Translations under genes and position numbers: made by a program | In this document: positions 1-64,000 of the stretch, piece by piece | How positions within the stretch are numbered: the stretch's first letter is position 1 | Layout: the number at the start of each line of letters is the position of its first letter | NCBI RefSeq assembly: GCF_052425735.1 | Contig: NC_135767.1 | Span: forward strand, 7,998,001 to 8,062,000 | DNA: 64,000 bases | Direction: 5' to 3' | From: Oculina patagonica | Taxonomy: Eukaryota | The notes under the pieces: generated by a model | Database searches by the model: none | What the model was told of the DNA's origin: nothing | What the model saw: only the letters and a program-made list of their open reading frames with translations

Positions 1-127
1 ACATGGATGCTATGACGCTAAGAATCAAAAGAAACTAACACAAATCCAAATTTTGGGGTACTGAGTAGCCTGTCAATATACAACTGCCATGAAATCATTA
101 AGCCGCATGAGTCAACACTTAATGCAG

Positions 128-215
128 CACAATTCTGGGAAAAGTCACAATTCCAGGAAAATCACAATTCTAGGAAAAGTCACATTTCTAGGAAAATCAC
201 AATTCTAGGAAATGT
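128..215. repeat. Minisatellite: five 17-18 bp units CACAATTCTAGGAAAA(G)T, each containing TTCN3GAA
   Basis: Units at 128-145, 146-162, 163-180, 181-197 and 198-215, read directly from the sequence. Confidence 0.9.
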
Positions 216-291
216 TACATACATTTATGTTTAAATTTCTTGAGTCCCCGTTCCAAACAGTAAACTACGAACAGCAGCACCTCCTTTGTAG

Positions 292-1095
292 CTAATAACA
301 CAGAATTGGACATTGCCAGTTTGCCTCATCCCACAGATAGCGAATCTCCAACGTGGAGAGAATTATTGCAATGCCATTCTTGGCGATGAAGATAGACTCA
401 TCTTTGCCATATTTAAAGTAAACAAACACACGAACGATCAGGAATACCAAGTTGACGCAAACCATCTCCACTGCACTGCGTATTAATGATGTTTTCTTGC
501 GAACCGTCGGTTTTCCGCCGTTAAATTTGTTCTCTGCCATTTGCCAAATCGACAACAACAGACTGAAACATGCCACTACCACCATAGCTATTCCGACGCT
601 TTTCGATATTCCTACGGCATGTTCCTTTTCCTCCAATATAATGTCTAACATTTCCACAACATCTAGGAGATCAATGGCCATCTGGACTGATGATTTGGAC
701 ACTAGCTCTCTGTGTTTGTCAGATTCTTGCGAATCGTCTGCAGTGTTCAGCAACAGTATCAGAAGAACTGGCGTAATGCAAAGAACCATCTTCAAAGTAT
801 TTGGACCAAGGAAATTTTCTTTGTCGATGCCGTCTACGACGAATCCAAATATCAGGATAATGTTAGCTAATAAACCAATGATATACAAGCCCCAGACATA
901 AACCCATCGCCGAAGATCCGCTTCACGTAGAACCATCAAACAGATCCAGATAATTACTACTGGGACATACCAAGCAAACATAAAGAACCAGATGGTGTCT
1001 TTGTACTTGGCTGGGTAAGATGCTAGGAAACCGCACTGAGTTGCTAACAGAGCAAAAAATAGTAGACGTCCTCCCCATTTAACAAACGAAGCCAT
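292..1095 (-). CDS. TMEM121: CECR6/TMEM121-family multi-pass membrane protein, copy 1 (267 aa, intronless)
   Basis: Likely start MASFVKWGGRLL at 1095, by alignment to the paralogs. About six hydrophobic segments. Motifs FLGPNTLK, AIDLLDVVEML and SIFIAKN resemble the TMEM121/CECR6 family. The symbol is family-level only. Confidence 0.85.
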   Translation of the reverse strand: MASFVKWGGRLLFFALLATQCGFLASYPAKYKDTIWFFMFAWYVPVVIIWICLMVLREADLRRWVYVWGLYIIGLLANIILIFGFVVDGIDKENFLGPNTLKMVLCITPVLLILLLNTADDSQESDKHRELVSKSSVQMAIDLLDVVEMLDIILEEKEHAVGISKSVGIAMVVVACFSLLLSIWQMAENKFNGGKPTVRKKTSLIRSAVEMVCVNLVFLIVRVFVYFKYGKDESIFIAKNGIAIILSTLEIRYLWDEANWQCPILCY

Positions 1096-1184
1096 GAGTG
1101 GAGACTTAAGATTTTCTGCCGAGAACTTTACACCGAAGAAAGTGACTGTCTGAGAATGAAAACATAAAAAGCTGAGCAAGGCGC

Positions 1185-1800
1185 CTTTATAAACGAAGCT
1201 ATAACCAATCAGAGGCTGCCATTTGTGAAAACGAGGCATTGTCTAAGAGGGACATTCCCGAATATATTTCGCAATGTAATCTTAAATATCAAGGTTAAAT
1301 AAGTGAGATGGGAAGAACCCCCGTTTTATTTGTTCCCCTTCTTGAATATATACGTCAATCATTCCATTTAATAAAGGGGGAATTACCTAAAATACCTAAA
1401 ATGTGGCATATGCAAATCTCTTCTCGGAAACGGACGCCACATGCCGTTTTCATAGATTTCTCGGAAAGATTAAAGTATTTTCCGAAGCCCTCTGCAAGAT
1501 TTTTTTCCAATATTTTTAAGTACGTTACCTAAAACTGCAGAAATAGTTTATTTTGAATCTTATCGTGGCCTTAGATACAAGGAACTGTTGAACTGCGATT
1601 TGCTGCAGAATCGATTTCTTTTAATATTTTTTATGTGCTAACAAAACCAGCTGCCTTTTTGTAAACTGTTTGTATATGTTGCCTTCTCAAATTTAAGGGT
1701 AAGACCCTTTTGAAATATTTTCATTTTCACCACCTAAAAGTGATGTGTCGCTACCTCATTGGCTATCTGTGTTTACGTATCGTGGCATATATATAAAAAG
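1185..1800. promoter_or_regulatory. Divergent promoter region with TATA, CCAAT, kB-like, octamer and GAS motifs
   Basis: Minus-strand TATAAAG at about 1185-1191 and CCAAT at 1205-1209. GGGACATTCC 1249-1258, GGGAATTACC 1378-1387, ATGCAAAT 1410-1417, TTCTCGGAA 1421-1429 and 1458-1466, ISRE-like TTTCATTTTC 1719-1728. Plus-strand ATTGG about 1758 and TATAAAA about 1792-1799. Confidence 0.55.
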
Positions 1801-1864
1801 TATCATCAAGCTTTTTTCCCATTAGTAAGCACATTTTGCTTGCGACGTTTCTCAATCCAAAGAC

Positions 1865-2653
1865 ATGGTTTCGTTTGCTAAGTGCTGTAAGTGGGTAGCG
1901 CGTGCAGCTTTTTTCGCCCTGATAATAATTCAGTGCTTCTTTCTTGCTGCATATCCGGCCGAATACAAAGATAATTCCAACTGGTATGTTTTGGCTACTT
2001 CGTTTGGCCCAGCAGTTATCGTATGGCTCTGCCTCATTACCAACCAAGCAAAACTTCGCCGGTTGTTCTATGTTTGGGATTTGTACATTATCTGTGCTTT
2101 GATACCCAACATTGCCATCATATTTATCGGTGTCGGAGACAGCATCGACAAGAACAGGTTTCTTGGCCCGAATACTCTGAAGGCGGTTCTGTGCATCACA
2201 CCACTTCTCCTTCTACTGTTGCTCCACACTGCAGACGATTCGGATCAAAATGACGAATACAGAGAAGTAGTGTCCAAGTTGTCCTATCAGATAGCTATTG
2301 ATCTCTTCGATGCTGTGGACATGATAGACATTGTCTTGGAAGAAATCGAACACGACTATGGAATTCCGAAGGGTTTCGGAGCATTGATGATCGTACTGGC
2401 ATGCGTCACATTTCTGTTTTCTGCATGGCAACTGGCGGAAAACAAACTGGCCGGAGGAGAAGCGAAGATTCGTTTTCGAACAGCAATTTGGCGCAACATT
2501 GTGGAGATTGTTCTCGTCAATTTACCTTTCTTGATTATTCGCGCAGTGGTTTTCTTCAAATATGGCAAAGATGAGTCCATCTTCATTGCGAAAAATGGCA
2601 TCGCGATAATACTGTCCTTGTTAGAGATTCGCCATATTTGTGCTTCACGTTAG
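1865..2653 (+). CDS. TMEM121: CECR6/TMEM121-family membrane protein, copy 2 (262 aa)
   Basis: Intact ORF with FLGPNTLK, AIDLFDAVDM and GKDESIFIAKN. TATA box upstream; AATAAA at 2960-2965. Confidence 0.88.
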   Translation: MVSFAKCCKWVARAAFFALIIIQCFFLAAYPAEYKDNSNWYVLATSFGPAVIVWLCLITNQAKLRRLFYVWDLYIICALIPNIAIIFIGVGDSIDKNRFLGPNTLKAVLCITPLLLLLLLHTADDSDQNDEYREVVSKLSYQIAIDLFDAVDMIDIVLEEIEHDYGIPKGFGALMIVLACVTFLFSAWQLAENKLAGGEAKIRFRTAIWRNIVEIVLVNLPFLIIRAVVFFKYGKDESIFIAKNGIAIILSLLEIRHICASR

Positions 2654-3728
2654 CAACCAGCTAAGATTTGTCTGATCAATGTATTACTGATAAAAGTGAA
2701 CATTGAACATTGAACTACCGAGGAACTCATGCCTGAGAAGTATACATGTGAACACGTAAACCTGCTTGGAAACAAATACTTTTAGAGCTAGGACGATAAT
2801 TTTGTCATCAGTCAGCTACTAAAGACAACTTAAATAGCTTGCGTTTCCCTTAATCTTTTGAGGCGATCCGGCCACATCTGTTACTGTTAAATTGATCTGA
2901 TAGTGCATAGCTTCACTGCTTAAATGTGGTCTCAACAAATTTTATTCAGTCGTTGAAGGAATAAACTTAATTTGCACCTTGTATTCATAAGTGTTGTTTT
3001 TGTGTCCTGCAAGAGCATCTTTAAAGTATTAAGTCCCTTAAAAAGCCCTTGCTCCAGGGCTTTGGGCAAAAATAGTGGGGCTTCAGACTGTGGCTTCGAC
3101 CCCAGTTAGCTACTAATTACTTAAGGATCCAAAATATCAATCTGTTGTAAGGAAATTCCCTCAGTGTCACCAGAAAGCCAAGACGTTTTGAGAATGGTGA
3201 ATTTAATTTATTGCTGTACATCTAAGTGTATTCATAACTAATTAGAATGAAGCAAATATACGAGTGCGATTATTTATGGTATCTGGGTATGAAACGATAT
3301 TTTTCACTCTAATACTGCATTAGGTAATACACATAAAGTACGTAACACTCATTTATGGAAGATAAATAGATTAGTTTTTTAACGGTCCCATGCTATAATA
3401 AGCATGATCTAAAAGTGGCCATGATTTAAAGTTTTCTTTCGTAAAGATTTCTCGAAAGGGAAATTTTAAGTTACAAGGAAATTATTATTAACATTAAATT
3501 ATCAACTCAATATACTGTTGTCTGTACCTAATGAAGTTAGGATGTGTTAATAATGTTATGGACACGCGTGACAACATAGGGCTGTATTCTGCGTGTAATA
3601 GTGGAAATAAAATGTGAAAAAAAGCTTCCTTTTGCCTAGTTCTGCTGGCGTTATTTTCACTGGGAAAAGCTATTTATTGTTGCAATTAAATAAAAATTCA
3701 AATTTGTGACAAAGCAAATCGTTTTAGT

Positions 3729-3879
3729 TATAAAGGTCACTGACACAAGACAAATTTCTCAGAAATATGAATGTTCCAGAAACAATGTATGACGTCATAC
3801 TTTAAGAGTAAAGTCTTTTGTTATTTTCAAATTAGCTTTTCTCGGAAGACAACATTGTTTATTATTCGTTTTCTTGGAA
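3729..3879 (+). promoter_or_regulatory. Motif cluster upstream of copy 3: TATA-like, three GAS motifs and a CRE
   Basis: TATAAAG about 3729, TTCTCAGAA 3756-3764, TGACGTCA 3790-3797, TTCTCGGAA 3839-3847, TTCTTGGAA 3871-3879. Further upstream, GGGAATTTCC on the minus strand at 3151-3160. Confidence 0.5.
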
Positions 3880-3985
3880 ACACCGTGCTTAGGCTTAGCA
3901 TACAGGAATGGTATTACTTTAATCAAGGTATTATTAAACCTTGTGTATTATATTGCAGAACACGCATTGTATAAGGGTTAGCATT

Positions 3986-4783
3986 ATGGCTTTATGGCTA
4001 GTTGGGATTGGACGACTCATTTTCTTCGGCTTGGTAATCATTCAAGCCGTTTCCCTGTCTTCATATCCTGCAGAGTATAAACACGATCGTGGCTTCTATG
4101 GACTACTTGTCCTTTATCTCCCTGCTCTCGCACTTTGGATTTATATCATTTGCAATGACAAACATTTGCAGTGGATATTTGCAGTTTGGACATGTTATAT
4201 CGCTGGATTGGTCATCTTCATCGCGATCATCTTTGGTGGAAATGAACCAATCGAGGACAAACTCGACAAAGAAAAGTTTTTCGGTCCAAACATTTTAAAG
4301 ATGACACTTTGTTTAGCCCCGCTAATTCTGTTGCTTCTGCTTAGCACGGGAACCGATTCGATGGTCTACAGGGAGTTGATCTGGAAGTTGTCTCTGCGAA
4401 TGGCACTAGATCTTTTTGATGGAGTGGAAATGTTGGAAGTTATCATCGAAGAAAATGAAGTTAGCCATGAAGTTCCAAGGAGCTTTGAAAAAGCCATACT
4501 TGCCTTTGTTTGTATCAGCTTCTTGCTGTCGCCATTGCAGCTGATAGAGATCAAGCTGAGACGTTTCAGCGGCGATTGGAAAACTCGCACATGCCCAGCC
4601 GCATTGCGAACAACCATCCAAGTCATCTGCGTCAACTGTGTGTTTCTGGGGCTTCGCCTGGATCTTTTTCTGAAGTATGGGAAAGATGCATCCATTTTTC
4701 TCGCTAAAAATGGCATTATAATTTTTCTTGGCCTTTTCGAGATATGTTCGGTCTGTGAATGTTGTGGCTGTGATGAATATTAA
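3986..4783 (+). CDS. TMEM121: CECR6/TMEM121-family membrane protein, copy 3 (265 aa, Cys-rich C-terminus)
   Basis: ATG at 3986 (MALWLVGIGRL) matches paralog starts. Motifs FFGPNILK, ALDLFDGVEML, GKDASIFLAKN; ends CSVCECCGCDEY. Confidence 0.88.
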   Translation: MALWLVGIGRLIFFGLVIIQAVSLSSYPAEYKHDRGFYGLLVLYLPALALWIYIICNDKHLQWIFAVWTCYIAGLVIFIAIIFGGNEPIEDKLDKEKFFGPNILKMTLCLAPLILLLLLSTGTDSMVYRELIWKLSLRMALDLFDGVEMLEVIIEENEVSHEVPRSFEKAILAFVCISFLLSPLQLIEIKLRRFSGDWKTRTCPAALRTTIQVICVNCVFLGLRLDLFLKYGKDASIFLAKNGIIIFLGLFEICSVCECCGCDEY

Positions 4784-6230
4784 TGTAATGACTTTGCAGC
4801 CATGAGATGATAATTTTGTTTCGAGATCTGTAGGGAGCGTTTGTGTGTCAGAAAACGTATGTATAACCATAGCCATCTTTATGTGTTACACGTTATGAAT
4901 TCTTTTAGGAGAAAAGTATTGAGCCGTCTATTGTAAAGACTAAATGTTCAGTCCACGGTTTCATGCAGTAGCCCTTTCTATGGCGAGGAAATGTTTTGAA
5001 TGTAGATTTGTGTAACTGAGTCCCCTTATATTTTGTAACAACCATGTCCACGAGTAGAGAACTGTGCCAGAATCCACAACCAGAAATGTATGGCAGTTAT
5101 GAAGGAAAGACTTGTGTCCAGAGGGACAAGAAATCAGAAGTACACAAATTAAGGCACCTGAACTGATTTCGTGCAAATGTTCTTCAGTGGTCTTGCCGGT
5201 TTGACCGGTTTATTTGTACTGTTAATTTTTGATAAAATAACCAAGTTCCCTGTTTCAGATTGTAGCCGTTCTTTCACTCTTTCAAAAACTTAATAAAAAA
5301 TAAATGCTGTAACTAAAAGGCAGGGAGTGGCCACAGACAAAATGCATCAGAAATCTGGCAGGCAGACTCAGTGCTATTTTGATAGTGCAATTGCAATTCC
5401 TTAAACTTAGTTAACTGGCCTTCCTCCGTGATCGTTACCCTTTGTTTCATGGGAGAATTTCTTTATCTTAACGACAAAGGAGTTAAATGCAAATCAACTC
5501 AGTGCGTCAGAGGTGAGAAGCCGGGCGCATTTAAGCCTTCAGTACCAGACGGGAAAAAAAAGTACTGTGCACAGTGGAGCTTTGCCCAGCTATCAGATTT
5601 ATTATTATGAAATAACCTTTTCATTTTGTTTTGATAAAGCTATAGCATGCACCATTCGTGGCGTAACTAATTTTAACCCCTTGCCTACCAGAGCCAAACA
5701 CACTAAGCAACCGGCGGCCATATTGGACTCATATTGAATTATTAATAAGATTCAAAATTTGCTAAGCAATGGCATCTTTTCAAGTAAAGTACACCTAGAT
5801 TAAGCATTTAAAATGTATTCCAATCTCTTTTCCGCATTCTCTTACTGTACAGTTGCCTCGTATAGCTCCCTAGCTAACACCTTGACCATGTGCATTTGGA
5901 GGTTTAATTTCTTCGATCGATCAAAACTTCTTCTTCATCGCCAGCTTCTTCTTCTTTTTGTTTAGACTATTGAGAATCTGAGTGACTTGGCACAAATTCG
6001 CTGTGACTTAAATCACTTACATCAAAGTCGCGTTCCCCCAATTTTTTATCTGTTTCCCTTCTGCCTTTACCCACACGAGCCGCCTAACTTGTCTGAACGA
6101 AAAGCAATTTTATTGGGTCAGCAGTCTTTTGAAAGTAGTGCCAGCCCTTTCTCAACAACCGGGGATGATTTATTCAAGGCAGGCTCTCAGTAATGCCGTT
6201 GCCGGTCGTTGCGTGATAACAGATTCAATC

Positions 6231-6582
6231 GGGGAATCCCCTAAATTACCTAAAATGTGGCATATGCAAATTTTTTTTCTCGGAAGCAGAGTCCACGTGC
6301 CGTTTTCACTAATTTCTCGGAAAGAAAAATTCAAAGCGCTTTACGTATTCAAATCGTATCGTGGTCTTTGATACAAAAACTGTTGAAATATGCCATCCGA
6401 TTTGCCGCATTGATCACGTTTATACACATGATGTCATTCGTAAACTCTTACTATGTTGCATTCTTAATTTAAGGGTAAGTCCCTTTTGAAATATATTCAT
6501 TTTCACTACCTAAAAGCGAGGTGTCGCTACCTCATTGGCTATCTGTTGGCTATCTGTGTTTACGTATCGTGGCATATAAAAA
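6231..6582 (+). promoter_or_regulatory. Promoter of copy 4 with kB, octamer, two GAS, CCAAT and TATA motifs
   Basis: GGGGAATCCCC 6231-6241, ATGCAAAT 6264-6271, TTCTCGGAA 6277-6285 and 6314-6322, GGGTAAGTCCC 6473-6483, ATTGG about 6534, TATAAAA about 6576. Confidence 0.55.
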
Positions 6583-6647
6583 GTAGCATCAAGCTTTTTC
6601 CCCATAAGTAAGCACATTTTGCTTGCGACGTTTATCAATCCAAAGAC

Positions 6648-7436
6648 ATGGTTTCGTTTACTAAGTGCTGTAAGTGGGTAGCGCGTGCAGTTTTTTTCGC
6701 CCTGATTATAATTCAGTGCTTCTTCCTTGCTGCATATCCAGCCGAATACGAAGATAATTCCAACTGGTATGTTTTGGCTACTTCATTTGGCCCAGCAGTT
6801 GTCGTGTGGCTCTGCCTCATTGCCAACAAAGCAAAACTTCGCCGGTTGTTTTATGTCTGGGATTTGTACATTATCTGTGCCTTGATACCCAACATTGCCA
6901 TCGTATTTATCGGTGTCGGAGACAGCATCGACAAGAACAAGTTCCTTGGCCCAAATACTCTGAAGGCAGTTCTGTGTATCACACCACTTCTCCTTCTACT
7001 GTTGCTGCACACTGCAGACGACTCGGATCAAAATGACGAATACAAAGAAGTAGTGTCCAAGTTGTCATATCAGATGGCTATTGATCTCTTCGATGCTGTG
7101 GACATGATAGACATTGTCTTGGAAGAAATCGAACACGACTATGGAATTCCGAAGGGATTCGGAGCATTGATGATCGTACTAGCATGCGTCACATTTCTGT
7201 TTTCTACATGGCAACTGGCAGAAAACAAACTGACCGGAGGAGAAGCGAAGATTCGTTTTCGAACAGCAATTTGGCGCAACATTTTGGAGATTGTTCTCGT
7301 CAATTTACCTTTCTTGATTATTCGCGCAGTAGTTTTGTTCAAATATGGCAAAGATGAGTCCATCTTCATTGCCAAGAATGGCATCGCGATAATACTCTCC
7401 ATGTTAGAGATTCGCCATATTTGTGCTTCACGTTAG
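6648..7436 (+). CDS. TMEM121: CECR6/TMEM121-family membrane protein, copy 4 (262 aa; recent duplicate of copy 2)
   Basis: Intact ORF with about 15 mostly conservative amino acid differences from 1865-2653. AATAAA about 7736. Confidence 0.88.
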   Translation: MVSFTKCCKWVARAVFFALIIIQCFFLAAYPAEYEDNSNWYVLATSFGPAVVVWLCLIANKAKLRRLFYVWDLYIICALIPNIAIVFIGVGDSIDKNKFLGPNTLKAVLCITPLLLLLLLHTADDSDQNDEYKEVVSKLSYQMAIDLFDAVDMIDIVLEEIEHDYGIPKGFGALMIVLACVTFLFSTWQLAENKLTGGEAKIRFRTAIWRNILEIVLVNLPFLIIRAVVLFKYGKDESIFIAKNGIAIILSMLEIRHICASR

Positions 7437-9039
7437 CAACCAGCTAAGATTAGTCTGATCGACGTACTACCGACAAAAATGAACATTGAACTACCGAGGA
7501 ACTCATGCCTGAGAAATATACATGTGAAAATGCGAACCTGCTTGGAAACAAATCCTTTTGGGGGACAATAATTTCGTCATCAGTCAGCTACTATAGACAC
7601 CATATAGCTTGCGTTTTCCTTAATCTTTTAAGGCGATCCGGCCACATTTATTACTGATGAAATGATCTGATAGTACATAGCTTCATATCTTGCATGTGGT
7701 CTGAATTGAAACAGAATTTCTTTAGTCGTTAAAGGAATAAACTTATTTGGTTTCAAAGTGCTGTTTGTGTGACCAGCAAGAACATCTTTGAATATAAAGT
7801 CTTAAAAGAAGCCCTTGCTCTAGGACTTTGAGCAAAAGAAGTGGGGCTTCAGACTCTACCATACTCAGCTACTATTAAAGGATCCAACATGTCAATCTGT
7901 TGTAACGAAATTGTCTCAGTGTCACTAAAAAGTAATAAGCATGATCTGATAGTGGTCATGATTTCAAGTTTTTTTCTCGTGAAGATTTCTCGAAAGGGAA
8001 ATTTTAGGTTACAAGGAAATTATTATTAACATTAAGTAATCAACTAAATATACTGTTGTCTGTACCTAATAAAGTAAGGATGTGATAATAATGTTATGGA
8101 CACGCGTGACAACACAGGGCTGTATTCTGTATGTAATAGTGGAAATAAAATGTGAAAGAAAGTTTCCTTCTGCCTAGTTCTGTTGGCGTTTATTTTACTG
8201 GGAAAAGCTATCTATTGTTGCAGTTAAATAAAAATTCAAATCTGTGACAAAGCAAATCGTTAATTAGTTATAAAGGTCACTGACAGTAGACAGATTTCTT
8301 AGAAAAATGAATGTTCAAACATCATTGTATGACGTCATACTTTAAGAGTAAAGTCTTTTGTTATATTCAAATCAGCTTTTCTCGGAAGACAACATTAATT
8401 ATTATTCGTTTTCTTAGAAAGACCGTGCTTCAGCTTAGCATACAGTATTACTTTAATCAAGGAATTATCAACCCTTGTGTCCGGCAGAACACGCACCCGC
8501 AGTTTTGGTTGGTTTACTCTTTTTCTTCGGCTTGGTAATCATTCAAGCCTTAATACTTTTCCCTGTCTTCATATCCTGTAGAGTACGTATTAAATAGATT
8601 TAGCCAAGCCTAAAAGTGGAGCTCTTAAGTTTTTATTATTTTATGCGAAGTTTTTTTTATGTTAATGATGCAGAAACAACAGCAAATAATCAGTCAGGTA
8701 ATCAATCAAAAAGAAAATAATTGGCTAACAGTACTATTAGTTAGCAATCTGTGCAAAAACATAAGCCATGTACAGTTGTGACTTTAAAAAGGGGGTAAAC
8801 AGTATTTTTAGATCCAATTTTGCGGCAAAAGGGGCTATTATATAACTAAGACAGGGAAAATGAGTTAAAATGTGGTATGGTTAGGGCTACATACCACAGC
8901 TGGGTGGTTTAGCTACTTTGTGGCAAATAATTAGATATTCATATATGTTGCTTATCAACGTTTTCCTTTTCTCAAATATTTTTTCATCTTAATTAATAAG
9001 TGTCATGATGGGCTAGCATCCCATCCTAGGTGTACTAAA

Positions 9040-9347
9040 AAAAAAGGAAGCCTCAAGCCAACTGGCCCATACTGCCTGAGCTTATCCCGGTTTGATAGCA
9101 TTAAGCGCCTAGGAATATTTCCCCCTGAATGGGATGCTAGCCCATCGCAGGGTACCCCCCCACACACACACACACACACACACAGCATTATGTCGCTGGT
9201 ACCCATTTATACACCTGGGTGGAGAGAGGCACTATGAGAGTAAAGTGTCTTGCCCAAGAACACAACACAATGACCCCGGCCAGGCCTCGAACCTGGACCG
9301 CTCGATCCAGAGTCCAGCGCACTAACTATTAGGCCACTGGGCCTCCC
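9040..9347 (-). mobile_element. tRNA-derived SINE with Deu/Nin-like core
   Basis: Minus-strand head with A box TGGCCTAATAGTTAG and B box GGTTCGAGGCC; core TTCTTGGGCAAGACACTT...CCACCCAGGTGTATAAATGGGTACC. 12-bp TSD AGGTGTACTAAA at 9028-9039 and 9349-9360. Confidence 0.85.
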
Positions 9348-9774
9348 AAGGTGTACTAAATGGCAGGGTAATTAGGCCTATTTTCACCTGCTTCATGTAT
9401 AATTCTTTTAAAGTGATAATCTTGTTTTAAAATCTCTAAATGCATTTATAAAGAGATCACATCCTAACGTTTTTCTCTAGGGTGTGATGCAGGCCAGGGT
9501 TGCCAAAATTTTAACAGCAACAGACAGACAAATATTTGTGTTATGAATATTCCTGACTGCAATTTCAGCATTTACAGTATTTCAACATCTCATGACCTAT
9601 TCCATAATCATGATAGACTGTTCTGTTTGAATAAATAGGTCCTTCCTTATTGACACAATTGCCATTTATTAGCATCACACCCCCTCCATTTGTTAACTTC
9701 TTTTGAAGTTTATTCATCAGCCCATATTTCTGGTCCAGATCTTTTCATATGAAGGTAAAAAAAAGGTTCAGTCT

Positions 9775-9940
9775 GTATTCGCGCCTAGTGGACCATCAGC
9801 CAAGAGCTCATCCCGGTTTCAGAAGATGAAGTGACTAGGAGTATTTTTACTATTCCTGGATGGAATGCTTATCTATTATGGGGTTACCCCCCCCCCCCCA
9901 CACACACACACACACACACAGCATTAAACCATTAGGCCAC
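9775..9940 (-). mobile_element. Truncated copy of the same SINE family (tail part)
   Basis: Similar to 9050-9190 (agagctcatcccggtttc...ctaggagtattt...gggttacccc followed by CA repeats and cagcatta). Confidence 0.55.
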
Positions 9941-10802
9941 AGTGACTGCACCTCTCATAGCAAGGCCTTTAGATAAACAACTGAAATACTGAGTGAAAGT
10001 GATACAATCAAAGTCAGTTATAATCTATCAGGGTCAATCAGTCCTTTTACTATAATTTTTTTATTTTCTTACCTTTCCTTTGTTTGATATAACAAAATAA
10101 AATGATATGTTTTAACATAACTACTTTCAAAACTTCCAATAAGAGGTGGACATGGACGAGTTCTTACAGGAACATGTACTTTCTGTAACATGCACTGAGC
10201 ATTAAAACCACAAATAGTACATTGTATGATACCAAATTATTTTTTTTTTCACTCCAAATTAAAACCAATAAGCAAATTCTGTTTAATAGGAGCATTTGCT
10301 AGATTGCATGAAAACAAAAAAACAGTGTAAGAAATAGTTGATACAAAAATTGCTATTAAGGCATTCAGACTTTTTTATAGATGGCTTACAGAAGTTCAAC
10401 TCCAAGGCCATAAATAAATATTGTGCATCATTTCATCAACGTCATCTACCGGTATGTCTGTAAATAGAACAAAAGCAAGCAAACAATGCCATGTTAATAG
10501 CTGCAGAGTAACAAACACTCACAAAACACATGAACACTGAGTGGATGTTGTGTACAGCTGTAGTATATTCAATAATTGACCATAATTAAACTTAGCAAAA
10601 TTTTCTATTGAATGCTATACCACAAGATCCAAAGCCAGTTTTGAATGTTTTGGATTAAATGTTTGGTTTGTTTATTTATTTTTTTGAAACCAGTTTGATT
10701 TTCATTTCCCTTTGAATCAGATAATTTATGATAATGAATGTGAGACAAAGAAAGATAAAAAATACAAATAACCCTGTTTGCTTTTGTTGTTGTGTCCCCA
10801 TG

Positions 10803-11502
10803 CAGGATTCATGCTCTTTTGGCATTCTGAAATTCCATGTCTCTCCATGACCTTTTCCATGACACTTCGATGGTTTCCATGACCTAAATTTGACCATTTT
10901 CATTGGACATTTTTGAAAAATTATCTTGATTCCAGGTTTGTTTTAACCTTTCATTCACAAAAATAGCTTGCCTAATTTATTTTGTACAATCACTTATCAG
11001 AACCAATTTCCATGAACTCATGACCCACACTAAAATTCCATGACTTTCCAGGCCTGTAAAATGAAATTCTAAAATTCTATAGCTTCTCCAGGCTTGGAAA
11101 ATGAAATTCTAAAATTCCATGACTTTCCGCCTCCCGTACCTTTTACTCCCGCTTCCCGTACCTTTTACTCCCGCCTCCCACCCCTTTCCGTAGCTGTTCT
11201 CTCCTGTTTGTTCCATGTCTATTGCGAAATATAATGAAATGTTACGAAATTTCACTCGTTTTCTCCCGGTTCCCACCACTTTAGGAATCCCGCTTCCCGC
11301 CCTCTCTCCTCCCGCTTCCCGCCCCTTTTCTCCCGTGCTCCCGCCCCCTTGTCCCCCTCCACTGGAAAATGAAATTCTAAAATTTCATGACTTTCCAGGC
11401 TTGGAAAGTGAAATTCTAAAATTCCATGACTTTCCAGGCTTGGAAAATGAAATTCTAAAATTCCATGACTTTACAGGTTTTCCATGGCCTGTACACACCC
11501 TG
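10803..11502. repeat. Probable non-autonomous DNA element containing 39-bp tandem repeats
   Basis: Unit TGACTTTCCAGGCTTGGAAAATGAAATTCTAAAATTCCA repeated at about 11030-11128 and 11363-11471. CAGG...CCTG ends; no clear TSD. Confidence 0.5.
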
Positions 11503-12276
11503 CTATGGGGGGCTGGGGTTTCATATGCGTACATACAAAGTGGGAGCCATATGCACTTCACCACAGCTGCCAATACAACAGCCAAAATTTCACATGTAAC
11601 CAGTCAGCATCAATTATACTAAGTCACTTTCCCCTTTAATTCTTACTCTTAATCATAACAACATTTGTTATCCATGTTTTACATGTATTCTGTGCACTTC
11701 TCAGTTGTGAAAGGCCTGAAGAGGTTTCATTTGCTCATTAATCAAAATCAAACGAAATGCCACAGTTTAAACTCAAAGTTTAGTAAGTGTAAAATCCTAC
11801 AGTAAGTGTCTATAAAACCTACAGAAAAATATAAACGACTAAACCGACAAAAATCAGATTTTGAATTAATTCAGACTTACCTCATTTTGGGAGAACGCTG
11901 ATCATTTAAGTAGCGCAAAGCTTTTAAATCAGCTTTATAAATATCAGAGACGAAGCAGCGGTTTTTTCCTATTATTACGCAACTCCGTATTAAAGTAGCT
12001 AGTTGAACAAACATGGTTCTCATCTTCCCGGCGATTTGACCGTTGATATTTGTTATTGTTTAAACGGCTTGCCAGAATCTCTCAACTGTTACAGAATCTG
12101 AAAGAGAAAGGTCATCCCGCGGTAGAACGAATGATAACCAGGGCGAGTTCAGTTGTTTAGCTCGACCAACTTCTGGAGTATGGCCGCCATCTTGGTTTTT
12201 GCGCGACACCGTACGGACGCGCCCGCGAGCCATGCCGCTAGCCATGTAAACAATGAAAACTCATTTCGATAGCTTA

Positions 12277-12445
12277 CAGCAAGGCGCCCAAAAGTGTGAC
12301 CACTTTTAATTTATTCACATTCTTCCGTGCAGATTTAATCCAATCAGAAGTCAACTGGAACCTGTCCTTGGCTTCTGATTGGATGGTGGTTGCACGAAAG
12401 AATGTGAATTAATTAAAGGTGGTCACACTTTTGGGCGCCTTGCTG
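12277..12445. mobile_element. Tc1/mariner-type MITE
   Basis: TIRs CAGCAAGGCGCCCAAAAGTGTGACCAC and its reverse complement, with TA on both sides. Confidence 0.8.
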
Positions 12446-12490
12446 TAAAATATAAAAATGTTTAAAACAGATCTAAAAATACAAAACGAT

Positions 12491-12533
12491 ACTCTAAATT
12501 TTCGATCGCCTTCTGCGGTCTTCTTCAGAGAAT
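12491..12533 (-). ncRNA. Minimal type I hammerhead ribozyme motif in the Penelope pseudo-LTR
   Basis: Reverse complement reads ATTCT-CTGAAGA-A-GACCGC-AGAAG-GCGATC-GAAA-AT-TT-AGAGT: stem I, CUGANGA core, stem II, GAAA, palindromic minimal stem III. Confidence 0.7.
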
Positions 12534-12580
12534 GATGGATTTTTGCAAGGTTCGCAGAATTCTAATAAGCTACATCGACG

Positions 12581-13036
12581 TTATTGTTCGTTGTCCCCCT
12601 GGGGAGCAACTAGCGATGCGTAAACCCTTGGGAAGGGCGCTCTTTCGTTAATAGTGTTTTTGCCGAGGAAGGAATGCAAGGATTCCAGAAACAGTCTTTT
12701 GCTCTTGCTGCTTACACCTGTTTCAAGAATTTCGGCGTAACTTGGATGTATGTCGTGGCCGATTTCTGCATGATGTTTAATCGCGGAGTTGATATTTCCG
12801 TTTGTTCCGGGCTTGTGTTCGGCTCCCCGCGATTTCCAGTTTCTTTTGCTTTCCCCAACGTATGCAAATGGACATGTCCTGCAAGTCACTTTGTACACGA
12901 TTCCTTTCAATTGATCTTTATTCGGTCGGTCCTTGGGCTTTTTGAAGATATTTCCTAACGTTCGTACTGGTTTAAACGCTGTCTTGATGTTTTCGCGGCT
13001 CAAAATCCGTCGAACGCGCTCCGACACTCCTTTCAC
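12581..13036 (-). CDS. Penelope-like element RT C-terminus and GIY-YIG endonuclease (fragment)
   Basis: GIY-YIG motif with the CxxC spacer and downstream H and E residues typical of Penelope endonucleases. No true start codon. Confidence 0.8.
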   Translation of the reverse strand: MKGVSERVRRILSRENIKTAFKPVRTLGNIFKKPKDRPNKDQLKGIVYKVTCRTCPFAYVGESKRNWKSRGAEHKPGTNGNINSAIKHHAEIGHDIHPSYAEILETGVSSKSKRLFLESLHSFLGKNTINERAPFPRVYASLVAPQGDNEQ

Positions 13037-13220
13037 ATATGGAATGGACGGGTATGCCTTCGGATTCTCCTGGGTTCTTGGTTGCGTGTTTGTTTTGTTT
13101 GATTCGCCAGCTGACTTGATAAAGCTCTCGGGATAACCGTTACACGCTTTTAAGTCATTAATAACGCGTTGTTTCTCGTTTTGTCTTTGCGCAGTTGTTG
13201 ATGGAATGCACTTAGCTCGG

Positions 13221-13509
13221 CACAGGGAGCAGAGGAACCAAATTCGACCTTTGTAAATATTAAAATGTTCGATCTATTTCGCAGCGCTTCTCCCGCCCTG
13301 GTTGCTGGTTATCTGATCATTTTGTTTACGCGACGGTTAAACCAGCGGGAATCCTGTTGCGCTTGGTGTAGCCGCAGGCTCAATAGACTATTGAACGAGC
13401 TTAACCGTCGCGTAAACAAAAAGATCGGATAACGTATGACAAGCGCTACGAAATAGATCGAACATTTTAATATTTACAATGGTCGAATTTGGCTCCTCTG
13501 CTCTCTGTG
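13221..13509. mobile_element. P-element-type MITE inserted in the Penelope ORF
   Basis: TIRs begin CACAGGGAGCAGAGG (CANRG motif). 7-bp TSD AGCTCGG at 13214-13220 and 13510-13516. Removing it restores the minus-strand frame LMDRAKCIP. Confidence 0.8.
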
Positions 13510-13660
13510 AGCTCGGTCCATTAAAGCAAAACAAAAACACTATAAACGAAAGAGCGCCCTTCCCAATGGTTTACGCATCGCTAGTTGCTCCCCAGGGGGA
13601 CAATGAACAATAACGTCGATGTAGCTTATTAGAATTCTGCGAACCTTGCAAAAATCCATC

Positions 13661-13703
13661 ATTCTCTGAAGAAGACCGCAGAAGGCGATCGAAAATTTAG
13701 AGT
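13661..13703 (+). ncRNA. Minimal type I hammerhead ribozyme motif in the inverted pseudo-LTR copy
   Basis: ATTCTCTGAAGAAGACCGCAGAAGGCGATCGAAAATTTAGAGT, identical to the reverse complement of 12491-12533. Confidence 0.7.
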
Positions 13704-14112
13704 ATCGTTTTATATTTTTAGATCTGTTTTAAACATTTTTTTAAGCTATGACTTCAGATCGCTCCAGCAGTTTCATTTCGATAGTGTTACTTCTTCTTTC
13801 TGCTTTCTTTCATGGTTATGGTGCTCTCCTCTGCGGCCCTTCGGGCCGCTGTAGAGCTCCGCTATTAAATAGATTTAGCCAAGCCTAAAAGCGGAGCTCC
13901 CGATTTACAGCTGACCAATAACAGAAAAAAATATAGCACTTGAGCCTGCGATCCAATGTTAACCATTATTTGGTCAGCGGAAAAACATTCGACCTCGATG
14001 AGTTCTATATGAGAGCCCGCGATATGGTCATGTGATACTGGTCAGCGGATACCTTGTTTTGACAGCTGTCAATTGATCATGACATGTAAGCTGGCGTTAA
14101 CCATAACCTTAA

Positions 14113-14418
14113 AGGCCCGGTAATACGGGCAACATTTTTGTTCAACTTGTCTCGCAACATTGTTGCATTGCAAGTTGACCGAGCGCTCAACTTGTCTCGC
14201 AACAAATTTCGGTGTTGCAAGTTGCAGCAACATGTTGCACAAAGTAGAACCGAGTTCTACTTTTTGCAACAACTTTTTCAACCTGCAACACCAAAATTTG
14301 TTGCGAGACAAGTTGAATTGAGCGCGCGGTAGTAATACGGGCAACAACTCGGTCAACTTGCGATGGAACAATGTTGCGAGACAAGTTGAACAAAAATGTT
14401 GCCCGTATTACCGGGCCT
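14113..14418. mobile_element. PIF/Harbinger-type MITE
   Basis: Long TIRs AGGCCCGGTAATACGGGCAACATTTTTGTTCAACTTGTCTCGCAACATTGTT. 3-bp TSD TAA at 14110-14112 and 14419-14421. Confidence 0.8.
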
Positions 14419-14421
14419 TAA

Positions 14422-15242
14422 GGTGGCTGAATACAGTTTTTACGTGGCTCAAAAGCGCGCGCTACGATTTTCTGCCGACGTCAATATTGCTCACGCGGGC
14501 TAAAATGGCGCTAGCAACTCTAAATAAAACGAAAAAGAGTTCCAGCTCTTTTACCGTGCTTGACCAAATTTGTATACAAGAGAAAACTTCAAAACACTTT
14601 CAGATAGGATTTTAAACCCGGGAGGGGAAATAATACGACAAAAAGATAGATAAATCACCGACAGAGAAGTTCTAATTCTGTCTTTCATAATCGCTCGCGA
14701 CGCATGGCGTCATATTAGCGCGCGCTCGCACGCGCAATTCGATTCTCTTCGGAGGTCGTAAAAGCCAAATTTTGATCCAGATTTTCTCGAAAATCTACCG
14801 TACAACCTATTATGAAACTTTCACAATTAATTTTAAGGGGTAATCACGTCTACAGCAAAATTTTTAAAAAATGTGTAAGACAGATTTTGAGCTATTTTTA
14901 AAATCGGCAAAATATCACATATTTCTTTTTTGCAAAAAAATCTGGCTATTATTTTGAATGAATGTTTAATCAGAGCCAATGTCTAATTTCTGAAATTTTG
15001 AGGTAGGGTCATACGGGTAGATTTTGAGAAAAACGCCGTTTTAACTACTAGTGCCAGTCCCCTCTTAAGAACTCGGCCGTTCATTTTAGCTGTTTATTAG
15101 AATTTTAATTTTCCAAATGTCGCATATGATGGTTTTAGGATGTAACAAACAGTAAAAAGAGAAAGATAAAACTTTTCTGGAGATTCTCAAAGAGGGATGA
15201 AAGTTGGACTGAATTTCCCTCTCAAAACTGTACTAGGCCACC
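14422..15242. mobile_element. TTAA-targeting non-autonomous DNA transposon (Kolobok-like)
   Basis: Imperfect TIRs GGTGGCTGAATACAGTTTT and AAAACTGTACTAGGCCACC, flanked by TTAA on both sides. Confidence 0.65.
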
Positions 15243-16579
15243 TTAAACCGATTTCTGGAGTATGGCCGCCATGAGGCAACTTCGTCGTCGTCGTCGTCGC
15301 ACGCGCCCGCGAGCCATGCCGCTAGCCATGATGACCATGGAAAACCAAAAGCATGGGTCTGTTAATTTTCTATGGGTATGGGGCTCTGCTCTGCGGCCCT
15401 TCGGGCCGCTGGGAGCTCCGCTATAAAAACAATCGTGGCTTCTATGTGCTACTAGTCCTTTGTCTCCCTGCTCTCGCACTCTGGCTTTATATCATTTGCA
15501 ATGACAAACATTTGCAGTGGATATTTGCAGTTTGGACATGTTTTGTCGCTGTCCAGATTCGTCATCTTCATCGCAATCATCTTTGGTGGAAATGAACCAA
15601 TCGAGGACAAACTCGACAAAGAAAAGTTCTTCGGCCCAAACATTTTAAAGATGACACTTTGCCTTGCTCCGCTTATTCTGTTGCTTCTGCTTAGCACAGG
15701 AACCGATTCAATGATCTACAAGGAACTGATCTGGAAGTTGTCTCTGCGAATGGCACTAGATCTTTTTGATGGAGTGGAAATGTTGGAAGTTATCATCGAA
15801 GAAAATGAAGTTAGCCATGAAGTTCCAAAGAGCTTTGAAAAAGCCATACTTGCCTTTGTTTGTATCAGCTTCTTGCTGTCGCCGTTGCAGCTGATAGAGA
15901 TCAAGCTGAGACGTTTCAGCGGCGATTGGAAAATTCGCACATGCCCAGCCGCATTGCGAGCAACCATCCAAGTCATCTGCGTCAACTGTGTGTTTCTGGG
16001 GCTTCACCTGGATCTGTTTCTGAAGTATGGGAAAGATGCATCCATTTTTATTGCTAAAAATGGCATTATAATTTTTCTTGGCCTTTTCGAGATATGTTCG
16101 ATCTGTGAATGTTGTGGCTGTGATGAATATTAATGTAATGACTTTGCAGCCATGAGATGATAATTTTGTTTCGAAATCTGTAGGGAGCGTTTGTGTGTCA
16201 GAAAACGTACGTATAACCATAGCCATCTTTATGTGTTACAAGTTATGAATTCTTGTAGGAAAAAAGTATTGAGCCGTCTTTTGTAAAGACTTAATGTTCA
16301 GTCCACGGTTTCAGTAGCCCTTTCTATGGCGAGGAAATGTTTTGAATGTAGATTTGTATAACTTAGTCGACGTCCCCAATTATTTTGTAACAACCATGCA
16401 TGTCCATGAATAGAGAACTGTGCCAGAATAAATCCACAACCAGAAATGTATGGCAATTATGAAGGAAAGACTTGTGTCCAAAGGGACAACAAATCAGAAG
16501 TACACAAATTAAGACACCTGGATTGATCCTGTGCAAATGTTCTTCAATAGTCTTGCCGGTTGGACCGGTTTATTTGTAA

Positions 16580-18100
16580 TTGCCCCCGCAGGGTTTTGGC
16601 CCAGAGGCCAAAACCCGAGGAGGCATCATTATGGTCCGCGCGTATATAGAGTATATATGGTATTACCAGACAAAATCTCGACTTGGCCAAAGTGCGACCG
16701 CAAGTAGTATCGGTAGGTGTGATAAAATTGCCTGTACGGTGATTGGTCAGTGATGACGCAAGTAAACGATGATTGGATGATGATGACAACCCAAAGCGTG
16801 AGCACGTGCACAGGTGACAACAAGTAAACAAACGAAGCTTGTAAAGGTTGATTGCAGTTGGGCAGAATTTTGAAAAAGATAATTTGAGGTTTTATTCGAG
16901 GCCTTTTCATTTCACAATGTCTAAAAGCCGAAAGCAATGCAATTGTTGAAAAGACTTCGCGATAATTAACTAAGTAACTCGCAGAGAAGTAAGAAAATCC
17001 ACATTTTTTTTACATCTGAGTGGCCGAAGAAGAAATATGTCTAGGAACACGTACGAACATATCAAGCCATATCTTCAAATTTGTCTGCGATTTATGATAA
17101 GCAAGCCTTAGTCCAAAACCGCGATTTACCAAGCGCAAACTACTTGAACGGAGAAAAGCCTTGATCAGTCTATCTCCGGACGAGATTTACAAGAAATTTA
17201 AAAAAGATCTCGAGATAATTGTTTAAGACTCGCGGCAAGCGAAACCGGAAACAAGAAGCGAGCGACTTTTAGAAAGTCAAGCGTTTTCATTGTCAAAGGT
17301 GAGAAATTCTTTCGGTATCCTTTCCTTTTAAAAAGTTGATCGTTGTCATGAAGCGTGATTTACGATAAGAAAGCCTTTGTCCAACTGACCGTGATTTACC
17401 AGGCACAAACTACTTGAATGGAGAAAACTTCAAAAGTCTTGATCGGTCCACTTCCGGACGAAATTTTAATTTTACAAGATGATATGCGGCATCAAGAAAA
17501 GAAATTCAAAAGAGATCTCGAGATGCATTGTGATTATTTAAAACTCGCGGCAGGCGTTTGCTTTGACAGAGGTAAGAAATTCTTTCGACATCCTTTTCTT
17601 TCTAAAGATTGATCATTCTCATGTCATTCTTCATGCTCGGGCTCTCAGCCCATATATTTATAAAACAATTGGGCCGGCTCAAATGGTAATTTTAAAACGT
17701 TGTGCTGTTTCTAAAGTTTATCCTCGCTGAGATCAAGACTTTACCACAGTGAAGTGAGTTTGATTCGAGCCCGCAAAGCGGCCCATTCAAAGCGACGAAG
17801 TCGCGAAAACGAGCCACGCAAGTCGCGATAGGTCGACCGTCCCGGCGTGTTAAATTAATAAAGACGACGGACTTTTTCTAAAGTCTAGCTTGAGTCTAGC
17901 TGAGATCCCCCACCACATCAAAACATGACAAAATGATGTCAAGATGCTGTTGCGTTCTTGTAATTAAATGATTTACCGTATCATAATTAATAATCATCCA
18001 AAATAGAAAATTAATTTCCAATCAAATGTCTGAATTGAAGAAAAGGATGAACAGAAAAGAAAAACCGATAAACATCGTCGAAACTTCGGGGGCAACCTAG
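16580..18100 (+). mobile_element. Non-autonomous Helitron2-like element, family 2
   Basis: Absent from the paralogous site near 5218. 5' TTGCCCCCG then hairpin GGGTTTTGGCC-CAGA-GGCCAAAACCC; 3' CGGGGGCAA then CCTAG. Internal diverged duplication at about 17088-17342 and 17356-17613. Confidence 0.65.
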
Positions 18101-19917
18101 TGTCAGCTATTTCTAGTGTTAGTGTTTGTTAAAATAACCAAGTTCCCTGTTTCAGATTGTAGCCGCTCTTTCACTCTTTTATAAACTTAATAAAAAATAA
18201 ATGCTGTAGCTAAATGGCAGGGAGTGGCCACAAACTAAATGCATCAGAAATCCGCGGGCAGACTGCTGTTTTGACAGTGCAAGTGAAATTCCTGAAGGAA
18301 GAAGAATTACTTTTATACTTACAATGTAATTAACTGGCCCTCTTTTGTGTTCATTACCCTTTTTTCATAGGTTGTTTATGTGCCAATTAAATCCCTATGC
18401 TGATCAAAGGTCTCAAATAAAGCATAAAATCCAAGTTTCGAGTATTAAATTCTGTTCTAACATTACTACTGTGCAGCAAACTGTCAAGAAATAGTAATGC
18501 GCTTCTATCTGATCAAGTTTGCACAAAAACACCCTCTCATTCTTATGACACCAATTTCATCATTTCAGTTTCACATTTCATTTACGTCTACACTTTACTT
18601 TTCAATTTGAGTTCTAACTGCAGTCTTTATATATTCGTCAATCTACCAAACGGATAGTTAAAATGTTGTTGTTCAATATTATTTTTATTATTGTTAAAGT
18701 TTTGTACATGATCGTTAAAATACTATTAGAGAAGGGAAATGGTCACAACTATTGTTCTCAGACAGGACCCACCACTCTGCAAAATGACAGGTGGTCTCTT
18801 CAAGGAACCTCCCCCCCCCCCCCCCGCCCCTTCCCCAACTTAAAAGATGGTGTCTTGTTTGTATAGCCCCCACTCTATCAGGAGTAGAAACTGAGAAAAA
18901 GATTCAAACCTTCTTGTGCCATTTCTCTAGCAAGGCAAGCTTCATGCACACCTACTATGAAAGTCTCAACTTGAATTTTAAGCCAAATAAATTTTGTCTA
19001 TTTGGCTTATCAGACAGGTAGTGACTTGCATGGCCCCGCTACCCCTACACAAGTTGGGTCCAAGTCGAGTACACTTGTTATAACCACTTTACGAGACTGT
19101 CAATACTTGTCCAAGCTATGGTAATGGAGCTTGTATGGCGAATACATAATTTTACAATGTTCTCTCTCAGGTGGCACCTCTTATCGCTAGCATTTTTCTA
19201 TAAGTTCCGACATCCGACGACTGAGGTCCGTCAACTTGGATTTTTATAGTGTTAGGAAAGGCCCAAAAAAATCTTAAAAATTGAAAATAACGTAGCTAAA
19301 AATAGAAATTATTAAAAAAGTATACCACGAGAAAGTGTTGCATAACTATTATGAATAAACCGTTACAAAAGATGTAAAGCCTTTAAAAACAGATGAATAA
19401 CAAAGTCCTTTGTGTTACCAAATAGCATTATAGCAACATTTTAATAATCAGCTCTCAGCTTCGGTGACAATAAACGAGTAGTGTTCTTTAACTTCGATAA
19501 TTTTCGGCTTATTTTTTGTGGAGTGAATAATACAAGGGAATAAGTTTAAAGCAAGTTAATAAGCGATTGATGGTTACTTTGTCCATCAACTTTGCTAACA
19601 CTGCAGTAAAACCAACTGCGTGCAGTGTACAAAACCGACGAAACTTTTGTTGAGTCGTTAAATAAAAAAAAAACTAGTATTGAAGCTTTCAAGTCATTTC
19701 AAAGGAAAAATAAATACTATTAAAACATCTAGGCCTTTAAATTTTCAGATGTATCATTGAGCCGTTTCAATTTTCGATCACTCGGTTTTGTTCGAAAATT
19801 TTCGAAGTTAAAGCAAACAATAATAAAGTACCTTTCATTACAGTAGTTTCTCGAAGCTTTGAGCGCTGATATTTAGCAGCTTTGATTCAGCTTAACTTAA
19901 GGATACGTTGTGGATAT

Positions 19918-20062
19918 CTACTTCACTTGATAAGGCTTAAAACTCAAAGTTTTTATTTCCGTGACTTGCCCTTCAGAAGTGATGTGGTAGGTATTGCTGA
20001 CGTAAGCATCGTTGTCGTAACTTGTGACGTAAACCGACTTCTTTGAACTTTGTTTAATGGAC
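19918..20062 (-). CDS. Terminal exon: cytoplasmic tail with NxxY-like motif (YDNDAY)
   Basis: Acceptor cttctttttcctaag; phase 2 matches the donor at 21055; SIKQSSKKSVYVTSYDNDAY...QVK then TAG. Confidence 0.6.
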
Positions 20063-20328
20063 CTTAGGAAAAAGAAGTGTATTAAGATAAAAACATTAAT
20101 TTCAGAATTATAGTCTTCTTGATCAATGATAACAAAAATAACGTAATCACGCATAGAAGAGGTTGTAATGTTTGGAACTATAAATTCAACTCAGTTATGG
20201 TATGTGGAAACTGGTGTCAGAAGCAAACTTAGTTATAATAACTTTAGACTTTCTTGTACTCTTGGCCATGAATCACTGCCAATAGGAGAACATACCATGG
20301 TCTGACGTCACATATCAACCACTCTAGT

Positions 20329-20554
20329 CACAGGGAGCAGAGGAGTCAAATTCGACCTTTAATTGATCTAATTCGTAGCGCTTGTCATACGCTATACGAT
20401 CTTTTTGTTTGCGGCTACGCCAAGCGCAACAGGATTCCCGCTGGTTTAACCGTTGCGTAAACAAAAAAGATCGGATAACGTATGACAAGCGCAACGAAAT
20501 AGATCGAACATTTTAATATTTTCAAAGGTTGAATTTGGTCCTCTGCTCCCTGTG
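20329..20554. mobile_element. P-element-type MITE (same family as 13221-13509)
   Basis: CACAGGGAGCAGAGG...CCTCTGCTCCCTGTG with 7-bp TSD CTCTAGT (20322-20328, 20555-20561). Confidence 0.8.
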
Positions 20555-21054
20555 CTCTAGTATGCGCGCGGCGAATATGTATTGGAAGTTGCGGCAACAT
20601 GTTGCACGAACTAGGTGTACATTAATTCTGCGACATGTTGCCGAAATGTTGCGCAACACGCGTGGTAATACGCTCAACAACACTTTTCAACTGACAATGC
20701 TACATTGTTGCGTGACAAATTGAAATGAAATGTTGCGCGTATTACTCGGCCTTAACTAGGCATTACTTACTTTAAAAAGGTGCGCGCGCAAGGGTTAAAA
20801 TCCCTTACTCTCAGAATGAAGAATGTTTCGCGAGTGAACAACGCGATGTTTAGTTAGCAGTTAACATGTATTTGCTCTCTAAGTTTTGATCCATTCACTG
20901 AATTGTGCGTCTTTTGTGATTTTCAGAGGGATTTTTGCCTTTAAGACACCGAATCGAAAATCTCTCTATGATAAGTTATCTGGTAATTTGTCACAGAAGA
21001 ATGTATTGGATTTAACTAATTAATTGAAGTTCGTACGATTTCAGTGTCTCTTAC

Positions 21055-21429
21055 CCGTTACTTCTAGATCTCTTGCAAGCCAACACAAGGGCAATGATAA
21101 TCACCAACAATAGAACACCACCCACACAAGCTCCTATGATTATAGCAGTCGTTGGTTTTGATTCCTCGTCACTTTTTTTTGTGGGATCCGTAGTGGAGAC
21201 TAAAGGTTGAACACTTACGATGGTACCATTAATCATCGATTCTTCAATGCTCGATACATCACTCTCCAGGATGGCTTTCACGACTTCTTTGCGTACAATG
21301 TTATCAGATAGCCCTTGGGGGAATTGTAAGTAAAATGCCAACAACGCTACGAATGGATCAACAGTCAACTGCTTTGGATAACCCGGGAGAATGTGGACCT
21401 TATCCTTTGAAAATACCTTTTTGTCAGAA
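21055..21429 (-). CDS. Exon encoding juxtamembrane domain, TM helix and basic stop-transfer segment
   Basis: tttaacag acceptor and gtaag donor; VHILPGYPKQ...AIIIGACVGGVLLLVIIIALVLA-CKRSR. Confidence 0.75.
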
Positions 21430-21680
21430 CTGTTAAAGACACAGAAAGAAAAAAATAATAAAAATTAATAGTTTAGCACAAAATATTGACATTGAGATCA
21501 AAGATTCAATCAGATTTTTAACTCGTGCATCACCACTGAACCGAAAGAGAGATGATATATGTTTTGTAAAAGACTTAGTTAAGACGATCTTATCTCTTGG
21601 AGCTTGTTTCTTTTTATAGTTTAAAAGGAATAGTTTGCAGAACAAATAGACAAAAATTTGCGCGGGTAAAGGCAAATACG

Positions 21681-21921
21681 NNNNNNNNNNNNNNNNNNNN
21701 NNNNNNNNNNNNNNNNNNNNNNNNNNNNNNNNNNNNNNNNNNNNNNNNNNNNNNNNNNNNNNNNNNNNNNNNNNNNNNNNNNNNNNNNNNNNNNNNNNNN
21801 NNNNNNNNNNNNNNNNNNNNNNNNNNNNNNNNNNNNNNNNNNNNNNNNNNNNNNNNNNNNNNNNNNNNNNNNNNNNNNNNNNNNNNNNNNNNNNNNNNNN
21901 NNNNNNNNNNNNNNNNNNNNN
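21681..21921. other. Assembly gap
   Basis: Run of N. Confidence 1.
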
Positions 21922-24810
21922 TTATCAGAGGTTATATTACAGCCGATCAAGAGCCAATCAGAGAGACCTGTGCGGAACTCTTTTCAGTTGTGTCAGTTGG
22001 GAAGGATCAAGCGTGCGAAGATAGCAGTCTATATTTTTTATACAAGAGTCTAGGAGTTGTGACTAACTACATGATTTTGTTTGAAGTGGGCACATCTAAG
22101 GAATCGTAATGCTGTGGTTATTCTAGTGTTTTTTTGTATTTACGTTATGTCTATTTTTCAGTCGAAATAGTTTTTACCTTGTCGAAATGAAGTGACATCG
22201 GAATATGTCATTAGCACAGTAATCTGTAGCCAGCCTTGCAATTCTCCTTTAAAGTCATCTTCCATTTGTTTGTTCCACTAATCAAGCACAAGTAAACAAA
22301 CGAACGAATGGTCGATTGTACTAAGAAATATTGCATTGGAGTAATATTTAAGTGGAAAGGTAGTGAATTTAGTTAATTATAGGTGATAAAAAAGAGTCTG
22401 AACAGTAAAGCAATAATGACAATAATAATAATTATAAAAACAATGTATAATTATAATAAAAACCTTCCCAAAATCCTTTGCAACTGAAAAATCGTCAATG
22501 CCAAATAACTTGGTCAGTTTGAAGTCAGCAGGAGTAGTACGTCGTATAGAAATAACTCTTACCATAAACTACTTCTTGTATAAGTCGTAGGTCGATGACG
22601 TCATTAGTCACCTGGCTTTGCTCGGAAGTTCGTTTTTGCTCACTGTGACGAAAATAGTTTGTTACTGAAAAAGCAGTCATTGCAGTTTGAAGCACATTGG
22701 TGTGAGGCATTTCGGACTGCTCAGGTACGGAACAAAATATAAATATTAATGAAAATGGAATCTGGGTACAAGTGCGTATCTGGCGTTGCATTAAATGTAA
22801 GGTAATCAATCCCATTGTTATGACGTCATCGGTCACGTGACCAGAACGGATCACATTTTAAATTCGCTTGAAAACTTTACTAGAACCTCTCTCTTAGGAT
22901 CTTTTTGAGCGAAGTTGTAGTTTTTTAAATAGTGTTTTTAAAAATGGCCATTATTACTTTTTCTTGAAAAAGTACGGCAATAAAAAATACAATTGAAAAG
23001 TTTGTTGGCTTCCTACTCAACGACCATTTGCATTTGAAATAAAAGAAAATTTTGCCAAAGGCTTGAGTGTATGCTCTATATGATAGCGTTGTCAGTTTCT
23101 GTTCATTTTAATTGCTTTTGGCGAGGATGGATTTTATTTCTTTCAGACGAAAGGAGAGGCGCCTGGGGAGAATTTAATCTGCGGCCCCCTTCCCCTCTCC
23201 CCTGCTTGCGGATTCCCCGTGGTCCGTATTGCGGGCTCATGACGAGCATTTTCAAAATGGCGTCGATGGCGATCTTATGAAGTGATTTTGAGTTATATAG
23301 GATAGTTTTGTCAATGTTCTTTCTTCTTGACGCGATCACGAGTCCCCAGACAAAGGGTATGCAATATCCTTTATTTGTATTCCCGATAAAGAAGAATATG
23401 GAATGAGGAGAAACGGTGGAAGCTTTTCGCAAACATTTCTAACAGAAACTTACAGTGACCTGAGGTAAGCATTTCTCATTTTACTATAATTTTATTTTGA
23501 AGACTGGCTTAAAATTATGTCTTCGGCGTTTATGTGAAGATTTATAAAAGTGCTAAAGATAAAATCGTGCCAAAACTTAGCTAACTGGAATTAAAGCCGA
23601 GATCGGCGATTAAAAAAAAATAGATATTGTAGATTTTGAGGCGATAGTATCATAGTAATGTCACTCAGTTCGTCGAGGCATGTAATTGTTATTTATATTT
23701 GTCATCTGAATGTTAAGCTACTTCAAATTAATAAGAATCGCATCCATTCATTATTTATACGTGAGGAAATGTTTGTCGAAATATTGACCAAGTGGTAACT
23801 TAAAATTTGTATCTTTCCATGATGTGTATTATATTGCCAGACATAGATTTACGTTTCTTTTGCATTTTGTGGTATACAGGTAATTTGTGGGATTAATAGA
23901 ATGCCTAATGTGTAAACAGGATTTACAGAATTCAGAACTGAGGAATTTCTGAATTACTGGTGAGTTAAACTATGGATTATAACAAGTTCAGGTAGTTATT
24001 GATCTATTCAGCCAATCTCAGCAATTCCCATCCTCCTCTCTACACACATTCATTACCTGAGACATTTAAGATCTACTTCCTGACCAGACATTTGCCTACT
24101 TTATAAAAAAGCTGTTGACATTTTTTAAGGCATGTATTTTCAGTTGTTGTATGGCCTTCAGTAGTATTTTAAACTACAGCTAGCAATGTAAAAAAATCAA
24201 ATGAAGCCTGACATTTTTTCTGCAAAATTATGATTAATGAAAGGAAGGGTGCAAAGAAAATTAATTTCTTTCTGGCCTGACCCAGGTAGACTGGGCAATG
24301 TCATTTGGCTATCTAGCAAGTGGAAAAAATTATTGAATCCACTAGCCCAACATGAAAGCAGTCAGTTATTTTTTCACACACTGAAAAAGGCCATTTAATA
24401 TACAGTCTGCATGCTGGAAAAATAGCAATTTCTTTAAAATAAATAGTTTTTGTTTGTTTTGTTTCTATTTACAGGTGACTTGAAGAGTGCAATGACATTC
24501 CTCTTAGTCAAAATGAAATCAAAAATACACATTGTGTTAATGCAATAAAATTGTCACATGATTGATTCCCACATGTTGCCAGTTTAAGCCTGAAATATAT
24601 ACTTTAGTGACATTTATAGCTATTTATGTAATATGAACATCCCAGAACCCAATAAGGCTACATGTGAATCTTGACACTCTGTTACATGTAAGATTTGAAA
24701 CCACTCTGGGGTTCATGACAAAAATATTTTGTTTCAATAAAAATAATGAAATTACAGAGAACTTACGAAATTATTATCGCAGACCATATATAATGGCAGT
24801 TTAATTATAA

Positions 24811-24999
24811 TGTGTGGTTCCAAAACATATCCATACCTACCCCAAGGATGGTTCTTTGGTTTGGACCCTTCCGACCCCCTGGAACTTTCAGTTTAGCTTT
24901 ATACTTTTTTTTAAACATTTGGGCTATTGCGACCTCCCTCCCCTTCAGAGTTTTCTTTGACCATCCTTGGGTTGAGTATGGAATTTTCTGGAACCGCAC
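24811..24999. mobile_element. Short MITE-like element
   Basis: Imperfect TIRs TGTGTGGTTCCAAAACATATCCATAC and GTATGGAATTTTCTGGAACCGCACA. Confidence 0.55.
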
Positions 25000-25113
25000 A
25001 ATGTAGGCATTTGCTTAAAAAAGTAAGCTGCAGATTGATGCACACTAATATATTTGTTTAACCTTTTCACATTTGCCAGTTTTCTATGGAATAAATAATT
25101 ATATATTGTTTTT

Positions 25114-25275
25114 NNNNNNNNNNNNNNNNNNNNNNNNNNNNNNNNNNNNNNNNNNNNNNNNNNNNNNNNNNNNNNNNNNNNNNNNNNNNNNNNNNNNNNN
25201 NNNNNNNNNNNNNNNNNNNNNNNNNNNNNNNNNNNNNNNNNNNNNNNNNNNNNNNNNNNNNNNNNNNNNNNNNNN
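25114..25275. other. Assembly gap
   Basis: Run of N. Confidence 1.
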
Positions 25276-27103
25276 AAAATATTTCAAAAACAGCAAGGCC
25301 TCAGTATGAGATGTTCCCGTAACGACCTCAATCTCGGTTAATAAGTAGTTATTATTGACATAATGTCTCCGTAAAAAAAATCGGTCCGCCATGCGTACGT
25401 GTGGGGGCTTGATAATTTCAAATTTGATTCTTCTTTTTTGTGAATTCATTTAGTACATTCAATTACCTTAAGGCTGCTATTTATTGCGGCAAATAATCTT
25501 TGCGATTTTTTGCAAATTCATTCCTTGAAAATTTATGAGCAGCAGGTGATTCAAACATTTCTTTGATGCACATGATAACAGATAAACAGCGGAATGTCTA
25601 TTACATTGATATACGATATTTTCGCCTCACGTCATTAAGAATGTAAGAGTAGCACAGTCGGGTAGGCATCTGACTGGGGAACGAGAGGTCGCCAGAGGCC
25701 CGAGTTCGAATCACAGCGGGGACAATTTTTTTCTTTTTTCCTTTTTTTTTTTCTTTTTTAACCAGTAGCACTAAAATGGTTTGTTTATTATATCGCTCCG
25801 TAGGTATGCATTGCAGAATAATTTACATATATCAGAACATATAGCCATATAGACTGATTCAAGTACAAATGTATTAAATTGTGCTGTTTCTGCGGCTCTC
25901 AATATTGGCTTGCGTAAGCGTAAAAGCTCCTCTTGAATTGATGTGCAACCTGCACAGACTTCCAGCCAAACGAAACTTCTGTGAGCTGACTTCGTGAGCT
26001 GCTGTAATGACGAGCAACTACAGGAACAGCTGAAATCAAAGAAACCACACGAAACGACACGCCAAAATCCAATATGGCCTACTCGACAAGACCGCCGACT
26101 CATCCCCAGGATCTCTCGCAGAAGACCACGTGACACAAGCAAACCCACACACAAATAAATAAATAAATCCCTCAGTCGATAACAATGTGCGGGCAGAGCC
26201 CCCACAACAATTAAAGAAAACACTAGTAACTGTAGAAACCTCCTTTTTGATATCCAGATTCTGAACTTTGAGCAAAACAGATTCTTCTCTTTCTTTTGAA
26301 GATGCTGTTTGCGTAGTAGGGGTAGTGGTAGAAGAGTTGCCTGGTTAATACAAAAATAAGAAAACAAAAGGACAGTTAATGCAATGATATTATCATTTTT
26401 CTTTATTTTTTCCAGTTTTTTGAAAGAGAGTTGCACGATTTGATTATATTTGCATTCCATAAGCATTCTGGCTTGATTTTGCATCAATTTCCGTTATATT
26501 CTGAATTTCTAAGGAAATGGTGAAATCCAAGATGGCGGATCCAAGATGGCGGCTATAATGACGTCACAGCCAACCAAAAATATGTCATCTTGTAGAGTTC
26601 GCTTCGGGCTTTCTACTTAGTGCAAAAATATTTCGCTGCGCCTTAATAGGACGAAAAATTCTGGGGAGGATCCATCCACCATCAACCCCCTCCCCTGTAC
26701 GATGGTGGGTGTATGAGTCTGCTTGTACGTCCGATGGTTAAAAGTGTTTTAAATGATTCGAAATGATTTAAATGTTTTAAATGATTCTCCGCGAAATCAA
26801 AATAGTTAAGGTCTAAGTTGTCTCCGTAGAATTCGGGTAGACAAATGCAGTCGTACCCGCCAGGAAACCTAGCACATGTTCCATTATTTCGGCATGGAGA
26901 GCTGATACATTTGTCAACTATAAAATAGTAATTAAAAAAAAATTTAAGAAAATTTTGAATAGCTTTAACAATGCACATTTTTGCTCCAGAAATGTCCTAC
27001 AGAGAAATCTAAGCCCCGAAAGTTAAATTACGAGTGGTTATCGTCCGTAAGAAATAACAAATAAAATTTTAAACTTAATTGTTACACCTTGTTACAAACT
27101 TAC

Positions 27104-27214
27104 GTATCTGACAGTTGTCTCCATAGAATTCCAGCCAACACATACAGCTGTACCCACCAGGAATTCTAGTACATGTTCCGTTATTACGACATGGAGAGCT
27201 GGTACAGTTGTCAA
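27104..27214 (-). CDS. EGF-like domain exon (phase 1-1)
   Basis: [36 protein letters not shown]; ag and gtaag borders; 111 nt. Confidence 0.8.
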
Positions 27215-27619
27215 CTATAAAAAAAGTAATTAAATCATTAAAACGAATTTAAAGAGGAATATATTTACATTTTATTTCACGTGCACTTTAAAAGGCCGTA
27301 ACATTGCACATTTTTACTCCTCCTTCCTTCTTGTATAACATTATTGTCTCTTTAATTTGTTCAATGTGTTTAATTTTCAACCTTTAAAGTTCCCTTAATG
27401 GTGTGTTATAAATAAGTTCAGCCTTATCGATATACCCTTACTTTCTGTGACCTCCGCTAATACCTGAAGCATGAACAATAAAACCGCAACACAAGAATTT
27501 CTGGCCTAATCAATTTCATTCTCCGAAAGTCTGTCCTGGCGAACAACCTGCTACAGGACTCTTGGCTCGAAATTGCACATATAAGAGCTGCAAAGCCATA
27601 TTACTTTCTTTCAACTTAC

Positions 27620-27730
27620 TTATCTCACAGTTATCTCCATAGAACCCTGGTGCACAAGTGCAGTTGTATCCACCAGGATACCTTGCGCATGTGCCACTGT
27701 TTTGGCATGGAGAGCTGGTGCAGTTGTCAA
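27620..27730 (-). CDS. EGF-like domain exon (phase 1-1)
   Basis: [36 protein letters not shown]; 111 nt; canonical splice sites. Confidence 0.82.
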
Positions 27731-27925
27731 CTACAAAAGAGTAATTAAAAAGCTTTGTCAGAAGAACACAATAGCATTCCATTATAAATATAAATTCTAC
27801 AGGCTAAACAATACCCATTTTTACTCCAGACTTACTGTCTGTGGACAAAGTTTGATTAGTTTACTTTGATATACATCATGGGGTATGGTGCTGTTTACTA
27901 TACCGTACTGACCATGTGGTTTTAA

Positions 27926-28507
27926 CCCTATTCATACCGGGCTTTTTTGGACCTTCTCTGACCGGGGGGGGCTTCCCGAAGCCCCCCCCCCTCATGTAAC
28001 TTCAACAATATTTAAGCAATCACAATGAAACTTATAGGACATATAGTATGTCCGAAAATCTTTCTTTTGGTATACGTCACGTGGGAATATGACGTCATGA
28101 TATCAAAACAGCCGCCATCCTGGATCCGCCATCTTGGATTTCAATTTTTTTCCAAAATGCCAGAAAACCACCCAAAATTACTGCAAAGTACACAAAATCG
28201 ATAAAACTGTGCTTAAAAACCGTAAAAAGGTAAAAATTAATTGTATTTAAGATAATTTCCATTAATAGAAACCCGAAAATTTCAAATTTGGGAAATATGC
28301 CTATCAACATGCCGTTGCCATGGTGATGTCAAGTTCCTGACACAACGTCCTATCCTACCAAATTACTCCCAGATAAATTAAATTAAATTAGTTAAACTCA
28401 CAAAGTTTGGCAGGGTATAGTTGAATCTTAAAAAAGTTAAAAGCGTTCAAAGTCAGCGCGGCCCTCAAAAGCCCCCCTCCCCCCTCCCCCCCCCGGTCTC
28501 AATAGGT
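27926..28507. mobile_element. piggyBac-type MITE
   Basis: TTAA|CCCTATT ... AATAGGT|TTAA with G- and C-rich subterminal tracts; interrupts an intron module that is repeated elsewhere in this gene. Confidence 0.65.
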
Positions 28508-28820
28508 TTAAGTCAGTGGATAAAATCCTGAATACTGAGTCGTCGTCGTTATGTTTAAAACGTTGATTAATGTAAAACGCCAGTACTTTAACATTAATTG
28601 CCCGATCGTTATATTGCACTAAACTTATTCCCTACCCCACAAGGAAGGCAACTCAAAAGCATCGGTCCGGGTGAGAAAAGTCATCGGGGAAGAAAAACAG
28701 CTTTACATGTTTTGAGCCAAGTCGGTTCTGCTTCTCATTTCTCTCAAGATTTTTACATTTCTTGAATTTCCGATTTGTAAGCAGTCAGCTGCGTTATTGC
28801 TTTACCTTATTTCAACTTAC

Positions 28821-28931
28821 TTATCTCACAGTTGTCTCCGTAGAAGTCCGCTGGACAAGTACAGTTATACCCACCAGGATGCCTACTGCATGTGCCACTA
28901 TTTTGGCAGGGAGAGCTGGTGCAGTTGTCAA
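28821..28931 (-). CDS. EGF-like domain exon (phase 1-1)
   Basis: [36 protein letters not shown]; 111 nt; canonical splice sites. Confidence 0.82.
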
Positions 28932-31095
28932 CTACGAAAGATTAATTGAAAACTATTTATGCAAACGTTGGACACCGCATTATAAATAAATTTTATTAAG
29001 CCTTTAACGTGTCATTTTTGTACTCCAGAATTTCAGGTCTAACAATAAAGTTTGATTAGTTTAATTTCATGTACGTATTTGATGCTGTCGTGGCCATGCG
29101 GTTCTAACGCTCAATCTGTGAGCAAAACCACAATACGAGACCAGATCTTTTGTTTATATGTCCGACGAGTAGCGCGAAGCACTGATACTAGTTTTAAAGG
29201 TTTAAGTTGTCAAAAACGAGCGAAAAAATGACAGCATAAAATACTTCTAATCCCCTTAACCAAAAGAAAGTCAACTAAAAATTAGCGGCTTGCGGAAGAG
29301 AAAGCACTAGAGCAGAGAGTAAACTTGAAGGGGTTGAGACAAGTTGGTTCTGCTTTTTACCCCGAGGGCGTTTTTATTTCCAAAGACAAATCTTTGGTTT
29401 AAAAGTTTTACGGAGGGGGCTACGCTCTGATAGTTTGAAAAACACTGTGTTGTAGCCGTTCGAAATAATTTAAGATACAATTGCTTTTTTTTAGTCTTTC
29501 TTTAACTTACTTATCTCACAGTTATCTCTGCGTGGAGATCGCACTATTTCTTGCTGAATTAATACAGACGAAAGCCTAACTTCGCCTTCGATAATACGAG
29601 CTGGTCTTCATCCAATTCTCTTTCTTTCAGATATTGCCGAAATACAATAAGAGGAGATTCCATTGCCTTCTTTGTAGCTTCGCTGTTTTTTTCGGGCCTA
29701 GCAGAAAAATCCAACCGCTCTTCTTCGTCTCTGGAAAACTAGCTGCAATTTTTCTCGGAAGTGGATACAACTACGCATGAGCAGAATATTATTTGTAGCA
29801 AAATCACTGTCAGACGCTAGTGCGCACGAGCAGACCATTATTTGTAGGCAGTTATTTGCAGATCACGTGGTGGGCTCTCGGCCAATGAAAAGAAAAAAAA
29901 TGCATTGAATGATAAAAATGATTAATTGGAAACCATTTTCAGTAACCTTTGGACACTTAATTATAAATATAATTATTATTTGGCCTTAGCATGTCAATAA
30001 TAAAGTTTGATTAGTTTAATTTTATATACGTATTTGATGCTGTTTACAATGCCGTCCTTACAATGTGGTTCTTACTTTTAATCTGTGTACGTAACCACAA
30101 TGCAGGACCAGATTTCTCGGGGTGACGATCTGATAAAAGTAATGAGCGGTAACCTTAAGAAATAAATGACACTGAGCGAAAATTACTTTTCATTGCGTAA
30201 CTAGCAAAATACAAGACGAGGCACTTGCCTCGTTTAGATTTTTACCTAAAATTAAAACCAAAATAAGTTCTGTTGGGAAAATAATGTCTCTGAAAGTGTT
30301 TCAGATTGTCTAGATTTCAAAACTGTCTGGAGGCATTCCCTCAGAACCCCATAAAAAGATCTTGCCTCGTCTATGGCAAAGGTCTGGTTACGGCCCTGGG
30401 AACTTACCCATAAAACTGAACTCAAAATGAGCAGCTTGTTATTCACCTCAAACAACATTACTTACGTTTTGCGCTTAAACCGTTTGTTAGAAACAACAAA
30501 TAACAAATTTCCAGCGCCATCTGTCCGGCGCCGTGTATCGTACTTCAGTTGAACTAGGGACAGGGAAAGGGGATCCAGGCTGTATGTCAGAGGTAAGTGT
30601 TGGAGGCAAGCCTGAATTATCCGTCGCTGTAACTGTCGGCCAGGTAACGTTCATTGAAGGTGGTGGAACGTTGTGCATTACAATGTTGCTTGGGCATGTG
30701 ATAAATGGTTCCTGTTGGTCTAAAACGTGTAGTAAAAAAAAAGATGTATACAACTCAACATAGCATCATTCTTTTAAACTAATTTCTTTGATAATCGCAC
30801 CTATAACAAATGTCTTGATTTTGATTGATTCTGTTCGCGTTTATCGCGTTATTGTACCAATAACAAAACTCTCGTTTCTGATCGGTTTCCCCGGACGCTT
30901 ATGTGTCACGTATTTTGAGCGAGTTCACGAACGTGTCCAATTACAGTCCTCCATTTTGAACAACTTTATGTTGAATTTTCGCGTGCTTAAATTTCGCGCA
31001 ATGTTTTGGTATTATTTCGCGATTATTTTAAAAATCGCGAAAATCGGGAAAATTATTACTCGCGAAAATAAGTAAGATTAAGGTAGTGCTTATAT

Positions 31096-31532
31096 TAAAT
31101 AGATTTTGCCAAGCCTAAAAGTGGAGATCCCCAGTAATTTACTTTGCCCTTTTTTATATAATTATGTGAATTCTCTTACAATAGACAGAAAAAAATATAG
31201 CATTTGAGCCTGTGATCCAATAGAAAAACCATTTTCTGGTAAGCGGTCAATTTAAAAAAGAATACACATGACCCCGATAAGTTATACACCTGAGCCTGCG
31301 ATGTAGTTACGTGTACTGGTCGGCGGACACCTTGTATTGACAGCTGTCAACTGACCATAACGTGGATGTCCAGTATCAAAGAGGTTAGGGTTAATCCATT
31401 TCTGAAGTGGGCGACGTATGTACGTACGCGCCTGTGAGCCATGCCGCTAACCGTGATGACCTATTTCTGTGTATTTTCTATGGCTATGGGGCTCCGCTCT
31501 GCGGACCTTCGGGCCGCTGTGGAGCTCCGCTA
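31096..31532 (-). mobile_element. Helitron2/Helentron-like element, family 1, short copy
   Basis: TAAATAGATTTTGCCAAGCCTAAAAGTGGAGATCC ... GCGGACCTTCGGGCCGCTGTGGAGCTCCGCTA. Confidence 0.65.
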
Positions 31533-32221
31533 AAAATTGCATATCCTGTTCGTTATTCTGCTCGGATGCTGCTTTTCTGCTCATATTAATTCTGCTTTGT
31601 ACAATTTTGACATATTTGCATTCATATCATTAGACAAAGATAGTGTCAACGCCCCCCCCCCCCCCTTTTTTTACTCTAAACGCCATGTAGCAATTTTGAT
31701 TCACTGGTGGACTTTCAAATAAAATTCTCTTTCTCTCGCGGCCCTTATATGATGATTCCTTTAATTTATCGTTAAAAAAAAATGGAAAACGTTTTTAAGT
31801 TTAAATTAGACATGTTTGACAGACTGAACTTCCTCCATTGTCAATGTGCATTTATGCTTGCTGAATTAGAATTTGTTTCAATTTGTTAGCGATATCTTTG
31901 CTTGTTGTTGTCAAATTCTGCTCGAAAATTTCTTATTCTGCTGGCACAATTCCTTTTCCCTCGTCTGATCAAAAATGCTTCACCTATTCTGGACTCTGCT
32001 CGAAACTCAGTCTGCCAGCAGAATTTGTTCAAAGCCCCTGTCAGACCATTAAACAAGGCCGTGTCGATCGGTTTCTGGGAAACGGCGTTTCCAAAAAAGA
32101 CATAAAGACGGTGTAGACAGGCATAAAAGAGCCTCAGCTCAACAACTTGACATAAGCATCCTTCTCCTTGTGGCGGGGGGAAGTTTCACGATATTTCTAA
32201 CATTCTTAAATCTGTAAAGTC

Positions 32222-33034
32222 ATGGCTTCACCGTTGGTCTGGTTGGGACGAATAGCCTTTTTCGTTCTGATGATCCTCCAGAGCGTTTCATTCGCTTCCT
32301 ACCCAGCAAAGTACGAAAATCAAAATGGCTGGTACGGATTGCTGCTCCTCTATCTCCCCGCTTTAATTCTGTGGTTCTACATTCTATACGACGAAGGAAA
32401 ACTCCGTTGGATCTTCTTCGTTTGGGGCCTTTATGTGTGGCTTGCTTTGGTGCCCACCGTCGGGATAATATTTGGAATCGTCGAAGAAAAACTTGAGAAA
32501 GGCGTGTTTTTTGGTCCAAATGTGTTAAAAATGACCTTCTGTTTAACCCCGCTTCTCCTGCTGTTGTTGCTGAACACCGGAGCCGATTCACATGAATACA
32601 GAGAGCTCGTGTCCAAGCTGTCCTTTCAGATAACTCTGGATCTCTTCGACGGTGTTGAAATGTTGGAAGTTATCCTCGAAGAGAATGAGCTCCTGCATGG
32701 TCTTCCGAAGGGATTTGAGAACGCCATAATCGCCATCGTTTGTATAAGCTTCCTGCTCTCTCCTGGTCAACTGATGGAAAACAAACTGCAAGGAAATCGC
32801 CAATGGAAGATCCATCGATGTTCATCAGCCTTGCGTATTACCATCCAAGTTCTTTGCGTCAATACGGCCTTTCTGGGGCTTCGTTTAGTGCTGTTTTTCG
32901 AGTTCGGAAAAGATGCATCCATTTTCATCGCTAAAAATGGCATCATTATTATCCTTGGCTTTCTGGAGTTATGTTCGATTTTTAGCTGCTGTGGATGTGA
33001 GCAGGATCAAGAACAAAATTTAATAATCATTTAA
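32222..33034 (+). CDS. TMEM121: CECR6/TMEM121-family membrane protein, copy 5 (270 aa)
   Basis: Intact ORF with FFGPNVLK, TLDLFDGVEML, GKDASIFIAKN and tail CSIFSCCGCE. Upstream TTCTGGGAA at 32073-32081 and GGGAAGTTTC at 32178-32187. Confidence 0.88.
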   Translation: MASPLVWLGRIAFFVLMILQSVSFASYPAKYENQNGWYGLLLLYLPALILWFYILYDEGKLRWIFFVWGLYVWLALVPTVGIIFGIVEEKLEKGVFFGPNVLKMTFCLTPLLLLLLLNTGADSHEYRELVSKLSFQITLDLFDGVEMLEVILEENELLHGLPKGFENAIIAIVCISFLLSPGQLMENKLQGNRQWKIHRCSSALRITIQVLCVNTAFLGLRLVLFFEFGKDASIFIAKNGIIIILGFLELCSIFSCCGCEQDQEQNLIII

Positions 33035-33180
33035 AGGAGCATCGACCAAGTCTACAGTGCCAACCATATATCCGATAAGGATTTTTTCCCTGCTTAGATG
33101 ATCTTTTTTTTTGCAGCTTTATTTCTAAACAATAAGTAATTTTGTCGGAGTTAGACTTCCCTTTTTGTCAATATGGACTA

Positions 33181-33581
33181 CAGTAAAAACCCGCGAGTAA
33201 GAACATAACATTAAGAACCTGTTAGGCTAAAATTTGCAAATTAGACCCAATTTCTATAAAAACCTAATATTTAGCCTAAAATTTGAAAACAGGTTCTTAC
33301 TTTCTAAAACTGATTAAAAATGTTTACTTTTGGGGGGGGAAAATATGATATGATTAGTGCTTCATTTTGACATAAACTCTATGTGGTATGCAAATTTTAT
33401 ACAAGAAAAAGGCCGAATACCACTAAAATCTCTATAACAACATTGAAATTTTTTCTTCAGGGAAAAATAAGAATCTATTAAGAACCTAAGTAGCCTTAAT
33501 TTGTGTTAATAAACCTTTATGTAAGAACCTGTTTAGGCTAACCTGAAAAACAATAGGTTCTTACTTGCGGGGTTTTTACTG
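33181..33581. mobile_element. pogo/Tigger-type MITE
   Basis: TA|CAGTAAAAACCCGCGAGTAAGAAC ... GTTCTTACTTGCGGGGTTTTTACTG|TA. Confidence 0.8.
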
Positions 33582-34309
33582 TATCTTTATATAATCAATC
33601 ACTAATTTGCTTCCAAACTTTACACATTTAATGGTACCCTTTTATTTGGCACAAGTTAGAGTGTAATGAGTAAGCAGTATACTTTACGTATATTTAAGGT
33701 ACTATACTTTTGACTGGATATGTGGGTAGCTTATTGTCGGCTCGGGATAGAGAGACTCAGCCCGAGCCCTGCCGGTGTTATGTTGTGTTCTTGGAAGGTA
33801 AAATTCTACCCTCGTGCCAAAATAGGCCACCTCAACGGAAGTTATCCTGGTTTCTATAGCATGCTAGGACATCACAGGTTTCCCTCCAGCATTTTGACAG
33901 GTTGCCCTAGCATTTGGCCGATACTTATTCAATGTCGGACGGCAGGAAGAATATAGAACTATTAATACTCCAGCTAGGTGGAAAAGGTCCGGCCAGTGAG
34001 AATAGATTGTATTGCATACTGTAAACACAACAATAATAAATGCGCTTAGCCAGAGCTCGAATCTGGTTTCAGACTGAGTCAAATTCGCAAAGCATTTTAG
34101 CCATGTACTGCAGCTTCCTTTCTTAGACACTTAGACAAGGCACCTTGACTGAGTCTTGCAGTGCTGTTTTAGGGCAACCTTAAAAACTGCTGTAGGGTGA
34201 CCTGTAAATGACAAGCTACCCAAACTCCATGTGATTGTTTTCATCTACTTATCAGCATCTTTAATTAAACGAAGAAATATATCTTAAGAGTTATTAAGCG
34301 TTAAAAGTC

Positions 34310-35104
34310 ATGGCTTCACCATTGATATATTTGGGACGAGCTGTTTTCTTCATCTTGGTGATTATTCAAGGCGTTTTCTTAGCTTCTTACCCAGCAAAGT
34401 ACGAAAATCAAATTGGCTGGTATGGAATATTAGTCCTCTATCTCCCTGCCCTGATAGTGTGGTCATGTATCTTGCGTAACGAGGGACAACTTCGATGTTT
34501 TTTTCTTGTTTGGGGATTATATACTTGGCTTGCATTAGTTCCCAGCATTGGGGTCATCTTTGGACTTGTCGAAGATAAACTCGAGAAAGAAACGTATTTT
34601 GGTCCAAACGTCTTGGGATTAAGCCTGAGTATTTCTCCACTTATTCTGCTACTGTTGCTTAACATCGCGACTGATTCACTTGAATATTCAGAGCTGATAA
34701 CAAACTTGTCTTTTCGAATGATACTGGACTTATTCGACGGCATTGAAATGCTAGACGTTGTCCTGAAAGAAAGCGAATTCAACCATGGAGTTCCTACGAG
34801 TTTAAAGAAAGCCATGATTGCTGTTGCGTGTAACGTTTTCTTGCTGTCGCCTTTTCAACTTGCAGAGATCAAATTTGAAGGACACGGTAGTTATCAAATC
34901 CGAAGAGTTCCATCAGCCTTACGCACCACCATCAAAATTGTATGTGTCGATAGTGTGTTGCTAGGGCTTCGCATAGATTTGCTATTGAACTTTGGCAAAG
35001 AATCTATCTTTATTGCTAAAAATGGCATCATAATTATTCTTGGATGTTTGGAGTTATTGTCAATGTTCAGACCACGAATTGCAGTGGACCTTGTAAATAA
35101 ATAA
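34310..35104 (+). CDS. TMEM121: CECR6/TMEM121-family membrane protein, copy 6 (264 aa)
   Basis: Intact ORF with YFGPNVL, ILDLFDGIEML and GKESIFIAKN (one codon shorter than paralogs). Closest to copy 5. Confidence 0.85.
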   Translation: MASPLIYLGRAVFFILVIIQGVFLASYPAKYENQIGWYGILVLYLPALIVWSCILRNEGQLRCFFLVWGLYTWLALVPSIGVIFGLVEDKLEKETYFGPNVLGLSLSISPLILLLLLNIATDSLEYSELITNLSFRMILDLFDGIEMLDVVLKESEFNHGVPTSLKKAMIAVACNVFLLSPFQLAEIKFEGHGSYQIRRVPSALRTTIKIVCVDSVLLGLRIDLLLNFGKESIFIAKNGIIIILGCLELLSMFRPRIAVDLVNK

Positions 35105-37171
35105 ATATTGCATTTGCGTGTTCTACTGATCCCTAAGATCTCTCAAAACATCAAGAGCGCCCATTAACCACGAGTTGCACTCGAGGTCGTGCGGCTTCCT
35201 TTACAAATACTTCAATTAACGAGTCTTCACTGTCAGTTGACCATGCAGTATCTATTTACAGAAGCGATCGACTAATACTTTGAAATAATATTAAAAAAAC
35301 AGTGATTATTGATATTTGGAACTACGATCTTTAGGTGTTATGCATTATCACTTGAATCCCTTATTTTTTTAAAGGTGGACAAAGCCCTTTCAAGACACAT
35401 TCGTTATTAAGGTGTTTCAAGCTCACTAGCTTGTACAAAACAGGACTGAATAAATCTGTGGCACTTTCCGCCATTTCGCTTTTTGCTTAGATAGTTTGGT
35501 CCGTAAAACTGAATGGCTCTTTATTTCATAATATCACAATTGTTCGAATTTAGGCCATAATTTTGCAATGGATTTGGTTGAAGCAGACGGCATTCGGTCG
35601 CTAATGTCCGGGCCGGAAAAAACGCATGCAGAAATCGTTCAGTTTCTTGTCACTGACAGGCACGTTTTGTAATTTGCCCAATTCCCTGATTGACTTGTTG
35701 AAAGTAAATACCGGCCGCGAGGAAAGTGATTGTTTCTTAAAAAGAAACGAAATGTCGGAAAGTGCACCGGTCGGATTTGAACTAATCTGAAAATTCTATA
35801 AATAAAAATCTTTCGAACTTCTCGTAAACGTCGTGATTTTTGAATACTCGTGATGATGCCTAGGGGATGATTGTGCAATTAGTACTTTCAAAAAATCACG
35901 AGAATAACTCATTAACCACGAATTGACCTCAAGGTCATGTGATTTGCTTGCTATTAAAATAGTTCTGTCCATCCTAGATGATTTTTGCTCAAAAAAATTC
36001 AAAAGACCGTGAAGTCGGCTTCAGTCCACAGCACACTCGTTAAAAAGATGGGGTTTTATTTGTTAATTATCAACTTTTCATTTGTTCTTTGAGCAAATTT
36101 GTTCTTTGCGCAAATTAGTTATCACTCGTTGAAAATAAGTTAATATTATGTACTCTTTATTGCTACTTCGGATCAGTTTAGCAAATGGCAAATGTTGGCT
36201 CTTGTTAACGCTTCGAATGAAGTTGCTAATTATTGATACACGTAATACTTCAATTAAAAAAAAAATCAGTTTACCGAAAACAAGACTACTGTCTATTTCC
36301 AAAAGCGATGGACTAATACTTTTAAAGCTCTTCAAATGTTGAATGTTCGTTGTCGAAACTTCATACTAAAGAGCTTACTTAAAACACCAGCAGAAATGTC
36401 CGTTAATCTTGTGTCCTAAGTATCATGACATTTTAACTGTTATGCTCAAAAGCTCCAAACAGTGAATATGTAGATTTCAGAGGCATTCTTTGAATTTCTG
36501 CACAATCGATTTAAAAAAAACCCGATCCTTATCAGAAGACCACAGAAAAAAAAAAACACAAAGATGGCTTTAAACTCACTGCATGAAATGGCCTACAGAA
36601 AGTGTAGCCAAGACTACGTAGCATTTCCAGGAACGCACCACGATGTTGAATTCACCATTTATTTTTCCATATAATAATACGGAGTACAAGTGTGTAAACA
36701 CACACAATATCCAAACAACTGATAACAACAGATGCTAACTGATGAAACTGATGTAACTGATCAAACTGATGAAACTGATGAAAACTGATGATTCAAAATA
36801 TGTGTGGCAATGAGGAAACACAGGAATAACGATTCCAAACGAAACACAAATCCAAAAGGCTTATCTTGACTACACGCGGAAGAACTAATGCATGCAAAAT
36901 CCTACAAAAAATATTTAAATACCACCCAAAGGTTACATAATCCCCAATGGGATTACGTAATAAATTTCTAGGCGCTACATTTCCGGCCCCTGAACTTATA
37001 ATTAAGTTCACTTAAGTAATTATCAATACGCGACTAGACTACTATAAAAAGAAGTCAATACAACACGTCCTTAAATAAGGCTATTAGTGTTCAAAGTTCA
37101 AATATGACGCACTTAAGCAGTTCATATATAACTCCATTTAATTCAATTGGTCTTCCAACTTGTTCACAGTT

Positions 37172-37946
37172 TTATGTTGAAGGTACTTTCTCCTGTTCGA
37201 GGAAACACAGCTTGCTTATCGGCCTCGTCAGGGTAGAGGATTTGGTCGTCACTTTGGCTGATCTTATCAGTCCGTCTCTTCCTGGATGGACTTCTACAAT
37301 ACGCCCCAAAGGCCACTGGCAACGATGAACTCTCTCGTCGGCAACAAGTACTAGGTCCCCCACAGCAAGGTTACGACTCGGTTTTCTCCACTTCTGACGT
37401 TCTTGTAAAGTCGGCAGATATTCTGACAGCCATCTCTTCCAAAAAACATCCGCAAGGTACTGAATTTGTCTCCAACGACGCTGACAATACAAATCATCTT
37501 TCACAAAAACGCCTGGCGACACATTATATTGGATCGGAGAAGCAACAAGTGGTTGGGGGTCAAAGGTTCCAAATCAAGTGGACTACACTGACTGGAGTCA
37601 ACGGACGACTGTTCAATATTCCTTGGACTTCAGCTAGTAGGGTTCGCAAAGCTTCTCCGGAAACCAATTGTTCCCTCAATAGAACTCTCAGAATCTTTCT
37701 CACCGAACGGATTACCCGTTCCCAGACTCCTCCCATATGTGAAGCTCCAGGAGGATTGAACTTCCACTCGATTTCTTCTGGTGTAGAAAACTTCAATCTT
37801 CTGCTGATTCCAGTTTCAATTGTTTCGCGCAGCTCTCTTTCACCGCCACTCAAGTTTCCATTCCTTCTATCACCTTCGGCTTCCCTCTCAGGTTGATAAA
37901 TCTGCGAAGTGCATTTATAAATGAATCTTTTCAAGAGACCGGCCAC
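37172..37946 (-). pseudogene. BEL/Pao integrase core and C-terminal fragments (frameshifted)
   Basis: ORFs 37172-37522 and 37560-37946 carry typical Pao integrase motifs in different frames. Confidence 0.85.
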
Positions 37947-40222
37947 TCAAGTGGGTAGCCGCATAGTTAAAAGAGAAAAGGCATCCGTAATCTTGACTGT
38001 ACTGCGGCCTCGCTTTACGTACAAGGAAAAGAAGTCGACACCAACGTACGAAAATGGTGGTTCCCCAGGAATAATCGATCATCGGGTAAATCTCCATCAT
38101 TTGCGACCTCGAAGAGCGTCTGCTTCGACACGTTAAACAGCTCCAAGCACTTACGAACAGCGTCCTCTGACAATCCAAAACTTCTGTCTCAAACATGTCA
38201 CACGTATTCTGACTAGATGGCCCACGGATAACACACGATTCAGCTTGTAACTATGTTTAGGTAACAGCAACGGGCTTCACTGATAATCCAACGTTGAATT
38301 CTCAAGTCTCCACCAACTCTTAGGCACCTCTGTCCAACATGTTTAATTAAATGGAACCAGATCCGATGTCTTTCAATCTTTTTCTCAGGCTCTTCAGACT
38401 AACACGTTGGAGGGCCTATCACCGGTAAGAAGGACGACCCTGCACAACTTTATGATTGATCCCAGCAGATCGCAACTCTGAGAGTAAAGGTAAATTGAAA
38501 GCCACGTTTGCCAACGTGAGATTCTTCGTCGCTAATTTCTTCATCCCAACCGAGCTTTGCTTACAAAGATTGTATAGCTTCTGTAAGACGATGGAGATAC
38601 CATCCAAGTGGGTCGTAAGAGGAACCCAAAGTATTCATATCCAGTGATACCAAGTAAGGAAGTGCATCAGCACAAATTAAGTCCACAAGCAACGAGGTCA
38701 ATGGAAGTTCTAGCACCTCCTTCTTATTCACGACAACCCCCCTAGGCCCCTTGCGAGTTACACAAGGGGACATACCGGGGGGCATACCATGCAGGTGAAC
38801 GCCAAGAACCCAAGGAAACGGGGGAGGGATTGGGCGGCTGAACACCTAATTGCTAGTGGAGAGGATAGTGAGCTTGCCTAAAGAACTAAAGACCAACGCC
38901 CGCAGAGAAGGGTGGGGAGTCCAGAGCGCCAAAGCGTCCAGTCCGCCACCATACAAGTGAACCAGTTTTCCAAAAGTTCATTCTCATCTCTTCCCCAAGC
39001 ACCAACTAATTGACCTACGATCCAGCACGACGGCACGGCCCTTACCACCTCGTCCCAGAAGGCGCCAGAGACTCCTCGTCAATGCATTATGAGATGTGTA
39101 CACCGCATACCACGCCCAGAGATGCCCACCTAGAGAATACCACACAAGTAACGGAAAGAGAAGCGCCGTTTCCACCACTTGTCCCGGCTGGTTCCACGCA
39201 CTCACAGGAAGATCGCAAGCGTACTTTTCCTCCCGTTTAATAATGATTTGGTTTACGAACACCGGCCCCAATTAGTGATAAGTGATCTCATTGCCACTTC
39301 CCCGAGGATGGCTCTGGAGTGCTATTTCGTGTGTTTCACGAGTTTCCATCAGCACGTTTGATCCGGTGGGTGGATAATAGTCATTTTTTCTATTACAGCC
39401 CTCAACGTAACAGCTACTCTTCTGGATCATCCTTAGCCAAGTGTCCGTTTGAAGCATTTCACAGAGTTTAGCATCTCGATTATCCATTCGATCCTCATAA
39501 GACTTTTTGAATTTTCACATTCCAGAGCTTATTATTCCATCACACACCAGGCATTTAACGAAGACATCCTGCGTCTCGAATAGGTTGACGATTCTCACTC
39601 ACTCCATTTGGTACAGGGGAACTAGATTTTCAAAGTCTCCATAGCTGCATGAGTTGTGCCCATTGTATAGGAGGACTTTGGCCTATCCTTCTTGCCTGTG
39701 TCCTTGTCACTGTTGAGCGCACCAAAGACCGATGGCAGCTCGATAAGAGAGAAAATTGGACGCCAACTTGAATGCTGTCAGCAACCAACCACATTCAGAG
39801 AAGGAGAGAGCTTCTAGATTACGGCACTGTTTCACAATACCGAAGATAACAATTTTGCCTTCTGATCAGCCAGCAAACCTTCTGATATTGGGCTTGAAGG
39901 TGGACCACGGGTTACTTGTTCAAGTGAGCGATCTAAAATGGCCAAAACGGTCCTTTAGTTTTCGAGCTCTGGTACCAAGCGAGGATCAAGTTCACACTTA
40001 ATGCGTCCTAGCAGCAGATTTGAAAAATTTCACCCACAGAATTTCAATGTTTTTCACGACAGCAGCTAGTAGTAAAAGAAGAAATTTGGAGAGAAGGAAA
40101 AGGAGACAGGGGCGGCTGGAAGAAGACAGCATGTCTTCCACAATCAAAGTTTTGTCTTGGAGGGCACTCGGAGCTTGTTCACCTGAATTCGAACACCTTT
40201 TCCGTCATCTTCAGCTCTTAGC

Positions 40223-40900
40223 CTAGCGAGCCTTCGATGTCATTCTCCGCGTCCAAAGCTTTCGAAGAAGGGCATCGCATTTTCCCTGCAATCGACGCTT
40301 GAGCTGCTTTAACCTTAACTCGGCGACCGCTTTCTCGGCTTTAGCTTCTTTAATTTTTACACTTATGCGGGAACTTGTTCTTGAGCCAGAACGACGACTG
40401 CTTTTCGAAGAAGAAGAGGAGCCCTGCTGACTAACGGAATCGTTTGGATGGACATCGTAAGCCACAACTTGTGCATTGAGCTGATCGCCTTCCATCCACG
40501 CTTTAACTCGCCGCTGGAATTCGAACTTCTCACGAAATCGATTTTCGTATTCCAAAGTCGCTTTCTCAATCTCTCGACGATCTTCGAGGACTTGCATATA
40601 CGCGATATGCGCGCGTTCGTAATTAGCAAATGCTGCATGAACAACCTTGAGCTTATTGTTAACAAGTTCCATGTTCGCCTTGTCCGACATCAAAACTTCT
40701 GTTTCATCGTAAAGTTTAGTTAGATATCCCTGATATCCAGCACGAGATCGTTTTAAACCTTTCTTGGTTTTCGCGGGAAGGACATTAACGCTGCCACCAC
40801 GAGCGCCATAGTCGGAACCATCGATAGGCATTGCCGCATCAATGCTATCAACCTCTACACCATCGTCGATATCGGGAAAGAAATCACCAGATTCCGCCAT
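40223..40900 (-). pseudogene. BEL/Pao Gag N-terminal fragment
   Basis: MAESGDFF...LKRSRAGYQGYLTK..., HPNDSVSQ followed by a Ser-rich run and coiled coil; truncated by frameshift. Confidence 0.7.
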
Positions 40901-43097
40901 AATAATCCAAAACAACGCAAGAAGATTTGAATGAAATGTAGCCAAGACTACGTAGCATTTCCAGGAACGCACCACGATTTGAATTCACCATTTATTTTTC
41001 CATATAATAATACGGAGTACAAGTGTGTAAACACACACAATATCCAAACAACTGATAACAACAGATGCTAACTGATGAAACTGATGTAACTGATCAAACT
41101 GATGAAACTGATGAAAACTGATGATTCAAAATCTGTGTGGCAATGAGGAAACACAGGAATAACGATTCCAAACGAAACACAAATCCAAAAGGCTTATCTT
41201 GACTACACGCGGAAGAACTAATGCATGCAAAATCCTACAAAAAATATTTAAATACCACCCAAAGGTTACATAATCCCCAATGGGATTACGTAATAAATTT
41301 CTAGGCGCTACAGAAAGGATGCAGGGCAAGGTCTATTATCCTCGCTATTAACTGCTTACTTTCTATTCCTTCTTCGGATTAATTCAGCAAGTGGCTAAGG
41401 TAGGTTCTTGTTATGTTTCGAATGAGGTCGCTTATTACGTAACATTGCGAAGACTGTCCTTTTTTCATAATTTTAATTTTATTTTTATTTTTAGATCGAG
41501 GGCCATAAGTTTAACAGCAATTTTATTTATATTGCTTTCATACGTTACTCTCAATAAATAAAACCGCTACCACAACTTTTACTTGAAGTTGCAATTCAGT
41601 AGAACTTTCAAAACATCACGAATATAACCTGAACTTGAGGTCATGTGACTTGCTTTAAAAGTACTTCGATTAACGACCTTCACTGAGCTGGAAAACAAAC
41701 GTACTGCCTAATTACAGAAGTTATTGACTAATACTTCAAATATTGAAAACATAATCATCATTAGCTCTCATATGTATGTACAGTCTGTACACTCCTCTCT
41801 CGTCTTCGAATACGCAATTCAATGAAGGCCATGATCAAAGGACCTTCGAGAACATTTCTGATTAGTGGGTACTCGTGACGTTTTGCAAATTCTCACTTTA
41901 AACTTGCCTGAAGGCTCGTGCAATTTTGTACTTATTAATTACCGTATTCACTCAAATAAGCGCACACGGTCTACTAAGCACCCTCCCTCGCATAAACATT
42001 GATCACGAACGGCACTCGAAGTCGTACGGCTTTCTCAACAAATTGTTTGGCTAACCAATCTTCACCTAAGCAGGTAACAAGGCCACTGTGTATTACAGGA
42101 GCGATCAACTAATACCTTTTATGGATATTTGAAAATAGGATGTTTGCGTGTTACACAACATCAGCTTTAACCCTCCCCACCTCTGTCTCCGATGGTTAAA
42201 AATATCGTGTAAACAACAGACAATTAACACGTGCAATCAAGTCATGCAATTCATTCAAAGCATTGTCTAAGGATTCCGAATGCTGAAGATTTCATTTGCA
42301 ATGTTCAATTTTCCAACACTGATATGGTTTAACCTAGCATGCATCGAACTAAGTGGTCGAATCCTGGCAAAAGAAAACACTTTTCATTACGACGTTCTAC
42401 TTTTGGCTTTTGTAGCAGGCGTTTCCGATCGGTGTGGACTAGTTTAGAGGATGTTTTTAAATCTGTTCATTTTCATCCATACTAAATAAGAAAATGATTA
42501 TTAGCGTGAAATTCCAGACATGTGACCGTGATGTGGCATGTTTGTTGCATAAAGCTAATTTTTAGCTTACTACACCAACTGAAATTTTACGGTTTTTTTG
42601 TTCGTTGATCGTGACAGTTTAATTAATATATATATACCTAATAGCTCGAAACAGTAAATATTTCACACATTTTTGCACTATTTACGCTATCATTAAAAAA
42701 ATATCAACATATAGCGGTTTGACAAACTCTGGCAGAAAGGGTACAGATCAAATTCTTTTTTCTTTTCTGTTAATTTTCGTGATAAATTAACAGTTCGTGA
42801 TAAATCGGTACGCGTGATGTTTAGAAATAGCCTAATTTGCACGAGCCTTAAGGCAAGTGCAATTTTTAGAACTATCAAAACATCACGAGTACCTCTGAGT
42901 AACCACGAATTGAACTGAGGGTCATGCGGCCTCCTTTTATAACTGCTCTTAGCAACAAGAAGTCCAGAAGGCGATGACAGAGGTTGGCCTTTTTTCCACA
43001 ATAAATGAACAAAGTTGTAAGTTTCAAAAGAAACTTGTGCTGCGTTGGCGGACAAGTTAACACTTGGTTGATTACCAACTAGAAGTTGATAAAGATA

Positions 43098-43945
43098 CAG
43101 TGGAACCCCGTTAATACGGACACCAAGGGGACAGGCCAAATTGTCCGTATTAACGGGGTGTCCGTATTAAGCGGGGTCTCAGAAAAAAGTCACGGATGCA
43201 TGTTTTATCGACACAAAGACGAAGGCAAACGTGTTTACGGCCATAAAACGTTGTTTAATTGTACTGTTATTGTAGCAAATGCAAACTGTGAACTCTCTGA
43301 CGAAAATTAATACTGTAGTTTTTACGAAAACCTTACGATCTAGTCCGCAGACACTCGAACTAAACTTCAATAAACTCATCTGTGGAATTATTTGAAAATG
43401 TCCCAACTTTACTATATACAAGAAATAAAACGCATTTCAACAGGAACAGAACGTTTTCTTTGAAGTTTCCTTTTTTACTGAAACTCTTATCATAACCATT
43501 CTTAAACTCTACAAACTCATTTTTATTTGAAAAAGTCGGTAACTTAACTTTGCACTAAAGCTTTTAGCTTGCGACACAACCAGGCGGACTGAAGATTCGA
43601 CAAAACCTTTGCAAGTCACGCAATTAAGTTACTCTTTGTAGTAAAATCGTTTTAACTCGTCGAATTCTGCCGGTTATTATTTGACCAGGGTGAAGCTAGC
43701 AAATAATCGTGACAATGAAAATTGACAGTGCACAGATAAACAGTGTCCGTAAAGCGAGGTTGACAATGTATGACAGTTTGTCACTCCGGACACGGAAAAG
43801 TGTCCGTTGTCCGTATTAACGAGTGTCCGTATTAAGCGGGTTAATTTAAGAGAAAATGTAAGAGGTTTTCGTCGGGACCAACGAAATTGTCCGTAATACC
43901 GGGGTGTCCGTATTAAGCGGGTGTCCGTAAAGCGGGGTTCCACTG
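43098..43945. mobile_element. pogo/Tigger-type MITE
   Basis: TA|CAGTGGAACCCCG...CGGGGTTCCACTG|TA with repeated TGTCCGTATTAA subterminal motifs. Confidence 0.85.
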
Positions 43946-45387
43946 TATAAAAAAAAAACACCTTCATCAACTTCCAGTTGATAATGAACTAACTTTTTCC
44001 ACAATGCACTGGTTAAAAGGAAGTCTAATTTGTTTATATTCGTAACTATGCAAAGTTAGAGAGCGATTATTTACCTGAAGCTACTTAGTTAAATGTGGTA
44101 TGTTTGTTTTTATTCTTAGCTGTTCAGCCCGCCCGTCTTTTGTCGAAAATATAAATACAGTTTAATTGCCTAAAACATGCCAACTAAGAGCTGCAGACCG
44201 TAAATTAGATTTGCATTGAACTATATAAATTATTTAACAATATAGCGATTAAAAACCATCGGTCGGCATATAGCGAACCACAATTAAACTGGATCGGTTT
44301 TGACGCAGTGGCAAAAATGTTTTGTAGAAAGACTACAAGTCGAGCAAGCGGCCAAGGTAGGTTTTCGTCAATATATTTCAAATGAAGTTGCAAATTACGT
44401 AGCATTGTTAACGAGTCAGTTGAGTTCTTTAGTCGTTTGGATACCGTTTCGCCAGGTCTAGGAGTTGTCAAGTGTATGATAAAAAAACCTCTCAAACTTG
44501 ATTGTTTTAAGCACTTTATCAACTGTGGTTTTAACTGACAAGAAGAGCTATCAGTGCATTTCGTTTAGTAGCGATTGGTGGAGTAACCTAGCTGCAAAAA
44601 GACGTGTTAGTGGTTCAAATAAGTAAGGTTGACATTCATCCTGGCTTTATTAGTAAAAGAAATTTCAAGTGTATCATGAAAACTCTTAAAAGGCTTCAAT
44701 TTCCGCACAGAGCTAAAAGATATCGCAGGCAGCTTAACAGCTCGCATAAAATCTGGCTAGAGGTGGTTGCGGATAAATTGGTCTTGTTTCTTGCAGCTTT
44801 TCCATGAATATGTCAGTATAAGGTATATTCCAACTAATTAAAAATAATGGCAAAAAGCCGCTTTCAGGCAAAATGGATATCGGTATGTCTCTTCAAAATC
44901 TGCAGTGGTCTACCGAAAGGAATTTGCGGCATTTCCTAGCACACCTCACTCAAAATCATTTCAATTTTCTAGCACACGAAACCTAGAGAGTAGTTACTTG
45001 TATTGATCAAACACTGCCTGCCTGGAACTAACTTGTCCCAAGCTGGCAAAGTGAAAATCCCTGTTGATATGTTTCACTTTTGGGACTTGGCGTAGCTCTC
45101 GAACTATGTTCATGTTCATGTTCATTCTAGACGTTTTTTAGTCCGTGTATCCATTTACATTTATTTGTTCTCTGCACATAACAAGTCGTTCATTTTGTAA
45201 GGCACGTTTAGTAAGGGCATTTGAAGCTTGCTGAGTTACGCAAATCAAGTTTTAATCAAGGAAATATATTACTCGCCGTGAATGATTTTGTTGAAAATAC
45301 TACAAATAAGAATTAAATGGCACAAAAGTCTTGTAAAATTCGCGAGTACTCGTGATGGTTAGTGAGTTCAAATTCGTACAAGCCTAA

Positions 45388-45587
45388 AGTAGTGAAGAAA
45401 TTATTCAACATGACACGAGCGTGGGACAAAGAAAAAAATCTGAGTCCCCGACGGGAATCGAACCCATGGCCTCCCAGATACCGGTTGGGCGCTCTAACCA
45501 ACTGAGCTACGAGAGACTCGTTGTGAGCTTGGCCATTTACTAGGTTGATATATGACACGCGTCCTGCATACTGCTAGGATCAGCAAC
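45388..45587 (-). mobile_element. tRNA-derived SINE-like repeat (pseudo-tRNA)
   Basis: Minus strand TAGCTCAGTTGGTTAGAGC...GGGTTCGATTCCC with A and B boxes but imperfect acceptor and anticodon stems, followed by a T run. Absent from the paralogous site near 46648. Confidence 0.7.
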
Positions 45588-46089
45588 CACGAAAGCACTG
45601 GACGACATGTGGGCGTCTCTACTAACACGTCAATTAAGTAACTCTTTACCAAACTAGAAAACAAGAGTACTGGCTTTTAATGCGGCATGTTTATTTGTCT
45701 AAGATTTATTTTTGCTTTACTACACCAATAAGACACGCGTCCTGCATACTGCTAGGATCAGCAACCACGAAAGCACTGGACGACATGTGGGCGTCTCTAC
45801 TAACACGTCAATTAAGTAACTCTTTACCAAACTAGAAAACAAGAGTACTGGCTTTTAATGCGGCATGTTTATTTGTCTAAGATTTATTTTTGCTTTACTA
45901 CACCAATAAGACACGCGTCCTGCATACTGCTAGGATCAGCAACCACGAAAGCACTGGACGACATGTGGGCGTCTCTACTAACACGTCAATTAAGTAACTC
46001 TTTACCGAACTAGAAAACAAGAGTACTGGCTTTTAATGCGGCATGTTTATTTGTCTAAGATTTATTTTTGCTTTACTACACCAATAAGA
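45554..46089. repeat. Tandem repeat, 3 x 178 bp, nearly identical
   Basis: Units start at 45554, 45732 and 45910 (GACACGCGTCCTGCATACTGC...CACCAATAA). Confidence 0.95.
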
Positions 46090-47985
46090 AATTTCCATTA
46101 GTCCTATAGGTCCAAAGTAAAGACAGTTTAATTGCCCATGTTAAACGTGCCTTCTGGCTCTAGACAGTGAATTAATGTAGATTTGCATTCCCTTGTTTCA
46201 CACACGCGATTTCTAACCGACGCAGTTCAGCATTAAGTGACCCACAAAGTCGGTTTTGACTCGCTGGCATTTCCTAGCACACATCATTCAAAATCATTTC
46301 AATTTTCTAGCACACGAAAACCCAGCTGGCTTGTTACTTGTATTGATCAAACACTGCCTGCCTATAACTAACTTGTCCCAAGCTGGCAAAACACCTGTTA
46401 ATATATCCCACCATTTACATTTATTGCCCTCTGCGCAGTAAAAAGTCTTTAGTTTTGTAAGGCACGTTTGGTAAGGGCATTTGAAGCTTGCTGAGTTACG
46501 CAAATCAAATTTTAATTACGGAAATATATTACTCGTAAATTATTTTGTTGAAAATAGTACAACGAAGAATTTAATGGCACAAAGTTTTGTAAAATTCGTG
46601 AGTACTTGTGATGGTTAGAGAGTTCTAAATTCACACACAAGCCTAAAGTCAAGTGCAATCTTTAGAACTATTAAAACATCACGAGAGTCCCTGATTAACC
46701 ACGAATTGTACTGGAGGTCACGGGGCGTCTTTATTAGTTCTTCAATTTACTCTCTACCGAACAAGAAAACAAGAGGACTGCCTATTAATGTGGCATGTTA
46801 ATTTCTCTATGGTTTATTGTTAGCTTTACTACACCAATCAAAAAAATTAGTCTTATAGGTCCAAAGTATCAAGACAGCTTAATTGCCCATATTAAACATG
46901 CCTTTAGGCTCCAGAAAGTGAATTAATGTAGATTTGCATTCCCTTGTCTCAAATAAGCGATTTAGAACCTACGCAGTTCAGCATAATGTGACCCATAAAG
47001 TCAGTTTTGACTCAATAGCAAAAATGGTTTGTAGAAAGAATAAAACTTCCTAACAGCTGCTTACTTTTTATTGCTTCTTCGGATTAGTTCTGCAAGAGGC
47101 AAAGGTATGTTCTCGTTAATATTTCAAACAAAACTGGTTAATTTTCCTAGACTAGAAAAGTTTAGTATTTGGTTTGGTAGCGGTCAATGGCGCAATAGCT
47201 GCAACAAGAATGTTCACCGTTCATTAAAGTAAGATTAATATTACTCTTGGCTTTAGTGTAAGATCTATCATGTGTGTGCATGACTGAACTCTCAAATGCC
47301 AAGAATTTTTGCAATAAAGTCATATATATCTCACAGCAGGAAAATCCACGTACAGTTCGAGTAAATTTGGCTATTAGGACAAGTTTGTCATGTTTCTAAC
47401 AATTGTTCCGTAAAGATGCAGGAAACGTAGTACAAATTAAAGTGGCACAAAAAACAGTCTTCGTACAGGATGAAGTTCACTATACCTTTTCAAAATTTGT
47501 TGTGATTTGGAGACACATACCAAAAGGAATTTACGACACATTGAGTCAAAGCTTTGACTGAGGATTTAACGGAGTATTTCAGTAGCAATGTTCATTTTTC
47601 AGTGCATGAATCCTAGCTGAGTTGTCACATGTATCGTGCAAACACTGCCTGCAAGTAACTAACTTGTCGATAGCTAGCAAAGAGACCACGTTTTGGTCTT
47701 GGAGTAGTTGTGAAAACAGTTCTGTTCACTTGAGACGTTTCTGGTCGCCAAAACAATAAAATTTAAAGCTTTTCATTTTTTCTGCATATAGTAAAATGTC
47801 ACTTTTGGCTAAATCTGGCAAAGTACTGCTTTCTTTAGTTTAGTTTAAGCTTCAAAAAACCGAAATATATGACTCGTTCTTAAATGTTTTTCAAAACATT
47901 TTCTTATTCGAAATACTTTGAATAACTGAAGAAAATGTCAAAAACTTCTTGTAAAATTCGTGATTAATGAACAATGAAATGATTG

Positions 47986-50900
47986 ATGATTGGTGTAAAG
48001 AAAGAATACAAAGTCGAGGTTTCCTTTTTTTTGGCTGTTAACGTAACTGCCTACTCTTTACTGCTTCTTTGGATAAGATCAGCCAGAGGCGAAGGTAGGT
48101 TGTTGTTAAAGTGTATATGACAGATTTTTTTTATTTGCCTGATCAAATCTACGTGGTATGCTGATGCGAACATCGAAAATAGAAATTCGAAATCTCGTTT
48201 TTTCACCGCGTTTTCGACCTAAAACACGCAATATTTTCACTTCCGGTTGGGTCCAAAACCGCGCACAGTGGGGAGCTGGGTCTATTCTGCTTTTGACGTC
48301 ATGGCCGGTCTAGACCCAGCTCCCCACTTGGCGCCGTGACGTCAAACAAGTGATACACTCAAGAACCAAACAAACTGAACAGGGAATTTCAAAGGAAAAT
48401 TGCGGCTTGGTTGCCGGAAAACCGAAAAAAAGCTAAAGACTTGGAAGTTTATAAATGATCTGAAGTCTAGAGGGATACTAGTGTAATAATATTTTTTTTA
48501 GAAAAGCCGATGGAAACAGCGTGTGAAAATAAAGCTATCATATATCATATCAGCAAATATACAGGTAAGTAAAATGAAAAGGCGGTTTTTAATCTTGACT
48601 TATTAGGCTCAAAACGAATTTAGAAGTAGCGCACGTGTTGTTGTGATTTTAGCGATTTTAAATCTGTGCCGTCGCAGCTTTAAAATTCCATGTTCGGTTT
48701 GTTTGGTTATTGAGTGTATCACTGAGCGCATTCTTGTTTGACGTCACGGCGCACAGTGGGGAGCTGGGTCTAGATCGGCCATGACGTCAAAAGCAGAATA
48801 GACCCAGCTCCCCAATGTGCGCGGTTTTGGACCCAACCGGAAGTGAAATTTCACGATTTTAGAGCGCGAAAACGCGGTGAAGAAAAGAGATTTCGAATTT
48901 CTGTTTTCGATGTTCCCATCAGCGTTCCACGTACATTCGATCAGGCAAATAAAAAAAACTGTGTCATATACACTTTAATGTTTCAAATGAAGTTGCTAAT
49001 TACGTGCGTTTGAGTTCTTTAGTTCTTTAGTTCTTTGTTTTTACATGAACAAACAACCAAACGAACAAAGAAAAGTACTTTTTCAATGTTTAAAACATTG
49101 ACAAGTAGTCTGTATTAAGAGAAAAATTCCGTTTACTGTTTTCAAACATGTCTTTTCTTTCCAGAGATTTTCAAGTTTTTAAAATATGCAAATTAGCAAA
49201 GTGATGACGTCATACTCTGACTCAACCAAATTTTGATCAAATATTGAAAAGAGATATCGGAAATGCTTGATTATTTGAAGTAACACTCTGCTTGTTGTGT
49301 TCCACAATATGAACTTTACAATTTGGTTACATGGCAGAACCCCCGATGCTGAAGACTTTTTGATCTGGCGAGCATATAAATTGATTGGGTAGACGTCTTG
49401 GCCGGGTTTCATTTTTCCAAAGGTACTGAAATTTCTAAAATATTGAAAACAGATTTGTGGAGACTGGAAAACAATGAAATGCTATGGTAAAAGAATTTTA
49501 TTATAACTGTAAGTGTGTCGCCTGTAGAACTATTAGTCTGCCAAGTTTCATTGGTCTCTGCAGGAAAGTGACAAAGATAGCTCAGTTTTTATACTTGACA
49601 TAAAATTGGGTTGAGTAGATGACGAAGAGCAGATAAGAACTTACAATGCTTAAAGACTATGGGTTTTTTTACGAAACACCCTTCAAACACTTAACAGTAT
49701 TTTCCCTTGAAACACTTACAACATTAAAAAATTTTAACAGCAAATACTAAAAATTATGGGCAAATTACACTAAACTAAACCCCAAATCCCATTTAGACCC
49801 TCTTCTCTGATTTCAATAGCTGCATGCATGTTAAAAGCCAGTAAGAATAGAAATAATGAGAAAAATGTAAGTAACAGACGTTATTTAACACAATATACAT
49901 AACCTACTATTTAAATATCTCTTCCTGATAGAAATCCTCGACGATTGCTTCAATAATGCTGTTGGCGTTGCAAATCGGTCTATTATCCCTGTTGATCAGA
50001 TGACAGCCTCTTCCGTTTATTATACCCAAAACGGTGTTTATCACCCATATTACGGTCGACTTTACGGTAGTAGAAGCGGAAGCGATATATGGTGCGCTTC
50101 GTCAGAATATAACGTTGACGAGTGGCTCCAAGTTGACCTCGGAAAAGCATTTACAGTGTGTGGCGTGGCTACACAGGGAGCAGTTAAAGCTGAAGCATGG
50201 GTAACAGATTTCAATCTGAACTATTCATCTGATGAAAACGTCTGGGAAACTTATAAGTACGAAAATGGAACTGAAGCGGTAAGATTTCATTTTATTTATA
50301 TTATAACAGCGCCCGAAGAGGAGCAAAGAGCACTACATCTTTTTCCCTTCCTTTTGCCCTTCCTTGTAAAGAAAAACTTTCTCTCTGCCAACGTTTTCAT
50401 TTAAGGCTCGTTGTCAATAACGAATCTATGAAGTTCTCCTTTATTGTACAATGTATCTCGGGGGGAGGGGATTCCTATATGATGGGGAGGGGATGCTCGT
50501 CGGAAATTTTAATTACAAACAGCCCCTAAAAGAGACCATTCTGGGTGTGACTCAAGCTTTTTATGACCCCTAAAAGAAAGAAAAAATAGAAAAAATATAT
50601 AATTTATATTTGTATATTTCTTCGTGTGCAGCCCTAAACGAGACCATTATGGCTAAAAACATTGGTGTTTTGCCCGCAACACCCTACGTGAGAGCAAAAA
50701 TCCGAAATTTACACGCCTAAGCAAGACGAAGAGCCCCCCGCCCCCCCCCCCGGCGATGTTTATCTGATCTTCCTGTTGCTAAAATGTCAAAGTTTTGCAA
50801 TTTGAAGTTGCCATTTGTTTCTTTCAACTTGAAATTGTATTCAAGGCAAGTTGCTGAGACTGTGATGATTTTTATAACATAGTAAAAACAAAGCGGTGAT

Positions 50901-53900
50901 TACATCATAAAAAACTGAGCATCTCAAAGTACTCACGAAAAGCTGTCACACATCAGCCATTGAAGATCATAAAATGGGCCTTTACAGTAAACGGGACTTC
51001 TTCAGACCGTAATCTTACTTATCGTAGTCTCTGTTGTTTGCAATTATCATAAATAAGGCTATGATTGCTGATGCCAATATGAGAGACTCAGGAACAGACT
51101 ACCCTATCGACATTGTTCGTATAGCTCAATTCAAGTATTGTTTAACTTAATGAGAATTCAGTAATACTGTTAGCTTCAGTTATGAGTTGTTAGAACCAAC
51201 AAAAATAAGAGATTTTCATTTTTATATTTTATTTCATTTTTAGCTCTTGTAGGGCAAAAGGTGTCAATTATTTTTATTCTATATGGGGTGTCGTCGTGCG
51301 TCTAAAGTTAATTGTGGGCGGGTGAGGTGTGAGTGGGAAGGTGTGTATGCGCGGGCGCGTCCGCATTTATATTTGGCGCATTTTTTTGTGAAAATGCACT
51401 TTATTCAATATAATAATAATAAGAAATACTATAATAGAAATTACTGTGTGTTATCTGTTTAAAGGAATTTCATAGGGAAGGTAACAATACCATAGTTGAT
51501 CACCACAAGTTACCAGTACCAGTGTCTGCAAGATACATTCGTTTTAATCCAACCAAAAAACACCAATGGAACTGTCTCAGAGTCGAGGTGTACGGCATCA
51601 ACAGTGAGTTGTCAGTTTTAGTTTACATTTCCTTAAAGTAAGTAAATATTCTTGAGAAATACGGTATTTAAGACCTTCTATTGATTGTAAGTAAAAGGGT
51701 AGTTCGGTGTCATTAAAGCTTCTGAACGACTTCCATGGGTAATTTTGGCGGTGTAAACCAGATATAAATGAACCATGACATTCCGTCGTTTTTATCATTT
51801 TAAAGTCTAGAAAAGAATAGTTTTGTTTGACTGAGCTAAAGCATGTTTTCGAACTCTGTCTACTGGATAAACATCAGCTACTCTTTGAACAAAGTGAGTA
51901 AACCACAATAAGGACCATAATCATGAAAGCATTTGTAAGTCTTGTATAAGACATATATAGGAGGAGCCCCTAAAGATATCACAGAAGAAAACTGGTGTTT
52001 ATACTATGCTACTTAGGTTGATTCTCAGGCAGATTAAGGCCTGATTAAGGCTATTAAATACTGGACTATTTCACATAATAATTATATATGGTTAGATTCT
52101 TTCCTCCTGAGTTGAAAATTAGTGCTGGAATGATATAAAATACTAAAGCAATCCACCGAAAGGAAAAAAATGACTGATCTACATTTCACCACAATACCAT
52201 GCGAACTTAACACAGCCAAAAGAAACATAGAGAGCCATATATTTTCCGAAAGTTTTCCCTGTACTCATATCATTCAGCGTATGCGTATATATGGACAGAT
52301 TTCTTTTTTACTGAGTTGAAAATTACTGCTGGCATGATCTAAGATACTAAAGCAATCCACCGTAAGAAAAAAGATGGCAGATGTATATTTCACCGCAATA
52401 CCCTTCGAACCTAACAGAGCAAATAGAGTGCCATATTTTTTTCGAATTTTTTTCCTGTGCTAATAATATTCAGCGTATGTTAAGTCTGAAGTTTTAAAAA
52501 CTTTTATATGCGCTTCTATAAGTGTTTAAGGTTTGTTGGGTATGAATTATGGGTAAAAGTAAATGAATTATGGGTAATTATAATTAAGTTTTCATATAAC
52601 GCGCGCTCTGAATGGCTGAAACAGTGTACTTTATCAGAGTCCAGATGTACGGAGGAAATGTCACGCCATCGACCCAATATGGCCGACAAATTCCCGAACG
52701 TCTCTCTCGGGTTTTGTCTTGACCCTGACATCTTCTTTGACCTGGAAAACGAGAATTAAAACGAGTTTTTGGCGTCATTTAATTTAGAACGTCCTGTTCC
52801 TAACAGCACAAATTGCACAGCAAAAATTGCACCGAGCTGGAAAGTAAGCTTATAAACAACAAAACAAACAACCAAAGATTTTTAAACAAGTCAAAGCCGA
52901 AATTGAAGACATTATAACGAGAGCAGAAACGAAAAACACGAAAGATAGCACAAAATGGGCTATCCGAGTTTTTGAATGTGAGTTTCACATTATTATTACA
53001 CCACTAAAAGTACGGAAATATAAGCAACTCAAACACCGTTACCCGCACGGCTTTTCGTGTAAAAAACAAAACAAGCAAACAGCAATTTAAAAAACAGAAA
53101 ACTAAATTAGCTAGCGAATACACACACAATTCAGACCTATCATATACTGAATATTTTTTTTTGGCGTTTTCAAAACAGCTTTGGTGCCGTGAAAGAAAAA
53201 ATTGCAAAAAAGAAAGCCTTCACGAAATTACCAACAAAGAAGCTAGACAACAAACTCGGTAAATTCTACGCCGAAGTTCGAACAAAAAACGGTGAACTCT
53301 ACTCAAGGTCATCGCTTCTTGGATTTCGCAACGCTATCGAGAGGCACCTAAACAATCCACCCCTAAACCTAGGAATTTCTATTGCAAAAGGGGTTGAATT
53401 TCAAGCTTCAAACAAGCTGATGCAAAGTCAGAAAAATGAAGCGCGAAAACAAAGAAAACACCAAACACAAGTTTACCTACAATTCCAGTAGCAGACCTCC
53501 AGAAACTGAAAGTCCCAGTGCAATTCTGGAAGACAATCCTGTTCCTATATCCTTTCCAGTGCGATGGGTGGAAGGCCACAACAATCACAGCAGCCGACTC
53601 TTTTTCCCTTGAATCCGATGGTTGTAAATGATTCGCGAAACACGCCGCACGGCCGCATTTTGTGAAGAACCAGCCACAAGCTTTGAGCAGTTTGTTTTCT
53701 AGTTGTCAAGTAAACAACGTGCAAGTTTTCATGGGCCAGAATTCAGTCGGTTTTTACTGAACAGGCTAGTTTTCTATCCTGTGTTGTTCTAAAATTCCTA
53801 AGAACTTCAAGGACTCGTGTTAAATTCGAATTCCACTTGACATTTTCAGCTTGTGAATTTCTGAACTTTGATGGTTTCTGAACTTGATACTTTGACATTG

Positions 53901-56642
53901 GTTTGACAGCTGTTGACAGCTGTTGGCTTATTCAACCAATAGAATTCTTTCAACCATTCTAACAAGCTTTGTGATTGGCTAATTGTTGCGTACTTTATCA
54001 GTGTACAAATGTATCGGTCACCATCTTAAGGCGTATCGTGGATGCGGAAACCACAAAGTGCGGCAGTTTTTCGGGACTTTTGCATGTATTAAAGTGTCAA
54101 ATACATGAGAAGTCCTATCAGTAAGTCAAACACATACGTGTAGAAAAATGCTTACATACAAGAATTTAATACAACATAGTTAACAGCACCTTTAATAAAG
54201 GTTAAAGTTAGCTAGAGAAACTTCGATCTACGACGAAATTTCTGCAGCCAAAATGTGCAAAGTTTAGGCTATTTAAAATTAGCAAGAGGCAAAAAACCAG
54301 ATGCCCCGGCAGGCTAAATTGATATTAAATGAAATGTTCAAACGTTCTCGCTGAATTGCATTTACTTTTTTGCAGATGACATTTGCGCCAGCTCTCCATG
54401 CAATAACAATGGTGTTTGTACAAGTTTCGTTGGTGGGTATAACTGCACTTGTTCGCCGGGATTCTATGGAGAGAACTGTGAGATAAGTAAGTTAAAAGAA
54501 GGTAAAACGACCCTGCAAGAAGACATATGAGTGTTGTGTTGTGTGTGAAAATATTTTATATATCTCCAATCACATTCAGTGTTATCAATGTAATAGCTTA
54601 ATTATAGATATAAGGCCTTTATTGGTTTTCTGGGATTTTAAATAAATTCTTGACACCAGAAAAGAGTCTTTTGCAAGCTACCGAGAAGAAATGAAAATTA
54701 CGACCCGCCAAGCCCCACCTTTCTTTTCCCAATCTTTTGGGTGGAGCTGCAAGCATTTGGCACCACGTTGTCAGGAATGTAATTAAAATACCTTTGTCCT
54801 ATAATAATTTTTTGTTTAACGCTCCGTGTTCTTGACGTCGTTTGCGCCAAATATGTAACGAAACTTCCGTTACTCTAAAAATTACTTCGACCAGAGTGAT
54901 ATACCCATCTCTTATCAATAACAAAATAACTTTAGAATAACAGAATAACTTTATTGCTATATTTTTTGCCCAGTAGTACCATATGAAAATGGTTTAAATT
55001 TGGAAAGTACTCGATTTGAAAGTTAGAACCACATTGTTCAGCATAATAAACAGCACCACATGAAAATAAACAAGGCAAAGTCTGTTCTTAGTCGGACATT
55101 TTGGAGCAAAATTATCTCAAAAAGTTTCACTTAAAATGCTTTTTCTTGACAAATCACGAACCACGCTCACCCTCACGCTTCACCCTTGTGTTCTTGTTCC
55201 ACGCTATGTCCCACTGTACCACGTGTTTTGCAGGCTAGCTTTTTAATTTCTTTTTTGTCCATCAGTTGCTGACAACTGCGCCAGCTCTCCGTGCGGAAAT
55301 AATGGTAATTGTACAAGTTTTACTGGTGGGTACAACTGTACTTGTCGGCCGGGATTTACTGGAGGAAACTGTGAGATAGGTAAGTTGAACAAAAGGCAAA
55401 CGTGTTTTTACTTTTATCTGTCAGTTCTTATGATTGGTTACAGCTTTAAAGAACCTACGTCACGGAGAACGCATCTTGAAAAAAACTGCCAAGTTTTTTA
55501 AAGTTTGTTAATCGTCATCTCTCTTACTCTTATTCAGTCAAAACCATCCTTGGTTATTTTCGCGTTTTTATTACTCCTTTGTTGTTTTTCTACGTTAGAA
55601 AATTATTATTTTTAGGTTTCTTCAATTAAGAAGTAATCAGAAAAATGGCTTAAATGTCGTGACACTGCTCCTTTAAACCTAACTATTAGACCGTAGCCTC
55701 CTCCGCAGTGCAGGGAGAGAGAGCTCTGGGGAGGACTTATATCTGCCCACTCCATTAATTAATCTCCGCCCCAGTACTCTGTATCCCCAAGCCGCTGCTT
55801 TTGAGTTAAGGTTCTTGTAGTGTACGGGAAAGTATTTTTCTTAACTTATAATCAAATGTACATTGCAGCAGGCAATTACATGTAAAGTTCGCATTAAATC
55901 TGATCCATGAAGATCCATGAAGTATATTGCAGCAAAATGGCGCAAAAAGAAGTTTTGAGACAACACGAATTTCAGATCAATATGCCTCTTCAAAATTGAC
56001 TATAATTAATCGTTTCAATAACAAATTTCGAGGTAAGCAAGTCTTTGATAACCTTTCTTGTGCGAGAAAGTCAAAGGTATATTCAATCGGTTATACAAAC
56101 AGTAAAAACACAGCAAGAAAGAAGCCATTTTAGGGCACGTGATAGATTCTCGAATGGTGTAGGCGTTCAATTACGGATATACAACTTCAATACCTGTGAT
56201 TGGACACGCACGTGAACGCGCTTAAATTGCATGACAAATAAGTGCGCGGGTAACCAATCAGAAGCGAGATCGAGAACATTTTTATTGGTTTTGTTATTAG
56301 TAATTTGATGTTGATACGATTATCAAAGAAATCAGTTGAAAGTAATTATGTTATGTTGAGTTGTATACATCTTTGTTTTTTTTTTACTATACATTTTAGA
56401 CCAAGAGCCACCATTGCTCACGTGCCCAAACGACATCATAATGCACAACGTTCCACCACCTGTAATGACCGTTACCTGGCCGGCGCCTACAGCTACGGAT
56501 AATTCAGGCTTGCCGCCATCTCTTACCCCTTACATACCACCTGGTTCCCCTTTTCCTGTCCCTAGTTCAACTGAAGTACTTTATACGGCGACAGATGACG
56601 CTGGAAATTCAGCAACCTGTACATTCCTAGTAACTTTGACAC
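47986..56642 (+). CDS. 5' part of an F5/8 type C (discoidin) / EGF / EGF / HYR extracellular protein gene
   Basis: Exons: putative signal exon 47986-48094 (..[16 protein letters not shown], phase 1, least certain); F5/8C 49932-50278 ([25 protein letters not shown]) and 51465-51603 ([18 protein letters not shown]); EGF 54376-54486; EGF 55266-55379; HYR 56400-56642. All GT-AG with compatible phases. No stop or TM exon found on this strand. Confidence 0.78.
48110..48974. mobile_element. Kolobok-like non-autonomous DNA transposon with long TIRs
   Basis: TTAA|AGTGTATATGACA ... TGTCATATACACT|TTAA. Inverted arms of roughly 250 bp, each with an internal GTGGGGAGCTGGGTCTA palindrome. Confidence 0.75.
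52583..53620 (+). mobile_element. Crypton-like (DUF3504/KCTD1-type tyrosine recombinase) relic
   Basis: [40 protein letters not shown]...EFQASN matches the Crypton-derived domain pattern; frameshifted. Boundaries approximate. Confidence 0.7.
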
Positions 56643-59585
56643 GTAAGTACAGGACAAAAGTTCCGGAATCTATTCAGGCCCAATAATTAACCTCATGAAA
56701 TTTGGATCGGCTTCATGCAGTATTATGTATGTTATTTCTCACGAACGGTTAGAACTAAGAACTTATATATAATTAAATTATATAATTAATTATATGTTGG
56801 TAAACCCCAATGGCTTTAATTTCATTTGAATGGTCACAACTAGAGACTTTTTAGTAGATTTGAAAGTTTACATCTTGTACAACACAATAAATGGTCAATT
56901 ACAATGCACTGTTCAAAACCTTACATTGGGATGGTTCTATACTAGGATAATATTCGAGACTTGAATGTTACAATGACATTGTCAGTACAGCATAGCAAAC
57001 AGTACCGACTACTATGTATGATTTCGGGAATCCCGGTTAAAATTCTCAGCTCATCGTCGATCCGCTGTATTTTTGTAGAAGCGGAAGCGATATATGGTGC
57101 GCTTCGTCAGAATATAACGTTGACGAGTGGCTCCAAGTTGACCTCGGAAAAGCATTTACAGTGTGTGGCGTGGCTACACAGGGAGCAGTTAAAGCTGAAG
57201 CATGGGTAACAGATTTCAATCTGAACTATTCATCTGATGAAAACGTCTGGGAAACTTATAAGTACGAAAATGGAACTGAAGCGGTAAGATTTCATTTTAT
57301 TTATATTATAACAGCGCCCGAAGAGGAGCAAAGAGCACTACATCTTTTTCCCTTCCTTTTGCCCTTCCTTGTAAAGAAAAACTTTCTCTCTGCCAACGTT
57401 TTCATTTAAGGCTCGTTGTCAATAACGAATCTATGAAGTTCTCCTTTATTGTACAATGTATCTCGGGGGGAGGGGATTCCTATATGATGGGGAGGGGATG
57501 CTCGTCGGAAATTTTAATTACAAACAGCCCCTAAAAGAGACCATTCTGGGTGTGACTCAAGCTTTTTATGACCCCTAAAAGAAAAAAAAAATAGAAAAAA
57601 TATATAATTTATATTTGTATATTTCTTCGTGTGCAGCCCTAAACGAGACCATTATGGCTAAAAACATTGGTGTTTTGCCCGCAACACCCTACGTGAGAGC
57701 AAAAATCCGAAATTTACACGCCTAAGCAAGACGAAGAGCGCCCCCCCCCCCCGGCGATGTTTATCTGATCTTCCTGTTGCTAAAATGTCAAAGTTTTGCA
57801 ATTTGAAGTTGCCATTTGTTTCTTTCAACTTGAAATTGTATTCAAGGCAAGTTGCTGAGACTGTGATGATTTTTATAACATAGTAAAAACAAAGCGGTGA
57901 TTACATCATAAAAAACTGAGCATCTCAAAGTACTCACGAAAAGCTGTCACACATCAGCCATTGAAGATCATAAAATGGGCCTTTACAGTAAACGGGACTT
58001 CTTCAGACCGTAATCTTACTTATCGTAGTCTCTGTTGTTTGCAATTATCATAAATAAGGCTATGATTGCTGATGCCAATATGAGAGACTCAGGAACAGAC
58101 TACCCTATCGACATTGTTCGTATAGCTCAATTCAAGTATTGTTTAACTTAATGAGAATTCAGTAATACTGTTAGCTTCAGTTATGAGTTGTTAGAACCAA
58201 CAAAAATAAGAGATTTTCATTTTTATATTTTATTTCATTTTTAGCTCTTGTAGGGCAAAAGGTGTCAATTATTTTTATTCTATATGGGGTGTCGTCGTGC
58301 GTCTAAAGTTAATTGTGGGCGGGTGAGGTGTGAGTGGGAAGGTGTGTATGCGCGGGCGCGTCCGCATTTATATTTGGCGCATTTTTTTGTGAAAATGCAC
58401 TTTATTCAATATAATAATAATAAGAAATACTATAATAGAAATTACTGTGTGTTATCTGTTTAAAGGAATTTCATAGGGAAGGTAACAATACCATAGTTGA
58501 TCACCACAAGTTACCAGTACCAGTGTCTGCAAGATACATTCGTTTTAATCCAACCAAAAAACACCAATGGAACTGTCTCAGAGTCGAGGTGTACGGCATC
58601 AACAGTGAGTTGTCAGTTTTAGTTTACATTTCCTTAAAGTAAGTAAATATTCTTGAGAAATACGGTATTTAAGACCTTCTATTGATTGTAAGTAAAAGGG
58701 TAGTTCGGTGTCATTAAAGCTTCTGAACGACTTCCATGGGTAATTTTGGCGGTGTAAACCAGATATAAATGAACCATGACATTCCGTCGTTTTTATCATT
58801 TTAAAGTCTAGAAAAGAATAGTTTTGTTTGACTGAGCTAAAGCATGTTTTCGAACTCTGTCTACTGGATAAACATCAGCTACTCTTTGAACAAAGTGAGT
58901 AAACCACAATAAGGACCATAATCATGAAAGCATTTGTAAGTCTTGTATAAGACATATATAGGAGGAGCCCCTAAAGATATCACAGAAGAAAACTGGTGTT
59001 TATACTATGCTACTTAGGTTGATTCTCAGGCAGATTAAGGCCTGATTAAGGCTATTAAATACTGGACTATTTCACATAATAATTATATATGGTTAGATTC
59101 TTTCCTCCTGAGTTGAAAATTAGTGCTGGAATGATATAAAATACTAAAGCAATCCACCGAAAGGAAAAAAATGACTGATCTACATTTCACCACAATACCA
59201 TGCGAACTTAACACAGCCAAAAGAAACATAGAGAGCCATATATTTTCCGAAAGTTTTCCCTGTACTCATATCATTCAGCGTATGCGTATATATGGATAGA
59301 TTTCTTTTTTACTGAGTTGAAAATTACTGCTGGCATGATCTAAGATACTAAAGCAATCCACCGTAAGAAAAAAGATGGCAGATGTATATTTCACCGCAAT
59401 ACCCTTCGAACCTAACAGAGCAAATAGAGTGCCATATTTTTTTCGAATTTTTTTTTGCTGTGCTAATAATATTCAGCGTATGTTAAGTCTGAAGTTTTAA
59501 AAACTTTTATATGCGCTTCTATAAGTGTTTAAGGTTTGTTGGGTATGAATTATGGGTAAAAGTAAATGAATTATGGGTAATTATA

Positions 59586-60623
59586 ATTAAGTTTTCATAT
59601 AACGCGCGCTCTGAATGGCTGAAACAGTGTACTTTATCAGAGTCCAGATGTACGGAGGAAATGTCACGCCATCGACCCAATATGGCCGACAAATTCCCGA
59701 ACGTCTCTCTCGGGTTTTGTCTTGACCCTGACATCTTCTTTGACCTGGAAAACGAGAATTAAAACGAGTTTTTGGCGTCATTTAATTTAGAACGTCCTGT
59801 TCCTAACAGCACAAATTGCACAGCAAAAATTGCACCGAGCCGGAAAGTAAGCTTATAAACAACAAAACAAACAACCAAAGATTTTTAAACAAGTCAAAGC
59901 CGAAATTGAAGATATTATAACGAGAGCAGAAACGAAAAACACGAAAGATAGCACAAAATGGGCTATCCGAGTTTTTGAATGTGAGTTTCACATTATTATT
60001 ACACCACTAAAAGTACGGAAATATAAGCAACTCAAACACCGTTACCCGCACGGCTTTTCGTGTAAAAAACAAAACAAGCAAACAGCAATTTAAAAAACAG
60101 AAAACTAAATTAGCTAGCGAATACACACACAATTCAGACCTATCATATACTGAATATTTTTTTTTGGCGTTTTCAAAACAGCTTTGGTGCCGTGAAAGAA
60201 AAAATTGCAAAAAAGAAAGCCTTCACGAAATTACCAACAAAGAAGCTAGACAACAAACTCGGTAAATTCTACGCCGAAGTTCGAACAAAAAACGGTGAAC
60301 TCTACTCAAGGTCATCGCTTCTTGGATTTCGCAACGCTATCGAGAGGCACCTAAACAATCCACCCCTAAACCTAGGAATTTCTATTGCAAAAGGGGTTGA
60401 ATTTCAAGCTTCAAACAAGCTGATGCAAAGTCAGAAAAATGAAGCGCGAAAACAAAGAAAACACCAAACACAAGTTTACCTACCATTCCAGTAGCAGACC
60501 TCCAGAAACTGAAAGTCCCAGTGCAATTCTGGAAGACAATCCTGTTCCTATATCCTTTCCAGTGCGATGGGTGGAAGGCCACAACAATCACAGCAGCCGA
60601 CTCTTTTTCCCTTGAATCCGATG
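59586..60623 (+). mobile_element. Crypton-like relic (duplicated copy)
   Basis: Near-identical to 52583-53620. Confidence 0.7.
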
Positions 60624-61378
60624 GTTGTAAATGATTCGCGAAACACGCCGCACGGCCGCATTTTGTGAAGAACCAGCCACAAGCTTTGAGCAGTTTGTTT
60701 TCTAGTTGTCAAGTAAACAACGTGCAAGTTTTCATGGGCCAGAATTCAGTCGGTTTTTACTGAACAGGCTAGTTTTCTATCCTGTGTTGTTCTAAAATTC
60801 CTAAGAACTTCAAGGACTCGTGTTAAATTCGAATTCCACTTGACATTTTCAGCTTGTGAATTTCTGAACTTTGATGGTTTCTGAACTTGATACTTTGACA
60901 TTGGTTTGACAGCTGTTGACAGCTGTTGGCTTATTCAACCAATAGAATTCTTTCAACCATTCTAACAAGCTTTGTGATTGGCTAATTGTTGCGTACTTTA
61001 TCAGTGTACAAATGTATCGGTCACCATCTTAAGGCGTATCGTGGATGCGGAAACCACAAAGTGCGGCAGTTTTTCGGGACTTTTGCATGTATTAAAGTGT
61101 CAAATACATGAGAAGTCCTATCAGTAAGTCAAACACATACGTGTAGAAAAATGCTTACATACAAGAATTTAATACAACATAGTTAACAGCACCTTTAATA
61201 AAGGTTAAAGTTAGCTAGAGAAACTTCGATCTACGACGAAATTTCTGCAGCCAAAATGTGCAAAGTTTAGGCTATTTAAAATTAGCAAGAGGCAAAAAAC
61301 CAGATGCCCCGGCAGGCTAAATTGATATTAAATGAAATGTTCAAACGTTCTCGCTGAATTGCATTTACTTTTTTGCAG

Positions 61379-61489
61379 ATGACAGTTGCGCCAGCTCTCC
61401 ATGCAATAACAATGGTGTTTGTACAAGTTTCGTTGGTGGGTATAACTGCACTTGTTCGCCGGGATTCTATGGAGAGAACTGTGAGATAA
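61379..61489 (+). CDS. EGF-like exon (duplicate)
   Basis: [36 protein letters not shown]; canonical splice sites. Confidence 0.75.
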
Positions 61490-62267
61490 GTAAGTTAAAA
61501 GAAGGTAAAACGATCCTGCAAGAAGACATATGAGTGTTGTGTTGTGTGTGAAAATATTTTATATATCTCCAATCACATTCAGTGTTATCAATGTAATAGC
61601 TTAATTATAGATATAAGGCCTTTATTGGTTTTCTGGGATTTTAAATAAATTATTGACACCAGAAAAGAGTCTTTTGCAAGCTACCGAGAAGAAATGAAAA
61701 TTACGACCCGCCAAGCCCCACCTTTCTTTTCCCAATCTTTTGGGTGGAGCTGCAAGCATTTGGCACCACGTCGTCATGTTAGTTAAATAACTTTGTCCTA
61801 TAATAATCCTTTGTTTAACCCCCCAGTTCTTGACGACGTTTGTGCCAAATATGTGCCGCAACTTTCGTTACTTTGACAATTACTTTGAGCAATGTGATAT
61901 ACCCATTTCTTATTCATAACAAAATAACTTTAGAATAACAGAATAACTTTATTGCTATATTTTTTGCCCAGTAGTACCATATGAAAATGGTTTAAATTTG
62001 GAAAGTACTCGATTTGAAAGTTAGAACCACATTGTTCAGCATAATAAACAGCACCACATGAAAATAAACAAGGCAAAGTCTGTTCTTAGTCGGACATTTT
62101 GGAGCAAAATTATCTCAAAAAGTTTCACTTAAAATGCTTTTTCTTGACAAATCACGAACCACGCTCACCCTCACGCTTCACCCTTGTGTTCTTGTTTCAC
62201 CCACGCTATGTCCCACTGTACCACGTGTTTTGCAGGCTAGCTTTTCAATTACTTTTTTATCCATTAG

Positions 62268-62381
62268 TTGCTGACAACTGCGCCAGCTCTCCATGCGGAA
62301 ATAATGGTAATTGTAGTAGTTTTACTGGTGGGTACAACTGTACTTGTCGCCCGGGATTTACTGGAGGAAACTGTGAGATAG
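62268..62381 (+). CDS. EGF-like exon (duplicate, more diverged)
   Basis: [37 protein letters not shown]; canonical splice sites. Confidence 0.75.
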   Translation: MLTTAPALHAEIMVIVVVLLVGTTVLVARDLLEETVR

Positions 62382-64000
62382 GTAAGTTGAATAAATGGCA
62401 AACGAGTTTTTACTTTTATTCTTTCAGTTCTTATGATTGGTAACAACTTTAAACCTAACTATTTAACCGTAGCGTCCTCCGCAGTGCAGGAAGAGAGAGA
62501 GCCCTGGGGAGGGAAAATTGAACCGATTCTCCCCAATCCTTTCCAATGACTATTCTTCCCCCCCCCCCTCCCCCCCCCCCCCAGTACTCTCCATCCCCAT
62601 GCCACAGCTTTTGGGGGTTGAGTTTCTTGGTTCTTGCCGTTCAGTTTGTAATAATTTTAGCAGCAAGAAAAGCTTTATATTCCGTTTAGTAGAAGCTCAG
62701 CTTCTGCTAAAGTGAAGTACCAACTGCAGAAAATATCTCAACCGCCGTTCATAGCTGTAGTAACGCTGCGATTCGTCCCGACTTTAGCATAGGATTTGTC
62801 AAGTGTATGGTTAAAAATTTTTATTGCCAAGAATTTCTCCGACTGCAATAAACTCTCATATATATTTTGCATTAAATCTGACAGTGAGGACCAGTTTGTC
62901 TAAAATACATTACAATTAAAAATTGTACAGAAAGTTTTCAGGCAACATGCGTTTCACGATATACTTCTTCAAAATCAGCTATGATTAAAGGACAAAAAAA
63001 CACGAAACGAATTTGCGGCATTAATAAGTGAGTCGTAGCTTTAACTATATAATCAACCGAGTATTTCAGTGGCAGTATTATTTTAATTTTCAGCAGGCCC
63101 GGGGAACCTAGCTGAGTTGTCAGATGCATCGATCATACACTCCATGCTTGGAACTAACTTTTCGAACCCGACGAAGGTTGGGACCACGTTTGGCTTTTGG
63201 ATGTAGCTATTCCGCGAAACAGTTCTGTTCATTCGAGAAGATACCAGTCATAAAAATAATAAAATAAAAAATAAAATAAAAATAATAAAATAAAAATTAT
63301 TTATTATTTAATTAATAAGAATGGATATATCTAACTCATTTGCGATTTTGATACTTTTTATGAAAAAAATCGGCGGACCTGGACCTTTTCGAGAAATTCG
63401 TAGTTGTCTGACATTACAATTTTCCTACACCTTGCTATATAAATGAAATTTGAGGAGTCTTTGTGGACTAATTCAAAGAGTATTGTAATAAATACTTGCC
63501 CGACCGTGCGTTTAACTGACATTAGAAGAGTTTTGCATTCCGTTTAGAATTGTAACGGTTAGTGAAGTAGAGATGAAAAAAGATGTGAAAAATGAAAAAG
63601 TTTTGCTAACTGATCATAGTTTGATAAATATGCTTTACTAAAGGAGATGTCAGTGTATAATAGCATGAATTTCTATCTCTGCAATTAGCTCAAATAATTC
63701 GCAGCCCACTGAAAATTTTGTTTGAAATCTGGTAATTAGTTGCAAACTCGTCTTGTTTCTTGCAGCTTTTTCAAGATAATCCGATAAATCTTAATAGAAA
63801 ATGACAGTTTAAGCAGGTTTTATAGAACACTGCGGATTTATACGGCTGCAACTAAATGAATTTGCATTTCTTACAGCACCCGATGACTTTTTGCCCTTTC
63901 TTTGATCCTCCCTGTCGTTATGTGCTCTCCCCCCATTAATGTTGTTTCAGAGGTGATTGTTATCACAAATAAACCAGAATTGATTTCTCCTTGACCCGCC

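Follow-up and report, generated by a model that had tools for sequence, protein, structure and literature searches.

Mammals have two genes of the TMEM121 family, as compared to about 20 divergent genes in tandem clusters in the coral, and to our knowledge the sole role reported for vertebrate TMEM121 is that of an ERK/MAPK suppressor. Human TMEM121 has been described as spanning the membrane six times, and as having a proline-rich motif in the cytoplasmic C-terminal tail and an N-terminal ERK D-domain (PMC9366253). The locus analyzed here is a stretch of 64,000 nucleotides from Oculina patagonica (contig NC_135767.1, positions 7,998,001 to 8,062,000), in the following called the window. With vertebrate TMEM121 (hole) and TMEM121B (CECR6), its proteins share a full-length match to the Pfam family PF14997, the predicted fold and six strongly hydrophobic segments. 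In structural alignments, however, the window protein is only 14-20% identical to them, and in comparison to human TMEM121 (319 aa) the window proteins are about 50-60 residues shorter. TMEM26 (PF09772) and TMEM236 have the same predicted fold and are the nearest neighbours of the window proteins in language-model features, and weak Pfam cross-matches were obtained with c2 and c4; both are longer than the window proteins (about 345-370 aa), and the window genes reach 87-110 bits on PF14997 but at most 17 bits on PF09772. A chromosome-5 paralogue that was scanned exceeds the cut-offs of both models.

As in birth-and-death families (Nei and Rooney), such as chemoreceptor and MHC clusters, the tandem copies at the locus were duplicated at different times, some have decayed to pseudogenes, and old subtypes with orthologues in other corals occur beside gains restricted to one lineage. 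Unlike in chemoreceptor and MHC clusters, diversifying selection was not detected in NG86 pairs, a variable ligand-facing surface is absent from the predicted model, and turnover is slow: since a dS of about 0.13, one copy has been gained and one lost in the window.

Gene complement and family assignment

According to the ORF listing, six ORFs in the window are intact, each a single exon that codes for 262-270 aa, and a seventh copy is broken; this is the complement of paralogs that the original prediction had described, and the PF14997 matches agree with it. The features are:

292..1095, minus strand: c1, intact single-exon gene, 267 aa, subtype A; ORF 292-1239(-), PF14997 108 bits
1865..2653, plus strand: c2, intact single-exon gene, 262 aa, subtype A; ORF, PF14997 110 bits
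3986..4783, plus strand: c3, intact single-exon gene, 265 aa, subtype B; ORF 3941-4783(+), PF14997 103 bits
6648..7436, plus strand: c4, intact single-exon gene, 262 aa, subtype A, young duplicate of c2
8470..8585, plus strand: 5' piece of the pseudogene; BLAST and MAFFT alignment to c3 positions 3930-4077
8586..15421, no strand assigned: composite mobile-element insertion, about 6.8 kb; repeated termini D7, D8 and D17 and junction sequence
15422..16133, plus strand: 3' piece of the pseudogene; alignment, PF14997 88 bits
21681..21921, no strand: N run 1, intergenic, touching no family member
25114..25275, no strand: N run 2, intergenic, touching no family member
32222..33034, plus strand: c5, intact single-exon gene, 270 aa; ORF, PF14997 108.5 bits
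34310..35104, plus strand: c6, intact single-exon gene, 264 aa; ORF, PF14997 87 bits

A tblastn search with the copies against the window returned exactly these seven loci and no further fragments. Single-exon status refers to the coding regions only, and the UTRs may be spliced. For c1, the start was set at ATG 1095 from homology (MASxxxWxGR); an alternative ATG is present at 1239, with a CCAAT-TATA block (1184-1210) downstream of it. The genes c1 and c2 are arranged head-to-head, and c2 is preceded by an inverted CCAAT (1758-1762) and a TATA (1788-1798). The start of c3 at ATG 3986 is homology-supported, and c3 is identical to the public predicted protein P0187. The two N runs lie in intergenic DNA; 5.5 kb separate the first from the pseudogene and 6.9 kb the second from c5, and the reading frame of every copy is therefore independent of them. 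An ORF at 21597-22109, which crosses N run 1, was rejected as a gene, as it is an artefact of N read as X. Among read runs, the stretch was found only in some that are guessed, and not recorded, to be RNA. Their contigs represent slightly different genotypes (95-99% alike to the window); coverage is confined to coding sequence, a pattern that DNA of a close relative would also give, and the start of one contig lies upstream of the TATA-like box by more than 100 bp.

The TMEM121/CECR6 assignment had been made from the sequence alone, with a profile search proposed as a check. That search gave matches to PF14997 (CECR6/TMEM121) for seven of seven copies at 87-110 bits (E 1e-24 to 1e-31), well above the gathering cut-off of 25 bits. 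All six intact copies cover model positions 3-192 of 194, and the truncated ORF of the pseudogene reaches 88 bits. The motifs YPAxY, GPNxL, DL[FL]DxxxM and SIFxAKNGI, which were claimed to be kept throughout, were found in the alignment in all six intact copies.

In full, the cluster measures about 90 kb and holds nine intact genes and two pseudogenes; the window represents its proximal part, and the second pseudogene lies distally at chromosome position 8,076,206-8,076,941. In the genome, 24 or more loci match PF14997, and they occur on at least six different chromosomes. Two of the chromosome-7 copies encode proteins that are identical to NCBI entries of O. patagonica. Three loci elsewhere score 187-200 bits and are the canonical TMEM121-like copies, which group in the tree with canonical genes of Nematostella and Actinia. 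It was considered whether the window genes are themselves TMEM121 orthologues; this was rejected, as they fall into a separate clade (canonical and divergent genes split at 99/99, starred) and are not the best-scoring PF14997 copies of the genome. They are related to the canonical TMEM121-like genes as paralogues and constitute a divergent, short, tail-less subfamily of the TMEM121/TMEM26 superfamily. In the canonical genes of this genome the domain likewise lies in one open frame, and the lack of introns is thus probably ancestral to the family. The cluster is a real, previously undescribed expansion within the TMEM121 family.

Subtypes, segmental duplication and the split pseudogene

Subtype A consists of c1, c2 and c4 (support 100/99, starred) and subtype B of c3 and the pseudogene (100/98, starred), both as originally proposed; the proposed third subtype did not hold, as c5 and c6 form no resolved clade in the tree. 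Indeed, c5 is 62% identical to c3 and 60% to c6, the window copy with the greatest divergence. Both the A and the B clade contain Acropora, Montipora and Porites besides robust corals, and the two subtypes are older than the split of complex and robust corals. The named homologues from two window-gene searches were all scleractinian, most database matches being nameless, and a profile search added a Nematostella member as distant kin of the divergent clade in sea anemones. Assessed through named matches within Hexacorallia, the relatives are thus stony corals and a sea anemone, in line with the cnidarian origin that had been suggested.

Cluster position and gene order are common to the window and Desmophyllum. 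The VWA/tyrosinase neighbour in Desmophyllum has its match 4-8 kb upstream of c1, the distal cluster genes match one-to-one, and the order across the N gaps is that of the Desmophyllum contig, with A-type genes, a c5-like gene and distal A-type genes. A contig of a related coral (L026) carries a c5 orthologue (96% identical) that adjoins a c6 orthologue (93% aa identity). Other clades, all starred, are species-specific, namely c2/c4 here (sisters at 100/99, starred) and genes 408-412 in Desmophyllum.

The self-BLAST of the window revealed a two-gene unit in two copies:

1675..5218, plus strand: copy 1, containing c2 and c3 with flanks
6452..16578, plus strand: copy 2, containing c4 and the split c3-type pseudogene, enlarged by the 6.8-kb insertion

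The matching segments are 1675-3177 with 6452-7932 (89%), 3396-3946 with 7933-8480 (90%) and 4076-5218 with 15422-16578 (93%). The c2 and c4 products share 94% aa identity (95% at the nucleotide level), with 15 conservative and scattered differences. The dS values of c2/c4 (0.129) and c3/pseudogene (0.121) are both near the flank divergence, and a single segmental duplication copied the c2-c3 pair at a dS of about 0.13. This corresponds to about one fifth of the Oculina-Desmophyllum orthologue divergence (0.65). Of the old and "very recent" duplications that had been predicted, the former stand, with dS values up to saturation, and the latter require qualification, the youngest being at a dS of about 0.13.

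The pseudogene carries four lesions in total. In its 5' piece, a 28-nt deletion removed the ATG and a 7-nt insertion shifted the frame. A second frameshift, in the 3' piece, stems from 4 nt that were inserted near 15505. The mobile-element insertion interrupts it at codon 31, with TA on either side, and is composed of two units (8588-13862 and 13863-15421) that have termini in common. A first look at the genome yielded more than 1000 candidates for the 3' terminus; the 40 that were scored are 88-99% identical, and nearly all of them extend to the last base (15421). For the 5' terminus there are 441 candidates, the majority of which start at 8587/8588. The insertion is a high-copy mobile element, and the identity of its terminus to other copies (up to 96-99%) suggests that it is young. 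In the order of events, subtypes A and B were in place ahead of the complex/robust split, and lineages gained copies separately, with c2 giving rise to c4 here and with genes 408-412 arising in Desmophyllum. At some time after the c2-c3 pair had been duplicated, the new c3-type copy lost its ATG, acquired two frameshifts and was split by the 6.8-kb element.

Two parts of this history could be read differently. The residual 210-aa ORF at 15501-16133(+) is identical to the public predicted protein P0280, and the broken copy might thus live on as a functional, 5'-truncated gene, given that the frame of the 3' piece is open with a dN/dS of 0.17 to c3 (188 codons) and that only about 9 non-synonymous differences are found where neutral drift since the duplication would predict about 30. 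We consider this unlikely, as the first 22 residues of the ORF are read out of frame, helices 1-2 and most of helix 3 are lacking, an own promoter is not recognisable in an upstream sequence that is the end of the mobile element, and a recent inactivation explains the low dN/dS equally well. Gene conversion among old tandem copies, that is, concerted evolution, could also have produced the species-specific clades; similar tandem copies on the same strand are its usual substrate. The coding identity of c2/c4 (95%) indeed exceeds that of the flanks (89-90%), but this excess follows from a dN/dS of 0.2, and the c3/pseudogene pair next to it has an equal dS, as expected from one segmental duplication. 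As the non-coding flanks are in addition co-linear over more than 3.5 kb at roughly the same divergence, and as subtypes A and B remain distinct across corals, conversion appears improbable, slightly more so than a living truncated gene.

Selection and the nature of the array

Pairwise dN/dS values were determined by NG86, which is insensitive to a small number of positively selected sites, and lie at 0.10-0.37 for all paralogue and orthologue pairs that include window genes. Values are 0.19-0.20 for c2/c4, 0.17 for c3/pseudogene, 0.10 (c5) and 0.19 (c6) against the L026 orthologues and 0.19-0.30 against Desmophyllum. Judged from these coding sequences, every testable intact copy is under purifying selection. 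No difference was found between loops and helices (pooled dN/dS 0.32 and 0.27). In Desmophyllum, the young pair 408/409 is under relaxed constraint, with a dN/dS of 0.54 overall and 0.72 in loops.

We think that the locus is, with good probability, an old, positionally conserved coral tandem array of divergent short TMEM121-like genes that evolves by birth and death under purifying selection. The predicted tandem expansion with turnover is borne out by dS values from 0.13 to saturation, two pseudogenes, orthologous subtypes and lineage-specific gains. The further step, from turnover to an immune, sensory or environment-facing family, is not: dN/dS is 0.10-0.37 with loops similar to helices, an ectodomain is lacking, and the c2/c4 changes are conservative. 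A diversifying repertoire, with turnover driven by an arms race or by ligand tracking, would agree with a tandem expansion that includes pseudogenes, with the independent duplications in several corals and with the relaxed Desmophyllum pair, and transmembrane pockets do let chemoreceptor families diversify without large loops. We nonetheless regard it as having little chance in view of the low dN/dS in all pairs with window genes, its similarity in loops and helices, predicted loops of 1-8 residues without an ectodomain or signal peptide-like feature, and Oculina-Desmophyllum orthologues that were kept one-to-one at a dS of 0.65-0.88. That the copies are assembly artefacts (uncollapsed haplotypes), transposon passengers or retroposed copies might be suspected from their intronless state, their multiple copies on at least six chromosomes and the richness of the cluster in mobile elements. 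This is very improbable: paralogues diverge by 5-45%, far beyond allelic levels, the duplicated units differ in structure, the c5-c6 pair also occurs on an independent contig of another coral, and Desmophyllum keeps position and order. Purifying selection acts throughout, the canonical TMEM121-like genes are single-frame as well, so that intron absence is probably ancestral, and self-BLAST of the window found no shared terminal repeats around the genes.

Predicted structure and possible function

The AF2 model of c2 (pLDDT 80, pTM 0.80) predicts a compact eight-helix bundle of six strongly hydrophobic and two amphipathic helices, in which all loops comprise 1-8 residues. The hydrophobic helices agree with Kyte-Doolittle 19-mers of at least 1.6 in six segments (11-29, 41-59, 73-91, 105-123, 173-191 and 212-230), and neither model nor hydropathy profile contains an ectodomain or signal peptide-like feature. 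A Foldseek search of AFDB Swiss-Prot matched TMEM121 from chicken, mouse and human with TM 0.70-0.73 and TMEM121B with TM 0.75-0.80, each with probability 1.00 and with predictions on both sides. Beyond TMEM121, predicted models of TMEM26 (TM 0.52-0.72) and TMEM236 (0.46-0.48) were matched. The fold search that had been suggested thus gave solely predicted TMEM121, TMEM26 and TMEM236 models; a likeness to solved structures was not found (Foldseek E at least 0.6; VIA-align Z at most 11.8, in the generic helical-bundle range), and a 4+4 internal repeat was not significant (hhalign E 0.37).

The proteins stop 18-31 residues past the conserved AKN of the last helix, so that the part following the helix itself measures from a few to some 15 residues. 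A proline-rich tail is present in none of their C-termini, and the motif of human TMEM121 is therefore absent. The C-termini of c3 (CECCGC) and c5 (CCGC) carry cysteine clusters, and such CCGC clusters after the last helix, also present in the chromosome-7 copies, are putative palmitoylation sites. Conservation is highest at polar or charged residues within helices (Q23, Y30, Y34, W71, Y74, the GPN-LK motif, D146/D149, R226 and K243-N244). Since these residues lie within helices and the loops are so short, we propose an action within the membrane; based on the predicted model and conservation, we think that the protein may handle small solutes, ions or lipids, or be a regulatory subunit embedded in the membrane. 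The loops of 1-8 residues in the predicted model speak against a surface receptor that binds ligands through an ectodomain. A transport, channel or lipid-handling role is a tentative option, and a role as signalling regulator, as reported for vertebrate TMEM121, seems somewhat more doubtful. It is a rather bold idea, and an unlikely one, that the short tail-less genes are a hexacorallian innovation, providing new membrane-embedded handlers of small molecules, ions or lipids, or chemoreceptors, on the TMEM121/TMEM26 fold. If so, copy number would follow coral-specific biology, for example symbiosis, calcification or chemical sensing, and work on these genes could reveal for the first time what proteins of the TMEM121/TMEM26/TMEM236 superfamily do biochemically.

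The genes and the extent of the cluster

Six intact single-exon TMEM121-like genes and one broken copy had been read from the sequence, and the ORF listing bore this out with six long ORFs and one shorter ORF at the expected places. The start codons of the intact genes, here called c1 to c6, were picked by homology support.

TMEM121-like loci of the window (window positions)
292-1095, minus strand: c1, 267 aa
1865-2653, plus strand: c2, 262 aa
3986-4783, plus strand: c3, 265 aa
6648-7436, plus strand: c4, 262 aa
32222-33034, plus strand: c5, 270 aa
34310-35104, plus strand: c6, 264 aa
15501-16133, plus strand: remnant ORF of the pseudogene, 210 aa, out-of-frame start

All seven copies match the Pfam model CECR6_TMEM121 (PF14997) at 87-110 bits (gathering cut-off 25), covering model positions 3-192 of 194, and each intact copy contains the four motifs that had been named as conserved (YPAxY, GPNxL, DL(F/L)DxxxM and SIFxAKNGI). 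A tblastn search of the whole window with the copies found no family copies or fragments beyond these seven loci. Two runs of N (21681-21921 and 25114-25275) lie in AT-rich intergenic sequence, 5.5 kb 3' of the remnant and 6.9 kb 5' of c5, with no family ORF near or across either of them; the sole ORF across a gap, 21597-22109, was rejected as a product of translating N as X. The placement of c1-c4 and the remnant relative to c5-c6 rests on the scaffold, and the same order is found on a contiguous Desmophyllum pertusum contig (OS493_029408-029416), which carries, one after another, genes of the c1/c2/c4 type (subtype A), a c5-like gene and distal A-type genes.

Consensus matches to a CCAAT box and a TATA-like box occur 65-100 nt 5' of the proposed ATG of c1, c2 and c4, and as this block in c1 lies downstream of an alternative upstream ATG, the 267-aa product is favoured. 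Among the promoter words, a single 8-mer is common to four promoters. A search of sequencing runs found none recorded as RNA that contains the stretch. Contigs from four runs presumed to be RNA, which belong to three studies, are 95-99% alike and lie mostly over the coding regions of c1, c2 and c3, with no joints inside these. This pattern agrees with unspliced coding regions, and it is also expected from the DNA of a close relative in which the intergenic sequence falls below the 95% threshold. Sequence look-ups with c2 and c5 found no exact matches, and the contigs with homologues came from Tara metagenome DNA or were Logan contigs lacking poly(A).

In the window's own 529-Mb assembly, a six-frame profile search gave 24 PF14997 loci. 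Three of these, at 187-200 bits, encode canonical proteins of about 340 aa with a C2HC-like C-terminal tail, and the remaining loci (33-111 bits) form small tandem groups on the chromosome-scale contigs 1, 5, 7, 10 and 12; two copies on contig 7 have exactly the sequence of NCBI proteins of Oculina patagonica, which makes the genome that of this species or of a very close relative. The limits of the cluster were sought by tblastn over 40 kb added on either side of the window. No family copies were found in the upstream 40 kb, and three further intact genes lie downstream, at 8.080, 8.084 and 8.088 Mb of the chromosome. A second, degraded pseudogene lies 14 kb past the window end on the minus strand (C10:8,076,206-8,076,941); what is left of it corresponds to c3 residues 1-108 and 203-263 (47-50%), with the middle part absent. 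The full cluster thus spans about 90.5 kb (7,998,295-8,088,761), with nine intact genes and two pseudogenes, and is broken by about 43 kb containing a retroelement and a discoidin/EGF-type gene.

Within that break, window positions 36598-41312 have the appearance of a young LTR-type retroelement, in which ORFs that include a DUF5641 match at 127 bits are bounded by two 382-nt direct repeats (36598-36979 and 40933-41312; 99.2% identical). A gene that encloses or adjoins a tandem duplication of 5.4 kb (50070-55450 vs 57075-62453, 98.8% identical) has an F5/8 type C (discoidin) exon at 50000-50404 (58.5 bits); an EGF-like ORF at the same gene (62099-62443) is weak and below threshold.

Subtypes and age

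A maximum likelihood tree of 62 rows (IQ-TREE, LG+C20+F+G4 PMSF; the 76-aa fragment L023 omitted) was rooted on the canonical clade, which unites the three canonical genes of this genome with Nematostella and Actinia genes and is split from a divergent clade with support 99/99*. Deep branches of the divergent clade are the contig-12, contig-5 and contig-10 (14.84 Mb) loci and the Nematostella protein LOC5504952 (309 aa). Every short coral gene falls into a crown group of 46 rows (99/99*). Long branches were flagged for contig-12, contig-10 14.84 Mb, contig-1 14.062 Mb, Nematostella and A. millepora 021, and these leave the statements made here unaffected.

Two of the three proposed subtypes are recovered. 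Subtype A (100/99*) contains c1, c2, c4, the distal 8.080 and 8.084 genes, six Desmophyllum genes and genes of Orbicella, Acropora and Montipora, and subtype B (100/98*) contains c3, the remnant and genes of Acropora, Porites, Montipora and Stylophora, a membership that makes both subtypes older than the split of complex and robust corals. The proposed third subtype of c5 and c6 is not established, as these two genes form an unresolved comb with a contig-7 trio and a Pocillopora gene. Species-specific clades, namely c2 with c4 (100/99*), two genes of one further coral contig, and the Desmophyllum genes 408-412 (97/92*; numbers shortened from OS493_029408-029416), indicate independent recent gains.

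Synteny was examined by tblastx of two 20-kb Desmophyllum contig pieces against the cluster region. A Desmophyllum VWA/tyrosinase gene matches chromosome positions 7,990,003-7,994,085, which are 4-8 kb upstream of c1; Desmophyllum 408 matches c2 (79%), 416 matches the 8.080 gene, and the counterpart of the 8.084 gene (72%) is a gene beside a peptidase-S28 gene. The entire cluster is therefore older than the divergence of Oculina and Desmophyllum, both robust corals. Four or five members of the family also occur on each of several other coral contigs, and c5 and c6 have adjacent orthologues on an independent Logan contig of a related coral (L026).

Pairwise Nei-Gojobori estimates
c2 / c4: dS 0.129, dN/dS 0.20
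c3 / remnant 3' piece: dS 0.121, dN/dS 0.17
c5 / L026 orthologue: dS 0.21, dN/dS 0.10
c6 / L026 orthologue: dS 0.18, dN/dS 0.19
Oculina / Desmophyllum orthologues: dS 0.65-0.88, dN/dS 0.19-0.30
Desmophyllum 408 / 409: dS 0.25, dN/dS 0.54

For the older pairs of the window dS is saturated, and their dN/dS is 0.15-0.37.

A two-gene duplication and its disabled copy

Self-BLAST of the window aligned c2 and its flanks (1675-3177) with the c4 region (6452-7932) at 89%, the sequence upstream of c3 (3396-3946) with 7933-8480 at 90%, and the c3 region (4076-5218) with 15422-16578 at 93%. Together these matches indicate that a unit of two genes, c2 and c3, was duplicated in tandem. Gene conversion was considered as an alternative, and the equal dS of c2/c4 and c3/remnant, together with a matching divergence of about 10-11% in the non-coding flanks, is better explained by a single segmental duplication.

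The alignment of the remnant (8470-8585 and 15422-16133) with c3 shows four lesions: the loss of the ATG through a 28-nt deletion, a 7-nt insertion at codons 20-22, an insertion of 6.8 kb (8586-15421) after codon 31 with TA on either side, and a 4-nt insertion near 15505. Between c3 and the remnant there are about 9 non-synonymous differences, against about 30 expected under neutrality, and the low dN/dS of the remnant implies that constraint was kept over most of the time since the duplication. It follows that the copy was disabled recently or, less likely, that it still works as a truncated gene. The public protein collection includes c3 and also the 210-aa remnant ORF (P0280) as predicted proteins, and the latter entry, for 15501-16133, is probably an annotation artefact. 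ORFs of 156 aa lie on the minus strand opposite c3 (4406-4876) and opposite the pseudogene (15756-16226); the former had no Pfam match, and both are probably spurious and conserved solely since the two loci are recent duplicates.

The insertion consists of two units, 8588-13862 and 13863-15421, which have both termini in common. The 5' end reads TATTAAATAGATTTAGCC...GGAGCTC, and the 3' end has a GC hairpin, GCGGCCC-TTC-GGGCCGC, followed by GAGCTCCGC. A first look over the genome with the 160 nt of the 3' terminus gave more than 1000 candidates; identity is 88-99% among the 40 that were scored, almost all of which extend to the last base. The 5' terminus, about 38 nt, is likewise repeated, with hundreds of candidates that mostly begin at 8587/8588. 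Further copies of the element lie at C2:34596230-34596732 and C4:64416239-64416686, and paired matches about 0.5 kb apart elsewhere in the genome suggest a MITE-like family. The termini do not fit canonical Helitron ends. An ORF in the insert (12581-13036) appears GIY-YIG-like by eye and had no Pfam match. For coral genomics the cluster illustrates slow birth-and-death at good resolution: a two-gene duplication can be dated, and a mobile element has killed one gene.

Predicted structure, selection and proposed role

The AlphaFold2 model of c2 (pLDDT 80, pTM 0.80, from a 51-sequence alignment) is nearly all helix, with eight helical elements (H1-H8) joined by loops of 1-8 residues. Six spans are strongly hydrophobic, and two helices are amphipathic, H5 (130-163, with the acidic DLFDxVxMxDxxLEE) and H8 (238-260, SIFIAKNGI...). 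Entropy over 47 crown-group sequences is lowest in H4 (0.92), followed by the GKDE turn that precedes H8 (1.27), H5 (1.49) and H8 (1.55), and the residues kept in at least 90% of the rows include Q23, Y30, Y34, W71, Y74, K106, C110, P113, D149, R226, K243 and N244.

A fold search against predicted models gave TM scores of 0.70-0.80 for TMEM121/TMEM121B, 0.52-0.72 for TMEM26 and 0.46-0.48 for TMEM236, with further matches among unnamed cnidarian and invertebrate proteins. Foldseek found no relative in the PDB with E below 0.6, and VIA-align against 48,161 chains returned only generic four-helix and GPCR-like bundles (Z up to 11.8, within the noise range for helical proteins). An internal 4+4 repeat received no significant support from hhalign of the N-half against the C-half profile; the one match of 18 columns (E 0.37), pairing the run-in and start of H4 with the corresponding part of H8, is a hint at most. 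The UniRef name of the Nematostella member, "XK-related protein", was rejected, as Pfam finds PF14997 alone; XKR structures were absent from the fold searches. Weak Pfam cross-hits to Tmem26 support one TMEM121/TMEM26 superfamily. L022, of the divergent pair L022/L024 at C5:3.91 Mb, passes both cut-offs (CECR6_TMEM121 42.9 bits, Tmem26 24.3 bits) and could form a link in sequence from one family to the other.

The C-termini differ within the family. Unlike vertebrate TMEM121, c3, c5 and the contig-7 coral genes end in a CCGC-type cysteine cluster, which likely provides palmitoylation sites. The canonical L001, L002 and L003 end in CxxC...H...C, resembling a C2HC zinc finger (the homologue P0141 is annotated PF13913), and this motif is absent from the short clade. 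The contig-1 paralogues L019 and L020 (C1:14.07 Mb) have long Ser/Thr/Pro-rich C-terminal tails with PPxY-like motifs, and one of them has two PPPY motifs resembling WW-domain or Nedd4-type binding sites, which have no counterpart in the window genes.

The original prediction had taken tandem expansion with turnover as pointing to an immune, sensory or environment-facing family. When the codons of nine pairs were split by predicted structure, the pooled dN/dS was 0.27 in helices and 0.32 in loops, lowest in H4 (0.12) and H8 (0.17) and highest in H1 and H2 (0.38), and at the resolution of such pairwise pooled values there is no sign of diversifying selection. The cluster is not evidence of an immune or sensory repertoire, and a diversified surface receptor is an improbable reading. 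A compact polytopic protein that has no ectodomain, keeps polar and charged residues within its helices and is under steady purifying selection points instead to a function within the membrane, and judging from the model the short TMEM121-like protein would act there. A role in a small-solute, ion or lipid pathway may tentatively be proposed on the same basis; somewhat more doubtful is a role as a membrane-embedded regulator of a signalling partner, such as has been proposed for vertebrate TMEM121.

TMEM121, TMEM121B, TMEM26 and TMEM236 are conserved animal membrane proteins, and TMEM121B maps to the cat-eye-syndrome region. For none of the four is a biochemical activity or a solved structure known. 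Neither the family nor its Pfam model is new, and public annotation predicts these coral proteins as "uncharacterized"; full-text literature searches found no paper that names TMEM121 or PF14997 in cnidarians, nor one that connects TMEM121 with TMEM26 and TMEM236. New here are a short, tail-less clade in which every named member is a coral, the age of that clade, its conserved cluster, and a reconstructed gain and loss of one gene each. It is a real finding, and represents a subfamily, or a further member, within a known family. In corals the family includes about 20 compact versions that consist of the core alone; they lie in old, syntenic tandem clusters and are under purifying selection. 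These minimal variants point to the residues and helices that matter, namely H4 with GPN-LK, the acidic H5, and H8 with SIFxAKNG, and the coral proteins, being small and without a tail, lend themselves to expression, structure determination and assays.

Follow-up and report, generated by a model that had tools for sequence, protein, structure and literature searches.

Conserved GAS-like and kB-like promoter modules in a stony-coral cluster of TMEM121-like genes, with predicted STAT and NF-kB inputs

Results and discussion

A tandem cluster of TMEM121-like genes

The window analysed in this work is a 64-kb stretch of DNA from the stony coral Oculina patagonica, which carries a tandem cluster of TMEM121-like genes coding for orphan membrane proteins. 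These genes matched PF14997 (CECR6/TMEM121 family) with E values of 1e-24 to 1e-31, and the six intact copies scored 87-110 bits against a gathering cut-off of 25, which places them in the family. No report of TMEM121/CECR6 in cnidarians, corals included, was found in the literature searched. The gene copies discussed here are:

292-1239, minus strand: c1, TMEM121/CECR6-like, intronless, 315 aa, PF14997 E 1e-30; divergent from c2
1865-2653, plus strand: c2, TMEM121-like, intronless, 262 aa
3986-4783, plus strand: c3, TMEM121-like, intronless, 265 aa counted from the ATG at 3986 (P0121)
6648-7436, plus strand: c2dup, the young duplicate of c2 (dS 0.13)
8490-16130, plus strand: c3dup, broken, two separated remnants of a c3 copy
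32222-33034: coding sequence of c5, TMEM121-like copy 5

The N-terminal remnant of c3dup (about 8490-8580) has no ATG and is parted from the C-terminal 194 codons (15549-16130) by about 7 kb of repeats, including a tRNA-like element (9271-9343) and minisatellites (11030-11477). Comparison of c2 with its orthologues gave dN/dS values of about 0.15-0.28. Contigs were taken from four sequencing runs typed 'RNA?'; they covered the coding regions, those of c1 spanning 316-1281.

The window also holds a 4.8-kb segmental duplication (1690-3905 and 6466-8445, 83-94% identity), as a result of which the GAS-like sites at 6277, 6314, 8296, 8379 and 8411 are copies. A sequence-only reading of this DNA had proposed that clustered STAT (GAS) and NF-kB motifs mark a candidate immune-inducible gene cluster, with the warning that duplicated promoters are not independent. 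The warning was justified, since the duplication supplies half of its site count. Our evidence was drawn from cross-species comparison in place of the within-window count, which the duplication inflates.

GAS-like words in the window

Every TTCN3GAA site listed by that reading (1421, 1458, 3756, 3839, 3871, 6277, 6314, 8296, 8379, 8411 and 32073) was present, as were the spacer-only changes between duplicates (TCA to TTA at 3756/8296 and TTG to TTA at 3871/8411). TTCN3GAA occurred 41 times in the window against 28.6 expected, a count reached in 3 of 100 shuffles; the shuffle-based rate of about one per 2.2 kb is close to the one per 3 kb that had been guessed. The extended form TTCYNRGAA was found 20 times against 6.96 expected, a count reached in none of 100 shuffles, and 15 of these 20 sites fall in the first 8.4 kb. 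They include one array:

128-212: tandem array of five TTCYNRGAA words, period 17/18 bp, about 80-160 bp beyond the c1 stop codon

This array is an expansion of one conserved caaTTCTAGGAAaagt site, single-copy homologues of which lie at 13643 and 19873 of locus L002, each about 130 bp 3' of a c1-type gene. Its five sites do not figure in the earlier list.

Such a cluster could in principle arise from a few random, functionless TTCN3GAA and kB-like words multiplied by the 4.8-kb duplication and by tandem repeat, and half of the TTCYNRGAA sites (10 of 20) are indeed duplicates or tandem copies. Once copies are collapsed, however, about 6 sites remain per 4.8-kb unit, against about 0.5 expected (calculated from the window-wide rate).

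Architecture of the promoters

The c2-type promoters comprise a distal module and a proximal part, represented in the window by the following features:

1377-1387: decayed kB palindrome GGGGAATTACC, c2 distal module
1410-1417, plus strand: octamer ATGCAAAT, c2 distal module
1421-1466: GAS-like pair TTCTCGGAA (at 1421 and 1458, starts 37 bp apart) on either side of CACATG at 1438-1443
1697-1707: proximal kB-like block of c2, GGGTAAGACCC; GGGTAAGTCCC or GGGAAAGTCCC in orthologues
1719-1728: 'ISRE-like' 10-mer, aligned with the octamer TATTTGCATTTT in most species
1742-1765, plus strand: conserved 24-bp box GATGTGTCGCTACCTCATTGGCTA, with an inverted CCAAT inside in some species only
1788-1842, plus strand: c2 core promoter, with a TATA box (1788-1799) and the conserved block TTAGTAAGCACATTTTGCTTG (1822-1842)
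6231-6322: intact distal module of c2dup, with GGGGAATCCCC (6231-6241), ATGCAAAT (6264-6271), TTCTCGGAA (6277), CACGTG (6294-6299) and TTCTCGGAA (6314)
6473-6483: proximal kB-like block of c2dup, GGGTAAGTCCC

In c2-type promoters the order of the distal module is GGGGAATCCCC, TATGCAAAT, TTTCTCGGAAA, CCACG(T/C)G, TTTCTCGGAAA. In the window's own c2 promoter both the kB site and the E-box of this module are decayed, CACATG being a decayed CACGTG. The region 1788-1842 is likely to be the c2 start-site region. An octamer and an E-box as partners suit a cell-type programme no less than an inducible one.

The 10-mer at 1719 had been read as ISRE-like. The word is present, but most species carry an octamer (ATTTGCAT) at the aligned place, and the ISRE core (GAAANNGAAA) is already broken in the window's own duplicate and is not kept at the orthologous place. 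It was thus rejected as an ISRE and is a decayed octamer.

The kB consensus GGGRNWYYCC gave 8 matches at 5 places in the window against 2.67 expected, a number reached in 1 of 100 shuffles. Two of the places lie outside the c2-type modules:

1249-1258, plus strand: kB-consensus 10-mer GGGACATTCC, 10-19 bp upstream of the c1 ATG
3151-3160, minus strand: kB consensus GGGAATTTCC

Among the kB-type sites previously proposed, those at 1249, 3151 and 6231 fit the consensus; those at 1378 (GGGGAATTACC) and 6473 (GGGTAAGTCCC) show a single mismatch each but are orthologous to conserved kB-like blocks. The match at 3151 is not conserved: neither the duplicate nor either of the two L002 spacers has it. 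It was set aside as a functional kB site and is probably a chance match. The distal palindrome and the proximal GGGWAAGTCCC are kept in orthologous promoters, the palindrome being missing in an Orbicella-like lineage.

The word at 6231, GGGGAATCCCC, is exactly the 11-mer of the MHC H2 site that was crystallised with a p50 homodimer (PDB 1SVC), and matches p50-homodimer preference, having scored highest for p50 (PBM z-score) of the eight duplexes compared in one study (PMC9262625). NF-kB of the sea anemone, the cnidarian protein tested, binds DNA like human p50 (PMC5700166) and activates a promoter through kB sites of such kind (PMC10329013).

The remaining promoters of the cluster carry GAS-like words in other settings:

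3756-3879: c3 promoter, GAS-like words at 3756, 3839 and 3871, CRE TGACGTCA at 3790-3797
8296-8419: duplicate c3 promoter in front of the broken gene copy, GAS-like words at 8296, 8379 and 8411, CRE at 8320-8327
32073-32081: single TTCTGGGAA, 149 bp upstream of c5

c3-type genes have two or three TTCYNRGAA words and a CRE at most 220 bp from the ATG. CGTTTTCTYGGAAA was kept in all seven c3-type copies compared, including those of Stylophora and two Acropora digitifera genes, and the c3-type GAS-like pair is retained from robust corals to Acropora. c1-type genes, which are divergent from c2-type genes, have the c2 distal module in common with them and carry one TTCYNRGAA word 3' of the gene. 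The single site upstream of c5 is present as described but is not consistently conserved, such a site occurring in only two of four c5-type promoters; like the kB match at 3151, it behaves as a chance match would.

Conservation of the modules across stony corals

Orthologous promoters were compared in a gene-anchored manner, with loci chosen without reference to any motif. For 29 family genes, the 800 bp of upstream sequence held 2.6 GAS sites per kb, as against 0.55 per kb elsewhere. The TTCYNRGAA form accounted for 51 of 59 upstream and 36 of 109 background sites (Fisher 1e-11, with sites that are not independent). A hypothesis-free 8-mer enrichment on the same anchors returned TTTCTCGGAA in 18 of 29 promoters (p about 2e-10) and also recovered the kB words and the start-site block (AGTAAGCA, 14 of 29 promoters).

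Of 16 c2-type promoters, which came from Orbicella, Desmophyllum and at least five further coral lineages, 13-14 have kept the module, and altogether c2-type modules are kept in at least eight coral lineages at synonymous divergences from the window of dS 0.41-1.28. The spacers vary in sequence and differ in length by tens of bases between lineages. Scanning of metagenomes for GAS-CACG-GAS gave 21 matches, 10 from corals and 11 others. All ten coral matches have the octamer and most have the kB palindrome; in nine of them a c2-type gene follows about 400-450 bp downstream, and the tenth lies on a contig that stops short of the expected gene position. In the 11 others both the kB and the octamer word are missing, and these look fortuitous.

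The check on orthologous promoters that the sequence-only reading had called for thus came out in its favour: GAS-like and kB-like words are kept in other stony corals. On this comparative evidence they are conserved cis-elements of the TMEM121-like family across stony corals rather than products of chance and, since the words stayed constant letter for letter while neighbouring DNA drifted in many coral species, they are almost certainly real regulatory switches. An origin by chance and copying is hardly credible, given that at least eight other coral lineages (dS 0.4-1.3) carry these words in matching relative positions with diverged spacers, and the dS values also exclude recent horizontal copying of the other loci from the window locus.

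We also considered that the blocks could be kept for a reason other than promoter function, because they belong to an exon missing from the annotation, to an upstream ORF or to a small RNA, or because gene conversion homogenises the paralogues. Modules are very similar among paralogues of the same genome (L003, L004/L006, L007), and one contig from an 'RNA?' run, X4 (1628-2013), begins upstream of the c2 TATA box. This explanation is nonetheless very unlikely: spacer indels of 9 to 45 bases are not multiples of three, the interval 1401-1600 was without any contig from the four 'RNA?' runs, no Rfam family matches the c2 module, and gene conversion is impossible between species.

Predicted readers of the modules

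The GAS-like words have the 9-bp palindrome TTCN3GAA, follow the extended TTCYNRGAA rule and keep their position in orthologous promoters. Differences between orthologous sites are almost confined to the central three bases, where Y-N-R is retained; this constraint, together with invariant TTC and GAA arms, is the STAT5-type rule. Readers of the ETS or NFAT type depend on a GGAA core, and variants with TCAGAA or TAAGAA, which have no such core, argue against them.

We propose that selectively maintained cis-regulatory modules co-regulate a stony-coral expansion of intronless TMEM121/CECR6-like genes, and that their predicted reading by STAT and NF-kB would make these genes signal-inducible; we regard this proposal as evenly poised. 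A coral STAT dimer would bind the TTCYNRGAA palindromes across the whole family, and a coral p50-like NF-kB homodimer the kB palindrome of the c2-type genes. The predicted distal enhancer of the latter, about 300-400 bp upstream of the core promoter, holds the optimal p50-type palindrome GGGGAATCCCC, the octamer TATGCAAAT and, at a distance of 37 bp from each other, two TTTCTCGGAAA words with a CACGTG/CACGCG box between them; the proximal block adds a second kB-like word (GGGWAAGTCCC), a second octamer, the 24-bp box, the TATA box and the conserved start-site block. STAT and NF-kB input together would then render the cluster inducible. Whereas the motifs, their enrichment and their conservation between drifting spacers are shown, we infer STAT and NF-kB as the candidate binding factors, and immune or stress signals as the possible inducers. 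Points against the proposal are the decayed kB site and E-box of the window's own c2 module, the missing palindrome of the Orbicella-like lineage, the start of contig X4 upstream of the TATA box, and a 37-bp word spacing that differs from the one known for STAT tetramers.

It is also quite possible that these conserved, functional modules do not mediate signal induction but direct constitutive expression in particular cell types, such as cnidocytes, neurons or gland cells. POU, bHLH and Rel or other factors would then read them: a non-STAT protein, for instance a BCL6-type BTB-zinc-finger repressor, would bind TTCYNRGAA, and a zinc finger of the ZAS/Schnurri type would bind the kB palindrome. 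Conservation is as tight for the octamer and the CACGTG/CACGCG box as for the GAS and kB words, and an extra homeodomain-like word, AATAATTAAAT, adjoins the octamer in several lineages. HIVEP/ZAS proteins bind the same MHC H2 palindrome, and cnidocyte development in Nematostella requires NF-kB. In addition, knock-down of nvSTAT left the cGAMP response of Nematostella unchanged (PMC8713801), so that 'immune' is one among several possible inputs. Against cell-type expression, GGGGAATCCCC is the exact optimum of a p50-like homodimer, the sole type of NF-kB so far reported from cnidarians, and the GAS-like words follow the STAT5-type rule.

Under the proposed STAT and NF-kB reading, a further and rather doubtful step would be that the TTCYNRGAA words are genuine coral STAT targets and the palindrome a genuine p50-like NF-kB target. 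The family might then be the first conserved direct STAT/NF-kB target set in a non-bilaterian, its membrane proteins forming an inducible branch of the coral immune or stress response. A 2024 review noted that no functional Jak-Stat studies had been reported in non-bilaterians (PMC11193209).

Comparison with known systems

The 90-bp module, whose grammar stays fixed across lineages with dS above 1, offers a ready reporter and EMSA substrate for a possible joint role of STAT and NF-kB in cnidarians, and the expanded, otherwise orphan gene family could be followed in transcriptomes of coral disease, bleaching and symbiosis. Should it prove to be a cell-type enhancer instead, it would be a compact, deeply conserved driver that could serve coral or anemone transgenesis.

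Composite GAS/kB cytokine-response promoters are known in vertebrates from beta-casein, CIS, IRF1 and ICAM1, with STAT5-type GAS sites of the form TTCYNRGAA. The coral words follow this 9-bp palindrome rule too, again flanked by T and A, likewise occur as paired or multiple sites, and have similar kB and octamer or C/EBP-like partners. Besides the cnidarian host, spacing sets them apart: STAT tetramer sites are roughly 20 bp apart, whereas the coral words lie 32-43 bp from start to start, the 37-bp (3.5-turn) spacing included.

In the literature searched, the TRAF3 promoter of Nematostella was the validated cnidarian NF-kB target promoter, and no other was found. Like the coral promoters it belongs to a cnidarian gene and has its kB sites less than 1 kb from the start site, and Nv-NF-kB binds G-rich/C-rich 10-11-mers of the same type as the coral words (PMC10329013). 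TRAF3 has three dispersed kB sites with no described GAS partner, tested by EMSA and reporter (PMC10329013), whereas in the coral module one or two putative kB words form part of a fixed grammar that also includes octamer, GAS and E-box words. The closest match for the kB site itself is the MHC class I H2 enhancer (PDB 1SVC), which has the same 11-bp palindrome, GGGGAATCCCC, followed as in the coral by T(A/G)A. The H2 site serves a vertebrate immune-gene enhancer bound by p50 homodimers or p50/p65, whereas the coral candidate site fronts an orphan membrane-protein gene.

Gene content and duplication of the cluster

The CECR6/TMEM121-family genes of the window (PF14997; Pfam, E 1e-24 to 1e-31) are intronless and clustered in its first 35 kb, with the following arrangement.

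TMEM121-like genes and the c3 promoter
292-1239, minus strand: c1
1865-2653: c2
3756, 3839 and 3871: GAS-like words (TTCN3GAA) of the c3 promoter, with a CRE at 3790
3986-4783: c3
6648-7436: c2dup
about 8490-8580 (remnant) and 15549-16130 (C-terminal part): c3dup, broken, with about 7 kb of repeats between
32222-33034: c5
34310-35104: c6

The top protein matches of these genes were from stony corals (Orbicella, 81%; Desmophyllum, 77%), which places the window in a scleractinian. Positions 6466-8445 were found to be a repeat of 1690-3905 with an identity of 83-94%, and the dS between c2 and c2dup was 0.13. The insert within c3dup (8490-16130) carries two tRNA-derived SINE-like copies with (CA)n ends (about 9040-9345 and 9760-9940), a tRNA-like match on the minus strand at 9271-9343, and minisatellites of 39/40-bp and 22-bp at 11030-11477. 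Neither the minus-strand ORF at 12581-13036 in this insert nor the ORF at 40223-40975 gave a Pfam match, and a block of N, from an assembly gap or masking, was seen at about 21650-21900 within the ORF 21597-22109. Genes with VWA and tyrosinase domains adjoin the TMEM121-like cluster in several corals (flanks of the comparison loci L002, L003 and L005), and its neighbourhood is therefore syntenic.

Motif content of the window

A sequence-only reading had described STAT (GAS) and NF-kB motifs in the TMEM121-like promoters and proposed a candidate immune-inducible cluster. Every TTCN3GAA coordinate that it listed was correct, and five further GAS-like sites were found in a tandem array with a 17/18-bp period at 128-212. 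Across the window, TTCN3GAA occurs 41 times against 28.6 expected, a count reached in 3 of 100 shuffles. For the stricter form TTCYNRGAA, the STAT5-type GAS rule, 20 sites were counted where 6.96 were expected (0/100 shuffles); 15 of them fall within the first 8.4 kb. The kB consensus GGGRNWYYCC gave 8 matches in 5 places, with 2.67 expected. The same reading had cautioned that copied promoters are not independent observations, rightly so, as the sites at 6277, 6314, 8296, 8379 and 8411 are duplicates; after copies were collapsed, there were about six GAS-like sites in a single 4.8-kb unit against about 0.5 expected.

An ordered distal module in c2-type promoters

Orthologous loci from Orbicella (L001), Desmophyllum (L003), Stylophora (L030), Acropora digitifera (L031) and further coral assemblies (L002, L004-L008) were picked by protein identity alone, and motifs played no role in their selection; orthologues of the c1, c2 and c3 genes include LOC110059046 of Orbicella and LOC111324213 of Stylophora. 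The dS of the c2 orthologues relative to the window was 0.41 for L002, 0.65-0.84 for L003-L006 and 1.1-1.3 for L007 and L008, with dN/dS of about 0.15-0.28. An ordered module was kept in 13-14 of the 16 c2-type promoters, 330-800 bp upstream of the ATG. It consists of the kB palindrome GGGGAATCCCC(TAAA), the octamer TATGCAAAT, the GAS-like word TTTCTCGGAAA, the CACGTG-type box CCACG(T/C)G and a second GAS-like word, (GAT)TTCTCGGAAA. In most copies the GAS-like pair is separated by 36-38 bp from start to start. Spacing among the kB word, octamer and first GAS-like word ranges from about 9 to 45 bases, and these spacers are unalignable. Since the words are kept while the spacers vary in this way, the module has the appearance of a phylogenetic footprint. 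A column-identity test on pattern-selected sequences was set aside as circular, and gene-anchored alignments were used instead.

Decay was seen in the first module of the window (1377-1466), common to c1 and c2: its kB palindrome now reads GGGGAATTACC and its CACGTG box CACATG (CpG to CpA). The c2dup module (6231-6299), a young duplicate, retains both words intact. This decay may reflect relaxation or a division of labour following duplication. The kB palindrome is missing in the Orbicella-like lineage. In a distant coral lineage (6000-6450 of L008), two or three tandem units of about 170-190 bp, each with TTCTAGGAA, CACGCGACTCT and TTCCTAGAA, resemble a GAS-box-GAS module that has diverged and multiplied; the c2-type gene 3.6 kb downstream of them retains the kB palindrome only. 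One group of c2 paralogues (L004, L005, L006, L010, L015 and L024) has an additional homeodomain/POU-like word, AAATAATTAAAT(T), immediately 5' of the octamer.

The proximal c2 promoter is conserved too. It contains a second kB-like word, GGG(T/A)AAGTCCC, which is the kB site reported at 6473, a second octamer TATTTGCATTTT, a deeply conserved 24-bp box GATGTGTCGCTACCTNATTSGCTA (1742-1765, and the 6519-6542 region of the duplicate) and a TATA box. The block TTAGTAAGCACATTTTGCTTG (1822-1842), also deeply conserved and situated 25-45 bp before the c2-type ATG, is probably at the transcription start. Overall, the motif clusters of the sequence-only reading were confirmed and extended. Two readings were rejected: the supposed ISRE at 1719 is a decayed form of the octamer TATTTGCATTTT, and the kB site at 3151, missing from the duplicate as well as both L002 spacers, is not conserved.

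GAS-like words in the remaining family members

The counterpart of the c3 promoter of the window is present twice in L002. The Stylophora c3-type promoter holds a TTCTCGGAA/TTCTCAGAA pair 33 bp apart together with a half CRE, the A. digitifera c3-type promoters hold a GAS-like pair 43 bp apart in both copies, and the best-kept element, CGTTTTCTYGGAAA, was found in 7 of the 7 sequences compared. Because a c3 element is kept in both Stylophora and A. digitifera, the GAS-like part of c3-type promoters is older than the robust/complex coral split. What resembles a splice acceptor lies about 30 bp before the c3 ATG (window 3930-3985; L002 11560-11609): a pyrimidine-rich run ends in AG and precedes the conserved AACACGCA. 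A short intron in the 5' UTR of c3-type genes may therefore exist.

The array at 128-212 arose by expansion of one caaTTCTAGGAAaagt site, retained singly in L002 about 130 bp 3' of both c1-type genes. The lone GAS-like site reported before copy 5 is present but inconsistent between the c5-type promoters of four loci (one site in the window, three in L008, none in L004 or Stylophora). Within the family, GAS-like words are distributed family-wide, and kB words are confined to c2-type genes.

Upstream of 29 family genes (800 bp each), TTCN3GAA had a density of 2.6 per kb against 0.55 per kb across the remaining 200 kb. TTCYNRGAA was fitted by 51/59 upstream sites versus 36/109 elsewhere (Fisher 1e-11, a descriptive value given the non-independence of homologous sites). 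Orthologous sites differ nearly exclusively in their central three bases, with Y-N-R retained, and only one arm change was seen, in L005. In a hypothesis-free count of 8-mer presence, TTTCTCGGAA was found in 18 of the 29 promoters (p about 2e-10), and the start-site block, the proximal kB-like word, the 24-bp box and GGGAATCC ranked alongside it.

The module in metagenome contigs and in runs typed 'RNA?'

Metagenome contigs gave 21 matches to the GAS-CACG-GAS pattern. Ten were coral DNA, all with the octamer and most with the kB palindrome; nine of them have a correctly oriented c2-type gene about 400-450 bp downstream, and the tenth contig stops shortly before the expected position of the gene. 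The other 11 matches carry neither kB nor octamer word, differ mostly in base composition, and look like chance occurrences. As the module was found in these contigs upstream of c2-type genes only, its exact grammar is private to this lineage, which speaks neither for nor against a wider regulon built on another grammar.

Logan contigs from four runs typed 'RNA?' were 95-99% identical to the window, probably representing other alleles or species, and came with no start site or condition. They span the c1, c2 and c3 coding regions, and one (1628-2013) extends upstream of the c2 TATA box; none in these four runs covers the module region at 1401-1600. An Rfam search of the module matched no family.

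Candidate factors and function

Several readers of the GAS-like words were considered. ETS and NFAT-type factors were disfavoured, since GGAA is lost in variants that are themselves conserved, among them TTCTCAGAA and TTCTAAGAA. For TTTCTCGGAAA, HSF was excluded by the 3-base spacer, and NFAT/Rel half-site, IRF and ZNF143-SBS readings were set aside on spacing or on loss of GGAA in conserved variants. On the basis of conservation, the reading of the promoter modules as functional STAT-like and NF-kB-like elements is well supported. A full-text literature search for TMEM121/CECR6 with coral or cnidarian found nothing relevant. Nematostella has one STAT, whose knock-down left the cGAMP response unchanged (PMC8713801), and a 2024 review records no functional Jak-Stat study in non-bilaterians (PMC11193209); the identity of the factors and induction by immune signals are thus inferred. 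That the cluster may form an immune-inducible arm of the cnidarian defence is plausible, its main rival being that the modules act as a cell-type-specific enhancer.

With regard to known NF-kB systems, GGGGAATCCCC is the MHC H2 site that was co-crystallised with the p50 homodimer (1SVC), and of the eight duplexes in the study it gave the top p50 z-score (PMC9262625). The NF-kB of an anemone has a p50-like binding profile (PMC5700166), and anemone NF-kB activates the Nv-TRAF3 promoter via similar sites (PMC10329013).
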